Notes: generated from the letters alone by a model not told the origin. A stretch of DNA of 58,652 nucleotides, filler included, from Sphacelaria rigidula (GCA_964200075.2; 10 parts of 10 records of this genome joined end to end with filler, not necessarily neighbours in it); one strand, 5' to 3'; positions 1-58,652 are shown, counted from the first letter of the whole stretch. A program made the numbers and translations.

Positions 1-3000
1 TCAAGCGACACAAGTGCTGCTTGGGGAAGGAGTAGATATATTTGTTCAGACGAAAGAACCCTTCTGTATTCCACTTCGACGAAACTCCGTCCTCGCAGAT
101 AGGCAAAAAGGTTCAGGACTCTGATGCCTGTACAATGGTAACTGATGGGCAGGACATCGTGCTTTTGTGACTATCAACATCAGCCATCCTTTTTTTGTAA
201 TTGCAGCGCATCTTAAAAATGCATCCGCTGCGTGTGGAGACACGCTGCAAAGCCGACACTTGGTTGATGAAAAGCGTGACTGGTACCGTCGGAGAGCGCG
301 AAATTACAGTGCGTCGACGCTATTATAGGCGGTATGTGTTGGGTTGGTGAGAAAATTTCGCTATCGTGTCAAATTAGTTGGTAGAAGACAAGACGTCGAA
401 CGGGCGTTTCATCTTGCAAATATTCGGAGCCAAATTTCCTCAACAAGCGCGCAAGACCGAGTTTGTTGGACAAGCGTGAAGCTAGACGTGCGTATTGGTG
501 ATGTCATACTATTATTCGTCGCCGTTGGTACCGTGTGGTTGCTTGAAATGACGTCGGTGCAATTGAGCCGCTGCTGGAGTATCGCATGCTGTCCGGTAGT
601 TGGACACAGCTCGAAACCAGCTGCTGATATGTTGAATGCGATCCGTCTGAGCAATCTATCGGTATTCACCTTGCGTCATATTGTCCCCACGCTTGTTGAC
701 AGGCCACCAACGTTTACCGAGGTGTCGATAGGTCCTGCTTGCAGTATTGGCTATGAAATTCAGTCCAGTCAGCAGGCATTTCTTCTTCAGTTGTCGCCAG
801 TGCGCCGCATTTGAATAGTATGGGCGATGCTGTTGATAGTGCGCCATAGGATACAGGCGATGGTGATGGAACCATGACTGGAGACGTTGTATAGTAGGGG
901 GCTGCAGCTACCCTTCACGGCGCTGTGCCCGTGGCGAATGAATGAAAACAAGCAACCAAAACACGTTGTACGCGTTCGTGGCTGTGCCCCACGGTAGGTT
1001 TTTCAGACAAGCGCGCAGAATCAGCGCCATAAAAAGCCTGGAGCATGACGCAAAATTCTTGGACCTCGCTTGCAACTTGTTGAAGTTTGAGTTTTTCACA
1101 TGGACAATGTATCGCTAGCAGCGGCATATTGCTCTTTTCAAGTTGTGCTTTACCCTACGTTTGACTTCGTGGCGTGCACAACGCAACCCCAGCACCGGCA
1201 TGCTGAAGTTGGAAATATATGTAACTCAGTCGATAGCAGGTGTTCGTTTCAAGTTATACTCAGCCCTCCCGCCGTACTTCACTTCTACATGCGGTTCATA
1301 CGCGCTATCGGTTGCTACAACAACCGTAAAACTCGTGAAGCTGTAGCATTGCTAGGACACCAAACATATTAGAAATTATTTAGTAACTGCTCAACATCTC
1401 TTTTCAAGGAGTAAAACGCCCAGGATGACATGCTTGACATAGAACTGGACGCAACTGTAGTGTGAAGCCAGAAAATCTAGAACGTGCGAACAACTGGTAA
1501 GGTCTCTCCGAAGAGATTTCGGATAACATTTTGTTTCAACGTCAGCTTACTTTTCGTCAGCGCATATATCACGAAGTTGACAGTTTTGAGAACTGCTCTT
1601 TTTTATCGCTCCCAACATGCAAAACACGTGATATTAGTTCGATTGATTACCGCACATTAACTGATCGCCGACAGACCCAGCTGCGGCCATTATCCACAAG
1701 ATGGATGTGCCCGAGGGGAACTCAACCGAAACGCTTGCTGAGGGAAAAGGAAAGTGAAGAGAAACAAAGCTTGGAACAAAAAAGAAAACAAATGTAGTAC
1801 GCAGAGAAAGGAAACGCGAGGTAAGGTGAGGAGAGGAGAATCGTTAGGAGGGGATTAAGAGACGGCCCAAATGAAAAACAAGGAAGAAACCAGAGCAAGA
1901 GGGGTACAGGGGGCGCGAGGCCTACACTGCTGAATTTGGCACCCATTTCGTCTCCACATACACTTCACGATTTTCCCACAAAGTGATTGGCACGAACGAA
2001 TAGGACGTAATGTTCGCTATCTGACAGCTGAGCGTGCAGAGCCACCGCCGAACGCTAGCGGCGCCTTGGAGAGCTTACTGCTATACATGATTTCACAAGC
2101 TACACACTCAATACAATACTTTATCGTTTGTCGTTCATGAATGCAATGACGATGATATGCCGAGATGGGGTTTGCGCACCCCGAATTGTGATGACACGAG
2201 GCACACGGTGCAAGCGTAGTCCGACCGACCTGAGACTTCTCAGGCAAACGCACTCCAACCACGGCGTCGTCTCCGCTACCCCTTTCATGGTTGCCCCATC
2301 GTTATCCGACGAACGATAACCTCCTGCAGGCACCAACTCCTCTCCTTTGCATGCCTGTTCCAGGGCCTTATACGTAATTTGACGTCAGCTCAATGTCCAG
2401 GGTTGGGGCGCTGGGGGTGGGTGGGTGAGAGCATACAACTTCATTGAAGACTGAGTAAAGTAGGTGCTCGAGCGGAGTTGAGTAAAACGCAATATCATTT
2501 GTTTGCTGAACCCCACTTTCCTCATATTTGCACGATTCGTTTTGAGCCGTAGGTGTTATCCCGAAGGAGCTGATTTTCCTGGTGCGGCTGGACCGGCTGA
2601 GACTAAGCGGGAACTCGTTCGACGGTGAGAGAGTCTGTCTGAACAAGTTCGACCCTAGCCACATACATCGTTCTCCTCCACATGGATTTCAGTGGACTAC
2701 AGCCTGTGTCCATCGTCCACGCTCGGTTCATATCTGTACCACGATACTCATGACGAGTCCAACGGCTGCTCGGTAAAGAGATGAATTCAGCGCAACGTAA
2801 GTAAGGGTCTGCAGGGCGAGAAAGGCGTTGATGTTAGTGGTATCCTTAGTAGGAGTTCCTTGGTGCTATCTACGTTGAACGGAGAGCTCTTGTCATGGGC
2901 TTTGTAGAAGGAAGGAATTCGCTGTTGTATTGTTATCAATGGCCTAAGTGGCAGATAAACGGCGTCGGCGAGACGTGTGCGAGTGGAACTTTTGTTCGAG

Positions 3001-3314
3001 ACTCCACCCGATCTAAAGAACCCAAGACATTGAGTGCCGGTTCTCTATCCCTGAATTTCAAAACGATCATCTTAGAAGATATCTGCGCATGTTCTACTGA
3101 ACAACACACACATGGGTAAAAAAATGACTCGTCCAGTCATTTGGGTTGCCATCAGGATACGTACGTTGTTTGTGAAAGCAAATTGCTGGGCTTTGTTCCA
3201 AGATCACGTCCCCACCACATTGAAGACCAGGGTCTAGCGGTAAGCGTGTAGCGGAAAAATTACACTGGAGTATATCTTTCCCGCGATCGATCACTTGGTT
3301 TTTCGACGTTGAAG

Positions 3315-3561
3315 GAGATAAATGCTACGGTAGGGATGCATACATATTAGGTTGGGAGCCCTTTGTCTCATCAACAACACGACTTCTGAAATATTAGGTG
3401 AGAGTAAGCCAGGATTACTGATTCACTGTGCTGGAGATATCCCGAATGAGTTTGCACACGGGGATGCCCCGACTCATATTCTTGTGCATCTAGAACCGTC
3501 AGGGGCCCCTGAACCAGACAAGATTTTGCGCAAAAAGTGCACCCCTACCGTAGCATCGCTC
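3315..3561. mobile_element. MITE family D (~250 bp; TIR consensus GAGYRATGCTACGGTAGGGGTGCAC)
   Basis: Inverted termini tgctacggtaggga...cccctaccgtagca; interior colinear with the copy at 12408-12663. Confidence 0.8.
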
Positions 3562-5776
3562 AAGAGTGAGTACAGGTCGGATGTTCCCGAAACAAACTTG
3601 CGCTCAGACAATTGTTCGTAAAAAATCACCGATATTTGTCCCACTTTACATGTGTCTTGAGTTGGGAAGTTGCAGGGGTAAAAGTTGCGTTTTGTCATTT
3701 CTGTAAAGTGATAATCGCCAGCGCACGTGTCGTCGGAGGCGCGACGTGAGGATATCGCCCTGCTGTCATCATGGATTTATATTCGTGTTCGTACTTTATG
3801 CTGCACATTATCCGCACGCTCTGGCGCACCAGGTGGCCCTGTTGAAAACATGAGGAGAGGCCAGATCTCGCGCTGGATGCAGCGGAAACTGCTGCGAGGT
3901 GGGTATGCCGTAGACGCTGACACTTGGGGTTGATCAATGGCAATGCTCTATCTAGCGTATAGACATGCTTTGCGAAAGGTGATGGCGATGTATCGTTGCA
4001 TGTACCTCTCGAGCCGCCTGCTTCCCCTCGCCGTGCCAGGCTCCTGGGTTCATAGTTGGTGCACAAAGTTTCTTGGAAGTTCACTCGTCATGTGCCAGCG
4101 AGAAGGCCCCGAAGAAAAATCCCGGGTTACATCAACTCAACTCTCCAGCTATATGAGATGGTTGTTGATATGATGACATCTGGCGAATTGTGCCTTCAAG
4201 CTGATGAATGATTGTTTGGCATAGTGCTTCCCAAACATTTTGATGGTCTTGAAAGTAGCGCTAGTCTTCACTACCGACCGTACTTTTGGTGCCGCTTGAA
4301 AGCTCTGTTATATATCTGAAATACTGGGGTGCCTCACAATATCACCATAATCGAAAGATTTCATACGCTGGCCATGGCTGTAATTCTTGACCCTGATCCA
4401 AACCATCACCCCTCTCGTGATATGCGCTAGTGATCGAGCTAAAACCTCTTGTTCACCGTGTTGAATCTGATATACAGTCTTGTACATCGTGCGAGTACGG
4501 CCGCCACAACAAAGTCTCAATTGTATTTTTCAAGACCCCGGAATACTGCCTTTCATGGGGAATACTGCCTTTCATGCCTAATAGCATATATCCATGTACA
4601 TCTATTTTTGTCTCAAACCCAACACTCTCCCTGTCATCACTTGTCCTTGCGGATCTCACGACTGTGCAAAACAATGGGACCCCTGGGGAAAAAGTATCCA
4701 GTAGCTTGGTACTGATTTTTTATGCGAACGCCCGATTTTGCTTGCCTGCTTGTTTTGTTTGTCGCCATGCTTTCACACTATATGCACGTGTTTCAGCGTG
4801 TTGACAACACAAACGCTCTAACGGTTAGAGAGAAAACACAGCAGATCAGGGGGGGTGGGCGACAGGCGACAGCTGCAACCACCATTTTTTCCTAGCTAAC
4901 ACGCTGCCGTCATCATTGACGTATCTCGTTGGTGATGGATCATCCAACACTCTCAGCTCCGGACCCCTCAGATGGACGATTTGAAAGACGTCAGATATTA
5001 CAAACGCCGCAGTTCTCGAGTTGGTAAGTAGGTGACAAGAACAACATGACAGCAAGAACAACTAAGCAGTAGCAGTACGCTAAGAAGAAGAAAATCACAC
5101 ATGAATGGACATTGTAGCCGGCATTTGAGTGTGAGATGGACCAACCTGTGGCAAAGGTCGGAACACGCCAAAGTTTCATCATGTGTGTCCAATATGCCAC
5201 CGTAAGGTCACTCAAAACACCATGAATTGGCACTCACTGTGAGTCAGTCGAATGGATGAGTTCTTTCGAAAAGCTCCGATCGAGGAGTACGAGTTTTGGT
5301 GCCGCACAGGGGCTTGATTCTCGGTGTCGAATGCGACAAAGGGCCTCCCCGGCGTATTTTTAGCAACTGTTCATTTTGGTTGCGCTAAATATTTATGAAC
5401 AGCCCCGACCATAACCGCCGCGGGGCGGAAAAGGTTTTGATTCGAAATCTCAAGTATAGAGATGACACAGGAAATCCCTCGAGACTGCCAGAAACACAAG
5501 AATCAGCACAATGAACGCGAGCCTAGGTACTCGATACGTGCGCAAACAAACCGATAAGAAGACAAGCACGGTACCGTTAACACGCGTCGCTCTCTGGAAG
5601 GGGGGCAGGGTAGTACAAGAGAAGCGTTATTTTAGAACGCGCACCTATATCGTGCTGCGTTGCTCCGACAAGCGGTGGTGTCACCCGCAGTTGCGTTGTA
5701 CGCTAGGCCGCTGTGCAGCGGCCAACACACGGATCGTCTACATCGCGCCAAGGACCTCGGCTGGTGGCCAGTGCAC

Positions 5777-5876
5777 NNNNNNNNNNNNNNNNNNNNNNNN
5801 NNNNNNNNNNNNNNNNNNNNTTAATTAATTAANNNNNNNNNNNNNNNNNNNNNNNNNNNNNNNNNNNNNNNNNNNN
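5777..5876. other. Artificial contig spacer (N44-TTAATTAATTAA-N44)
   Basis: Exactly 100 bp with a six-frame stop core; the same unit recurs every ~5875 bp. Confidence 0.97.
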
Positions 5877-6433
5877 GTCCGTGCAAGACAGATATGCCAC
5901 TTCAGCCCCATATTTTGTATGAACCCCAAAATATAAAATCGGCTGTTATAAAATCATTATATTTTATATCATATACATTTTAAATATGAGAATAAATATG
6001 TCGAGGAGAGAAAACAGACATATACCCCGCAAAGCCCACCAAACTCTTCAGATTTTGTCAATGTTCATTGATTAATTTCTTGAAACAAAGTTAACAGAAA
6101 ATATTTTTTAAAAACAGGATGATTTTAATTGTCGGAAAAATGCCCTCCGGCATCTGAGGTCATCGGGACAGAACAGGCAAGGAGCAGAAGTAGATACACG
6201 AACCCCACAAAGCCCACCAGACTTTTCCATTTTTGTCAGCGTTTCTTGATGTTTTTTTTGTAACAATAAAAATATTCAAAGCAGTGTTTATTGATCAATT
6301 CCTTGCGAGAAACTTGAAAAAAAAACAATCATGACGATTTTCGAAAAAATACCTTCCGGGAGGGGGGAGGGGGGTGGCTTACGTGTCCGAAACGTTTCGC
6401 TCGACAGACCCTTAAGTGTGCCTACGTTTTGGG

Positions 6434-6628
6434 GTAACCCTTGGACAACGAGAGTAGGTCATCTGTTGAATCGGCATCAATTTCACTCGAAATAAGTGGG
6501 CAAAGTCTAGGTAGACCACGCTCGCGGTCTGAGGGTACTGTATAGGTCACCTTCTGAATCGGCATCAATTTCACTTGAAAAAAATGGGCAAAGTCCAGAT
6601 GGGCTGTCCACATCGTGGTCCAAGGGTT
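6434..6628. mobile_element. piggyBac-type mini-MITE family H, two tandem/overlapping ~100-bp units
   Basis: taacccttgga...taggtcatctgttgaatcggcatcaa...ccaagggtt; homologous to 30134-30238 and 49765-49869. Confidence 0.65.
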
Positions 6629-6689
6629 CGCCGACCTTTGGCTACAATTGTTCATGGTTAACACATTTCAAAGTATTGCTTCCCCGAAC

Positions 6690-7440
6690 CCTAACCCCAA
6701 CCCAACGCATGCCGAGAACCCTCGGGCAATAAGTGCGGTACATAGCATTCCCGAGGCAAAGTACGGCCTTGGTAGACCCCCAACGCATACCGAGAACCCT
6801 CGGGCACTAAGGGCGGTACATACATTCCCCAGGTACAAGACAACCTCTGTATACCCCGAATCGGTGCCTGTGGCGCCGATCTGAACGAACTGTTTTCTAT
6901 GCATGCGAACACGGGACTGTGAGCCCTACTAAAGATCCGATTCTCGTCCTACATACATTCCAGTAGGCATAGTGTGTGTTGGTAGACCCAAAATCGACGC
7001 CGCAGGCGCCGATTTCGACAAAACCACGTTCTGGACGGGCACCTAACCCCGACCCAAGGCGTACGAGACCCTCAGACAAGGGGGGTACATATGTTCCCCT
7101 AGGTATAGTGTGTGTTGGCAGACCTGAAATCGATGCCGCAGGCGCCGACTTCGACGAAAACACGTTCTGAACAAGCAACTCACTCCGACCCAAGCGTGGA
7201 GACTCTTGGACAAGAGGGGTACATGCGTTCCCCTAGGCATAGTGTGCTTTGGCAGACCTGCAATCGATGCCGCAGCCGCCAATTTCGACAGAAACACGTT
7301 CTGGACGAGCACTTAACCCCGACCCGAGGCGTACAAGACCCTAAGACGAGGGGGGTACATGCGTTCCCCCAGTGTGCGTTAGCAGACCTGAAATCGACAC
7401 CGTAGTCGCCGATTGCGACAAAACACTCTCTGGACGAGCT
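6690..7440. repeat. Degenerate tandem repeat, ~135-bp unit, about 5 copies
   Basis: Motifs ccgacccaag, ggggtacat, ggcagacctgaaatcgatgccgca and cacgttctg recur; gaccc anchors at 7051, 7187 and 7321. Confidence 0.85.
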
Positions 7441-7727
7441 GGGTCCACTGCTCACCTGCCCCAAACCATGAATGTTCTCAGCACTTTCTCAAGTCTAAGA
7501 TCTAGTAGTCATGTTGTCAACCATAGATATACGACCAACGCTCTAGATCTACCACTTTTACGTGACAATGGATTATGAACAGACCGTGCCGGCGATGTAA
7601 TACAGCAGGGACGTGCGTGTCATGGGTTCAGAGCTTGCGCGACGGGATAGTGTTCCGGGATGGGAAGAGCCAAATATCATACCAGGATACCGGGAAGCCG
7701 AGTTTGAGATACCTCCATGATGTAACG

Positions 7728-8325
7728 GAGGGTCTGGTACATTTCCGCATGTAAAAGTAATGTTACTCAGTGATATCGTGAAAAACTCCGCATCATATGA
7801 GCGAACTGTAGGTGGGGCAATCGCCGAAATATTCACCTGCAAACTCTGCTCCAGTGCGCTGTAAGTTGATATCGGTAGAAGAGCACTACCATAACCACCT
7901 TGCCGGCTGCCAGACTGTCACGACGTGGGATCCGCTAGCATTGCTTCTGTCTGTACAGGGATGTTGCCCTCTTGTTTGGTACGTTTTGGAGCGTGATACT
8001 AGATGTAGATCATTCTTCCTTGTACATGGGCACCAAGCGCTGGGCGTGTTTACTCAAGACTTTGATTTGAAGGATGCTACTAGGTAGGCAGTAGCAACCG
8101 CTGTGTCCAGGTGCCCCTTGGAGCAGGATGCGTTTAGTGTCTGTTTCAGAAAATCATCCCCGAAAAGACGAAATCAACAGGGGTTTAGAGTGTAAAAATA
8201 TAGCAGAACAATCGTCGCAACAACCGAGTCGCAGAAATCAAGTCGGAAAAATCCTGTCGCAAAAAACGGGTAGTCGAATATATACCCGTAGCAGAAACCA
8301 AGTTTACTTTATGAAAGTTGGAATC
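7728..8325 (+). mobile_element. 3' part of long tRNA-headed SINE-like family E
   Basis: Colinear with ~19968-20520 (gggtctggtacatt...ggcaatcgccgaaatattc...tgtgtccaggtgcc...gcagaaacc). Confidence 0.75.
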
Positions 8326-8514
8326 GTTACCCAACTCTTACAAATAGCTCAGAGGATGAAACGATCGAGGGTATGTTCCAAGATCGTACAACAGACGGTG
8401 GAGCTGAAGCGAAAAGTGCACCCATTCAGCTGTATGCAACACAATATGTGGCCAATACCTACTCACCTCGTCGCAGGGCGCTGTGTTCTGGGCGCACACG
8501 ACTAGACGGGGGGG

Positions 8515-8577
8515 GTACTCATTTGTTGCTTGCCTTAGTCATTTGACCATTGACCACGCATCCCTTTCGAGACGGAG
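8515..8577 (-). mobile_element. 5'-truncated C-tract LINE-like family A copy with 17-bp TSD
   Basis: gtactcatttgttgcttgccttag...cgagacggag flanked by direct repeat cacgactagacgggggg at 8497-8513 and 8578-8594. Confidence 0.85.
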
Positions 8578-9360
8578 CACGACTAGACGGGGGGCAGAAA
8601 AGGAGCAACATCCGGCACATCGACGACCAGCGACGTACGTCGTTTCCGGATAGCCACCCAGACAAATATCGAATAAAGTTGGAGATGCTCTGTTACACTC
8701 GATCCGAGAGCCCCATCGCGGGCCAGCCCTGAGAATAAGGACATATATCCTCGTCCTTCAGAATTATAGAATGAGAAATGACTGGCATTCTCTGGGGATC
8801 GGTTTCGTGTGCCTGGACAAAACCTAGGCCGAACATAATCCTCCCTGTAGCGTGAAAAAACCGTAGACTTCTCAGAGTTCCGTGCACGTCTATACACATC
8901 ATCATTATATTAGTGAAGAAACCTTACAGATGAACCGTAAATATCCAAATACGACGGGCACCATCAATGCTGTGCTTGACCGTGAACCAGTGAAAGTCGA
9001 CATGCGAATATACAGGATGTTTTCGACACACAAGCAGCCGTCACGGCATGACGATCGCCGTATTCAGTAAACATGGCACAACTAGAAATAGCGTCCATCG
9101 CCAAGCCCTGTTGGTGTACCGCAGCGACCTGGAGAGCTAACATAAAATGACAGTCACTGGTACATGGACATCAGGCCCCTCTCTACGAATCCGGAACCAA
9201 GTCAACCTCGACCCCATGCGCAGAAGAACACAATGAAGAGCCAGCTACGCGCGCTCATTTATCACAGCATCGCACCATTTTGCTCACAGTGCCGACAAAA
9301 CAAAACTCAGAGTTTTTCTAGCCCTCCTGCCGCACGAATCCCTTCCCAGTAGATTCAAGA

Positions 9361-11652
9361 TTAGACCAAGGGCGGAGAGGAATGGGATGGTGCCACCTCC
9401 AGCTTAACATTCCGTTTTCCTTCGTCAACCACTGTACCAGTCTCGACCACTGAGGATCTCGATACAGTCGAGGCTACTGTACGACGCCGCTTGGGCCCTC
9501 GTTGATTGGTGGAACAGCGGCAGTCGCTCGCGGATGAAACAGACCGCTCGCTGCTCCTTCGTCCCCCACTGCGCAGACGAGTACGAGGAGAGACAACCAG
9601 CTCTAGCTTCATGCCTGCTTCTTTTGTGGAAATATTTTCACTCTCCGCGGTCGCTTTTCCTGGGATTACCGGAAGCACCGAAGAACGGTGACTACAATTC
9701 TCGCGTACTTCGAGACGAGGACGAACACCACCGCTTGCATCGATACCAATACCATTACATTCTTCGAGGGTTGATTCTCGTCCGTGGATAGCGCCCCCAC
9801 CTCTACTCTCGCCTAGGTCATGATCTAGGGGGGACGCTTCATGGCCGAATGCAGACATGTTAGGCATGGCACCCATTTCGACCGCATGCTCGCGGCAGGA
9901 ATTCATCTTGCTTGTCCCTTCCAGATCGCGCATGATGTGATTCAGGGGGTCCTTCTGGTCACACTTCTTGCTGATGACATTCACCATGCCCGCGCCAGCA
10001 TGTTGAGCGCAGAACTCTCGATGCCTGCTGCCTACCGCGCCGTATGACGGTCGTTTGGAGCAGCCCTCGTGGCCGCATCTCTTGTTCACGACATTCACCA
10101 TGCCCGCGCCAACATGTTGAGCGCAGAACTCCGCCCGCCTGCTGCCTACCGCACCGTGTGACGGCACCTTGGAGCAGCCCTCCTGGCCGCATCTCCTTCT
10201 GCTCAGGACATACACCATGCCCGTGCCAGCATGTTGAGCGCAGAACTCCGCCCGCCTGCTGCCTACCGCACCGTATGACGGCAGCTTGGAGCAGTCCTCC
10301 ACGTCACACCTCTTGCTCACGACATACACCATGCCCGCGCCAGCATGTTGAGCGCAGAATTCCCGATGCCTGCTGCCTATCGCACCGTATGACGGCTGTT
10401 TGGAGCAGCCCTCGTGGCCGCACCTCGTTCTGCTCAGGACATACACCATGCTCGCGCCAGCATGCTGAGCGCAGAACTCCGCCTGCCCGCTGCCTACCGC
10501 ACCGTATGACGGTACCTTCGAGCAGCCCTCCTGGCCACACCTCCTCCTGCTCAGGACATTCACCATGCCCGCGTCAGCATGTTGAGCGCAGAACTCCGCC
10601 CGCCTGCTGCCTACAGCACCGTATGACGGCTGTTTGGAGCAGCCCTCCTGGCCACACCTCCTCCTGCTCAGGACATACACCTTGCCCGCGCCAGCATGTT
10701 GAGCGCAGACCTCAGCCTGCCTGCTGCCTATCGCACCGTATGACGGCTGTTTGGAGCAGCCCTCCTGACCGCACCTCCTCCTGCTCAGGACATTCACCAT
10801 GCCCGTGCCAGCATGTTTAGCACAGAACTCCCGATGCCTGCTGCCTACCGTACCGTATGACGGCTGTTTGGAGCAGCCCTCCTGGCCGCATCTCGTTCGG
10901 CTCATGACGTTCACCATGCCCATGCCAGCATGTTTAGCACAGAACTCGGCCTGCCTGCTGCCTACCGCACCGAATGACGGTACCTTGGAGCAGCCCTCCT
11001 GACCGCACCTCCTCCTGCTCAGGGCATTCACCATGCCCGTGCCAGCATGTTGAGCGCAGAACTCGGCCTGCCTGCTGCCTATCGCACCGTATGACGGCCG
11101 TTTGGAGCAGCCCTCCTGGCCGCATCTCGTTCGGCTCATGACGTTCACCATGCCCATGCCAGCATGTTTAGCACAGAACTCCCGATGCCTACTGCCTACC
11201 GCACCGAATGACGGCACCTTGGAGCAGCCCTCCTGACCGCACCTCCTCCTGCTCAGGACATTCACCATGCCCGCGCCAGCATGTTGAGCGCAGAACTCGG
11301 CGTGCCTGCTGCCTATCGCACCGTATGACGGTCGTTTGGAGCAGCCCTCCTGGCCGCACATCTTGTTCACGACATTCACCATGCCCGCGCCAGCATGTTG
11401 AGCGCAGAATTCCCGATGCCTGCTGCCTATCGCACCGTATGACGGTCGTTTGGAGCAGCCGTCCCGGCCGCACCTCCTCTTGTTCACGACATTTACCTTG
11501 CCCGCGCCAGCATGTTGAGCGCAGAACTCGGCCTGCCTGCTGCCTATCGCACCGTATGACGGCTGTTTGGAGCAGCCCTCCTGACCGCACCTCCTCCTGC
11601 TCAAGACATCCACCATGCCCGTGCCAGCATGTTGAGCGCCGAACTCTGCCTG
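9361..11652 (-). CDS. EsV-1-7 cysteine-rich repeat protein (5'-partial; 14 complete C-X4-C-X16-C-X2-H repeats, one degenerate repeat, low-complexity C-terminus)
   Basis: Uninterrupted ORF open to the contig end. 38-39 aa repeats such as CGQEGCSKQPSYGAVGSRQAEFCAQHAGAGMVNVLSRRR have the EsV-1-7 spacing known from brown algae (Ectocarpus IMM family). C-terminal PKRRR NLS-like motif. Confidence 0.93.
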   Translation of the reverse strand, partial: QAEFGAQHAGTGMVDVLSRRRCGQEGCSKQPSYGAIGSRQAEFCAQHAGAGKVNVVNKRRCGRDGCSKRPSYGAIGSRHREFCAQHAGAGMVNVVNKMCGQEGCSKRPSYGAIGSRHAEFCAQHAGAGMVNVLSRRRCGQEGCSKVPSFGAVGSRHREFCAKHAGMGMVNVMSRTRCGQEGCSKRPSYGAIGSRQAEFCAQHAGTGMVNALSRRRCGQEGCSKVPSFGAVGSRQAEFCAKHAGMGMVNVMSRTRCGQEGCSKQPSYGTVGSRHREFCAKHAGTGMVNVLSRRRCGQEGCSKQPSYGAIGSRQAEVCAQHAGAGKVYVLSRRRCGQEGCSKQPSYGAVGSRRAEFCAQHADAGMVNVLSRRRCGQEGCSKVPSYGAVGSGQAEFCAQHAGASMVYVLSRTRCGHEGCSKQPSYGAIGSRHREFCAQHAGAGMVYVVSKRCDVEDCSKLPSYGAVGSRRAEFCAQHAGTGMVYVLSRRRCGQEGCSKVPSHGAVGSRRAEFCAQHVGAGMVNVVNKRCGHEGCSKRPSYGAVGSRHREFCAQHAGAGMVNVISKKCDQKDPLNHIMRDLEGTSKMNSCREHAVEMGAMPNMSAFGHEASPLDHDLGESRGGGAIHGRESTLEECNGIGIDASGGVRPRLEVRENCSHRSSVLPVIPGKATAESENISTKEAGMKLELVVSPRTRLRSGGRRSSERSVSSASDCRCSTNQRGPKRRRTVASTVSRSSVVETGTVVDEGKRNVKLEVAPSHSSPPLV

Positions 11653-11752
11653 NNNNNNNNNNNNNNNNNNNNNNNNNNNNNNNNNNNNNNNNNNNNTTAA
11701 TTAATTAANNNNNNNNNNNNNNNNNNNNNNNNNNNNNNNNNNNNNNNNNNNN
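11653..11752. other. Artificial contig spacer
   Basis: Same 100-bp spacer. Confidence 0.97.
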
Positions 11753-11870
11753 GAGTCATTGCTCGTGGTAAAAAAAAGTACTGACTCGAGCACACGAGTC
11801 ATGCTCGTTGTGTTTTGGGAAAACACTCATGAGTGCACTCGTCCAAACGAGTAATGACTCGTCCGACCTG
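11753..11870. repeat. Probable end of a non-autonomous DNA transposon with clustered CGAGT/ACTCG motifs
   Basis: Many gagt/actcg motifs in both orientations, ending in gtccgacctg. Confidence 0.4.
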
Positions 11871-12407
11871 TGCAATATTTTTCAACTTAAACGCCAAGAG
11901 TGAGAAAACAATAATCGCACATTAAATTCAGTACGGCGGTTCCCGGGGTGTCTTCATGCCCTCTATTGAACTATTATCATTGTGCTAACGTGCTCAAATT
12001 GAAGTGCATGTGGAAGCACGTGCTCGTAAATTCCTGTTATAACTCGGGATTTACAAATTGCGGATGTTTTCTTTTCAAGGTGAGCCTCGAAAACGTCTAT
12101 AAGCGAGCATCGAAGTACTTTCGAGGTAAAATGCAGACGCATTCCGTGATGTGTGGCCTCGCTTCCTAAAACAAAGCTTATCAATCTGTGAAATTCCATG
12201 TTTATTCCGAAGAGTTTCGGACTCTGTTTATTCCCGTGTAAAAAGGCCATTCATATTTCTCAGAATAACCCATAACCCGTTGGCACGATTTTTTTTCTCA
12301 ATTTGCGGATGGATTTTCTTCGAGAATAAGCGAGGTCACACATCACCGCCGGAGAGTGCATTTGCTTTGTCCTCAAAATTAGTTCGATTCTCATTAAGGT
12401 TACCAAG

Positions 12408-12663
12408 GAGTGTGCTACGGTAGAGGTGCACAAATATTTTCTGACGTTAGAATTGTTAGGAGCCCTTTATCTCATGCAAAACACGACCTATGAAGATATG
12501 TGAAAGTACGCCAGGATTACTACCCCAATGTGCTGGGGAAATCCCGAATGAATTTGCGAACGAGGATGCCCTGACCCATATTTTTGCGCATCTAGAATCG
12601 TTAGGAGCCCCTGAACTAGACAAAAATTTGCGAAAAAAGTGCACCCCTACCGTAGCATTGCTC
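12408..12663. mobile_element. MITE family D
   Basis: gagtgtgctacggtagaggtgcac...gtgcacccctaccgtagcattgctc, flanked by caag on both sides. Confidence 0.85.
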
Positions 12664-13062
12664 CAAGGTTCATCCTCTAAAAAAACATCCCCAATCTGTG
12701 AAATCCCGTGTTATATGCTCCTGACTCGGCTCGAAATAATGCTCCCAGTGGTTCTGGTGACGCTGATTTTTCCGAACCTGCTTTCGGCAATGCTCGTTTT
12801 TCTTGGGTATAAATTTTTACTTCACTTCTGTTTACTCCACTTAGCGGGAAGAATGGGTAAGGCCCCAATGATTGCTCGGTTTCATCAAACTCGGACACGT
12901 CTACGAGTATTTCTTCTGGGCTGGGAGGTCTTGCTATCAATAGGCCAACCTTGATGGGGAATGAAGCCAATTTTTCTTGCCTCCGGCGGCGCCTCGCGCC
13001 GAGTCCCCTCGCCACGGCGGGGGGGGGGGGGTGTTTGGGGCTCGCACAGCGAGCGGACTCGG

Positions 13063-13613
13063 CTTCCCCAGAATAAATCGAAACTGATCGATATCAAACG
13101 CGGACAAGTTCACACCCTGGACAATATATGGTTCATAGTTGCAATAGCCTTCCCCAGAATAAATCGAAAATGATCGATACCAAACGCAGACAAGTTCACA
13201 CCCTGGACAAAATATGGTTCATAGTTGCAATAGACAAAAATATACTGTGTAAAGTATAAGCCTATTGCACCTACCGCCGGTCGACAATAGTTACAAAAGG
13301 CCAATCTTCATGCAGTACATTTTTTTGTTTATTGCATCTTCTGACCATATATATATATATATATATGTTGTCCAAGGTGTGGAAAATTTTGACGTCGTAT
13401 CTATGTGATGGCTGGTTTGATATCCAACACTACAGTACAAAAAATAAATTATTAGATGAAAATTGGGGAAATATGCACACCCTGGACAAAAGATTCTGTT
13501 GTAAAAAAATGTACTGCGTACAGTATGTTATCTTTTGTCGATTGCGATAGGCGCAAAAGTCGATACTGTACGCAGTACATTTTTTTATTGTGTATTCTGT
13601 TGTCCAGGGTGTG
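13063..13613. repeat. Composite repeat: 2 x 86-bp tandem duplication followed by inverted-repeat modules (cacaccctggacaa...ttgtccagggtgtg); palindromic unit at 13476-13613
   Basis: Direct repeat starting at 13063 and 13149; inverted arms aaaatgtactgcgtacagtat / atactgtacgcagtacatttt; related sequence at ~32595-32720. Confidence 0.75.
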
Positions 13614-16600
13614 GAAATATGGTGGTACTCGTGAGTGATTCATCCACGGAATATCTCAATATTTTACACGTACACATGCTAGTCTCTTGCACACATCGTG
13701 ACTTCATCAAACCCATTCCTCCCCTCCACGAGACTGATTAAAAATCTGGTTCGTCCCCTCTACTTGTACTCTCGTACCTACCACCGACCTACCCCTCATC
13801 TTGCAATAACGAGAGAGATGCCACCCCCTCGTCTCAACCATGGATTTTTGACGACGAGTTGCGCTAATCCCGCCTCAAGATTCGTCACCCGCAGTTCTGC
13901 TGTAGCAGGCCAGACGCCAGAGCTGTAGCGTGAAAATGTGCGACTGTGGGTAATCTATAATCTGTGTTGTACAGCACAGTACAGACTGGAGTCCACACCA
14001 GTCCAGTACTTGTACACGTACCGTAGGACATAATTATTCCGAAAATAACCGTACTGTGGCAAAGTATAGTGGCCGGCGGTAAGACAATACAACCAGGGAG
14101 GAGTACTCAACATTCCGTTTGACAAATCTCGCTACTGCAACCCAATCTAGCACCACTTGCATGCGTGCGCTTTGTCCATAGGAGTGTGTTTCTCTACAAT
14201 CAGCGCACAACACAAACCCAACATCCGCAAACATCAAGTTCCGAACATAACGGCATGGTTCAATGATTCGATCCAACTCGCGGAAGCAGACAGTGTAGCA
14301 ACTTTGAACGACAGAGTATTACAGTGTACTCATCGGACAGGTTATTGCAACCTCACCAATCTTTGAAATTACCTGGCGAAGCTCCCCAGAAGTCTCTCCG
14401 CGCATGAGACCTTCTCTCTTCTATCCTTGCGCTCAAGAGCCTGGCCTTGCTTGGTGTGGCCTGTAGCTGTCGTTCTCTCTGTTCACAGTAGACCTATGTT
14501 CATACCCGAAGTCTCATGGAACACTTATTTCCAAGTGAGCGGAGCAGAAACTAACACACATAGTATACGGAGTGTGCTGATATAGATTTTCTTCCCATAC
14601 ATCTCGATTATTATCTTTCATCTTTCCTCCGTATTATATATCTTATATATAGAAAGCAGCTGCTACTGAAGGAGAGGGTGTGGCTGGCTCAAGTGTTTCT
14701 GTTCTTCTTATACATACCACGGCTGCGGGTCGAACTATAAAAATACGAATATAAGACTTTGAAAAGGAAAAACAAATAAGGCGGCTTGCTTCACAGACAG
14801 TCGCGCTATTGATAGCTATCGCGCGCGCGGCCACGTGAGCCTCACTTGCGTTCGGGTTATCAAGGTTAGTTACTTTCCCATTCCGATTCGCACAACTATC
14901 TTGTAAGAGAAAAGGACTGTCTTAATGCCATGGGCTGTGTTCGTGGCTGAGCTTTCCAAGAGTTGTTCTTGAGTTGGGTTGGCAAAGTAGCACGTTCACA
15001 GGTAGCACTTCTTTCACCGGAACAGATGAACGGACGGTCAGTTATAGCCTTGGAATTATGTCTTGGCGATATGAAGCACACCCTATGGGAATGCGAGTTT
15101 GAAGGATGCTGATTATGATAGACTTAGCTTCAGTCGTGAATATGTAGCCCTTCTGCTGCGGTGGCTTATTCGCTCCTCGTCTCAGTCGCATTGGTGGTTG
15201 CACCCTCTACAGGGGAAGACAACATATTGTCTCCAACATCCTGACAACTGGCGAGCGTGGGTAGATAGTCAATTCTCACCCGCGGTGAGCAAAAGCGCGC
15301 GGATACGCTGGCGCTTCAGAGCGGCACGAAGGGGAATTGCTGTTGAGCTGTGTGTTGTGTGCAGTGCCCGGGACCTGTTCCACTCTTTCGCTCGGTTGGA
15401 TGCCTTTTTTTCTCATCCGCCCTCGAGCACGTCTTGTACACGTGAGAGACCAAGGCAAATGCAATCTTCAAATCCTGCGTCGTGAAGAACAAACGAAACT
15501 GGCGGCTGCGCCAAGGCTGCGCTACCCGGTACGGTACGGTACGGTATAGAACAGTAGTTGGATACATGAACGGTAGGGCACAGAGCGTTTCACAATATCG
15601 ACCGGGGTTATATTACAGTACACTTGGACACTCCCGACATGGCCACACTGCCTACAAGTACCGGAGAGTAAACCAGCCCTTCCAGCAGCTACTTTATACG
15701 AATTAGGCCTACGCCGTGCTGCGGTGACCTGCCTGTTTCGGTTGTGTCGCACGCAGTACTGTAAACGCATGTTTATATGGTAACTGCCGATATCAGTTCG
15801 GATACTGCACTGCTGTCTCGTGAGGTACCGGTATCCATATCTGGGGCCCGAATTCCTGAGTGATGAGTACTCTCCAGTTTGCGGATGACTAGTGACCATG
15901 CGGATTGCCTGTACACCCACTGTTTGTTTAAATACAGGCACGGCTTGTACTAGGACTGTACTACTAGAGTGTCCTGGACGCGGCAGGAAAGCCATCTGAG
16001 GACTGGCTGGTAACTACATGTAGGGTTGCCCAGCTGACCTGACTTCAACCGGGGTACAGTGAACGGAGATGCAGTACTGCTGTACCCCCCAACACACGAC
16101 TCCCTCGCCCGTTCAAGGTTTCGAAATGTGTTCCGAAAGAGTAACGCGCCGCCCATGTTTTCATGATGTACACTTGACGCACCTAATGAACTTGAGACAG
16201 GGGAATGGTTGATATTGGCACTGCACGGTGATTCCAAACTCTCTCATTCACCACGGTACCGTTCAGACAGTACCGCACAGCGCCACAGTTCGGATCCGCT
16301 TTCTTCGTTACCGACGGTGCGTAGGTGAGCCACGGCGATCTTCCTCCTTGTGCACACTTCTCCTCATTTTTTACTCGTTGCTGCAGGTAAGGGTGCCTTC
16401 TATACAAGTTTTCTTCTAGGAGCCATCCCCCCCGCCGCTGCCCCCCCCCCGCCACCCCACCCGTCTAGGTTGGAGTCAAGTCTCCCAGGTCTAGGTTGTT
16501 GATGGAGTCTCGTTGAAATTCCAAAACGTTGAGAAAACAGTATGTTCTACTGTGCTACTATACCATCGACTGGTACTGTCACCCCGGCCGATTTTGTCGG

Positions 16601-16724
16601 GTAAAGTCCGGATAAATTTTACGGTTTGTTCAGCCCAAGTACGGATTTTTACTGCTCCAGCCCAATACGGGTTTTTCACAGTCCAGGCAGCGCCCAGGCA
16701 TATGTTACACGTATTTGTGGAGGG

Positions 16725-16750
16725 CGTACTCATTTGTTGCTCGCCTTAGT
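16725..16750 (-). mobile_element. Extremely 5'-truncated family A copy (~26 bp) with 11-bp TSD
   Basis: cgtactcatttgttgctcgccttagt between cgtatttgtgg repeats at 16710-16720 and 16751-16761; the second runs into a G tract. Confidence 0.75.
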
Positions 16751-16926
16751 CGTATTTGTGGGGGGGGGGCGCGCGCAAAATGTTCTCGCAGCCGTTTCCG
16801 AACCAACTGCGGGATTCTCTGGACTAGGGGTGGAACATGTGTCAGTTTAGGCACCTCTCCCGTCCCCCCCCCCCTTCACCTCATTTCTTGGTATTGTAAG
16901 AACGTGATACATAGTAGAGGGTTGCG

Positions 16927-17103
16927 GAAAACGCTCTTTTGTCATTTCAGAGCGCAAATATCTCAGGATCAGAATGCAGAATAAATAAAGAACGTCATCG
17001 AAAAAAGCTTGAGGGGGTTCCACATTTGACGGAGGGGAAAAAAATTTCGTTTCACTCTGATCCTGAGATATTTGCACTCTGAAATGACAAGAGAGCGTTT
17101 TTC
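16927..17103. repeat. Inverted repeat, ~50-bp arms, ~76-bp spacer (MITE-like)
   Basis: aaaacgctctttttgtcatttcagagcgcaaatatctcaggatcaga versus tctgatcctgagatatttgcactctgaaatgacaagagagcgtttt. Confidence 0.85.
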
Positions 17104-17527
17104 GAAACTCTCTGATTGTTCAAAAACTACGATGAGCTGTATGAAATCCTCTGCAACCGCTCATTGGCCGCAGGAGTGTTCCAACACACACAAACTGCTG
17201 GTTAGGTGAGCTGATTTTTCTCTACATACCCCATGCAGGGTGCGAAGAGATATTCAAGAAACTCCAAAGCGTAGTCACCCCCCTGGTCGTTTCTTTGATC
17301 ACCACGTCAGTTTGACCTTTCTGACTCGAGGTCAAGTCGTATCAAGGTCTGGAAAACAGTGCAAACCTGTGCTCCGACTCCAGGAACATACTTTCAAGAC
17401 GTGAACCAACTTCATTTCCGAAAGTATGACCACGCCTAGCAGCTGAATTGCTTGGATTCAGAGTAGCCCCCACCCCCCCACCCCCCCCCACAACCACTCC
17501 ACCGATACAGACGACACCATGACACCC

Positions 17528-17627
17528 NNNNNNNNNNNNNNNNNNNNNNNNNNNNNNNNNNNNNNNNNNNNTTAATTAATTAANNNNNNNNNNNNNNNNN
17601 NNNNNNNNNNNNNNNNNNNNNNNNNNN
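17528..17627. other. Artificial contig spacer
   Basis: Same 100-bp spacer. Confidence 0.97.
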
Positions 17628-19714
17628 AGGTCAGGGAAAGCACGGCTTTTGAGTTGAACCTCATTTTTTTTTTCAACCCCATTTTCGAAAATCGGCTGTT
17701 AATCGCTTGAGAATCTAGCATCATCGATGGTATTACACCAGCATGCGCCAACTTTTTCATGTGCCAGAACATCGACGTCGGGAAAGATTTCATCGTCTCT
17801 TCTTACCTGTCGCCAACGCGAAGATCGATTTTCTCCCTGCCTCTCGTTTTGGACAGGACGCGCCTCTGCGCGCTGATAAACATGTCGTTGAAAAATAGGG
17901 CAATGTTCCCGTCACCGCTACTACTGTACTCCGTCGCAAACATGCCAGCAAGGGCGGTGCTGCGGCAATAACAGATAGATCCAATTTGAACTTAGGGGGT
18001 GTTATTCATCGTTGATTTTGGCCGACCTCCCCCAACCGGGTGCCCGAGCAGAAGGGCCTGCCACACGCCAGTTGAGGGAGGTGTATGAGAAATCAAACAC
18101 TTGTAGAGACCTTTTTGACATGTGGAGTGGAAAAAGATACCTATGGTGGTCATCTAACTGTTGCTAGCGTGGCGCATAGGCAATCTGCAGCACACGCTGT
18201 TCGCGTGGACAGCTCGGTACAGTACGAGTAGCTTCCCATGAGAAATAATTATTCCGATGTCAGGAGGTCATGGATTATCACAACTTGGGAGGAGAGATGA
18301 GAGTGCTCTACGATCAACCGCATGCCGTTGCATTCGAGACCCACGCCATCAACCGCCGACAGCAAGGGTCTTGTGGCTTTCACGCGACGCTGTCGGCAGT
18401 ACGGCAGGCAAACCGGATTATAGCTACCTTTTGTTGCTCTACCGCGTGTACTCCCGTCTGCTCAGAGGTGGTCACGGTAACAAACTACACCGAAGTCGCA
18501 ACATCTGTGAAAGCTAGAGAGTCTGATTTTTATTAACTTCATCCACACAATTCAAACGGCTCTCCAAACCTGAGGGAGGACGGCTTCCCTGTCCCCCAGC
18601 CAGGCATTGATGAACGAGGAAAGACTTTTTACAGGCGGATACAACAGATGTGGGGGCCCGGAGAGGTTACATTCCATCAAAATCCGTGTTTTCCAACTTG
18701 CAAAGCGTCCCATGCGCATCGTTTCCTAATAGGAATGGTAACTTGTCGATTTCTGTTTCGTTCTTCAAGGACTGCGTGATGCCGATCCCCGAAAAGTTTG
18801 GTGTTGCTGTTCAATGGTATATTTAGATGTCTACCTGGACCCGAAGCGGCCACCTTCCAAATTGGGGGGGGGGGGGGGGGGGGGGGGGTGTTAACCTCAC
18901 ACAATTATTTTGCAGAAAAAAAACCCNNNNNNNNNNTCTTTTCCTTTCCTCTTCTTTGTCGTTTCCTGCGTCTCGGGGGGGGGGGGGGGGGGGGGGGGGG
19001 CTAGGTTTTAACCTCCCAAAATTGTTTTTTCACCTAGAACCCCAATATTTCGGTTATCGAAATCCAAATTTGTATGGCGTGTGGTAGTTGTCAATAGCTA
19101 CCAGCGAGTGAAGAAATGGAAGCATACTTCGAAGAGTTGGTGTGGATATACGAAAAAAATTAGTTCTTCGGGTTCTCATCCCCGCTGATAAACTCATCCT
19201 CAATTTGTAAAACCCCGTGTTCTTTGATCACACATCCATGCACAGTACATAAAATATGCTGCTTGCTGCTGTGTTCGACACTGCGTACACTGCGTACCAA
19301 TCGCAGCGTGGCGCCTTGAGCGATACTACCTGCTCACTGCACAGCGGCAGGGTGCAGGGTGACAAAGCACCACATAACGTCACACCCTTAGCCTATCCAT
19401 GTCCTGTATTGATTTCGCATTGTTCTATGCAGTTCGCCACATCATGAACGCAGCCGCTTGTACCTGCGGCCAACGTGTACGCAGGATATCACCCCTCGCT
19501 ACGCGCTATATCGCTACGCCACATTTTGTAAAGCTGTCCGTGTTGCAGCTACAGCGTGCGTTTGCCCCAGGTGGCGCACGCAGGAGTGAAAGGCCGCCTC
19601 CGCCGCTGCCTGTATCTCGGGCGAAGCTGTATGGTAACAAAGCCGCTATGGCGCGAAAGCCGCCTGTAACATTCCACACCGTGAATATTTTGTAATACAT
19701 TTTACACTGTGCAA

Positions 19715-20540
19715 AACAATTCGACCTAATGGTCGACGAGGGAAAGGGACTGATGAACCCCTCTCGCGATACAAAATAAACGCAAGCACCCCAGAAGCAA
19801 GTGGAGAAGTAAACCAAACAAAAAAGAACAAACCCCTGTGTTGGCCTTCCTGCTGTGTGACCCCGGCTGGTGCGTCCACATATACCGAAAAGTGGAGACC
19901 GACGTCCAGAATACCATAGATGGGACGACACCACTTTGTGTTCGTACTGACTGTAGAAATCTTTGTCCAGGGTCTGGTACATTTTTACATATGTGTAATG
20001 TTCTCAGTGAGATCATGAAAACATCCGCAACATCTGGGCGAAGTGCAGGTGAGGCAATCGCCGAAATATTCGCCTGCAAATTCTGCTCCAGTGCACTGTC
20101 AGTTGACATCGCTAGAAGAACTCTACCACAACCACCTTCCCGGCTGCCAGACTTTCAGGACAGAGGATCCGCTAGCATCGCTACCGTCTGTACGGGGATG
20201 TTGCCCCGCCCTTGTCGGGTGCGTGGGGAGGGGTCCGTAGCAGAACGCAGTGGTCGGGTCAAGCAGCGGCTCGCTGGCGTCGAAATTCTCACTCGATACT
20301 TCGATTTGGAGCATGATACTTGGCAGGCAGTATCACCTGCTGTGTGTCCAGGTGCCCTTGGAGCAAGATGCGTTTGGTTTCTGTTTGACAAAGTTTTTTT
20401 TTTTTAACGAAATAAATAGGGCGTTTAGAGTGGAAAATATAGCAAAATCGAGTCGCAAAAAATCGGTGAGTCAAACTTTTTTACCAGGCGCAGAAACCGA
20501 TATCACAAGTGAAATTGGAATATAATAATAATAAAATAAA
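19715..20540 (+). mobile_element. Long SINE-like family E copy, lacking the head, with (TAA)n/A-rich tail
   Basis: 5' part matches 31535-31745 and 3' part matches 7728-8325; ends in tataataataataaaataaa. Confidence 0.75.
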
Positions 20541-21833
20541 TCCTGGTGAACGCGCTCCATCTCGACGAAGACCGCCATCGAGGACTTGGCAAATATTGTG
20601 AGCACAGCAGCAGTTCGCTGCGGTGCGACCCACCACCATACATCTCGGACGTGAATACATACATGTACAAGAACTTTCAGTTCACAACAATATTTGATAT
20701 GTCACCCATCATCCCAACCATCTCAAATAACTTTACGTTCACATACGTCAGACTAACTAGGATATCATCCTTATAACACGCGCTGGTGTGATGAATATAC
20801 TGTACAGTTTTACATCAATCCATCATATATATTTACTCCGGCGAACTTCGCTTTGCTTGTCCAGACATGACGTAGGTGGGCTCTACCGCAGCAATGCTGG
20901 GCATACCGTACTCCACAAAACTGACAATCCAGTGCAGTATGAACAAAAAGCTGCTATAGCAGCAAAGTCCAAAACTCGACAAGACACACTGCAACCGCGA
21001 ACATCCCACCACGCTACGTCACAGCAAGCCCATTTGCAATGCCAATATACCCCCTCCCCCCGTCCCCCCTTCAAAGAAAAAGACGCTTGTAAAAAAAGCA
21101 ATCTTGCCGCGGCCCTACTTTTTTCTCCTGGTATACTCCTAATGTACTACTGAATTGGACAAATAGAGGTGATCTACTCTACAACCGTTAACCGTCCCGT
21201 CATTCTACTGGCAGACATGAGTAATACGTGACCACAAAAGCATATGCTCGCATGAATGAAAAAAGTTGAACGTTCGACTCGAGAATGATTTACTCGCCGC
21301 GAAGCTATTTGTCGAGTGTCATCGTCTTCGGCCCGTGGTTCACAATATATATATTTTTTTGCGCGGGTACCTGTATCATGCCCCCTAGACCGTGGTGGTC
21401 CGGTGCCTTGTTGTGTGGTATACTGGTAATATTACTATTACTATTACCCTTACTATTGCTACTATTGCTACTCCTACCACTACGACTGACTGTGAATCAC
21501 GCTTCAGCCATTCATATACATTTACGATACATGTGAACGAAATAACGACGTTTTCTCACACGCCCCCTACTGGCTCCACGGAACACCCAAGACTACAGTA
21601 AGCGTCAATGGCGGGCTAAGACCGGACGGCTGACTCGCCTCGGTGTGCATGATCGCTACCAACCCAGCAACGCCCCCAGTCCATGACTCGCATGCGCGAT
21701 ACAAGCTACGCGCAGCTTGCGCTTCGCTCACTCTGAACAAAACTGTTCCGAGAAAGTGACAACAGCGTAAAACCATTTGTTGTATATAACGACACAAAAT
21801 GGGAAGGGCCGACCGTGATGATGAGACGAGAAA

Positions 21834-22132
21834 TCACGTCTCCTCTGCGATTCCCTCAAGTGGCTGGAAGTTACCCTGTGCGTACAGCAGCGCTTGCGCT
21901 CTCAACTTGGCCAGCTCCAACTCGACTGCCCTTTTCTTGGTTTCCTCGGACTCCTCAGAAGGACCAGCACTAGCAGCACCATCGCCCTCGCCGCCTGCTT
22001 GCGGTCTTGCCTTGTCCTTCATCGCCCCCTTCTTTTTGGCGCTCGCCGAACCGTAGGCGGTGCCCCGATCGCTCTTGCTCCTGGTACCTCGATCTCTTGC
22101 CCTGCCTCCTTTGGAAGAGCCTCGTCCACCTC
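21834..22132 (-). CDS. Probable terminal coding exon of an unknown protein (basic G/R/K-rich segment, then ...EETKKRAVELELAKLRAQALLYAQGNFQPLEGIAEET*)
   Basis: CAG acceptor at 22133-22135 (minus); GC-rich open frame to TGA; helical-looking C-terminal segment. Confidence 0.6.
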
Positions 22133-22624
22133 CTGCTCGAACAAGACGGATTGCAAAGCACCAACACACACGAACGAACGACGGTACAGTTTGCTCGACA
22201 CACATACAGACTCCACACAAGACATGGGCGGGGAAAAAACGGAGTGCACATATTTTGACGTGCGTGTAGTTTGTGACGGTACAATAGAGATAGGCCTCTT
22301 CCATCTTCGTCTCTTGTCTTCACCTATTTCTGTGTCGCTGTCTCTGTTTCTCTCACTATCTTCGTTCGAAAGGTTCATAGATGTGGGGTACGCATGAGAA
22401 ACCTTTGACACGTGTAGCAGGGCGTTGCATGGAAAAGGAGGGCAGGCCAATCATCGTTCCCACACGCAACAACAGTACCGGGAGGCAAGTCGCATCAATG
22501 CCGACGGAAAGACGTTAAAATTTGCTTCGCCCTGGTGCAAAAAACAAAAACAAAATCCAACACGTGACGGGCATACGAAAAAACAACACGGGAGATACAT
22601 ACGTAAGTACGTACGTATACATAT

Positions 22625-22692
22625 ATACATACATACATACATACATACATACATACATACATACATACATACATACATACATACATACATAC
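22625..22692 (+). repeat. (ATAC)17 microsatellite
   Basis: Perfect tetranucleotide run. Confidence 0.97.
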
Positions 22693-23402
22693 ACGTGTGC
22701 AACATATAGTACAACAAACCATGTATACTCCGTGTCTAGCCTGGGAAACACATGACAAGAAGTTATCGAGCGTGCTTCACTACCCGCACTGCATCATATC
22801 AACGCAAGAATGATCACCACGAAGGGAACCAGTGAGCTTGCAAACCTCTCTTGCGATAAACGAGATCCAAGAGACGAGAGAATACTAAGCGCAGTATACA
22901 CATTGCGCTGTGCACGCGAGACACGCACCTTGTTTTACATAATTGCCTTGAGTCCGTTGAACTGCACCGCCGTCCGAGTATTCCACAGAAATCCAAGGCA
23001 TGAATTATGGTGAACCCGTGAGCACCAGAAACGCGCGGGGGGAAACGACACAGTCAAGTACCAGTCAGAATACCTCCCCCATCGTTGTAACTATGAGCAC
23101 AAGCACAAGCATCGTCTTATCATAGTTTGCAAAGACAAGTGACCAGAAAAATCAGTACTTATACCTCGCCGCTTTCAGCTATTTCAGGAGCACGGTGCCC
23201 AGTCAGCGACGATTCACACCTGCAACGGGAAGTCGAGGTATTGTATACCTGTTGTTGTCCACGACAGAGTCCACCGATGTCCCCCCCCCCTCCTCCCCCC
23301 CCGTAGTGGTGACGCACCCATGAGGCAGTGCATAAGCCGTGCCTGTCTCTGGAAGTGGCGACACCACAGAATAAAGCAACTCATTGTAGGCTGTCATCCA
23401 AA

Positions 23403-23502
23403 NNNNNNNNNNNNNNNNNNNNNNNNNNNNNNNNNNNNNNNNNNNNTTAATTAATTAANNNNNNNNNNNNNNNNNNNNNNNNNNNNNNNNNNNNNNNNNN
23501 NN
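23403..23502. other. Artificial contig spacer
   Basis: Same 100-bp spacer. Confidence 0.97.
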
Positions 23503-24770
23503 AAATTGAAAATACGAATTCCTAGCCCAATTTCCGCCGAATCTCCACATGCTTCAAATCGTAGTGACCGTCATCACCTCAAGAATCTAACGGGAGAAAC
23601 GGATTTGAAAACGGTGACTACGGGATCGAACTATACCCGAAACCGTAATGTTTCGGTGATGTGGAGTTTGGCGTCGTCCAATTTCCACTCATGATACGCA
23701 GGAAAGACTCAGGGAGCCTCGTGATGATTTCCCCTATATGTCATCTGTTGTAGAAAAGCTCAGATCATTCTCGAACTTGGTAGTTCCGGAGGCATTGATG
23801 CTCCAAATGAATAAATTGTTTTTCTGGCCAGGGTTAAAAGTTTCTCCGTTCCCCACCGGCTTCCGGGGGTCCCGGTACAAAGACCCGCGGGAGGCGGTCA
23901 GAATGACTCAAAAGAAAAAATAATGCGTCCCAGGATGTTCCAAGGAACACATGCACGAAGTTTGGTGGAGAAATTCGAAAATCTCGTACAATTTTTCCTG
24001 CCTTCAGGTAAAATTCACCCTAGAAGATGTTTTCACACTCAAACCAAGTAGTTGGGAGTTTGCACGTTTAAAGCTCACATCCTTGCACAAACGCGCAAAT
24101 CTTCACGCATTTATTAGGAATTAGACCCTACGAATTTGCGCAAATGTGCTATTAATCATTACGCAAGTCTCGATCAACGAGGTTTTACTAATTATTGTTT
24201 TTTTTACCGTTTTTCGGGGGTCCGACGGGATCCAAGTCGTTTTTTCGAAGTCGTCCATTCCGCGACCCCGGAAAACCGGCACTGCGTTTTTTTTTCTCAT
24301 TTTTTTCGCAAACGCTCTGTCACCGCAACACGCAAGGAAGATCCCCACAAAGTTTCGTGGCAAAACTCGATTAACTGGTGCTTGAATTTTCATGTTAACG
24401 TCAAAGAAGGCCCAAAAACACCATTGTCCATACTAAAGTCTAGTAGTTTGCCGTTTTACCGTGGCACGGCAAGGTTCATCGTACAAACTCTAAAAACTTC
24501 ACGCCGTTTTGAGGAGTTAGACCCTGAAAGTTTGCACAACTCTGCTATGGATCATCACTCAACTTTGGATGGACGAGTTTTTTTTGTTGTTTTTTACCGT
24601 TTTACCGGCGTCCGACTGGATCGAAGTTTCCCCAAAAAACTGGGAACCCGGAAAAACGGGGAAAAAGTAAAAAAAGTAAGAAAACCTCGACCGTGGCAAG
24701 TTGCGTAACGACCCATAGAACACCTGTGCAAAATTTCAGGGTCTAATTCCTTAAAACGGCGTGAAGTTTT
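23503..24770 (+). mobile_element. Family G foldback-like modular element, copy 1 (~1.27 kb)
   Basis: Colinear with 25420-26680; an internal module (ttagaccct...gcacaa...ggaccccggaaaac) occurs twice about 390 bp apart and once inverted. Confidence 0.75.
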
Positions 24771-24945
24771 GCCGACGAGTGTTTTTTTTTTTTTCCTTGA
24801 ACCAGCCTATATATTGCAGGCCATTTTACAACCCGGTTTTGGCGTTTGTTACTCCGTAGTATTTAAAATTCGGAGTGGGAAATCGCTACAGGCTGGTTCA
24901 TGCTTTTCACCCAAAAATGTGTCATCAGCAAATGCCTTTCGCAAT

Positions 24946-25249
24946 TTTTTTTTGTTCCTCACACTTTGAACCACTCCCCTTCCTCGGGATGAGCCCGTGG
25001 TCTCAAGCGATCAACCCATCTCTCCCCCGGTATGTGCCTTTCATTTTGGTCTCGCGGATTGGATCAGCACTCCCGCACCGCGTCAACTCACGTCACACAA
25101 ACCCAGTCGGCTACTTCGTTTACTCACGTTCTCACGCTTTCCACGGCGGAAATCATACATGACGAATGAAAACGCATCGGCAATCGAACCCCCGTTATCT
25201 CCACCCTAATGGCGACTGTCGAACCATTACACCACCGGGGCGCGGCGGC
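24946..25249 (-). mobile_element. Full-length tRNA-derived SINE, family F (~300 bp), with A-tail and 6-bp TSD
   Basis: Minus strand has A-box TGGTGTAATGG, B-box GGTTCGATTGC and a 3' A9 tail; cgcaat direct repeat at 24940-24945 and 25250-25255. Confidence 0.85.
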
Positions 25250-25419
25250 CGCAATACCTACCCAATAGTCGCATACATGATATCATACTGACCGCCATGG
25301 ACAGCTGAAGAGCGTGACATAGCCGGATTGTGTTCTAGGCCATGATGGTAGGATACAATAGTAGTAATAAGGACGAAAAGTTACGTCGACCATCAGCGCC
25401 CTTCAAAATATTCTGAGAT

Positions 25420-26845
25420 CGAAATTACGAATTCCAAGCCGAATTTTCACCCAATCTCCACATGCTTCAAATCGTAGTATCCACCATCAGCTCGGGAGTT
25501 CAACGGGGAAGACAGATTTGGAAACAGTTCCAACGAGGTGGAATTACACCCGAAACCGTGATGTTTCGATGATGTGGGGTTTTGGCGTCGTCAAATTTCC
25601 TTTGGTGATACGCACGAAAGGCCCAGGGAGTCTCGTGACGGTTTCCCATACATTTGTTGTGAAGAAGCTTAGATCGCCCTCAAATTTGGCACTTCCGTAG
25701 GTATTGATGCTTCAGGAAAATGTGTTGTTGACACTATTCCGAAGTTTCTCCGTTCTGTACCGGCTTCCGGGGGTCCCAGTATGAAGACCCCCAGAAGGCG
25801 GTACATAATATATGAAAAGAAAAGCAATAAAATGATGCGTCCCGGGATAGTCCAAGGAGCACATGTACAAAGTTTGGTTTGGTCGAGAAAATCGAAAACC
25901 TCATGCAGTTTTTTTTTGCCTTGATGTAAAATTCACCCCAAAAAATTGTTTTTATACTAGAAAGAAGTAAAGTGTTTGCACGTACGTTTCAAGCTCAGGT
26001 CCTCGCATGAATGCGCAGAATTTCACGCCGTTATTTGGAATTAGACCCTGAAATTTGCACAAATGTGCAATGTGTCACTACGCAACTTTTGACGAACGAC
26101 GTTTGTTTACTTCCTGAAACTTTTAGCGTTGTTCGAGGGTCCGCCGGGATGCAATTCGTTTTCGAAGTAATCTCCAGTCTGGGACCCCGGAAAACCGGCA
26201 CTGCTATCTGTTTGTCATTTTTTTCGCAAACGAGTTGTCGTCGCATAACCCAAGAAAGGGCCCCACAACTTTTCGCGGCCAAACTCGACTAGCTGATGCT
26301 TGCATTTTCTTGTTCAGATCAGAGGAGGCTCGAACGCCATTTTCATACTGAAATCAAGTAGTTTTCAGTTTCACTGTTGCACGAAAGAGTTCATCGCACA
26401 ACGCGCACTTTCACGCCGTTGTTGGGAGTTAGATCCTGAAAGTTCGCACAAATGTGCTATGAGTTATTACGCAACTTCGAATGGACAAATATTTTTTTTC
26501 ACTCATTTTTTACCGTTTTTCGGGGGTTCGACGGGACCCACGTTTCCCCGATAAACCTGGGACCCCCGAAAAACGGTGAAATAGGCTTAAAGTCAAAATA
26601 TCGACCTTCAGAAGTTGCGTTATGACCCATAGCACGTCTGTGCAAAATTTCAGGGTCTGACTCTTAACGACGGCGTGAAAGTTTACGCGTTTGTGCGATG
26701 AGCCTTTCCCTGCCTTGGTGAAACTGCAAACTACTTGATTTTAGTATGAAAATGGCGTTTAGGGCCTTCTTTGATGTGAGCAAAAAAATTCGAGCATCAG
26801 CTAGTCGAGTTTGGCCACGAAACGTTGTTGGGCCCTTTCTTGGAT
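25420..26845 (+). mobile_element. Family G foldback-like element, copy 2, with ~225-bp inverted arms (about 26255-26480 and 26610-26840)
   Basis: Direct homology to 23503-24770; ccaaactcgactagctgatgct is mirrored by agcatcagctagtcgagtttgg. Confidence 0.75.
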
Positions 26846-27241
26846 AAGCGTGAACCAGCCTGTAGCGCATAACGAAAAAATACAACATGTTGGTGTTTTA
26901 CTTTCTCGATGGGTCAAGAACGTTTTACTACAGTAGATCCCATTTTTTTTCACGAGAACGAGCTGAACTCACCAACACAAAAAAAGGCCTTGGCTTGCTT
27001 TGTTTGCGGTAGGCCCCTGCGATTCGCATCGCTCGAATTTAAGTCAAAATTACAAAAAATTACCGGCGATACTGAGGTCGCGGCCAAAAAAAGTTGCATT
27101 TTTCACTTGTACACCCCAAGACACGTATCACGAACGTTTCATGATAAAATATCAAGGACCTGAACAATCCTTTCGGTTACTATGTCCTAGCGAATCTCTT
27201 TACATTATTCCAAATCACAATGTTGAAATCGGAGGTAAATG

Positions 27242-27850
27242 TTAACCCTTTTGGAACTCACAATGGAAAATTGATCCTTTGCAAATGACGGTTTTTGAGC
27301 GAGATATGGCTGATGGTTCATAGCTTGGACGCAACAATTTTGGCCAAACGCGTATTTTTCAGACCCGTACGAGTGACAAATGGAACCAGAGAACGTTTAC
27401 TATTTTCTTGCTGCGATCCGTCGGCTTTTCTATCTACACTCATGAGGTCCTTCATCGGCCACAGTGCGCGGCAGGCCTCTGTGGAGCATGCTTCCCGCCT
27501 GACCTGCACGCCCTGCCCGCTGCAGTTTATACTCTTTGCAGTGTCATAGCAACAAGGGCAACGCCGATGGCACATTCGCTAAATGTATGAACTGGTGGTA
27601 TGCAATCCCAGGCAGTCACCTTTCCGTTCCGCCGGGGGTGCTGCGACACTGCCCTGTACAGTACTGGGTGTGTTTACAGCAGTTTGAGGTAATCTCGACT
27701 GCAGACTCACGTCATGCACAACATCGCGCTCATGCACGTTCCGACAGCACCATCCCGCCCTTTGAAAAATGGGTAAAGGCGACGCAGACGCCATGTGCCC
27801 TGCAGTTATGCACCGTCACTGTGGTGTAGAGTCTACCAAGTGCCGTCGCC
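27242..27850 (-). mobile_element. Possible decayed piggyBac-like terminus with Cys-rich ORF remnant
   Basis: TTAA-CCCTTTT terminus at 27242; a stop-containing minus frame reads ARCCA*RE...KHTQYCTGQC...YHQ, loosely like a transposase Cys-rich tail. Confidence 0.3.
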
Positions 27851-28134
27851 CCAGGGGTGATACCTTACTGCTTCGTGTCATGTCTGTGTTGTATTTTGAA
27901 AATATCTCTGTAAAACGCGGGGCATGCACAGAACTGCGCTCTGCCAAGTACGTCCCGACAACATCGTACTTCGGGCTGACTATTACACAACGGCGTAGCG
28001 AAAGGCACAGTTGCCCCACTACATCTATACCGCGGGTTGATCGTTTCCGACCGTTGCATAGACATACTTCATGCTGCACGAGATTCATGACGCCGGCTAC
28101 CGCTATCGTCTCGTGCCGTCTACTCTCGTGGCCG

Positions 28135-28391
28135 ACTTTTCACGACATGCCCATATTTATCTTGCACGGAGTGTAGCCGCAAGTCAATATTGTAACCTAC
28201 TGTGTTTACTGACTGTAGTCTTTTTCATCAGGTCGCATGAAGCACCTCATATTGGCGACATCGACTAAAACGAACCCAGACGTGGGAATTCCCAGCTGCT
28301 CGTTGTGCTCGGCTTTTCCCATTTCGATTTATGCGAAGATTTTGCCTTCCAAAACCATGCACTTTTGGGGGGGGGAGCTATCGTAGAAAGT
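28135..28391 (+). mobile_element. MITE family B, copy without a family A insertion
   Basis: Shares cgaaccca..cgtgggaattcccagctgctcgttgtgctcg...cacttttggggggggg(a)gctatcgtagaaa with 32904-33189. Confidence 0.7.
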
Positions 28392-29018
28392 CTCAAACAT
28401 CCACAATCAACGCACAAGGAACCGCAGCGGTGACCTTGCCGCCCTCACGAACCCCTGCTGTCCAAGCGGGAGCTCATGGCGTCGAGAGTTGGGGAAGGGA
28501 GGGGGACTTCGGCCAGCTTTGTTTGCGTTTTGAATCCGCGGGCATCAAAATGCTCAATACTTTACAGTCCCGCCCCGCAATCCTTGTGATCTCCAAACCC
28601 GGAGGCAACTGCATCACTTGAATTAAAGGAGCGCAGCCGTGCCACACAAAAAGTTGGATGCTGTGCCAAATTTCGGAATTTTTTCGCCGAAATTGCACCA
28701 GGATCTCCTTCACACAACGACGCACAACTACACTAAGGATGCCCTCGTATTTATTGTTTTCACGGAGTGATAGCATTTTCCTAGTTTTCGCAGAAACTTC
28801 GAATCGCTCCAACTTTCCGTTTTTCTCTTCTTGTCTTGGCATCCCCGGGAAGGTAGTGCGAAGTGATGATAAAAATGCTGTGTCAATATTTTAGCGCCCC
28901 ACGCTTCGGATTACCCACCGCCCGGCCCGGATACATTCGAGAATTGCCAATTCGGGGTATTCAAGAGAGGGTCTTGTGCAAAGGTAACCCCGAAATCGCA
29001 TCTACGCTATCGAATCAA

Positions 29019-29042
29019 TGTTGTTGTTGTTGTTGTTGTTGT
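29019..29042 (+). repeat. (TGT)8 microsatellite
   Basis: Perfect trinucleotide run. Confidence 0.9.
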
Positions 29043-29277
29043 CTTCACATTAAAAAAACTGTTCCAATATCTGCGCGGTACACTCGTACTGGGCATCTGA
29101 TGCGGATGCCTTCCGTGGTCACAGGCTAGCAAAAAAACAAGAAAAACAAATTAGACCCGGATTAAAACTCACAAAACACGATACAAGCTAAACAGGAATA
29201 TATAATAAAGAAGAAAGGGAGTACATATGGCTAACCTCAGAAGATCCGGTGCCGCAGGTGGCCATTCGGACTTCAGA

Positions 29278-29377
29278 NNNNNNNNNNNNNNNNNNNNNNN
29301 NNNNNNNNNNNNNNNNNNNNNTTAATTAATTAANNNNNNNNNNNNNNNNNNNNNNNNNNNNNNNNNNNNNNNNNNNN
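29278..29377. other. Artificial contig spacer
   Basis: Same 100-bp spacer. Confidence 0.97.
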
Positions 29378-29501
29378 AGTACCCCCCTCCCCCCCCTCCC
29401 GGAGGCGTTTCTATTAGGGAGCAGGAACGGTGCTCCGTCTCGAAAGGGATGCGTGGTCAATGGTCAAACGACTAAGGCAAGCCACAAATGAGTACGCCCC
29501 C
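29378..29501 (+). mobile_element. Family A copy (29401-29501) directly after the agtac-C-tract end of another element
   Basis: ggagcaggaacggtgctccgtctcgaaagggatgcgtggtcaatggtcaaacgactaaggcaagccacaaatgagtacgccccc. Confidence 0.85.
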
Positions 29502-30133
29502 ATGATCCGTGTTTAACCTATGCCCGCCCCATCCAACATTTTGTTTTCATGTAATTGCCAGTGCTCGAAGAGAAGAGGTCCAAAATTTGTCAGTTATGGG
29601 GTTTAAATGTTAACTGGATAAAAAAAGGTCAAAAATGGGGGTATATTTGAACAAAATTCTAAGGATGAAAACATTCCCCCCCCCCCTCATTTTTTTTCTC
29701 TTCATCAGCTTCGTCTGCGCTTTACATCTCCAACGAACCCGACCACAGGATGATCGTCAAAGTTGAAACACCCAAACGGTCAAACGCCCGTAAGTGCTCA
29801 GACTTACGAGACATGGAAGGTATTGCCACAATAAAAACCTGTTCGAGATCGGACCCTTGAACACGACTGGTCCACTATCTCTATTGGATTGTGCCAAACG
29901 TCACAAAATTACACTCCTGTTTTGAGACCATGGTTGACATATCATGCTAAAGTAGAACAATGGCACTTCTGCCCGGCCCCCTGAAAAAAACTGATCATTT
30001 CAATGTCATGGTACCCCAACAATTATCCATCTATTTATAATAATTAAAAATATTGCCATAAGATGGGGGGAGGGGGGGAGGGACTTCTGGGCAATTCTAC
30101 GGTATTTCAGGTCATGCTTTCGAGATTTTCAGG

Positions 30134-30238
30134 TTAGCCCTTTGACCGCAGAGTAGGTCATCTGTCGAATCGGCATCAACTTATCTCGCAAAACGTGTGC
30201 ATGATCCGGATGGACCACGTCCGCGGTCCAAGGGTTAA
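30134..30238. mobile_element. piggyBac-type mini-MITE family H
   Basis: ttag-ccctttgaccgc...gcggtccaaggg-ttaa: CCC/GGG termini in a TTAA-like site. Confidence 0.75.
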
Positions 30239-30337
30239 GAGCCCAAAAATTGATCGATTACGTATAATAGAGTATCAACAGCAGTGGTAAAGTCAAATTT
30301 AGGGAGGGGATGCATTATAGCGCAGGAGGCGAGAAAC

Positions 30338-30495
30338 TAGTCGTCCCTGGGGGATGCTTTTACCGTGAAGTTAGAAGTGGTATCGACCATTTCAATCCAC
30401 ACCTCACAAATGGCAATAGTCGTCCCTGGGGGATGCTTTTACCGTGAAGTTAGAAGTGGTATCGACCATTTCAACCCACACCTCACAAATGGCAA
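30338..30495 (+). repeat. Recent tandem duplication, 2 x 79 bp
   Basis: Units start at 30338 and 30417 and differ at one position. Confidence 0.92.
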
Positions 30496-31413
30496 TAAGT
30501 TTGTTTGGAGCACTTGGAATTATTTTTGGGATATATGAGATATGGGGAAAATGAAAAATATAATATTTTCTCGCATATTTCCAACAAATCCATGATCACA
30601 CGGGTGGCATCCACGTTATCCCTTTATCGTACTGCTTTACAGCCCATGCTCTGCCCCCCCCCCGCCCCCCCCCCTTCGCCCCTTCTCCCCGGGGGAAAAT
30701 TCAGAGTATCCCCTCCCCAAACAAGCTCAGCGGAAAGGGGGTGTCATCCGATGTGTTCGCCATTAGCGGCCGAACAAGAAGAAATCTGAACACGTGACTG
30801 GTACCAATATAAATACTCCAATCTACCCTGCAAGAGCTGATCATGTGTTTTATTTTTCTTGACGGGACAACGGACGCCCCTAAGAAGGTATTCGTTTCAT
30901 CCTCTCCCGACGTACGTGTTGGCCTTACAATCTACCGTCAGGGCCTGATGCCGTATGTACTCTGCCGTATACATAGATGCGTCTTACTTGTCATCACTGG
31001 TCACGTGTTCACGGGTGATCATGTTCGGGCAGCACATGAAATCGCCGCCGCACCCCCATGGGATTGATGATTTGATTTGATTGTTGCGCTTTAACTGATC
31101 ACCCATGGGTCTAGCCGTGGTCGCATGATAGACGTACCCGGGAAAAGCAAAACTGAAACACTCGCTCGGGAAAAAAAAAAAGGGCAGAAAAAAGTTCAAA
31201 AGAACGACATGGTAGACTGTGACGTGAAAAAAAAAAAAAAGCTAAGCCGGGATAACGAGGGTTCGATTCCTACTAGGTACGGTTGGGATTTTTTGCTGAG
31301 GACGTGTATCTGGTATTCTGTGGATCAAAACGTGACGGACGTGTGTAATAAAGGAGTGTCATTTCTTGCACTCTGAAACCACGAGGTCAAGAGATCGAAC
31401 GAACGATATGGAA

Positions 31414-31745
31414 GTACTACGGTGGCTCAGTTGGCAATCTCGGATCCTCCTGACGGTTGGGTTGTGGGTTTAATTCTCGGAGCGATCTGGGATTTTTTTC
31501 TCACACCATGCCCAACAGTGGAGAGCGGGTCCACAAAATTCGACTCAACGGTCGACGGGGGAAAGGGACTGCTAAAGCCCTCTCGCGATAAAAAATAAAG
31601 GTAGGCACCGCAGAAGGAAGCTGGGGAACTTAGTACAAATAAAAAAAGAAAAAGCTCCAGTGTTGACCTTCCTCCTGTGTGACCCTGGCTGATGCGTCCC
31701 CATATACCGTAAGGTGTAGACCGGCATCCAGAAAAGGTGGGGCGA
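31414..31745 (+). mobile_element. 5' part (tRNA-like head) of long SINE-like family E
   Basis: A-box TGGCTCAGTTGG (31423), degenerate B-box GGTTTAATTC (31467), then homology to 19715-19925. Confidence 0.7.
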
Positions 31746-31917
31746 CAACAAACAACGATTATGACTACTAACTACCACCACTGCTACTACCTTTTACGAC
31801 CACGACTACTGCCACCACCAGTAATAACGACCACCACTAGTATAACGATTACGACTACAATAAACAGCAACAACAATCCTGATACCATTAGTAGTAATAC
31901 CAATAATCATTCGATGA

Positions 31918-32050
31918 GAGTCGCCGCGGTGCGGGAGTGTTGGTCATGGTCCAATCCGCGAGACCAACATACAAGCCGTGTACCGGAGGGGTCGATCCCT
32001 CGAGACCATCAAGGACTCGCCCCCAGGAAGGGAAGGAGTTCAAAATGTAA
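31918..32050 (+). mobile_element. 3' half of SINE family F
   Basis: cgcggtgcgggagtg...tccaatccgcgagaccaa...aggaaggg...gttcaaa matches 24946-25249. Confidence 0.7.
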
Positions 32051-32313
32051 CACACATATATATACACAACGCACGGTGTCGTACAACTGTCTGTTCGACC
32101 CACTTTATCCGTGCAACGCAGAATCGACAAGAGCCATGGACACAAAGGTTGGGAGTGACTACGTGCACAAATGGCGGAGCTGCCAAGGAAAAAATCTTGA
32201 CAATCTGCACACATACACACTGAAGTACCACGGGCCAAAAAAAAACACCAGCCCATTGAGTGATCCTGAGAGGAGTATATGGTAAATTGAATGCCACACC
32301 AAAAAACTCATAC

Positions 32314-32521
32314 CTGCAGCTTGAGCTTCTCCGCCTGCAAGCGAAGTTTCTCTGACTGATCTGCAGTCGAGGCGGTGTCGTCATCCTCCAACATATCACC
32401 ATCGTCCGTCGCCAAGCTCCCTACCCCTCCCGACGCTGCCGAGCCCCCCTTTGGAGGATCTGCTGCGGCTGCGGCTGCTCCTCCTCCAGCAGACGACGGC
32501 GACTCTCCCTCGGGTGCCATC
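32314..32521 (-). CDS. Internal coding exon of an unknown protein (A/G/D-rich, ending in coiled-coil-like SEKLRLQAEKLKLQ)
   Basis: CAG acceptor at 32522-32524; strong donor CAG|GTATGAG at 32313; GC-rich open frame. Confidence 0.7.
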
Positions 32522-32903
32522 CTGTGCCGTTTCGATCAAAACCGTTTTTGTGACACACACAAGAATAATGCAATGCTACGGAGGCCAGAATCTTCGACAC
32601 GTTCGACAAGAATATATGGTGCATAGTTGCAATTGACAAAAAAAGTGTACTGCTCGAAGTATAGGCCTATTACAACTTTTGATCATATACTGTTGAAAGT
32701 CTGGAATCTTGACGTGTATAGACCCCGGTGATACGATTAGTACAGATAAAATGAAAGAAGTCGGAAGATCACGGTCAATGCTTCCGGCAAGTGCTTTTGT
32801 GTTGTTTTGAGTTGGTCTTGCTTCATGGAAAAAAATATTATCTGATGACTTTTGTGTTCTTTGGACTCGAGGGGCGTGAGTAGGAAAATAAACTTTATTG
32901 TGA

Positions 32904-33189
32904 ACACTTTCTACGATATCACCCCCCAAACCAGCCCAAAACCGTCACGAAGAAAATGGACATGTAGCGCCTCATATGGGCGACATTGGCGAAACGAACC
33001 CAAGCGTGGGAACTCCCAGCTGCTCGTTGTGCTCGACTTTTGTCAATTCGATTCACGTGTAGATTTTGTCTCCCCAAACCAGCCACTTTTGGGGGGGCGT
33101 GCTCATTTGTTGCTTGCCTTAGGCGGTTTACCTTTGACCACGCATCCCTTTCGCCACTATAGGGGGGGGGGGGCTATCGTAGAAAATGT
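32904..33189 (+). mobile_element. MITE family B with a nested family A insertion
   Basis: TIRs acactttctacgata...tatcgtagaaaatgt with adjacent C/G tracts. Confidence 0.8.
33098..33152 (-). mobile_element. Family A copy nested in the G tract of MITE B
   Basis: Flanked by gccacttttggggggg and gccactataggggggg; the same site is empty in the copy at 28135-28391. Confidence 0.8.
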
Positions 33190-33199
33190 CTATGCACGA

Positions 33200-33582
33200 T
33201 AGTCGACGTAGTGCGGGAGTGTTGGTCATGATCCAATCTGCGAGACCAAAGTAGAAGGCGTGTAGCAGGGGAGAGATGGGTTGATAGAACACACCGTCTA
33301 TTTCGCATTGGCTTTCGTGGAAAAGAGCCGGGCTGTGTTTGCCTGCTGGCTGTCTTGGATATCCACGCGATCTCTTTTTCAGTTGCTGATATCACACTGG
33401 CGATGCTCCGCATACATCATGAAAAGTTGTACCTTAATTTTATTGTGGTTGCTCCCACTTCAGGTGCGCCGTGACTAACATTCCATGTGTGCACGCACTG
33501 GAGCGTGGCATGATCCCTCTGAGACCACGGATATCTTCCGAGGAAGGGAAGGGGTTACAAGTGTGTCGGAAAATAACAAAAA
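33200..33582 (+). mobile_element. 3' part of SINE family F, split into two pieces (about 33200-33285 and 33510-33582)
   Basis: gtgcgggagtgttggtcatgatccaatc...gagagatgggttgat and gagaccacgg...cgaggaaggg...aagtgtg plus A-rich tail; another diverged piece at ~33858-33980. Confidence 0.6.
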
Positions 33583-33665
33583 ACTCGGGGAGCAAAAAGT
33601 CACCCTCAGTCACCAGCTTTCATTGCAAGCGAACTAATTTCCCCTCTCTCTCCAGTATATGATAT

Positions 33666-33748
33666 CTCCGTCTCGTGAGAGATGCGTGGCCGATGGTAAA
33701 ATGATCCAGGCAAGTAACACATCAGTAAGCCCCCCTCCCCCCCCCCCC
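33666..33748 (+). mobile_element. Diverged family A copy
   Basis: ctccgtctcg...gatgcgtggccgatggtaaaatga...aggcaagtaacacatcagtaag followed by a C tract. Confidence 0.7.
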
Positions 33749-34984
33749 TAACAACAACAGCAGATAAATTTTTACCCTGGATTATTTCTCAGCAGCACCT
33801 AATTTTCGTCGCTGGAAAAGCGAGGAGTTTGAGGAGCAAAAACAGATTTGACGAAAATCGACGCGGTGCGGGAGTAGTGCTGGCCCCACTCATGATACCA
33901 AAATCTCAGGCATCCACCTAGGGAGAGATGGATTTATCCCTGGATCCTGTTACAATGCGAACTCATCTCGAGGCAGGGGGGACGGGGGGGGTACTCGGCG
34001 GTGGGTCCATAGGGACGGGTTTATTTTCATAGTACGGACACTGATTTGAAGTACTTTAATATAAGACACAGTCGGACAGTAAGTGTAACTTATCCTACCC
34101 GGACGGTGTGTGAGTGTAGCTTCTCACTCGGTGAAAGGGTACGGAGTGTGCGGAGCCGCGACGTAGACTTGATAAGGACGGACTTTGCAAGCCGGTTTGG
34201 GTTGAGACACAGAGTGATGGAGTAGGGGATGCGCCCACGAGGAAGCATCCCGACACGGGAGAATGACGATCGCAGACTGGGGATTGGATGATGGCAGTCC
34301 CAGGGTGACAGACCCGGGGAGACGGTCCGGGTTGACTAGCCCGGGGTTATTAGTAAGCGGGTCGGGTCACACAGAGGTCATAATAACATCAATATAATTT
34401 TCTGACCAGTCCCTCTACGTTACATAATACGCATCATAGTACAAACTTGGTTTTAGTATAGGTTCCGTCACACATGGTTTTGCCGGTCTTCTGGTGCCCG
34501 CAGCCGCACTACAGGACCGTCCGGAGGCAGGATGATTTTCAAGACGACGGCAGTCTCACAAGCGGTGCTTTGTGTCTTGGTTTACGGGGTCGTGTACCCA
34601 ACGTTCGCTATGAGTGTCGCCGTGCCCGCGGTATGGTTGCGGTGGCCAGAGTTGGTGGTGGAGAGTCTCCATTTGCGCTCAAGTTGCTGCTGCATCTGCA
34701 CGGCCTTGGATACGGGGCACGATTTAAGATGACTTCGTCGTCGTCGTCGTGTGGTGTTTTCATGTTGCTCGGACGGAGCATAACCCGATAAGAAAACAGC
34801 ACACACATCAATGCTTCTGGCTCTCTCTTGTAGGCTGTCGTGCTGTTGTTCTGGATGACTCGCGTTGATCGATGCCGTACAGACATGCACGACAAGCACG
34901 GTGCCAACTGGCTGCCCAGCGCTGGCGAATCTTCTTGAGACATGGATGCAGTCGGTATCGCGACAGAAAGTTGTTGCGGTACTA

Positions 34985-35152
34985 TGCTGCGACCCGGTGA
35001 TGTAATGCTCCGACTGTCGCCATTAGGGTGGAGAGAACCAGGGTTCGATTCCCGATACGTTGGTTTTTTTTTTTTGTGATGTATGACTTCCACCGTGGAA
35101 AACGTGATAATGTGAATAAAAAAAGGAGTCTACTGGGTTTGTGTGACGTGAG
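34985..35152 (+). mobile_element. 5' half of SINE family F (cut by the contig end)
   Basis: ccggtgatgtaatg...gtcgccattagggtggaga...gggttcgattccc...ctgggtttgtgtgacgtgag matches the reverse complement of 25085-25245. Confidence 0.85.
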
Positions 35153-35252
35153 NNNNNNNNNNNNNNNNNNNNNNNNNNNNNNNNNNNNNNNNNNNNTTAA
35201 TTAATTAANNNNNNNNNNNNNNNNNNNNNNNNNNNNNNNNNNNNNNNNNNNN
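35153..35252. other. Artificial contig spacer
   Basis: Same 100-bp spacer. Confidence 0.97.
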
Positions 35253-35423
35253 GCGGCTCACCCTTCATGCGACTCGCCGAACACACCACGGCGCTTCGCG
35301 CTCGGTGGTTTGAGTGCGAGCCTGGTCCGGCGAAAATCCGGCGTGCCCCGTCCCGGCTTTGCAGGGATGCGAGGTCAATGGTCTCATGACTATGGCATTA
35401 ATGCATGGTCCTGAGTACACCCC
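35253..35423 (+). mobile_element. C-tract LINE-like sister family C, 3' end
   Basis: Encodes ...PALQGCEVNGLMT and ends in tgagtacacccc; homologous to 37115-37268. Confidence 0.7.
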
Positions 35424-35855
35424 AATGTACGCGGCGAAAACGTTGACACTGCGATTTCGGGTGGGGGACCTGAATCTGCCAGAAAGAAAATATTCACCAG
35501 TCGTCGAAAGGAGGAAGTAGTCCCTGTGGCAAAGAAATAGAGAGTACAACTCATATAATGGCAGCTGATTGATCGATTGATGATTATCTCACATTATTAG
35601 CTGATTGCAACAACCCAGTCCGTGGTCAGGAGCAGCAAAAAAAAACAGTAAAATCAAAGAAAAGATTCGGGAGCAACGGCTTCAGAAAGGAAAGAAGAAC
35701 GGAAGCAGTGATAACAACAAAACCAACACCACCGCCACCAACAACACTCACAAGCAACAAGAGCAAGAACAAACAAGAGCAATAACAACACAAGATGATT
35801 ATCTCGCATTACGTGGCTGATTGCAACACTCCAGCTCGTGCTCAGAAAAAAAAAG

Positions 35856-36156
35856 TGTGAACTATAGAAGCAAGAACGGAAAACGTGTTAGAGGGGGAAA
35901 TGCGGGACGTGACCGGAGGTGAAATGAAATAATTTTATGCATTAGACAATAATAGCGAAAAAACGATGGCTTCACTAGGAGATAAATATGGTTGCCACTG
36001 ACGGGGTTTTTGTGTAATGTATGTAAAAAAGGTAGTGAGCACCTAGATGTTGGAGGTGTCTCTATTAGGAGCAGGAACGGTGCTCCGTCTCGAAAGGGAT
36101 GCATGGTCAATGGTCGAACGACTAATGCAAGCAAGAAATGAGTACCCGCCCCCCCC
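35856..36156 (+). mobile_element. Longest family A copy (~300 bp), decayed ORF C-terminus
   Basis: With stops and frameshifts it reads CEL*KQER/VLEGEMR...ALDNNSEKTMASLGD...FLCNVCKK...VGGVSIRSRNGAPSRKGCMVNGRTTNASKK*, then GTAC and a C tract. Confidence 0.8.
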
Positions 36157-36262
36157 TTCCCTCCGCCTGTCTGGTATGCATGATCATGAGTACACCCTCC
36201 GGCCTCTCTGGTAGGATGAGACGAAAAATGAAAAATGCCAACTGGTCGTCACGAGAGACGAT

Positions 36263-36366
36263 TCAACCCCTTGACCGCCAGGGCGGTTCATCCGTTGAAA
36301 AAATCAGCACCATTCTCGCTCGAAAAATAACTGGGGCTCACTTGATCATTGGAGCACGAGGTTCAA
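36263..36366. mobile_element. Diverged mini-MITE family H
   Basis: tcaaccccttgaccgccaggg...tcatccgttgaa...tcgaaaaataa resembles 49765-49869. Confidence 0.45.
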
Positions 36367-37114
36367 CTCATCCGCTTGGTTCAGATACTTGCATGCGATT
36401 AGCCAAAGAAAGTGGGGCGACAACTTTTAGTACTGGCAGCATGCACGCGCGCAATAGCGAATTGTCACCATTCCAGTCCAGCTAGACACCAGGACCCTGC
36501 TGCCAATCCGAACGGCATTAATACGGCAGTCGACAACACAGAATGAAAACGAGGTTTTTTTTAGGGTTTCAACTTTCTTGTTGCCACTGTCTGCACGCTA
36601 GGGTTGGTTGTAGTAGTACAAAAAAAACTTCACTGTTGCTGCGCTGCCGCTCGTTCTTCGTCATGAGCCAGTCACTGAGATGCTGGGAAATTATGTTTCG
36701 AAGAGACCAATCACTACTGTAACGTATCAACCGACTGATACGAACGCGCCTCCATGTGACCAAATTACCCACCTCTGTAAGATCTCGCACGCGTGAATGT
36801 ACTTGTACACATTTCAGCACCCCGGGGACCCCGCATACAGCCACCGTACATCTTACCTCTACAGCCAGCGTATTACTCAAACTATGGATTATTCATAGCC
36901 GTCGTGTTGAGGCCCTCTTTTCGAAGAAGAACATGACATACCCCTCGACGACATACCGCGCCTCACCCCTCTCCTCCATCTAAATTAAATGGTGATACAG
37001 CAACGAGGTAGTGCTAACCGGTGGCTGTCTCTGGAAGTGGCGATGATACCAGAACATGATGTAACTTATGCAAGATAATCAGTACGCCTCTCGGGCCGAA
37101 CAATCTTTTCAGGG

Positions 37115-37268
37115 TGCAGATCACCCCTCATGCGACTCGCGAAACACACTACGGCGCTTTGCGCCTGGTCGGGCGAAAGCCCGGCGTTCTTCGTCCCGGC
37201 TTTGCAGGGATGCGAGGTCAGGGGTCCTATGACTACGGTATACAAGATCATGAGTACACCCCTCCTCC
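37115..37268 (+). mobile_element. C-tract LINE-like sister family C, 3' end
   Basis: tcatgcgactcgc...cgtcccggctttgcagggatgcgaggtca...gatcatgagtacacccctcc. Confidence 0.7.
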
Positions 37269-38782
37269 ATCGGTCTCTCGACCCCCTTATTGGGGGCGCC
37301 CTGCCCGCGCACTCCACTCATCAGTAAACAGTCCACCCGCAAGAGATGTGACTGTACGTAAGGCCAGACTATCCTGCACAACGGGACGTCGATAATCATA
37401 AATAAAAGGAACACCGAGTACTGCACGCAAAGCTGCGTACACCTTCCCCTGCACCCGCTGTCGTCGAGAAAATCAACCTCGATAAAACAGAGAAAAACAC
37501 GAAAACATAACAACACACATATTCCACGCACGGGTTTTCTCATTACAAACGTGGACCTCTGCGGGAGTTCTACGATACAAGGGTACACGAAAAAATTCAA
37601 GTAGATAAAAACAGCCCAAAAACATGTAAAAAGCCATCCAAGACCACCCACAGTCTCCCACTCAAAAACCCCACCCCGTGTCTTCATTTTTCTAAGTTGT
37701 ATTACTCCACACCAACCACCCTTCGGGGAAAATACACCAACACTGGCGGAAAAAAAAAAACCCGACCAAGCGCTCGTTCTATATTCCAGCTCTCTCTCCA
37801 CCATGCAGCAATCCACTTGCCCGAGAATAAAACATGCGGGCAACACCGCACGCCACAATTATCAATCAAATTTCCCAAAACATGAAGCAGTGAGGAGGAG
37901 GGGAAGAAAAAAAAAAAAACACGTAAGGATCCCACCAACAAACGCAGTCACGGCTACAAGCCACGACTCAAAACACTTCTCTTTTACCAACTGTATCTCC
38001 AGTGCCGCACCCTTGACTCGCTCGACGTAAACGAGACAAAAAAAGAAGCTATAATTAAACCACACGGTAGTTTCATCGAGTGGAGAATCATCACACAGGA
38101 CAACGAGGTGCATGCACGACAAACCCGCTCGCTGAATAAATTCCGCTTCCCCTCCCTTGACTCACTGACACACCTTGGAAGCCGTTGTCACCACCGTCAA
38201 CATCGGGATGGAAGAGCAATGTACTGTAACTCAAAAGTTCCTCCGACCTGCCCACCACCCTCCTCCGTTTGAAACAAGCACAAATGACGTCAGACACGTC
38301 TCTGGCAGCCTCGCGTTCACGCTCATCCAACCAGACATTGTGGACATCAAGCGAGAAACGGGCCAAACACAAACACACAACACACAACACGAGGAAGGAC
38401 AGTTTGGCTCCAATCCTCACGCCGTGCAAAACTTAGAGAAAATCCCACAGGATACATGATCAATAGTGCTGCTGCCGTCGGGACATGACGCTGCTCGTTT
38501 TCCTGAGCTCCTTTTCTGACGGGGAAAAGACACGCGGCAATCTACTCCCCGCGCCAACAGATATAGTGTCGCCATCCCCAAGGCCCAACAACGTCAAACC
38601 CACTCAACTCAACTCAACTCCGCTACAACCTCACGGCAACATAAAACGAGAACAAATATCCAAAAACCGAATCGCTGCCCCGTGCTCGACCTCGATTCAC
38701 GGGTGGGTAGGTAGGCGGAAGTTCGGTACTCGAGGATATCGAAGAGGGGCAAAATGGAATGGGGCGGGATCGCGAAACTACA

Positions 38783-38974
38783 CTACGTGAGCGCCAGCAC
38801 CGCGTTGACGACGTCGCCGTCGTTTTGCTTCAACGCAACAATCGCTTCGTCCGGACTGCAGCCCGCGTGCGACACGATGGTCAAGACATCGGTCGGGTCT
38901 AACCCGGCCCGCACCGATTTCGCCTCCACCGCCGCCGGATCGGGTCTTTGAGACAACTTCGCGCGGTTCGTCGC
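38783..38974 (-). CDS. NAC-alpha-like protein, last exon (UBA-like domain)
   Basis: LDPTDVLTIVSHAGCSPDEAIVALKQNDGDVVNAVLALT* has the NAC-alpha/HYPK UBA pattern; CAG acceptor at 38975-38977; phase 0. Confidence 0.85.
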   Translation of the reverse strand, partial: ATNRAKLSQRPDPAAVEAKSVRAGLDPTDVLTIVSHAGCSPDEAIVALKQNDGDVVNAVLALT

Positions 38975-40537
38975 CTGTGTGTGCGTGTTTATACGTGCGT
39001 GTAAATATGTGCAAAAAAGAGAAGAAAAAACAAACAAACGATATAGACAAACAAACAAAAAACGGTACGGTGTGCACGGGATGCAGGGATGCGGGATATT
39101 TATACGGCGACAACAACAACAACAACCAAAGTTTGTCAGGCGAAGACAAAGAAATACAAGGAACGGCAAAAAAAGGGCACCTGTTTACACGGTGTATATA
39201 TGCAGAAGACTACGGAAACACGGTTGATTAAAATATATTACTGTACACGCGGTGGTGTTGTGGAGACAAAAAACATAAGGTTTTTGACAGTCCACTTACG
39301 CAGGTTGCCGTCGTCCGTTTGTCGGGAACACAGAAACACGATTTACGTGCTACACACATGGAAAACCCTGAGTGTACATGCTGGTCCCAGCCCAGCCAGA
39401 AGCGCAGAATTCCCTTGCCATTACTTTTCTCGCCATGCACAAGGGAAAGGTGTAAACCAATTCACGCAAGGATTCACTCAACGCTGGCAACACGTCGAAC
39501 AAGATGCCGTGGCCCGAAATGGACCATGACCCAATCTTTCTTTTTATAATACTCGTGTTTCGCCATCACGTGACGGTAAAAAAAATGTACGGACCGTGTC
39601 TATGCTATGCGCAGTACATATATATATATATGTACTTGGTGTACCAAAACAGGAGACGTCATGATTGACCACTCTTTCTCAAGCACGTATAGATGGAAAG
39701 CACTCGAAAGTACGTGAAAAATCGAGATCAACACCTGGGTCATCATCCTCAGTTCCGAGTCATACGATCCCTCATGGACATTCCCCGTTATGACACTTGT
39801 GCGATAGTATAAGGGAATATAAATAAAAAACGTACAAAAGAGTACACAAAAAAACAGCAGACACTCACCCCAACATTATATCCCAAAATGACATGTTAGA
39901 AGGTGATGCTGAACAGTTGTTCACCCCACGGATACCTACTGAAAACACTTCGTGTGAGACTCGTTGGGTCATATATCACAACACTGAGCAGTGGTGGGTT
40001 CATTGGGTCAAGATATATTTTCTTCTTGAATTGTGTGTTCCATATGTACACATACACACACAACAGACACACACGGGAAAAATGGCACACGCGGTGCGAT
40101 ATGCACACTGCGGCATACGGCACACGATACACACGGCGGTGGGCAAACACCCGACACCAAATCGCATACATACAAGGACACGACCGTCCAAACCCGGACC
40201 TAAATACGTGAATAGACGGATAGGCCAAAAAACAAGACACTAGAACACACACGGAGACAGACAAACACATACACACAGTTTGCCCTTTCCAGATCGAGGC
40301 ACCGACAAGAGGTGACAATGTGTTCGCCACCCACACACATGATGAAAAAACGTATCTACAAATCCACCTCTCAAAAATGCACGGCACACGCGAACGATAG
40401 TGAATGTAAGAGACAAACAACCACCACCTGGGTGTGAATCAGCCCTCCACTACTGCTCCGAGCAACCCCCCCACGAAGCCCCCACCGACAAAAAACAACG
40501 CGAGCAAACCAACGAGCACTGCAGTGCTGTAGCGGAC

Positions 40538-40816
40538 CTGTTGAGGGGTGAGCGACGTCTGGTGCAGCGGCGGCCCGGCCCCCGTGATTGCTGCCGCTGC
40601 GTCCGCCGCAGCAGCTTCCGACGACGTCCTACTTCGCTCGTCGGCTGCGCTACTACTAAAGGTAGGACTTCGGGATGCCCTTCGGTGGTGACGATGCACC
40701 GAATCTCTACCGCGCCCGCGGTAATGGTTGTGGTGGCTGTAGTTGCTGTGGCCCGCTCCCATGCCAGAGGAAGGGCTCATCTCCGTCTCCGCCGTCCCGA
40801 ATACGACATACGTGTT
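40538..40816 (-). CDS. NAC-alpha-like protein, upstream exon (end of the NAC domain plus low-complexity linker)
   Basis: Begins NTYVVFGTAE, like the NAC-alpha motif DTY(I/V)(I/V)FGEAK; AAG acceptor and CAG|GT donor; 279 bp; splices in frame to 38974. Confidence 0.75.
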
Positions 40817-40960
40817 CTTTTGTTTATGTGTATTTCCCCCGCATTTTTTTCCAAATAAAACGACAATATGATGGAGAGTCAATCGACGTCACCCAAACAG
40901 TACAACAAGCAAGCGACAAGACATGGGAGGGGGGAGGTGGAAGGGGGGGGGGGGATGGAG

Positions 40961-40999
40961 GTACTCATTTGTTGCTTGTCTTGAGTCATTTGGCCAATG
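40961..40999 (-). mobile_element. Short family A copy between G tracts
   Basis: gtactcatttgttgcttgtcttgagtcatttggccaatg with G-rich runs on both sides. Confidence 0.75.
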
Positions 41000-41027
41000 C
41001 GGGGGGGAAGGTAGGGGGGGAGGGGGG

Positions 41028-41127
41028 NNNNNNNNNNNNNNNNNNNNNNNNNNNNNNNNNNNNNNNNNNNNTTAATTAATTAANNNNNNNNNNNNNNNNN
41101 NNNNNNNNNNNNNNNNNNNNNNNNNNN
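41028..41127. other. Artificial contig spacer
   Basis: Same 100-bp spacer. Confidence 0.97.
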
Positions 41128-41699
41128 TGACACATTCGAAAACACGTAACTTTGGGTCATTTAACGCTGCGTAAGATTTGATTTTTTGGGCATTCGTAGT
41201 GGAACACATGAGACTCCCGTGTCGATCAGATTTCCACCATGAGGGCTCTTGAAATTGTGGCAAAAAGTTGAGAAAAAAAAGGATCGCGAACGTCTATTCC
41301 ATCCCCTATCTCGAATAAAACGACCATTTTGATTTCTCCCATTATGAAAGCTTATGGCAAAATATTGGAAAACGCCCGCGAGACAAAAACTCGCTATTTT
41401 CATTCATTCACCGCCCAGGTCTTGATGGCGCGAACCACTGAAGCAACGAACGCATGGGGAACGGAAAGTCAAGGTACAAACGACGGTGCTTTGGCACGTT
41501 CCTCTCTTCAAAACACGTTGTCCTTTGTGGCCGAATTATTCACCAAGTGGAACCAAACGTGCATACACAATGATCACTAGTTACTTGACAACCCCGACTG
41601 TTCACGACGAGAAGCCATGAAAATTCAAAAACTGGGCGGGGAAGAAACTTGGCGAATGACGTGTTTCCGTTCACCTGCCCCCGAATGGAACCCCAAGCC

Positions 41700-41970
41700 G
41701 AAAATGAAATAAAAATGTTTGGTACATTAGATTATGGCGAAAAAACGATCGCTATGCTGGGAGAGAGACGGTGGTCACAAACGGCGAAACAGGAACAAGA
41801 CACAATATGTAAAGGGTTCATTTTTTAATACACGAGGAAAGCAATGAGCGACGAAGTGTCGGAGTTGTCTCTACTAGGAGTAGGAACGGTGCCCCGTCTC
41901 GGGGATGCGTGGTCAATGTTCAAATGACCAAGGCAAGCAATGAATGAGTGCGCTCCCCTCCCCCCCCCCC
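41700..41970 (+). mobile_element. Long intronic family A copy
   Basis: Encodes MFGTLDYGEKTIAMLGERRW, which aligns with ALDNNSEKTMASLGD of the 35856 copy; ends in aatgagtgcg plus a C tract. Confidence 0.75.
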
Positions 41971-41993
41971 TCAAAGGGAACCTCGAGCCAAAC

Positions 41994-42271
41994 CTGATGA
42001 ACGTATTGTAGTGCACGGACACGAAAAGCGCAGTGATAAACTGGCAGTCCATCCTGTCCGTCACCCCGCCGTGGCCCGGTATTATGGAATCGAAGTCCTT
42101 GATGCCGTAAGCCCTTTTGATGGCGCTAGCCCAGAACCCTCCGAACGGCGCTATTACCGATGTAAATGCGGCCATCGCTAGCGCATGCAGCTGTATCGGT
42201 GCCACGGTGAATGTTGCCGCTGGGGGCCGGACGAACAGGAACACTTCCATGAACGACCGTATACTCTCGGG
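41994..42271 (-). CDS. CDS1: Phosphatidate cytidylyltransferase (CDP-diacylglycerol synthase), exon with the catalytic signature
   Basis: APFGGFWASAIKRAYGIKDFDSIIPGHGGVTDRMDCQ is the CTP_transf_1 signature; TAG acceptor and AG|GT donor. Confidence 0.95.
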
Positions 42272-42887
42272 CTATATATATCGTGGAGGATGACGTGGCG
42301 TAGTAGGGGCAAATTCAGGGGACAGATGCGGGGGAATAGGAAAGAGAAGTGATGGTGTCAAGTGATGGCCGTCAGGTCGTGGCAGGGGATAACATGATCA
42401 GCGACAACTACGGAGAGAGAGGTGAGGTGACCTACCAACGACCATTCCGTTACTGGTCATTCGAATTTGACCCTGACATGTCGGCAACGCCAAAGCACTC
42501 AGTCCGCACAAAAAGGGGTTTTCGGTGTGTGCGCTCTTTGCATATATGTCCACGTGTGTTGCACTGTATTCGGCAAGTAAAAAGAAACACCTATCCAATA
42601 CCCACGTCTGACACACATGATACATCCGCCGTGCAGCCACCAAGAATGAGGCATGTCTTCGCCCCAACAATTCCATTTAGTAAGTATATTCAGTATATAT
42701 ATATACATATGTACACCTCATCTCGCGCTCCAGTGGTCCAACTGTTGGATCTGGAAACGATGAGGCTGGAGAAAATGATGGCTCGGATCCCGCCAGATGC
42801 TTCATTTTTTATTTTCATATTTTTCTAAAGTATCTGATTATTGATGTCGTTGGAAACGCGACGACGGCAGTGCCAAAGAGAGTTTAA

Positions 42888-43030
42888 CGAGTCGACGGGC
42901 GCGCGCAAGTGCTGGTCATGATCTAATCAGCGATACAAAAATGTAAGGAAGCGTGTCCCGGGGGGGAAGTGAGTTGATCACTTGACACGACGAAGTCGTC
43001 CGGGAGACGGGGGGGGCTTGAAAGGAAGTG
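42888..43030 (+). mobile_element. Diverged intronic SINE family F fragment
   Basis: gagtcgacg...agtgctggtcatgatctaatc...gttgatcacttgaca resembles the family F body. Confidence 0.45.
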
Positions 43031-43475
43031 CGCCTGCCAAGAGACGAGAAAAAAGACATCGAACCTCTCAAAGAGTATGCATCCATCCGCACATTGCAAC
43101 CGTTTGTTCGACAAAAAAAAGATAGGTCCAAGGTTTCCACGTACGATACCTGGTACACTTTGGGAGTATTTTTTTCGCCCAACATCATCCAGACCACCAC
43201 TACCGTTACGCGCTACATAGAGTGAGCCGTGCACTCATAAAACCAATATGGGGAAGGAAAAAGAATTGAAAAAAACGACAAAGCATGGATACTCAGGCAA
43301 GTGTGCTGTAGATTGCCCGGCGAACAGACCCATTGATGATAGGGGTGGGGTGTCCAACAAGAGATAAGAAAAACAGCGGACGGGGGGGGGGGGGGGCAGG
43401 GGACAAAAATGGAAAAACCAACTGCCACGGCGAAGCCCCCTCCTTCTTCCTTTTCCTCCCCCACCTTCTCCTCAC

Positions 43476-43649
43476 CATGGCAAACTCCGTCTCCGTGAAA
43501 ATCATGTTGGGTTTGCAGTGCATTGTCCGCGGCCAGAAAAACAGATCCTCCACCGGGCACGTGAACCACTCGTACTTCCCGAGGAATGCCGAAAAGTAAA
43601 ACGCGAAAATGCACGTCAAGAAAAACGCGCCGATGAACCCTTCCCACGT
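43476..43649 (-). CDS. CDS1: Phosphatidate cytidylyltransferase exon (TWEGFIGA...FTCP...ETEFAM)
   Basis: Completes the conserved SPNK|TWEG motif; 174 bp, phase 0/0; ATG|GTGAG donor. Confidence 0.92.
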
Positions 43650-43722
43650 CTTCATCAAGAGCACGCCATGTTCGCGGCCCGAGGCGGGAGAGAGGCGAGG
43701 GCGGCAGAGGAGGGGGGGGGGG

Positions 43723-43787
43723 GTACTCATTTGTTGCTTGCCTTAGACGTGTGATCATTGACCACGCATCCCTTTCGAGACGGAGCA
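43723..43787 (-). mobile_element. Intronic family A copy in a G tract
   Basis: Flanked by gcagaggaggggg and gcagggggaggggg (imperfect TSD). Confidence 0.85.
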
Positions 43788-44464
43788 GGGGGAGGGGGTT
43801 GGTCCAACGATAGATCATATACGTACACGAATGAGCCGATTTGGGGTTACCGCAATTCCGATCCCTTTGATAACATCCGCGATGAGAGGTCATTTCCCAA
43901 AACCAACAGTCTGCCAGCTGTCTGATCCCCAACGACGGACTCATTCCCTCAAGACCAGAGGCCTTTGTGTGTATGCTTTCACGATATCCACAGCACCAAA
44001 CTCTAGTGCTAGAAAACCGGGGACAGCGCCCACGGTAGCCATTTGTTCCACGTGAAGATTGGTGTTCTCATTTGGTATCAACGGTAAGGCACACAAAAAA
44101 AAAAGAAGACCAACACGGGTCGTCATCATCATGTCCACAACTAAATCGCAGAGGGACAAAAAAAAAGCGAAGTTTTTGTCGAGATCAAACTGCTACTAAA
44201 TACCAGACGAGGGAACAAATGGGGACAAACACACACGCGACCTGAAAAACAGAATGAGACGAAAAAGAAAAGAAGGGCAATATTTCTCCTATCTCAACAC
44301 AAACAGTAGTATATGACGTGCCCCGTGTCTGCAAAAACCCATGCAAAAAAAAAAATGTCCTCGATAATACCGCAACGTATCGTATCTCTTCATATCTCTC
44401 ATTAACATTACACACGACGTTATGTACATACTATTTCTCCCTCTCGAATTTTCGGATACTGTAC

Positions 44465-44525
44465 CTTATTTGGAGAGATCTTGAGGAACGGTTTCTTGAT
44501 GAGCTTCCGCCCCGCCGTTATGCCA
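44465..44525 (-). CDS. CDS1: Phosphatidate cytidylyltransferase exon (GITAGRKLIKKPFLKISPNK)
   Basis: 61 bp; CAG acceptor and AAG|GTAC donor; phases match both neighbours. Confidence 0.9.
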
Positions 44526-45099
44526 CTGCTCGAAGGAAGATGGCGCCGGCGCGTGCGCAAGAATCGGTTGTTCGTAGAAATGGGGGAGTGGGTCATCATC
44601 CGGAGTCGAGTTCGTGATCTTTCCATAGATCGCATACCGTAAAGTCACAGGCAGGACAACGCTGAGTACTACGGCAATAAACACAGCGGGGTCCTGCTCG
44701 GGAGCGATCTTTCCCTTTCTCAACGGACGCCCACTTGGGAGCGGTCGACATCGTCGCGCACAACTCCGACCTGCAAAAAGCCGCGCTTACGAGTAACTGC
44801 TCTTCATTGGGTTGCCGTGGTGGAGTCTCGTTTCAAGTTGTCATCAGTTCGGTGATACACACTACACCGCACTCAATGTCGGGGGCTTCCGCTCAATTTG
44901 TTACTGATGGTTCATTCGACAAGTCTGAAAAATTGTGTGAATTACTCAGGAAAAAACAGTCGCGGTTGTGCAGCTCATCGAGGCTCTAGCGGTAGTAGAG
45001 CTCCGTCTGCTCTTCCCTCACGCGTATCATGGGTTTTGCGGGCGTATGCATATGTGAGTGTGTGTGTTCGTTGGTCCTATTCTCTGTCCCTCTTCTCAC

Positions 45100-45245
45100 C
45101 AGAAGTATGCGGCGATGTCGTTGCAGATGACCAGACTCGCGGGGAAGAAGAACCAAAATATCCCGTTGAAAATGTTGTGGGCAACGAACTTGAGCTGCGC
45201 CACTATCATGCAAATCGTAACGATTGTCCAGGTCAGCTGACCAAC
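45100..45245 (-). CDS. CDS1: Phosphatidate cytidylyltransferase exon (VGQLTWT...NIFNGIFWFFFPASLVICNDIAAYF)
   Basis: Conserved ND..AY..G motif; 146 bp; CAG acceptor and TG|GTGAG donor; missed by the ORF track. Confidence 0.92.
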
Positions 45246-45440
45246 CTGCCGAGACAGAAACACAAGACAACCGTACGCGGAAAACGCAGCACCAACGCGA
45301 AATCAAATGACAGGTGAGGCGAGGGGGGCCAGCGAACGGTAGCAGATTACAGACTTTGCCTGTTATGGGCCTCAACCTAGCCTGTGTTCGCGGAGCTGAG
45401 ATCAAGATTTCATGATTTTTTACGGCATTTTCCCCACTAC

Positions 45441-45775
45441 TACACTTTTCACGATAGCCCCCCCCCCCCCGTAAAAAAAAAGTGCCTGGTTTGGGGACGC
45501 AAAATCATCCCGTGAATCGGAATCGAAAGAGTCGAGCACAACGAACAGCTAGGAATTCGCACGCTGGGGTTCGTTCTCGCCAATGTCGCCCATATGACGC
45601 GTTTCATGCAGCCCGAACCCAAACATCAGGCGCTGTATGACCATTTTTTTCGTGACACTTCTGGGCTGTTTTTTTTTTTTTGGGGGGGGGGCGTACTCAT
45701 TTGTTGCTTGCCTTAGCCATTTGACCATTGACCACGCATCCCTCTCGAGACGGGGGGGCTATCGTGGAAAGTGTA
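45441..45775 (-). mobile_element. MITE family B (TA-flanked, Tc1/mariner-like) with a nested family A insertion
   Basis: TA-cacttttcacgatagccccc...gggggctatcgtggaaagtg-TA; interior is the reverse complement of 32904-33189. Confidence 0.85.
45692..45751 (-). mobile_element. Family A copy nested in the G tract at the other end of MITE B
   Basis: G10-cgtactcatttgttgcttgcc...cgagac-G7. Confidence 0.85.
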
Positions 45776-46299
45776 TTTTGTGTTCCTCGATCTTCAAGAA
45801 TGGGACGTACGTGCCAGGACGTGCAACGATAGAGCAGGAGGCGTCTGGCCTTCTCGAAACCGTAGCAGCAGACAGGTGCGGGACGGCGCAGACTGCAGCA
45901 GCTTCGTCGCCAACGTGGTACGTCACTCGCGGGAAGTTTGAGGACAACGAATGGAACGAGGGAACTCATATCCCTCTGGCGATGGCAAAAAAAACTGACC
46001 TGTGCTGCACAGAGTGACATATTGCACTGCACTGTCTGTACTTGAAATATAATAGGATATTTCACTGGTCTTCCTCGGGTGTACGACGTACTGAGCAGCA
46101 CACCACCCCTTCAGCAAATGAACCTCAAGGTACAAATCATCAAAACAAATCAATCCGTACACCCCTTGCCGATCTGTTTTACAACCGTCTTTTCTGTATA
46201 GAAATGTGCTTTTGCAAAGGTGGGATTTGTGCCAGCAAAAAAACTGGTATTCCAACACCCTAACCTTTTCTCATCCCATCATACTTTCGTTTCGATATC

Positions 46300-46810
46300 T
46301 CCTAGTACTCGGGAGGAGTCCGTGGTCTCTGGATGGGAGCAAAAAACTCATATCTTGCCCCGTAAATGCCTGACGGTTTGGGTTACATTGTGGGTTGGAT
46401 CAGCACTCCAGCTCCTCTTTACTCTCTGTTGGTCAAAATCGTCGAAACGGTTCAAGGTCGTGTTCGTATTCTGTAGATACGCCGATTGAAGTTTGGGTAT
46501 TCACAAAAAGTGTAAATGAGGAATTTTATCGGTGAAATATCCTCTCGAACCATACCGGAATATTCGGTACACGTTTCCGTATGGTTTAGTATGCCAACCA
46601 AAAATCTCTCACTTCCGGGTATACCCTATATTGTAGGCCGCAACCTTGAGAAAATTTCTTCTGCAACTCACGTGCCCAACGACTGGAAAAAACATATTTC
46701 ACTGCACAAAAAAAGACCGCACGACATCTGTCGGAATTCGAATCCGAAACCCTCCGCCAAGCTGGTGCTTCTACTGCTGCTCCCGTTACACCACCCGGGT
46801 GCGGTGGCAA
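46300..46810 (-). mobile_element. Diverged tRNA-derived SINE related to family F
   Basis: Minus-strand head TGGTGTAACGG...GATTCGAATTC; body motifs ggagtgctgatccaa and gagaccacgg. Confidence 0.5.
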
Positions 46811-46902
46811 TTTCGTGCAGTCACATTTTCCCCTTTTTTTTTTTCTCTACTTCTTCTCCCTTGTTCCTCCCTCCCCTCTCTTTTCTTCTGCTTATTTTCC
46901 CT

Positions 46903-47002
46903 NNNNNNNNNNNNNNNNNNNNNNNNNNNNNNNNNNNNNNNNNNNNTTAATTAATTAANNNNNNNNNNNNNNNNNNNNNNNNNNNNNNNNNNNNNNNNNN
47001 NN
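46903..47002. other. Artificial contig spacer
   Basis: Same 100-bp spacer. Confidence 0.97.
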
Positions 47003-47643
47003 AGTACTTTAGTCTGTACTGCCGCGTACGTGATATGGTAGTATAGATTGAAGATGGCAGGTTGCACACAGTGCGAGCTGGGCCAGCAGCGATCGGGGGA
47101 GGTCTACGTTTCAGGTCTTTTTACATCAACAGGGAGCTTGGCATTGCAAAGTCTTGAGGTCGTTGTACCTCGCCTTGGCCTGCACATCCCTTCGGTTTCC
47201 GCTGACCGTTTTCTTTTGTTATCCCCCCACCCTTTTGGTACCCACCCCCCTCAAAAATATATCTGCAACCGTAAGCTAGGGTCAACATCTCTCATAGTAT
47301 TTTCCCAGCGGTATTTTTTCCTCATAATATGTTGCGAAATACGAGGGAAAATAACCAACCGGAAGAAACGGCCTTAGGGGCATTTTACTGATACCTAGGA
47401 ACTGATTATTCCCCCCAACTTATAAAAAAATAGATAAAACCTCCTGGTGCTTCTGTAATATTCGTTTATACCATATGCATTGTCCATACCAAATTTTACA
47501 CTCCAACTCTTTATATTGGTCGGCGCATTCGCCTTTTCAAAGCGGAGTCGATAGAAATTCGCAACAGTATTTTGCAGGCCACTCACTGGCCCACGTTTGG
47601 TTTTTGTGTATTGAAATTTTGTGTGGGCCCTCGCTAGGGCATA

Positions 47644-48140
47644 AGGCCGGATGTTATAGCAAACAGATTTCTGGCCCACGGATTGTTCACTTTTGGGACG
47701 TTTGAGCCACCTTTTGTCCCCCAAACAGGAAAAACCGCCAACACACGTCTTGGACACTTTGCATCACCACGCAGAGAGGAGCCTAGTCTGCTTTCCAGAT
47801 TCGCTTGGCTCCGAGGTTTTGAGATTGGCCGCTGAACAAAAATTCGTGCGCGAAAATCTGTGCTTGCCGATCCACAGATCATCTGGCAAAATTATTGGGC
47901 AAACTGGCGGGGATCGGCAAGCACAGATTTTCGCGCACGAACTTTTGTTCAGCGGCCAATCTCAAAACCTCGGAGCCAAGCGAATCTGGAAAGCAGACTA
48001 GGCTCCTCTCTGTGTGGTGATGCAAAGTGTCCGAGACGTGTGTTGGCGGTTTTTCCTGTTTGGGGGACAAAAGGTAGCTCAAACGTCCCAAAAGTTAACA
48101 ATCCGTGGGCCAAAAATCTGTTTGCTATAACATCCGGCCT
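47644..48140. repeat. Near-perfect long inverted repeat: 230-bp arms, 37-bp loop
   Basis: Arms 47644-47873 and 47911-48140; about 6 mismatches by manual comparison. Confidence 0.95.
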
Positions 48141-49764
48141 GTAATTACCAAAACTCAGTGGGTCAGGTTGTCTATTTTTACTTATTTCACTGTTTCAGGC
48201 CGTTCTAGTATGGTGACGACCTTTTCTTCAAGAGAACGCCCTAACCACCTAAGAACACCCTACACTCAATGAAAAAAGAGAAAAAAATGAAGGCCCTTTT
48301 TTTTTTCATTTGGCACACCTTCGTGGTTCTCCATGCTAGGTTTTAAATCATTATCCTTCAATTTGGGCTGAAACATTGAAACATTGAGATAAGGCCTAGG
48401 AGCAATGATGATTCATCCTCAAAAAACGCCCTTGAAAACACGAAAAAAAATGAAAAAATGAAGAAAAAAAAAGGAAACAAGTTGTTTTATGTTTTACTAT
48501 GCAGTAGCGGTTCTCCATACCAAATTCCATAGAACTCTCACAAACTGAGACGCGATATCCAGATTTATGGCATCCAGTGCCTCTGCTAGTAATATATTGA
48601 TTCTAGTATGGAAACTTATGTGCGCCAAATGTCGTGATATATTACGAATCAGGTGAATGTAAGGGTATATATAGTCTCCCCGTGCTCCAGGGCAGGTTCA
48701 CACCAAAAATCGTCATCATCCGCTCAATGTATCGTTCAGGGTTTCATATAGATTCTAGTCTGGACGCTATCACCGTACGGTGTAGGAATTACTAGGTATG
48801 AGGTTTACTCAACGAGAAAACATTGGCCAAGATTTTTGAGCAGATGGGTACCTTCTCCTTGATTAGACCATGAATACGATATGCAGATCACGACCGAACT
48901 CGTCTGCGTGGATGAGATATTGCTTCTAGAGCTTGAATCCGTTTTTAGGCTGGCCCAGCTCGTATCCAACTTGTTCTCGGTGTGCGTCTGCTTTCACGTC
49001 AGTTAGACAAGGCAAAATCATGAGCGTACAAGCGAGAACGGATATGATCATTGACCCAACACGTGTTTGGGGGGGGGGGGGGGGCAAGGGGAGCCCGACC
49101 CCCCCGGGAATCATTTCCAACACCCCCACTGTTTACCCCCAACAGGGNNNNNNNNNNAAACAGAAAAAAGCTTGGTTGTGCATGAGGAAGGAGGAGTACA
49201 CCACCCCGCCCTGCGCGGGTGGGGGGGGCGGGGCTCGGCAAGGGTAGCCAGACTCCCGCTGTAATCATTTTCAAACACCCTACTGTTTATCCTACACAGG
49301 GTACGCAGTCTATAGCCGCGACGACCACGCAGCACATGAGAGTACAATAGTAGTTCAACAGACGTGCCGGTGCTGACACGTGGAAACTTCAAGCCTGCAT
49401 GTACCACCACAATCGAATCGAGAAGCATGCGAATAGCCGTTGGGTGCAGGAGTGTAACTGTTCCTACAGTGATGTTCGGGATAAGAGGCAACAGTCGGTA
49501 TCGTAAGCCCTTCTGTCGTCGTGGTGAGCAGGAAATCCAACAGCAAAACTGCATGTGACACGAGTCGAGATTGAAGTAGACAAAAAACATTGCACCTCCC
49601 TACTTTTCACGTTGCATCGTGAAATACAACAGTGCTGAACGTACCGCGCTCGTGTTAATGTTTACGAGCACGGGTGTGGCGAAACGCATTCGATTGCACA
49701 CTCGACGGCGTTCGGTGGAATGTGAATTTCGGAGTCGTGACGAATACTGTAATACGGTAGTCAG

Positions 49765-49869
49765 TTGACCCTCTGGCCGCCAGGGTAGGTCATGTGCTGA
49801 ATCGTCATCACTTTCACTTGAAAAATTAACGTGACCACAGATGACCAACCGTGGCCGTCAAAGGGTTAA
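49765..49869. mobile_element. piggyBac-type mini-MITE family H
   Basis: ttga-ccctctggccgcca...tggccgtcaaaggg-ttaa. Confidence 0.7.
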
Positions 49870-51089
49870 GGATACGCTTCTGTATACAACCCGTCCTGGA
49901 TTCTAGGATGCGTTACTTCGCAGTGACAAAACACTACTGTTGTCTGTACAGTACCGTCTGTCTGTTGTCGCATCCGACTTTACCGACCGATCAAAAGGAG
50001 AAAATCAAAATGGACCAAAACACACACGACCACACGACGGTGGGCAAGAGGGGATTGAAGGGTGCTGTTCCCATATAGTGTAACCATACAGCAGCAGGAT
50101 GAGAGCAAGAAAAAAACAACGTTGCGCAGCATTACAGCAGTTCGCGAATTGGTGCATGCGCTCCACAACAATATGAAATATTGATGTGTGATGTACGATG
50201 CATCGAGCACCGGGGCGGGCGCAGCGCGCGGGACCAGCGTTCCTGGGTGGGCCGCAGAAAGATTCGAGGGTCGGCAGAACAATCTCGAGATCTAGAACGA
50301 ACGTGTCGCTTGTTCACCATGATCCATGTTTTGGGAGACAACGGGGATGTCAGCAGTACTTCGCACTACTGTAGTGCTCATCGATTGCTGGAGCGAACTG
50401 TTTGCAGGAAAATACAACAGAGTGTAGTTGTTTTCAAGGGTGTCAGGTGTCACGCCATCCCTCGAATAGGCACACTCAGCTCAGCGACCTTTTTGTCCAA
50501 AGGATAACATGTGTCGCGGAGAAACCGGAATGAGCCCTACAGGTGCAGAGAAAACTGGTCCGATTTTTTTTCGTCGAAACGCGCGCACGACAGGGTCATA
50601 AATTTGAAATCTCAAACTTTGGTGGCACAGCAGTCAGTATAATTACAATAAGAAGTCAGCCTACGTTCTACAGGGGTCTGAAATCTCGTTTACTCCGCTG
50701 ACTTTCGACCTCTGTCGTTTTGCCTATTCGTTCCTTCGTCACCCTCTGTTTCGACCTCATCTTCACTCTCTGTTTCTCATGGCTGTGGAACAGACGCAAC
50801 AAACCAAGCAACCGAACGCTCTCTAGAGAAATTGATAAAACGAGCAGCTTGACAAAGCAGAGGTACAATGTTTTTTCCAACAAGAGATACAAACAGTACA
50901 GTCAGAGTACGTTCAGCGAGGCATGCGATATCGTGTGCAAAAGAAACACAGTCCAATGCCAGCAAATAGATAATTCAACGATACCTACTTTTTAATGCGA
51001 AGACAACAACAACTACCGTTCTCACGCTGGGAACGCCTTCCCAACAGACAGGCTCAAGGCACGATTAAAGAGTGAGCCACCCATCTCAC

Positions 51090-51175
51090 CCTCTTGATCG
51101 TAGGTCGATATTCTTGAACGAATGGATATGCAACAGCAATTCCACTGTGGCCCTGGCTCCGCCTCCATCTGACAT
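51090..51175 (-). CDS. Possible first coding exon of a FAM135-like protein (MSDGGGARATVELLLHIHSFKNIDLRSRG)
   Basis: ATG plus strong GG|GTGAGA donor; the peptide resembles the FAM135 N-terminal pattern VE....lh.F.N.DL..RG from memory; downstream exons not identified. Confidence 0.4.
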
Positions 51176-51931
51176 GATGATGAGCCCACCGCCCAGCAGC
51201 TGTTGGTGCCCACTCTACCCAAGCAGTGCGGAATATCCCCTGTGGATGAATACTAATCTTCTGCTGTCTCTGTATTTTTCTCTCTTCCTCTCCGCCTATG
51301 GGTCTGCTACACGGTCATGTAATTGCGGCTCGCATACCCCCTGGTCTTATACGCCGGATTCTGAGCGTGTAGCTCAACAGGATTATACGTTATGTTGTGT
51401 GGGGTTCAGATCCGCGGTCGTGGCGACTAAAGAACATTTCAGACCCGCGTTCTTATTCTGCATCTTATTGTCGCTGGATTAATCCCCTGCACGATGTACA
51501 TGCCGACGGGATGCGCTATGATTGTGACGGTATGCTAATGGCCACCTTAGTTATACTAAATAATACTATACTGCTGCAAGAGGAGATGGGTATGCGCTCG
51601 AATCAAATCATTGAACATGCATGACGGTACAATATGACAATATTTTTCATCGCGTTCAAGATCATACCGGCTGCAATTTTTGATAATTTATTGGAGCTGA
51701 AGACGAAGCTCAACATGCAGTTCACTCAAGTCGTCAGCGAACAATAATGCTCTCTTGAAACCCAGAACTTATGTAGACATAGACGTAAGCCGACCGAAAC
51801 TTGAACTGAAACAAAGTACAGTCGACCCGATGTCAAAATGGAACATGATACTTGTATGCGATATACAACGGTGGTCTTGTGCTGTATCTGCGATCCAAAG
51901 CAGCGGGTTTCACAGCTCCAACTAACCACAC

Positions 51932-52095
51932 ATGATGTACCTATGCTGTGTGACCACGACCTGCCTGCTGGGCATGGCTCAGGGCTTCAGTTTCGGCGGT
52001 ATGATTAGATCGACGCCACTGGGCAAAGCTAATGCGGCCGCAGCGATGGACTTGCGGTGTGACTCGAACATCGCTCCGGATGGCACGTCATCGCG
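51932..52095 (+). CDS. Nucleus-encoded plastid-targeted protein, exon 1 (signal peptide, AQG|FSF ASAFAP-like cleavage site, transit peptide)
   Basis: MMYLCCVTTTCLLGMAQG-FSFGG; donor CG|GTACCG in phase 2. Confidence 0.65.
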
Positions 52096-52425
52096 GTACC
52101 GGCTGCTCACGTCGAGGCGCGGTACGGGGTACGTAGCGTTGTTGGAAGAGAGCTGTTTGTTGTGTGGGCTTTGGAGAGATGCTCTCGTAATTAATTTTCT
52201 CGGGTGAAGGTTTTCAGGCCCTTGCCTACTTGCTGGGCTGCTTCGAAGGGAAGGCAATACATTGCTGCTGCTCATGATACTGTTGTGCCGCCTGTAGTCT
52301 TGCTGACTGTACGCTCAACTTACAGTAATACCATAACTTCATAATTTACTAACTGTTGGGTCATGCCGCTGTACCGTAGTTTAGAACGTTACCGTCTGCC
52401 TTGTCATGTGTGAATACAAATACAG

Positions 52426-52486
52426 GCGGGGTTCCGGGACATCAATGGCCATGCTCAACGTCGACGCCGTATCTGCCGCCTCCCAG
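52426..52486 (+). CDS. Plastid-targeted protein, exon 2 (RGSGTSMAMLNVDAVSAASQ)
   Basis: CAG acceptor and CAG|GTAAAC donor; 61 bp; phase-compatible with exon 1. Confidence 0.65.
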
Positions 52487-52706
52487 GTAAACATTATTGA
52501 TTGAACATCATTCAAGTCTCCAAGCAGGCCATCGTTTTCTCGTCAGAGCTTTTGCTGACTCCAATTACGTGCCGCCGTTGGGATCGTGCTGACTCATGAT
52601 GCCAAATCGGAACATTTGACATCTGGCAGTGAATTGTTGCCAGAAACCTGGCATGCACCAGATATTCTCACTCGCATTTCTGCCCTGTAGGATATTCTGA
52701 GTACAG

Positions 52707-52777
52707 GCTGGGCCGGCCAAGAAGCTCACTTTCCTTCAGCCCGTTCTAACTGACGATGTATCACGAGTTGTGCCCAC
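52707..52777 (+). CDS. Plastid-targeted protein, probable exon 3 (AGPAKKLTFLQPVLTDDVSRVVP, 3'-partial)
   Basis: CAG acceptor; the only frame open to the contig end. Confidence 0.45.
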
Positions 52778-52877
52778 NNNNNNNNNNNNNNNNNNNNNNN
52801 NNNNNNNNNNNNNNNNNNNNNTTAATTAATTAANNNNNNNNNNNNNNNNNNNNNNNNNNNNNNNNNNNNNNNNNNNN
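52778..52877. other. Artificial contig spacer
   Basis: Same 100-bp spacer. Confidence 0.97.
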
Positions 52878-53862
52878 AAAAGCAGCGCAGTTACTGCATG
52901 GTGGAGCCAGCGCGAGTTGCTTGTTCCACGCTTGGCCAGGTACGATCAGGAAGAGGAGTCTAAGGACTTAAAACACGTGGTGAGACCTGCGTGAGGAAGA
53001 GGCGCTATGGCCATTGTCGTTGTAAGGTGGTACAGCGCGTCTCGGTGTAAGGAGAGAGTTTAGGTTCCTGTGAGTGGCAGGCGACTTTGTTTTAAGAACA
53101 AGGTGGTGTGGAGTGCTGAGTACTGCTGACCGAAATGTACAAGGCGTAGGAATATGTCATCGTCGATGGTCGTGTTGTTCCTGCACTGGCGCTGGAGATG
53201 CCGTTTGCGACCGCTTATGCGGTGCTGCCCGTACAGCGTGGAAGAGCACGTACAGAGCCGTGCTACGATAGGTTGGGTCTTTGATTTCAGGGAAAAAGGA
53301 CATATAGGTGTTTCGGACAACCTGACACACTCGCCGTGCACTTATGTTTGGGTAAACCGGCGTCAACCAGTATGAATGAGCGTTATTTATCGGTAACACG
53401 CGCGTTCAGATGATCGTTGCTACTTACAACGATGATTCGAAGTTGCGTTTTGTGAAAGCAATGGTCCCAAATACCCCCCGTCCTATCGTAGCATGACCGT
53501 AGTTGTTTATACTGTCCCCTTACCGTTGGATACGCGACAGCCGTGTCGTCAACACAGCCTGCGGGTACGAACCCGACACGGTACACAGCGTTGGGCACAC
53601 AGGCTGTGCACGCACTTCGGCGCCCGCTAGTCATTCACGTGTTCTGCACCTGTCGGTGTGTGGTACAGTACTAGTACAAGTTGTGACAGTTGAGAGTTGT
53701 ACTGTTGCACTGTTCGTAGACAGTTCTGTATACTGTGTATGTAGTAAGTGTTGTGCACTGTACTGTCTGTAGTACAAGTGTGCACGTGCTTGTGTGTGTG
53801 CGTGTACATATTTTGTGGAAGTACAGTCATTTTCGATAAACGCAGTATCCTAGCTGCATGTA

Positions 53863-54122
53863 GGCGAACGGTAGGTAACAGAGACACCTGTTGACCTGGC
53901 TAGAGATAGCGCGGAAGAGCGAGAGTGGGTCACTCACTCAGCCGCTACGAGGACTTCGACAAAATGGCCGCCCAACGATGGTGTACCTGCGCGAGCTAAG
54001 GCAAGCTTCACGTTGGATAACCATTTTGCCAAGTCTTCGTAGCGGTTGCTTGAGCAGCCGACTCCCGCCCTTTCGCGTCATCATAAGCCAGGTCGACTGG
54101 TGTCTCGGCTCTCTCGTTCGCC
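53863..54122. repeat. Imperfect ~260-nt foldback (candidate pre-miRNA or old palindromic MITE)
   Basis: Nested complementary blocks ggcgaacg/cgttcgcc, gagacacc/ggtgtctc, gacctggct/agccaggtc, ccgctacga/tcgtagcgg, caaaatgg/ccattttg, ccaacg/cgttgg. Confidence 0.8.
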
Positions 54123-54504
54123 CCCAAGTCTTCCTCTTAGTCGTGGATCACCCTCGTGAACGGGCTACCATCACCAGCGCTGCCACGGGCGTTCACGGCA
54201 TTCGCCATCGCCCCACTCACGATGTTTGTCCTACGACTGTGTTCTGTAACCTTGGTTGTTATGGGGCAGGGTGTCTCGTTCCGTTTCGTGACCTTGAATT
54301 GGGCATCAATGCTTTGGGGTGTTTAGCATCTCAGGGTTTATAAAATATGCTTCAAAGTAATCCTGAGTTGCTGTGCACGTCTCTTCTCGCAGGTTCAGTT
54401 TTCGGGGTTTATCTAGAGGAATTCGTCATGTCCTGGCCTTTAATCACAGCTTCTAAACCCTACCCCTGAGTTTTTCCGGCCAATTTGTGTCCCCGAAACT
54501 CTTT

Positions 54505-54775
54505 AATGCAACGTCATATTCGACTGTTACACGTGTCAACGTAACGTTATATTGGATGTTACACGTTACATGAAACGTTTCATATGATGTCAAATGTAAC
54601 GAAACGTAACGTTCAAACTATTTTCCGTGACGAACGTAACGTGAACGTAACAATAAACTTTCAAATGAAGCGTGAACGTGACGTCAATATTGTCTCGCGT
54701 GACATACGCAACGTAACGTAAACGTCAAGTTTCGTTCACGTGATGAACGTAACGTGAACGTGAACTTATTGTTGG
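54505..54775. repeat. Dense cluster of AACGT(A/G) motifs in both orientations
   Basis: aacgtaacgtgaacgt units repeated and interspersed. Confidence 0.7.
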
Positions 54776-57700
54776 AATATTCAATGTCAGTCATTGGTAA
54801 AGACTACTATCTATCGCAGGTTATCGTAAACGAGTAATAAATCATTTGAGTGTTCCAGACATAGTCTGCGGTATATTCTGCGGTACATTATGTTTCCAGA
54901 ACAAGTTGTCCGGGGATTAATCGGGAGGTATCGGTTGTAATATCCTGCGAGTGTTCTAGACGTGTGGAAGTTTTGGAAGCTCATTAGCTGATCGGTAGGC
55001 TCGCACACTTGGTGCTCGCCCACCTGATCACTCCTCTACTACGTCTCTCCTCATACTCTTCTCTTCCATGACTAAGAGTCTTCGGCCACATAAGCGCCAA
55101 GTTCAACATCTCCATTCTCAAGTCAAGTGACTTAACCGTCACTCTCTGCACCTCTGCATAAACTGCAGAAGACAGTTGCGACATCGGCACACCATCAAGA
55201 GTGAAGCCATATTCCTTCACGTATCACGTGTATTTCCCTGAAATTTTCCGCTCGGCTTTTCCCCCTCCCCTGGTTTCGTACTGCCTAGCGTGGCATGCCG
55301 AACCCGTGCCAACCCCGATTCGTGCGTGCACTACCTACTGACTGTACTTCTTACGTGGACCGTGGATATCAAAACGTGGAAGCTAGCTGCCAGTAAGAAT
55401 ATAGCACGACGAGCGACGGGGCCTGACTTAAGCAAGCCAGAGTACGCACGCATTTGAGTCGTTTCGCCTCTCCTCGGACGCGCGTCGGGACTGTGCGTGT
55501 GTGCGTACCAAATATCTGTGATCGACGAGAAACTAGAAATAATTGTTGGTCGCTCTAACAGCTCACGGGCGACTGAGTTTTGTCGCTCGTTACTGGTCGA
55601 AGCACGTGCTTCTCTTTTCCAATGCTTGAGCTTGGATGCCGTCAGCTGGATGTCTCGTCATCGTGCCATATAATGGTTTAGGGAGAAGGCACGTCGTAGT
55701 ATACCTTGCAGACAACATGCAAGCATGGCCTGCTGATGCGGCAAGCTTGCACAATCTTCGACAGGTCGGGACGGCGCGCAGGACACAATGCTTAACGAGC
55801 ATCTTTTTTACGGTATTATTACGTGATATTTCTTCCCCAGATGCGCGGGCAAAAGACATCAAAGGGCATCGCATATATGGATGGCGTGCGCCGACAGGCC
55901 CCCGAATTTCACACTTGACTAAGGTCTACTATTATCGACACTTTTTGCAGAGATGTCAGAACGTTTCGGAGTTTTCGGCCTCGCGTTCAGACTTCTCCAA
56001 GAACGAATTGGCTTGATTTTTTCTCCGGAGCTTCATCTTTCGAGAAGACTGTAGCCTCTGCCGGACGATCTGGACAAGAAAACGTTCAACGAGGGACTCC
56101 TCCGGTATCACTGGTCTTGTGCTCGACAAGATGTTATTTTCAACTTGTTACTATCACGGAGTGATCCTCAACAGATCACGAGCCAGACAGCAGCGAGAGG
56201 CCACGCAGATGAGGGCCATCAATCGAGGATCCCTTGTCCCCTGCCACTGCTCCAATCATGCATGCGATTATACTGAAACCTTACGGATTGGTATCATTTG
56301 GCTACAGCACCCTCAAAGCGAGTTCGAGACAAACGAACGAGCTTGACAACCAATAAAAACCAAGGCGAAATCGCAAGCACCAGATCACAACAAAATACCA
56401 TATTCCGACACTAATTTGCTTGTCAGCGCCCGAGTCAACCGCAGTTTACATAGTTCGTTCACAACACAATCAGGCGCAGAAGAATGAATCTTGCGACGAG
56501 ACTCCCACGTACCTTCTTCAGCACCGAACCCATCTCAATCGACCAAAACAATGACATCACCATGGCCATCCTCAGCGAAGTGTACCAAAGCATTCACCCG
56601 ACATTCATCTTGAGCATACGAATGCTAAAACACATTTGTTTTAGCTTCCGCAGTGATGTGCAACTGCGAGTCAGCACATGAACGTAAACGAGCGATATGA
56701 GCCCAGTGTACGGCGCCAGAAACAATGTTCTGCACTGAATACACGTGAGCGTGATCGGCTCCGACCACTCGCCACGGAACTATTCATGTGGACATCAACT
56801 TGAGCGCCACACCTTGCCTACGAACACGGGCATACGAGACGAAATCTCCAACTGAAAATTTGGGCAACACAGCCTGACCCTGAGCAAGCTTGCGTTCGGG
56901 TTGGCGAGACACCGTAGCAGCAGCTCACACTTCGTTACAAAGCTGCACTTGCTTGCTCGTCAGCCATGCCTCGAACCTTTTCACGCAACGTATCAGCATC
57001 CATAACATCGACGTTCCACTTACCGCCAGTGAGAGAAGCCAGCGCGGAAAACGCTGTACGCGGCGCACTGTTGTGGTGTTGTATAGCATGCACCTCTGTG
57101 TGCACGCGGGTCAAATCTGACAATCCTGGCAGGATAAGCCCTCTCAGGTTCAGGTCACGGTCGTGCTCAAATCAATTCAAACCTCAATAGCTCCACGCAA
57201 TAAGCTATATCCCCTTGATACCAAAGGCTCTTGTTCGCTCGTATTCGTTTTGGCTTCACTCAATGCTCTCTCACGTTGCTCTCCAGCTATAGCAATTGCT
57301 TAGCTGTCAGCTCCACTTAGCGAGTGAGCCGGGAAGGCTAAAAAAATGCCATGCCTGTACCTTTTTATCAGTCTCACATCCGGCCTAGTCAAGCTTGATC
57401 AGACCCGCAACTATAAAATCCCAGATTTGATCATAAATGCCTCCTAGCTTCATGACACTAGCCCATCCAGATGAGCCTCTATTACAGTTGCGAATAGAAA
57501 TCTCGAAAGCGACGAAAATCGAGTTTTTTCTCCACGTCAAGTCATGAGCAACAAGGAAGGCGAACTGAATGCTATATAAGCACTCGGCCGTACGGGTGGC
57601 TGATGTAGAGTAGTCCACCTACAGTATACATGCAACATGTAGATATATGGTGGATCCTGGATTGATTGTTTGGAGGATGACTATTGGATGCGTAAGATAT

Positions 57701-58037
57701 CGTGTTCGTGAGGAAAGCCCATGAAGCTTACTTTTAGTTAACCTAGACAGTTGTTTCTATAACTGCTTGACGTCTTGAAGTCTCTGGAGCCCTGGACAGG
57801 GAGGAAGTTCCTGGAGCAGCATTGCAACCTTGTTCTGATTTCAGGCAGGTTCACAACAAACGTTTATTCAGGCAACTTGTTGTTTTTGGATTGGGTTTTG
57901 GACGTCGCACCCGACTGTTTGTAGAACGTGAGGACGCTCACGTTGAATAACAAGGGGGGAGGGGGGGAAGCGGCGTAGAGAGAGGCGCAGGCCACACGAA
58001 CCCAAGGCGACTGCGGTGACAGGAGGCTGTTGGAAGG

Positions 58038-58601
58038 ATGGCAGCGCGAAGGGAAGGAGGCACCAAAGGGACAGTTGATGAGGTGAAGTTTGCAGTAACC
58101 GAATTGACCTTGGGTGGATCCTTGAAAGTGCCCGAATATGGACGAGTATTCAGTGAGCAAGCTTCCAGACCCTTTTATCGAAGGTATCGCGAATATGAGG
58201 AGGCGGTGGGGAAGAGTAACAAAGGCCGATCTGTTAAGTGCGCACTTGACCATGCAAGAGTTGGTGCCAAAGCATATCCATAACTGCGTGTCTGACACCA
58301 TTTTTGACGGGTTGCTACTCGACGAAGACAAATTGCAGCAAGGGATTGCACGCCATGCCAAATGCTGGATCGATATGGAACTTGATCCTTCCGAAGCTTC
58401 AGCAGGCGTAAAAAAGGCCCTTGCCGCACGGTCTGAACCAACTGCGATGGGTCGAGTAGAAGGGCAATGGAGCTCATTACAGGAGTACTTTGCGGAAAAC
58501 GCAGGTGCGGAGTGCGTTGTCCTAAACTCTGACCGTACGTTCAAGGCTGGTCCAGCACACATCATTACCAGAGCTATGGTCGCCGGCCTGACGCCGCCTG
58601 A
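58038..58601 (+). pseudogene. Frameshifted ORF, possibly an LTR-retrotransposon gag, interrupted by a MITE
   Basis: ORFs 58038-58283 and 58138-58632 join by a frameshift near 58245 into one intronless helical-looking peptide (FYRRYREYEEAV...LTMQELVPKH...); no diagnostic motif seen. Confidence 0.4.
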
Positions 58602-58652
58602 GAGTGATGCTACGGTAGGGGTAGAGAAATAATTTCTGAGATTAGAATTGTT
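58602..58652. mobile_element. Left end of MITE family D (cut by the window end)
   Basis: gagtgatgctacggtagggg...ttagaattgtt matches 12408-12457. Confidence 0.8.

Follow-up and report, generated by a model that had tools for sequence, protein, structure and literature searches.

Mammalian L1 elements insert through target-primed reverse transcription (TPRT): the tail of the RNA pairs with a homopolymer at the nick, the target site duplications (TSDs) start with the tail base, and short partners are mobilised in trans. Other LINEs are specific for microsatellites or telomeres and land in repeats that match their tails. The closest described elements are those of the brown alga Ectocarpus. In the supplementary notes of the 2025 Ectocarpus transposon catalogue, RTEX-1_Ec32 is entered as 'single EN-RT ORF; (C)n 3'' and RTEX-2_Ec32 as '(C)n termini/TSD', both with a 'C-rich' TSD, and RTEX-N1/N2_Ec32 have their 3' 60-100 bp in common and 'can be present in tandem'; (CAA)n is noted for the Ectocarpus RTE families and (CA)n for CRE (PMC12477816). 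Neither the C tail nor its target is discussed in the main text of that paper, which has 0 occurrences of 'C-rich' and of 'insertion preference' (PMC12477816), and a literature search returned no open paper with a poly-C-tailed retrotransposon as its topic. As far as these sources reach, the C tail is on record only as notes in supplementary tables; the kind is known and barely analysed.

Here we describe insertions of this kind in a window of 58,652 nucleotides (the whole stretch of DNA that was analysed), which is made up of ten 5,776-bp pieces with spacers N44-TTAATTAATTAA-N44 between them. We give a probability of roughly 0.85 to the reading that they are 5'-truncated copies of a brown-algal autonomous LINE of the APE type, together with its non-autonomous partner, most likely of the RTE-X lineage, which insert by TPRT at G/C homopolymers. 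The RTE-X features annotated in the Ectocarpus supplementary notes all recur, as a match of features and not of sequence: a single EN-RT ORF, a (C)n 3' end, C-rich TSDs and partners sharing the 3' part, together with the frequent 5' truncation of RTEX-1/2_Ec32 (PMC12477816). The features thus agree with those of RTEX-1 and RTEX-2, beside which the elements were set by description, and the lineage is most likely the same. The sequence-only reading had suggested that the clade might be undescribed, which is not supported in view of the entries just cited, since RTE-X LINEs with (C)n 3' ends, C-rich TSDs and non-autonomous partners are already catalogued there. What differs from the Ectocarpus RTEX elements is the host, another brown alga: for its phosphatidate cytidylyltransferase exon, identity to the proteins of Ectocarpus, Laminaria, Ascophyllum and Hapterophycus amounts to only 84-85%.

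The copies and their shared C-tailed end

Ten LINE-type copies, spread over five of the ten pieces, share the end ...AAATGAGTAC(G), after which a C run follows; three further copies, absent from the sequence-only reading, represent a related non-autonomous form (N-type). The 22-mer AAGGCAAGCAACAAATGAGTAC finds nine of the ten at up to 3 mismatches, vs 0 matches in 100 shuffles, and the tenth, more diverged copy was detected apart from this search (33666..33728, plus strand, 81% identical to the reference L001, with a C-rich tract at 33730-33748), so that all ten copies of the sequence-only reading are recovered. As that reading had also proposed, the fixed end adjoins a C tract in every case: 10/10 LINE-type copies stop at ...GAGTAC, with an optional G, and a C-rich tract comes next. 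The enrichment for C was confirmed over the 13 copies (10 LINE-type and 3 N-type), since a run of at least 4 C begins 0-2 nt past the end in 8 of them vs a window background of 1.3%, and C makes up 68% of the first 12 nt downstream vs 24% in the window. Other genomic copies, in contigs of four public runs, likewise have a G run on the plus strand past the fixed end (place 43712; 341, 155, 93 and 29 contigs), and beyond 43787 the contigs that continue as the element number 171, 171, 54 and 31.

Which base separates GTAC from the C run depends on the subfamily: 9 of 13 LINE copies (those of the window and the three longer relatives L001-L003) have G, and 3/3 N-type copies have A, and the tail is therefore part of the element. 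In all 13 copies the tract is C-rich and not A-rich, so that neither the poly(A) tail nor the T-rich nick of L1 is seen. The elements resemble mammalian L1 in their APE endonuclease and RT, TPRT, homopolymer tail, 5' truncation, microhomology and short partners, and are unlike it in using C/G for A/T, in having virtually no 3' UTR, and in giving no sign of a post-transcriptional tail (at 8515..8580 the C run is 7 long at the 3' side and 6 at the 5' side). The C tail was probably copied from the target run of the parent element and not added in the manner of poly(A). Thus, an L1-like logic with C/G in place of A/T, as first suggested, fits the TPRT, the C tail and the C-led TSDs, but probably does not extend to the origin of the tail.

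Reverse transcriptase and endonuclease in longer relatives

Longer copies are held by three marine-metagenome contigs (L001-L003), all of which end in GTACG and a C run, and in these copies the fixed end coincides with the last codons of an RT ORF (...KASNK, the stop TGA, then GTAC(G)+Cn). L001 and L002 each have a frame of 671 aa, open at the end of the locus, that enters the motif and ends ...TKASNK, with the TGA 4 nt before the end; RVT_1 is matched in the two frames at E=2.8e-33 and 3.1e-31. Because this ORF runs into the fixed end, the latter is the 3' end, which supports the orientation, the TPRT reading and the assignment to a non-LTR retroelement that the sequence-only reading had made from the window. 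The 1,360-aa protein P0001 aligns with 100% of the L001 ORF at 90% identity; in it, Exo_endo_phos (170-392, E=3.4e-12) is followed by RVT_1 (740-989), and P0002 has Exo_endo_phos at 142-383 (E=8.1e-15), with a single ORF seen in each. The domain search that had been proposed for an extended consensus, applied to longer relatives, finds an RT reading towards the 3' end in the metagenome contigs and an N-terminal APE-type endonuclease in their database relatives. In the window, Pfam gave 0 RT or EN matches across 240 of the 245 frames of at least 80 aa, and tblastn of full-length P0001 matched residues 1194-1360 only, as expected from the earlier remark that the window lacks an RT domain.

The autonomous LINE is predicted to have a single EN-RT ORF of ~1,330-1,360 aa and to end in ...AAA TGA GTAC and a short C run, with or without a G before the latter. 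Judged by sequence, the ten copies are the 5'-truncated ends of its coding region, whose stop codon comes 4 nt before the element's end; their tie to the autonomous element rests on the three metagenome contigs and the database proteins. A separate 300-bp element was considered and rejected, the copies being coding-region ends of the LINE seen in those contigs.

The fixed end could also be read as the 5' end of the RNA, the variable end being the 3' end and the opposite-strand G run stemming from cap-dependent extra nucleotides. Extra G's do occur at the 5' junctions of LINE-mediated retrocopies, and the fixed end does adjoin G on the opposite strand. However, the G/C run belongs to the TSD and pre-exists in empty sites (see below), and this reading, whose probability we regard as negligible, is refuted by the RT ORF of L001 and L002, which points in the direction of the fixed end and has its stop 4 nt short of it.

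More plausible, though still improbable, is that this C-tailed LINE of the APE type belongs to a clade other than RTE-X, e.g., an L1/Tx1-like one; brown algae would in that case have acquired the C tail repeatedly. This is favored by a Cys-x-Cys-x8-His-x4-Cys (CCHC-like) motif near the C-terminus of P0001 and P0002, found by eye, and the best solved-structure matches, L1 ORF2p (E=6.6e-21, a relatedness in the RT region) and R2 (E=8.8e-20), do not discriminate between the clades. Against it, the Ectocarpus sp. protein model P0003 has the same C-terminal part, ending ...NGQMTTASNK, and among the LINEs of the Ectocarpus catalogue the supplementary notes give (C)n ends and C-rich TSDs for RTE-X only (PMC12477816).

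Target sites, duplications and 5' truncation

TSDs of ~7-17 bp, each beginning with a C run, flank six of the ten LINE copies, three of them clearly. The 66-nt fragment at 8515..8580 (minus strand), 100% identical to L001, lies within a perfect 17-bp duplication, CACGACTAGACGGGGGG (8497-8513 and 8578-8594). The ~28-nt fragment at 16726..16753 (minus strand) has the TSD CCACAAATACG, 11 bp perfect and imperfectly extended by the C runs before it (16710-16725 and 16751-16769). Imperfect duplications accompany the 55-nt fragment at 33099..33153 (minus strand; 33082-33098 and 33154-33173, 15 bp with 2 mismatches) and the 65-nt fragment at 43723..43787 (minus strand; C-rich, 43704/43785), which lies in an intron of the CTP_transf_1 gene. 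These are the four direct repeats including the G/C tract that had been noticed beforehand, and they stand as described. At 45693..45753 (minus strand, 61 nt) the duplication is limited to the C run, and at 41696..41951 (plus strand, 256 nt, 77% identical to L001) there is a degenerate TSD candidate; the latter fragment sits 3' of the last coding exon of the CTP_transf_1 gene. Three copies are without a usable TSD, being old (33666..33728, no clear TSD at its flanks) or cut by piece ends (29401-29495, and the ~39-nt fragment at 40961..40999 on the minus strand, which lies between C/G-rich tracts and has lost its 5' flank). The five junctions with a defined TSD show 1-3 nt of microhomology, read by eye against L001/L002, in line with the sequence-only reading. 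No LTR or TIR was found around the LINE-type copies in the window, and the anatomy is that of a LINE, in which the 3' end is fixed, 5' truncation varies, TSDs differ in length and terminal repeats are lacking.

Two of the insertions occupy G/C runs in copies of a MITE-like repeat that is uninterrupted elsewhere: 33099-33153 lies in the G run of the right TIR, and 45693-45753 lies in another copy, within the C/G run of its left TIR. The uninterrupted paralogue at 28228..28400 (plus strand) reads CACTTTTG-G9-AGCTATCG and is the empty site for the 33099-33153 insertion; the G/C run was present there beforehand. The comparison of filled and empty sites supports pre-existing G/C runs as the insertion targets, i.e., the G/C-tract targeting that had been proposed.

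Alternatively, there might be no target preference, the C run being added during or after reverse transcription (non-templated or by a tailing enzyme) and the C-rich 'TSDs' being by-products. Reverse transcriptases can add non-templated nucleotides, and the 3' C run sometimes exceeds the 5' copy (c45693, c43723, c41930). We nevertheless consider this very improbable, because the 5' TSD copy holds the C run together with unique flanking bases (perfect over 17 bp at 8497/8578), the G/C run exists at the insertion point even in the uninterrupted MITE-like paralogues, and two independent insertions entered the runs of that repeat. The C runs of paired TSD copies differ in both directions (5' vs 3': 12 vs 7 at c33099, 7 vs 10 at c45693, 6 vs 7 at c8515), and tail length and nick position can therefore not be read from them. 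Homopolymer instability confounds such comparisons of C-run length.

In sense-strand coordinates of L001, where the 3' end is 2022, the copies begin at 1957, ~1992, 1929, 1968, 1960, 1544, 1985, 1763, 1958 and 1962. The sequence-only reading was right that the other end varies, the ten 5' ends all being different, but not on the lengths: the copy that it placed at 35856 begins at 35421 and is split by an insert, and the range is therefore 28-479 nt and not 26-300. Five of the ten copies start within 12 nt of one another (1957-1968), which raises the possibility that the ~55-75-nt copies, instead of being random truncations, form a separate non-autonomous mini-element of the tail only, or arise by a programmed stop, and have a 5' end of their own near 1947-1968. 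In line with this, other genomic copies show G runs 5-11 nt past 43787 in 245 (X3), 196 (X4), 28 (X5) and 33 (X6) contigs (places 43792, 43797 and 43798), and a hairpin-capable stretch, GGAGYAGGAACGGTGCTCC, was seen by eye just upstream. However, the starts vary by single nucleotides and show junction microhomology, as for aborted cDNA followed by end joining, the remaining copies measure 28, 39, 95, 256 and 479 nt, and RNA structure lacks statistical support, the 3' end showing 0 compensatory pairs and -6.4 kcal/mol. A mini-element is thus unlikely, though less so than the alternatives above, and early abortion of LINE cDNA is preferred as the probable cause of the truncation hot spot.

A proposed insertion cycle and non-autonomous partners

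By TPRT at G/C homopolymers, insertion could proceed as follows. The endonuclease would nick the G-run strand, at or within the run, and the freed 3'-OH of the G run would pair with the terminal C's of the RNA and prime cDNA synthesis, which would mostly abort early: of the window's LINE copies, half stop 55-66 nt from the end. A second-strand cut ~7-17 bp away would yield a TSD beginning with the C run, and the 5' junction would be sealed through 1-3 nt of microhomology. Each insertion would restore the C run behind the element, daughter read-through transcripts would again end in C's, and therefore no poly(C) polymerase would be needed. Resident C tails would become new targets, which would explain tail-into-tail tandems. 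One candidate lies at 29378..29495 (plus strand), where an 'AGTAC'+C-rich remnant (29378-29400), the tail of an upstream copy that the start of the piece interrupts, has received the 95-nt LINE fragment (29401-29495). Such tandems, matching targets and a tail templated by the element or target and not by polyadenylation are also features of simple-repeat-tailed LINEs such as the Ectocarpus RTE (CAA)n and CRE (CA)n families listed in the catalogue's supplementary notes (PMC12477816), from which the present elements differ in that the repeat unit is the mononucleotide C.

More tentatively, and at rather less than even odds, RTE-X-like LINEs of brown algae may maintain a homopolymer cycle that renews itself. 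The 3'-OH of a G run would prime on a C tail copied from the previous target, the endonuclease would be adapted to G runs or to structures formed by them, the cycle would be a main source and consumer of the frequent genomic G/C homopolymers, and a very large population of 55-75-nt tail-only insertions would result.

The N-type appears to be a non-autonomous partner that borrows the last ~50 nt of the LINE. The copy at 35258..35418 (plus strand), whose 5' part is cut by the piece start, ends GAGTAC-A-CCCC and has a body unrelated to the LINE, only the last ~50 nt being common to both. As regards a SINE-type head derived from tRNA, 5S, 7SL or another small RNA, no Rfam match at E<=1 was found in 36950-37300, and no tRNA was found in the window (ARAGORN). 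Like RTEX-N1/N2_Ec32 in the supplementary notes, these are short partners with a common 3' part, heads of unknown origin and tandem arrangement (PMC12477816). The C tail of the first N-type copy adjoins the longest LINE copy of the window (35421..36145, plus strand), which spans the C-terminal coding part (reference positions 1544-2022) and is interrupted at 35565-35855 by an insert of 291 bp. The C tail of this LINE copy is closely followed by a 25-nt N-type 3' end (36173..36197, plus strand), which is an extremely truncated copy or else belongs to a duplication. The second N-type copy (37121..37258, plus strand) is 73% identical to the first and ends GAGTAC-A-CCCCTCCTCC.

An autonomous LINE and its coding end

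The repeat under study was traced across the ten pieces of the window, each of 5,776 bp (one of 5,775 bp) and separated by spacers of the form N44-TTAATTAATTAA-N44. The 22-mer AAGGCAAGCAACAAATGAGTAC has nine matches with up to three mismatches, against none in 100 shuffles of the window, and a tenth, older LINE copy lies at 33666-33728. All ten copies terminate in GAGTAC, in many cases plus a G, and run from there into a C-rich tract; their opposite ends are all unlike one another. When the three copies of a non-autonomous partner (N-type, see below) are included, a run of at least four C's begins 0-2 nt past the end in 8 of 13 copies, compared with 1.3% of window positions, and the C content of the first 12 nt past the copy end is 68%, compared with 24% window-wide. 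The repeat described in the sequence-only reading, ten copies with one fixed end abutting a C-rich tract, is confirmed and extended.

A search for the 22-mer in public metagenome contigs recovered three marine contigs carrying longer copies (L001-L003), all of which end in GTACG plus a C run; the same search of a viral contig collection gave no matches. L001 and L002 each have a frame of 671 aa that is open at the end of the locus, enters the motif and terminates in ...TKASNK; its RVT_1 domain scores E=2.8e-33 in L001 and 3.1e-31 in L002. Its stop codon TGA lies within AAATGAGTAC; nothing but GTAC(G) and the C run comes after it, which leaves almost no 3' UTR. The L001 frame is 90% identical over its entire length to a database protein of 1,360 aa (P0001) and 76% identical to another of 1,328 aa (P0002), and the three share their C-terminus. 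An APE-type endonuclease (Exo_endo_phos) precedes the reverse transcriptase (RT) in both proteins, at residues 170-392 and 740-989 of P0001 and at residues 142-383 and 710-959 of P0002. A third protein, P0003, is a chimeric gene model from Ectocarpus sp. with the same C-terminal part at its end.

By blastn and tblastn, the window copies match the final 28-479 nt of the LINE ORF colinearly and correspond to residues 1194-1360 of P0001, with no match further upstream. Thus, the "repeat" is the part of an autonomous LINE that encodes the protein's C-terminus. A Pfam scan (239 frames and one more, five frames overlapping an EsV-1-7 gene being left out) found no RT or endonuclease domain in window frames of at least 80 aa, the sole matches being CTP_transf_1 and EsV_1_7_cys. 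The orientation proposed from sequence alone proved right, as the RT ORF of L001 and L002 reads into the fixed end, and the RT and APE endonuclease expected of such an element are both present in P0001 and P0002, relatives outside the window. The same ORF orientation rules out the fixed end as an RNA 5' end or a spliced-leader-like sequence. Rfam had no match at the gathering threshold in the whole window, with no ribozyme or small RNA at the fixed end; a consensus RNA structure at the element 3' end is weak, shows no covariation and is unsupported.

Target sites, duplications and a possible insertion route

The target-site duplications (TSDs) start with the C run. They comprise a perfect 17-bp pair (8497/8578), an 11-bp pair extended by C's (16710/16751), a 15-bp pair that differs at two positions (33082/33153) and an imperfect pair (43704/43785), together with a duplication of the C run only at the copy at 45693 and a degenerate candidate at the copy at 41930. 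No TSD was found for the old copy at 33666, and two LINE copies have flanks cut by piece ends. Read against L001 and L002, all five junctions with a defined TSD show 1-3 nt of microhomology.

Further evidence comes from a MITE-like repeat whose terminal inverted repeats (ACACTTTCTACGATAG) are followed by C6-13 and AAA, present at 28228-28400, 32900-33185 and 45478-45775. The copy at 28268 is uninterrupted (…CACTTTTG-G9-AGCTATCG…), whereas the copy at 32992 carries a 55-nt LINE insertion within the same G run, and the copy at 45478 carries a 61-nt LINE insertion in the run at its other end. Comparison of the uninterrupted and filled copies indicates that the G/C run predates insertion, and the filled copies indicate two independent insertions into it, each truncated at a different point. 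The homopolymer runs of the MITE-like repeat serve as LINE landing sites.

Taken with the anatomy of the copies and the ORF orientation, these pre-existing runs and C-led TSDs support the earlier proposal of target-primed reverse transcription by a C-tailed element into G/C-run targets. In the route that we infer, the APE endonuclease would nick the G-run strand, and the 3'-OH of the G run would pair with the terminal C's of the RNA and prime cDNA synthesis, which would mostly stop early; a second nick would fall ~7-17 bp away, and the 5' junction would be closed using microhomology. The C tail itself could be templated by read-through into the run, which would be rebuilt at each insertion, rather than being added like poly(A). 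This suggestion arises from the copy at 8515, where the 3' run has seven C's and the 5' copy six, and hence little or no extra tail was added; however, it is a weak one, since run lengths in the other copies differ in both directions and homopolymers are unstable. The base that separates GTAC from the C run tracks the subfamily (G in 9/13 LINE copies, A in 3/3 N-type copies), which argues that some C's at least belong to the RNA template.

Probable kinship with C-tailed RTE-X elements

Elements of this kind are catalogued in Ectocarpus (PMC12477816). In the notes of supplementary file 1, RTEX-1_Ec32 is listed with "single EN-RT ORF; (C)n 3'" and RTEX-2_Ec32 with "(C)n termini/TSD", and a "C-rich" TSD is noted for both and for RTEX-N1 and RTEX-N2 (PMC12477816). 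The two N families have their 3' 60-100 bp in common, carry heads whose origin is unknown and, in the words of the notes, "can be present in tandem"; the other LINEs in these notes have (CAA)n or (CA)n tails (PMC12477816). In the main text, RTEX-N1 is the family of greatest abundance, and neither the C tail nor the target is discussed (PMC12477816), and the RTEX passages of PMC11203168 and PMC5753468 do not mention tails. Literature searches returned no open paper on poly-C-tailed retrotransposons and nothing on G/C homopolymers in brown algae.

Every testable window feature agrees with the Ectocarpus RTEX-1/2 and N1/N2 entries in the available part of that catalogue, compared by description and not by sequence, and on this agreement we assign the element to RTE-X with a probability of roughly 0.9. 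The suspicion that it represents an undescribed clade is accordingly not supported: C-tailed RTE-X elements with C-rich TSDs are on record in that supplement (PMC12477816), and the window element, from a different brown alga, belongs to a kind that this catalogue already covers. The gain is therefore one of extension and mechanism, not of discovery. L1 is a functional analogue, but its defining poly(A) and T-rich nick site are not found in the window LINE, whose C/G system is built on the other base pair. As a C/G counterpart of the L1 poly(A)/T-rich system, the element could provide a useful test of tail-target pairing versus endonuclease specificity in LINE siting.

Partner element, further copies and genomic surroundings

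The N-type copies lie at 35258-35418 and 37121-37258, with a 25-nt fragment at 36173-36197. Their body is unrelated to the LINE, with which they have only the last ~50 nt in common (GGGATGCGAGGTCAATGGTC…ATGAGTAC), and they terminate in A plus a C run, whereas the LINE terminates in G plus a C run. No small-RNA head was found by Rfam on 36950-37300 or by ARAGORN on the window. Tandem arrangements occur: the start of the long LINE copy directly adjoins the C tail of an N-type copy, and the LINE copy at 29401 lies within the tail of another copy cut by the piece start. The long LINE copy also contains a 291-bp insert (35565-35855) bounded by ~65-nt direct repeats (GATGATTATCTC.CATTA...GCTGATTGCAACA). 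At 33984-33991 (-), GAGTA precedes C8; this 6-nt match to the element end, lying beside a C run, could be an extreme truncation or chance.

Contigs of four public sequencing runs (X3-X6) were aligned to piece 8, and all break at repeats. At the fixed end (place 43712), the unaligned parts of 341, 155, 93 and 29 contigs (X3-X6, respectively) have only a G run in common. Past the 5' end of the 65-nt copy (43787), 171, 171, 54 and 31 contigs continue as element, and 5-11 nt beyond (43792, 43797 and 43798), 245, 196, 28 and 33 contigs turn to G runs. Many other copies are therefore also cut ~65-75 nt from the end, with a run flanking both sides; within the window, 5 of the 10 LINE copies begin at positions 1957-1968 of L001, whose 3' end is at 2022. 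Summed contig depth is about four orders of magnitude higher in repeat bins than in single-copy bins, a ratio that is not a copy number. RNA is on record for none of the listed runs; X6 behaves as RNA, yielding one spliced contig of a host gene, and its element-bearing contigs continue into G runs and varied flanks and are uninformative on the active element's own transcript.

This host gene encodes a phosphatidate cytidylyltransferase (CTP_transf_1; 41993-45248, minus strand), and the 3,094-nt X6 contig joins exons at 41993-42271, 43476-43649 and 45100-45248, which places the copy at 43723 in an intron. One exon reaches 84-85% identity with the proteins of Hapterophycus, Laminaria, Ectocarpus and Ascophyllum and a lower identity with those of other stramenopiles; the host is thus a brown alga that differs at this gene from each of the species named. 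Two LINE tails lie in or beside the introns and one downstream of the last coding exon. For annotation, this shows that very short (28-95 nt) C-run-flanked fragments in introns and UTRs of brown-algal genes represent LINE tails.

Among 66 G or C runs of at least 6 nt in ~57.8 kb, 18 are found no more than 25 nt from a copy end and the remainder in other repeats or unique sequence; the element may account for a share of the G/C homopolymers in brown-algal genomes. Runs of G25 (18864-18888) and G26 (18975-19000) flank an N10 gap, each followed by a similar ~25-nt sequence (TTAACCTC.CA.AATT.TTTT), and may represent a further repeat family with a long G/C run at its border. Elsewhere, a 763-aa open frame made up of 14 EsV-1-7 cysteine-rich repeats at a 117-nt period (9364-11652, minus strand) reaches the piece end, and an inverted repeat of 230 nt lies at 47644-48140, its arms 97% complementary and separated by a spacer of 37 nt.

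Follow-up and report, generated by a model that had tools for sequence, protein, structure and literature searches.

A long array of near-identical EsV-1-7 repeats in the brown alga Sphacelaria rigidula raises the question of whether the few residues that vary from repeat to repeat determine what the protein binds and, if so, which kind of ligand they read. The window analysed (58,652 nucleotides) joins 10 pieces of about 5.8 kb each with N spacers between them and is not one locus. The focal gene is located on contig G000:C24559 of S. rigidula (positions 5877–11652 of the window). An artificial spacer (11653–11752; N44, 12 letters, N44) lies between this contig and the next and is not genome sequence.

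The open reading frame (9361–11652, minus strand, as are all gene features below) comprises 763 visible residues without intron in the visible part and ends with a stop codon at 9361–9363; its 5' end is missing at the contig end. It starts with a partial degenerate unit (11590–11652), truncated by the contig end, in which Gly replaces the third Cys. Fourteen full repeats of 38–39 amino acids follow (9964–11589), with a mean core DNA identity of 0.88 and net charges of 0 to +4. All 14 have the spacing C-x4-C-x16-C-x2-H (Cys3His), and PF19114 covers 14 stretches of the protein (E 1.9e-208, 674 bits versus a curated cut-off of 25); frame reading and Pfam thus agree with the repeat count of the initial annotation. 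The motif is that of the EsV-1-7 family, known from Ectocarpus IMM and from protein 7 of the virus EsV-1, here in 14 copies. A decayed 15th unit (9850–9963) has lost its second Cys, and paralogues carry similar decayed terminal units. The Ser/Arg/Gly-rich C-terminal tail of about 160 residues (9364–9849) shares 74–77% DNA identity with five S. rigidula paralogues. Pfam detected no KRAB, SET, signalling or effector domain in the visible 763 residues; the missing 5' end could still hold an N-terminal domain.

The remainder of the contig consists of repeats without another long frame, and the gene is therefore read as a host gene and not as part of a proviral stretch. Its top named homologues are brown algal (Sphacelaria, Scytosiphon, Ectocarpus and Pylaiella). 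Rfam had no match on the contig, and none of the 40 candidates scored (of 371) showed the array continuing near-identically on another contig. Two sequencing runs of one study, which are guessed to be RNA although the records list no run as such, each yielded a single contig (8962–10005 and 8875–10005); this is a weak hint of transcription and of a possible 3' UTR (8875–9360). In the downstream bins 8188–8445 and 8618–8789, runs X1 and X9 have zero depth and runs X4 and X8 have coverage, which is no proof by itself.

The variable residues were all as initially annotated. Position 9 reads QRRVRVQQQVQLVR from repeat to repeat and uses six codons, position 12 is Y, F or H, positions 19–20 are QA, HR, HA or RA, and the linkers differ as described. 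Positions 35–36, scored in 13 of the 14 repeats, read VN VN LS MS LS MS LS LS LS LS VS LS VN. In parsimony steps, positions 20, 29, 33 and 35 equal position 9 (2.0–2.5 each), so the single array singles out no code. As a member of a known family the focal gene is unremarkable, and little can be concluded from its array by itself.

The family itself offers far more material. According to 10.1101/2024.02.19.579948, EsV-1-7 has expanded in brown algae to as many as 335 genes, which are clustered, and 10.64898/2026.04.27.720984 reports it as their largest orthogroup; expansion, clustering and a likely viral link are also in print in the latter, in PMC7457493 and in PMC12993054. The S. rigidula genome gave 4575 PF19114 candidates at first look, of which 150 were scored, and the focal gene is one of very many EsV-1-7 genes in this genome. 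We sampled 80 contigs from the scored list, which is biased to consensus-like arrays, and added the focal gene along with five of its close paralogues. Choosing the best frame per sequence gave 86 frames with 1177 repeats, including 82 arrays of at least five repeats (1162 repeats); positions 35 and 36 were scored in 77 arrays, as five did not have enough complete linkers. Fourfold-degenerate sites of the same arrays served as the neutral yardstick, with Bonferroni correction over 38 codons.

Per-site diversity across repeats and paralogues, a check of the kind that the initial annotation had suggested, significantly exceeded the fourfold level at codon positions 1 and 2 in only three of the 38 codons: codon 9 (70 of 82 arrays), codon 35 (59 of 77) and codon 36 (64 of 77). 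Their diversity was 0.46, 0.40 and 0.43 versus 0.25–0.26 at fourfold sites, hence about twofold, and position 9 was the most variable of positions 1–34 in 47 of the 82 arrays. Positions 12, 19 and 20, which had been proposed as diversifying as well, rose above this baseline in only 19, 15 and 24 of 82 arrays. The suggested modular reader with specificity residues therefore keeps position 9, gains the linker positions 35 and 36, and loses 12, 19 and 20. Arrays are not independent: in only 30 of 82 do the repeats resemble one another more than they resemble those of the nearest paralogue; the focal array has an identity of 0.88 within versus 0.82–0.86 to four close paralogues. After a collapse to 13 subfamilies the excess was present in 13/13 (position 9), 13/13 (position 35) and 11/13 (position 36). 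The loosest clustering leaves five subfamilies, at which power is lost (5/5, p=0.06).

Conservation between orthologues was assessed with 221 database homologues. Collinear arrays were picked by the identity of their scaffolds, computed without columns 9, 35 and 36, and pairs above 0.93 identity were dropped. This resulted in 13 putative orthogroups that lack the nuclease motif, with 114 repeat pairs in total, plus a single nuclease pair. The best match of the tails confirmed 10 of the 13 orthogroups; two had no tail match and one matched better outside its group. Identity in orthologous versus non-orthologous repeats was 0.82 versus 0.11 at position 9, 0.82 versus 0.12 at 35, 0.93 versus 0.29 at 33 and 0.79 versus 0.18 at 36, and by this gain the positions ranked first (9), second (35), third (33) and fourth (36) of 38 columns. 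Orthologue identities at the ten surface positions used as controls were 0.48–0.68. The mean of 9, 35 and 36 was 0.81 versus 0.60 in the controls and was higher in nine of 13 groups (p=0.021), with the reverse in four. A clear case are four proteins with 75% scaffold identity (one of them without a scored unit), in which the strings VYRLQHR and KG NW HR ND TH AH GN are kept. Positions 10, 11, 12 and 20 were also well retained in orthologues (0.89 at 12 and 0.87 at 20), so the initially annotated positions 12 and 20 may be important in another way. The scoring of 69 candidates for protein P0140 and of 94 for protein P0025 revealed no S. rigidula orthologue of either. A scan of viral contigs with P0095 gave no match, and viral orthologues were compared on one pair only. 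The contact residues of C2H2 fingers are likewise divergent between repeats and fixed between orthologues. Statistically, selection favours new residues at 9, 35 and 36 in young arrays and keeps them once the target is fixed. Selection on C2H2 contact residues is described in PMC4592553 and PMC2779102.

The company that the repeats keep in other proteins bears on the class of ligand. A C-terminal PD...ExDExxH motif is present in 67 of the 120 listed homologues of the focal protein, and we read it as a putative Vsr/EDxHD-like nuclease, a family described in PMC3239194. Among eight motif-bearing proteins scanned, one had a PHROG homing endonuclease match (E 0.0027) and none a Pfam nuclease family; DUF559 was found on one further homologue. 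A BFVD search with a five-repeat model returned EsV-1-7 itself on top (E 3.8e-20), followed by giant-virus proteins, several of them named Endonuclease. A Tc1/mariner transposase with an N-terminal EsV-1-7 domain is reported in PMC12477816. DNA is favoured as the ligand because of these three associations: the nuclease motif in the listed homologues, the viral matches named Endonuclease and the transposase fusion.

Nuclease-fused and algal arrays use different residues at most surface positions but resemble each other at a few of them. We compared 163 nuclease-fused with 957 algal repeats at the 15 positions variable in both. The overlap of residue alphabets was highest at positions 37, 8, 36, 9, 38 and 35 (0.63–0.83) and ranged from 0.16 to 0.56 at the other nine, so that the giant-virus EsV-1-7 proteins with a putative Vsr-like (EDxHD-type) endonuclease have the same repeat and the same alphabets at 8, 9 and 35–38. 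The alphabets are R/Q/K/H/L/I at position 9, V/K/R/I at 35 and N/S/H/K/D/T at 36; position 33 is N or D. In 24 nuclease-fused arrays the variability of positions 9 (0.78) and 35 (0.77) was barely above that of 11, 7 and 14 (0.73–0.76), and position 36 (0.67) was not outstanding. The solved EDxHD prototype, I-Bth0305I, carries NUMOD motifs at its N-terminus (PMC3239194). The S. rigidula proteins differ from these fusions in that the nuclease motif is absent from all 86 frames, the focal one included, with a tail bearing putative SUMOylation and nuclear localization motifs in its place.

In the focal tail, two psi-K-x-E motifs, which we take to be SUMO-acceptor consensus sites, lie about 83 residues (MKLE, 9601–9612) and 15 residues (VKLE, 9397–9408) from the C-terminus. 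Between them is the sequence motif RGPKRRR (9481–9501), which we regard, like K[KR]x[KR], as basic and NLS-like. Among 69 complete S. rigidula tails, 65 contained psi-K-x-E (8.6 in shuffled tails), mostly in two copies at around -90 and -15 relative to the end. K[KR]x[KR] was present in 58 (11.9 shuffled). Tails of database homologues without the nuclease motif had psi-K-x-E in 21 of 48 cases (7.4 shuffled), with a varying x; seven of these 21 come under a single species name and are perhaps closely related to the S. rigidula genes. Nuclease tails had it in 10 of 67 cases (18.5 shuffled). Because of the common descent of the tails, these counts lack independence. The idea of an EAR-like LxLxL motif was dropped, as only 4 of 69 tails had it (1.9 shuffled).

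The repeats could form a diversifying protein-binding or immune-type receptor, as initially considered, in which the variable positions face viral or pathogen proteins in the manner of LRR or TPR arrays. Immune repeat proteins show diversifying selection at few surface positions together with repeat shuffling, and both are found here. Hydrophobic residues, which suit a protein surface too, are common at position 9 and at position 35, where Val accounts for 49% of algal repeats; the weak fold matches described below, RING and ArfGAP, are protein-interaction modules. Against this stand the basic repeats (+3 per unit), the nuclear-type tails, the fingerprints kept between orthologues and the alphabets common to nuclease-fused arrays. 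Pfam also shows no signalling or effector domain in the visible protein, and for the Ectocarpus members no further Pfam domain is reported in 10.64898/2026.04.27.720984. We consider such a receptor unlikely.

Structure prediction gave a small module with short strands at 12–14 and 31–33 (AlphaFold2; pLDDT 85 for five repeats and 79 for a single unit). No helix of at least four residues was present in these models, and Pfam found no TALE/PPR-type match. The likeness to TALE and PPR proteins put forward at first is hence one of analogy: near-identical repeats, few variable residues and shuffling are held in common also with STAR proteins, the variable di-residue being 35–36 here, but a Cys3His unit modelled with short strands and almost no helix is not a helical hairpin. 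TALE and PPR proteins consist of alpha-helical repeats with a demonstrated one-repeat-one-base cipher. STAR repeats are described as alpha-helical readers with such a cipher, too (PMC11417379). The five-repeat model (pTM 0.41) does not fix the arrangement between repeats, so an alignment of 9, 35 and 36 on one face is not readable from it.

The best matches to solved chains were weak and comprised RING and ArfGAP fingers (Z 2.0–2.8, rmsd 2.5–4.2 A, 38–44 residues aligned; best single match Z 2.8, rmsd 2.5 A, 38 aligned), a fold presumably of the treble-clef zinc finger type. Foldseek gave no match at E<=0.001 and the ESM Atlas no usable match. By sequence, the five-repeat profile had no match to a solved relative and the single unit five chance-level ones (E 1–1.9). 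This lack of fold and sequence matches does not show a new fold. A search of the S. rigidula genome for THAP-like folds had no matches, but as the controls were equally silent it carries no information. The four Cys3His ligand residues are invariant in both alignments. Within arrays, mutual information between position 36 of one repeat and position 9 of the next reached z 3.7, with controls at up to z 2.6–2.7. Direct coupling of 9 and 33 ranked 3 of 744 in the pooled set and 89–165 in subsets; as the ranks are unstable across subsets, no spatial claim is made for 9, 35 and 36.

These structural data also bear on a modular RNA reader of PPR- or CCCH-like type, in which the small polar residues 33 and 36 together with residue 9 would read bases of single-stranded RNA. 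The Cys3His ligand set suits such a protein, and N/D at 33 and N/S/H/K/D/T at 36 are reminiscent of the N/D/S/T alphabet of the PPR code; the selection signature does not separate DNA from RNA. Yet the fusion partners seen here or reported, the nuclease motif of the listed homologues and the transposase, act on DNA, and the AlphaFold2 models contain no helical PPR fold. An RNA reader is therefore also an unlikely reading.

A more sceptical explanation holds that there is no code at all. Positions 9, 35 and 36 would be unconstrained, and their diversity would stem from gene conversion among old repeat types, from local mutation bias or from constrained synonymous sites. Arrays do have repeat pools in common, recombination distorts the trees, and fourfold diversity is somewhat higher nearby (0.41 at codon 7 and 0.33 at codon 32). 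The excess nevertheless persisted for transversions, and against neighbouring fourfold sites in 65 of 80 arrays (position 9), 51 of 77 (35) and 55 of 77 (36). In per-array trees (75 arrays) the step ratios were 2.02 at position 9 (bootstrap interval 1.82–2.26), 1.74 at 35 (1.50–1.99) and 1.92 at 36 (1.71–2.15). Positions 12, 19 and 20 fell under neutral (0.56, 0.63 and 0.67) and position 38 was mildly elevated (1.30). The surface positions 2, 3, 7, 24, 28, 29 and 33 had ratios of 1.0–1.2 and thereby calibrate the neutral baseline, at which relaxed constraint should plateau; positions 9, 35 and 36 are instead at 1.7–2.0. Moreover, unconstrained sites should not rank among the best conserved between orthologues. 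An absence of any code is hence quite improbable.

The mosaic reassortment of variants between repeats, noticed in the initial annotation, was borne out by the four-gamete test, which failed for 70 of 171 pairs of informative sites in the focal array. That a short-read assembler joined repeat pieces into a false mosaic is very improbable: the assembly is fragmented (27214 contigs) and the focal contig stops inside the array, yet the frame is intact across the 14 units, the longest stretch repeated exactly within the array measures 82 nt, 4 of 4 sequencing runs compared over 7500–10077 match the tail and the beginning of unit 14, and the same pattern recurs in 82 arrays and in proteins of other species.

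We consider it reasonably probable, judging from sequence, that the protein reads specific DNA sequences in a modular way and acts as a regulator in the nucleus, in the manner of PRDM9 and KRAB-ZFP arrays, without itself being of the C2H2, TALE or PPR type. A host gene of the expanded EsV-1-7 family would thus encode a nuclear regulator. Each 38–39 aa Cys3His unit probably binds zinc, as its four invariant ligands suggest, and the array, which is basic, would probably run along double-stranded DNA, with the conserved K/R at 8 and 37–38 contacting the backbone. Residues 9, 35 and 36 bear the evolutionary signature of specificity residues and would, by presumed contacts, mainly set the sequence preference, perhaps together with 33. 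Intragenic recombination or gene conversion could have shuffled repeat halves into the observed mosaics; selection would renew 9, 35 and 36 in young arrays and then hold them once the target is fixed. The NLS-like motif and the two SUMO-consensus sites of the tail point to a nuclear location and to SUMOylation. The protein most likely recruits regulatory and probably repressive machinery; repression is pure inference. The finger differs from C2H2 and is also found in giant-virus endonucleases.

Two traits of PRDM9 and KRAB-ZFPs recur here: an excess of non-synonymous change at few fixed positions (9, 35 and 36 only) and the retention of these positions between orthologues (ranks 1, 2 and 4 of 38). 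A C2H2 finger carries a recognition helix; the focal unit is a 38 aa Cys3His module, no KRAB or SET is seen in the visible protein, and the excess is weaker. PRDM9 likewise has a long finger array and selection at three positions per unit, and its array shows concerted evolution (PMC2779102). Its contact sites have dN/dS values of 8–32 (PMC2779102), far above the roughly twofold excess in EsV-1-7, though the measures differ. KRAB-ZFPs likewise show lineage-specific expansion with conserved and fast-turnover members (PMC4592553). A zinc-finger transcription factor hypothesis for EsV-1-7 is credited to Macaisne et al. 2017 by 10.1101/2025.04.25.649966, and the accessible parts of 10.1101/2024.02.19.579948 and PMC12477816 describe EsV-1-7 only as a possible new zinc-finger class. 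In the literature covered, which mostly leaves out subscription journals and was accessible in part, we found none that deals, for EsV-1-7, with specificity positions, with diversifying selection, with the homogenisation of repeats or with SUMO/NLS tails. The signature of three positions across the family thus seems to be new.

A further-reaching reading is tentative. EsV-1-7 arrays may be another independent scaffold for programmable DNA reading, in which residues 9, 35 and 36 (plus 33) of each repeat act as a cipher. Brown algae would have taken it from giant-virus homing nucleases, exchanged the nuclease for a SUMO-acceptor tail and multiplied it to hundreds of genes with fast turnover, whose products recognise transposons and endogenous viruses and silence them. 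If true, this would be a convergent KRAB-ZFP-like system in brown algae. The lineage is reported to lack 5mC, H3K9me and H3K27me3, and how it silences transposons is said to be largely unknown (PMC12477816).

The family includes the developmental regulator IMM, and the three candidate specificity positions together with the SUMO/NLS-type tail make the ligand question directly testable by residue swaps. If the DNA-reader interpretation is true, brown algae would have a large and so far hidden group of regulators with sequence specificity, and with it a candidate for the layer that targets the silencing of transposons and viruses, and EsV-1-7 would represent a compact modular DNA-binding scaffold that is in nature already fused to nucleases.

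The window is composed of ten contigs divided by spacers of N44, 12 letters and N44, and features located on different pieces are not neighbours. The contig encoding the focal EsV-1-7 array (window 5877-11652) also carries other repeats. A small element at 8496-8594, present in extremely high copy number, is flanked by a 17-bp direct repeat. Because one contig from sequencing run X8 connects 8496 directly to 8578, without the element, its sequence looks like that of a polymorphic insertion with the 17-bp direct repeat as target-site duplication. The Rfam scan of the contig yielded no match for this element. Fragments of high-copy repeats at 7586-8187, with several joints in the data of runs X4 and X8, probably represent a decayed transposon, and a tandem repeat with a unit of 136 bp (3.7 copies) is located at 6950-7439.

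Among the database homologues, P0018 combines an EsV-1-7 array with the C-terminal nuclease motif (PD...ExDExxH) and is annotated in a green algal (Pedinophyceae) record on a contig of 505 kb; it is possibly an endogenised viral gene. The database gene models P0176 and P0177 join an EsV-1-7 array to a copia gag domain and to a methyltransferase domain, respectively, and these joins may be annotation fusions. The Pfam family Zf_WRKY19 matched 33 of the 141 EsV-1-7 units in alignment A2 weakly (best E 0.00035, spanning only the first Cys pair), and is a possible distant relative.

In the paralogous arrays L091, L079, L104, L067, L100 and L086, position 9 is almost uniform, being mostly R, Q, L or Y, and most repeats of L091 have VD at positions 35-36. 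If the proposed base-reading cipher at residues 9, 35 and 36 exists, these arrays should bind simple repeats.
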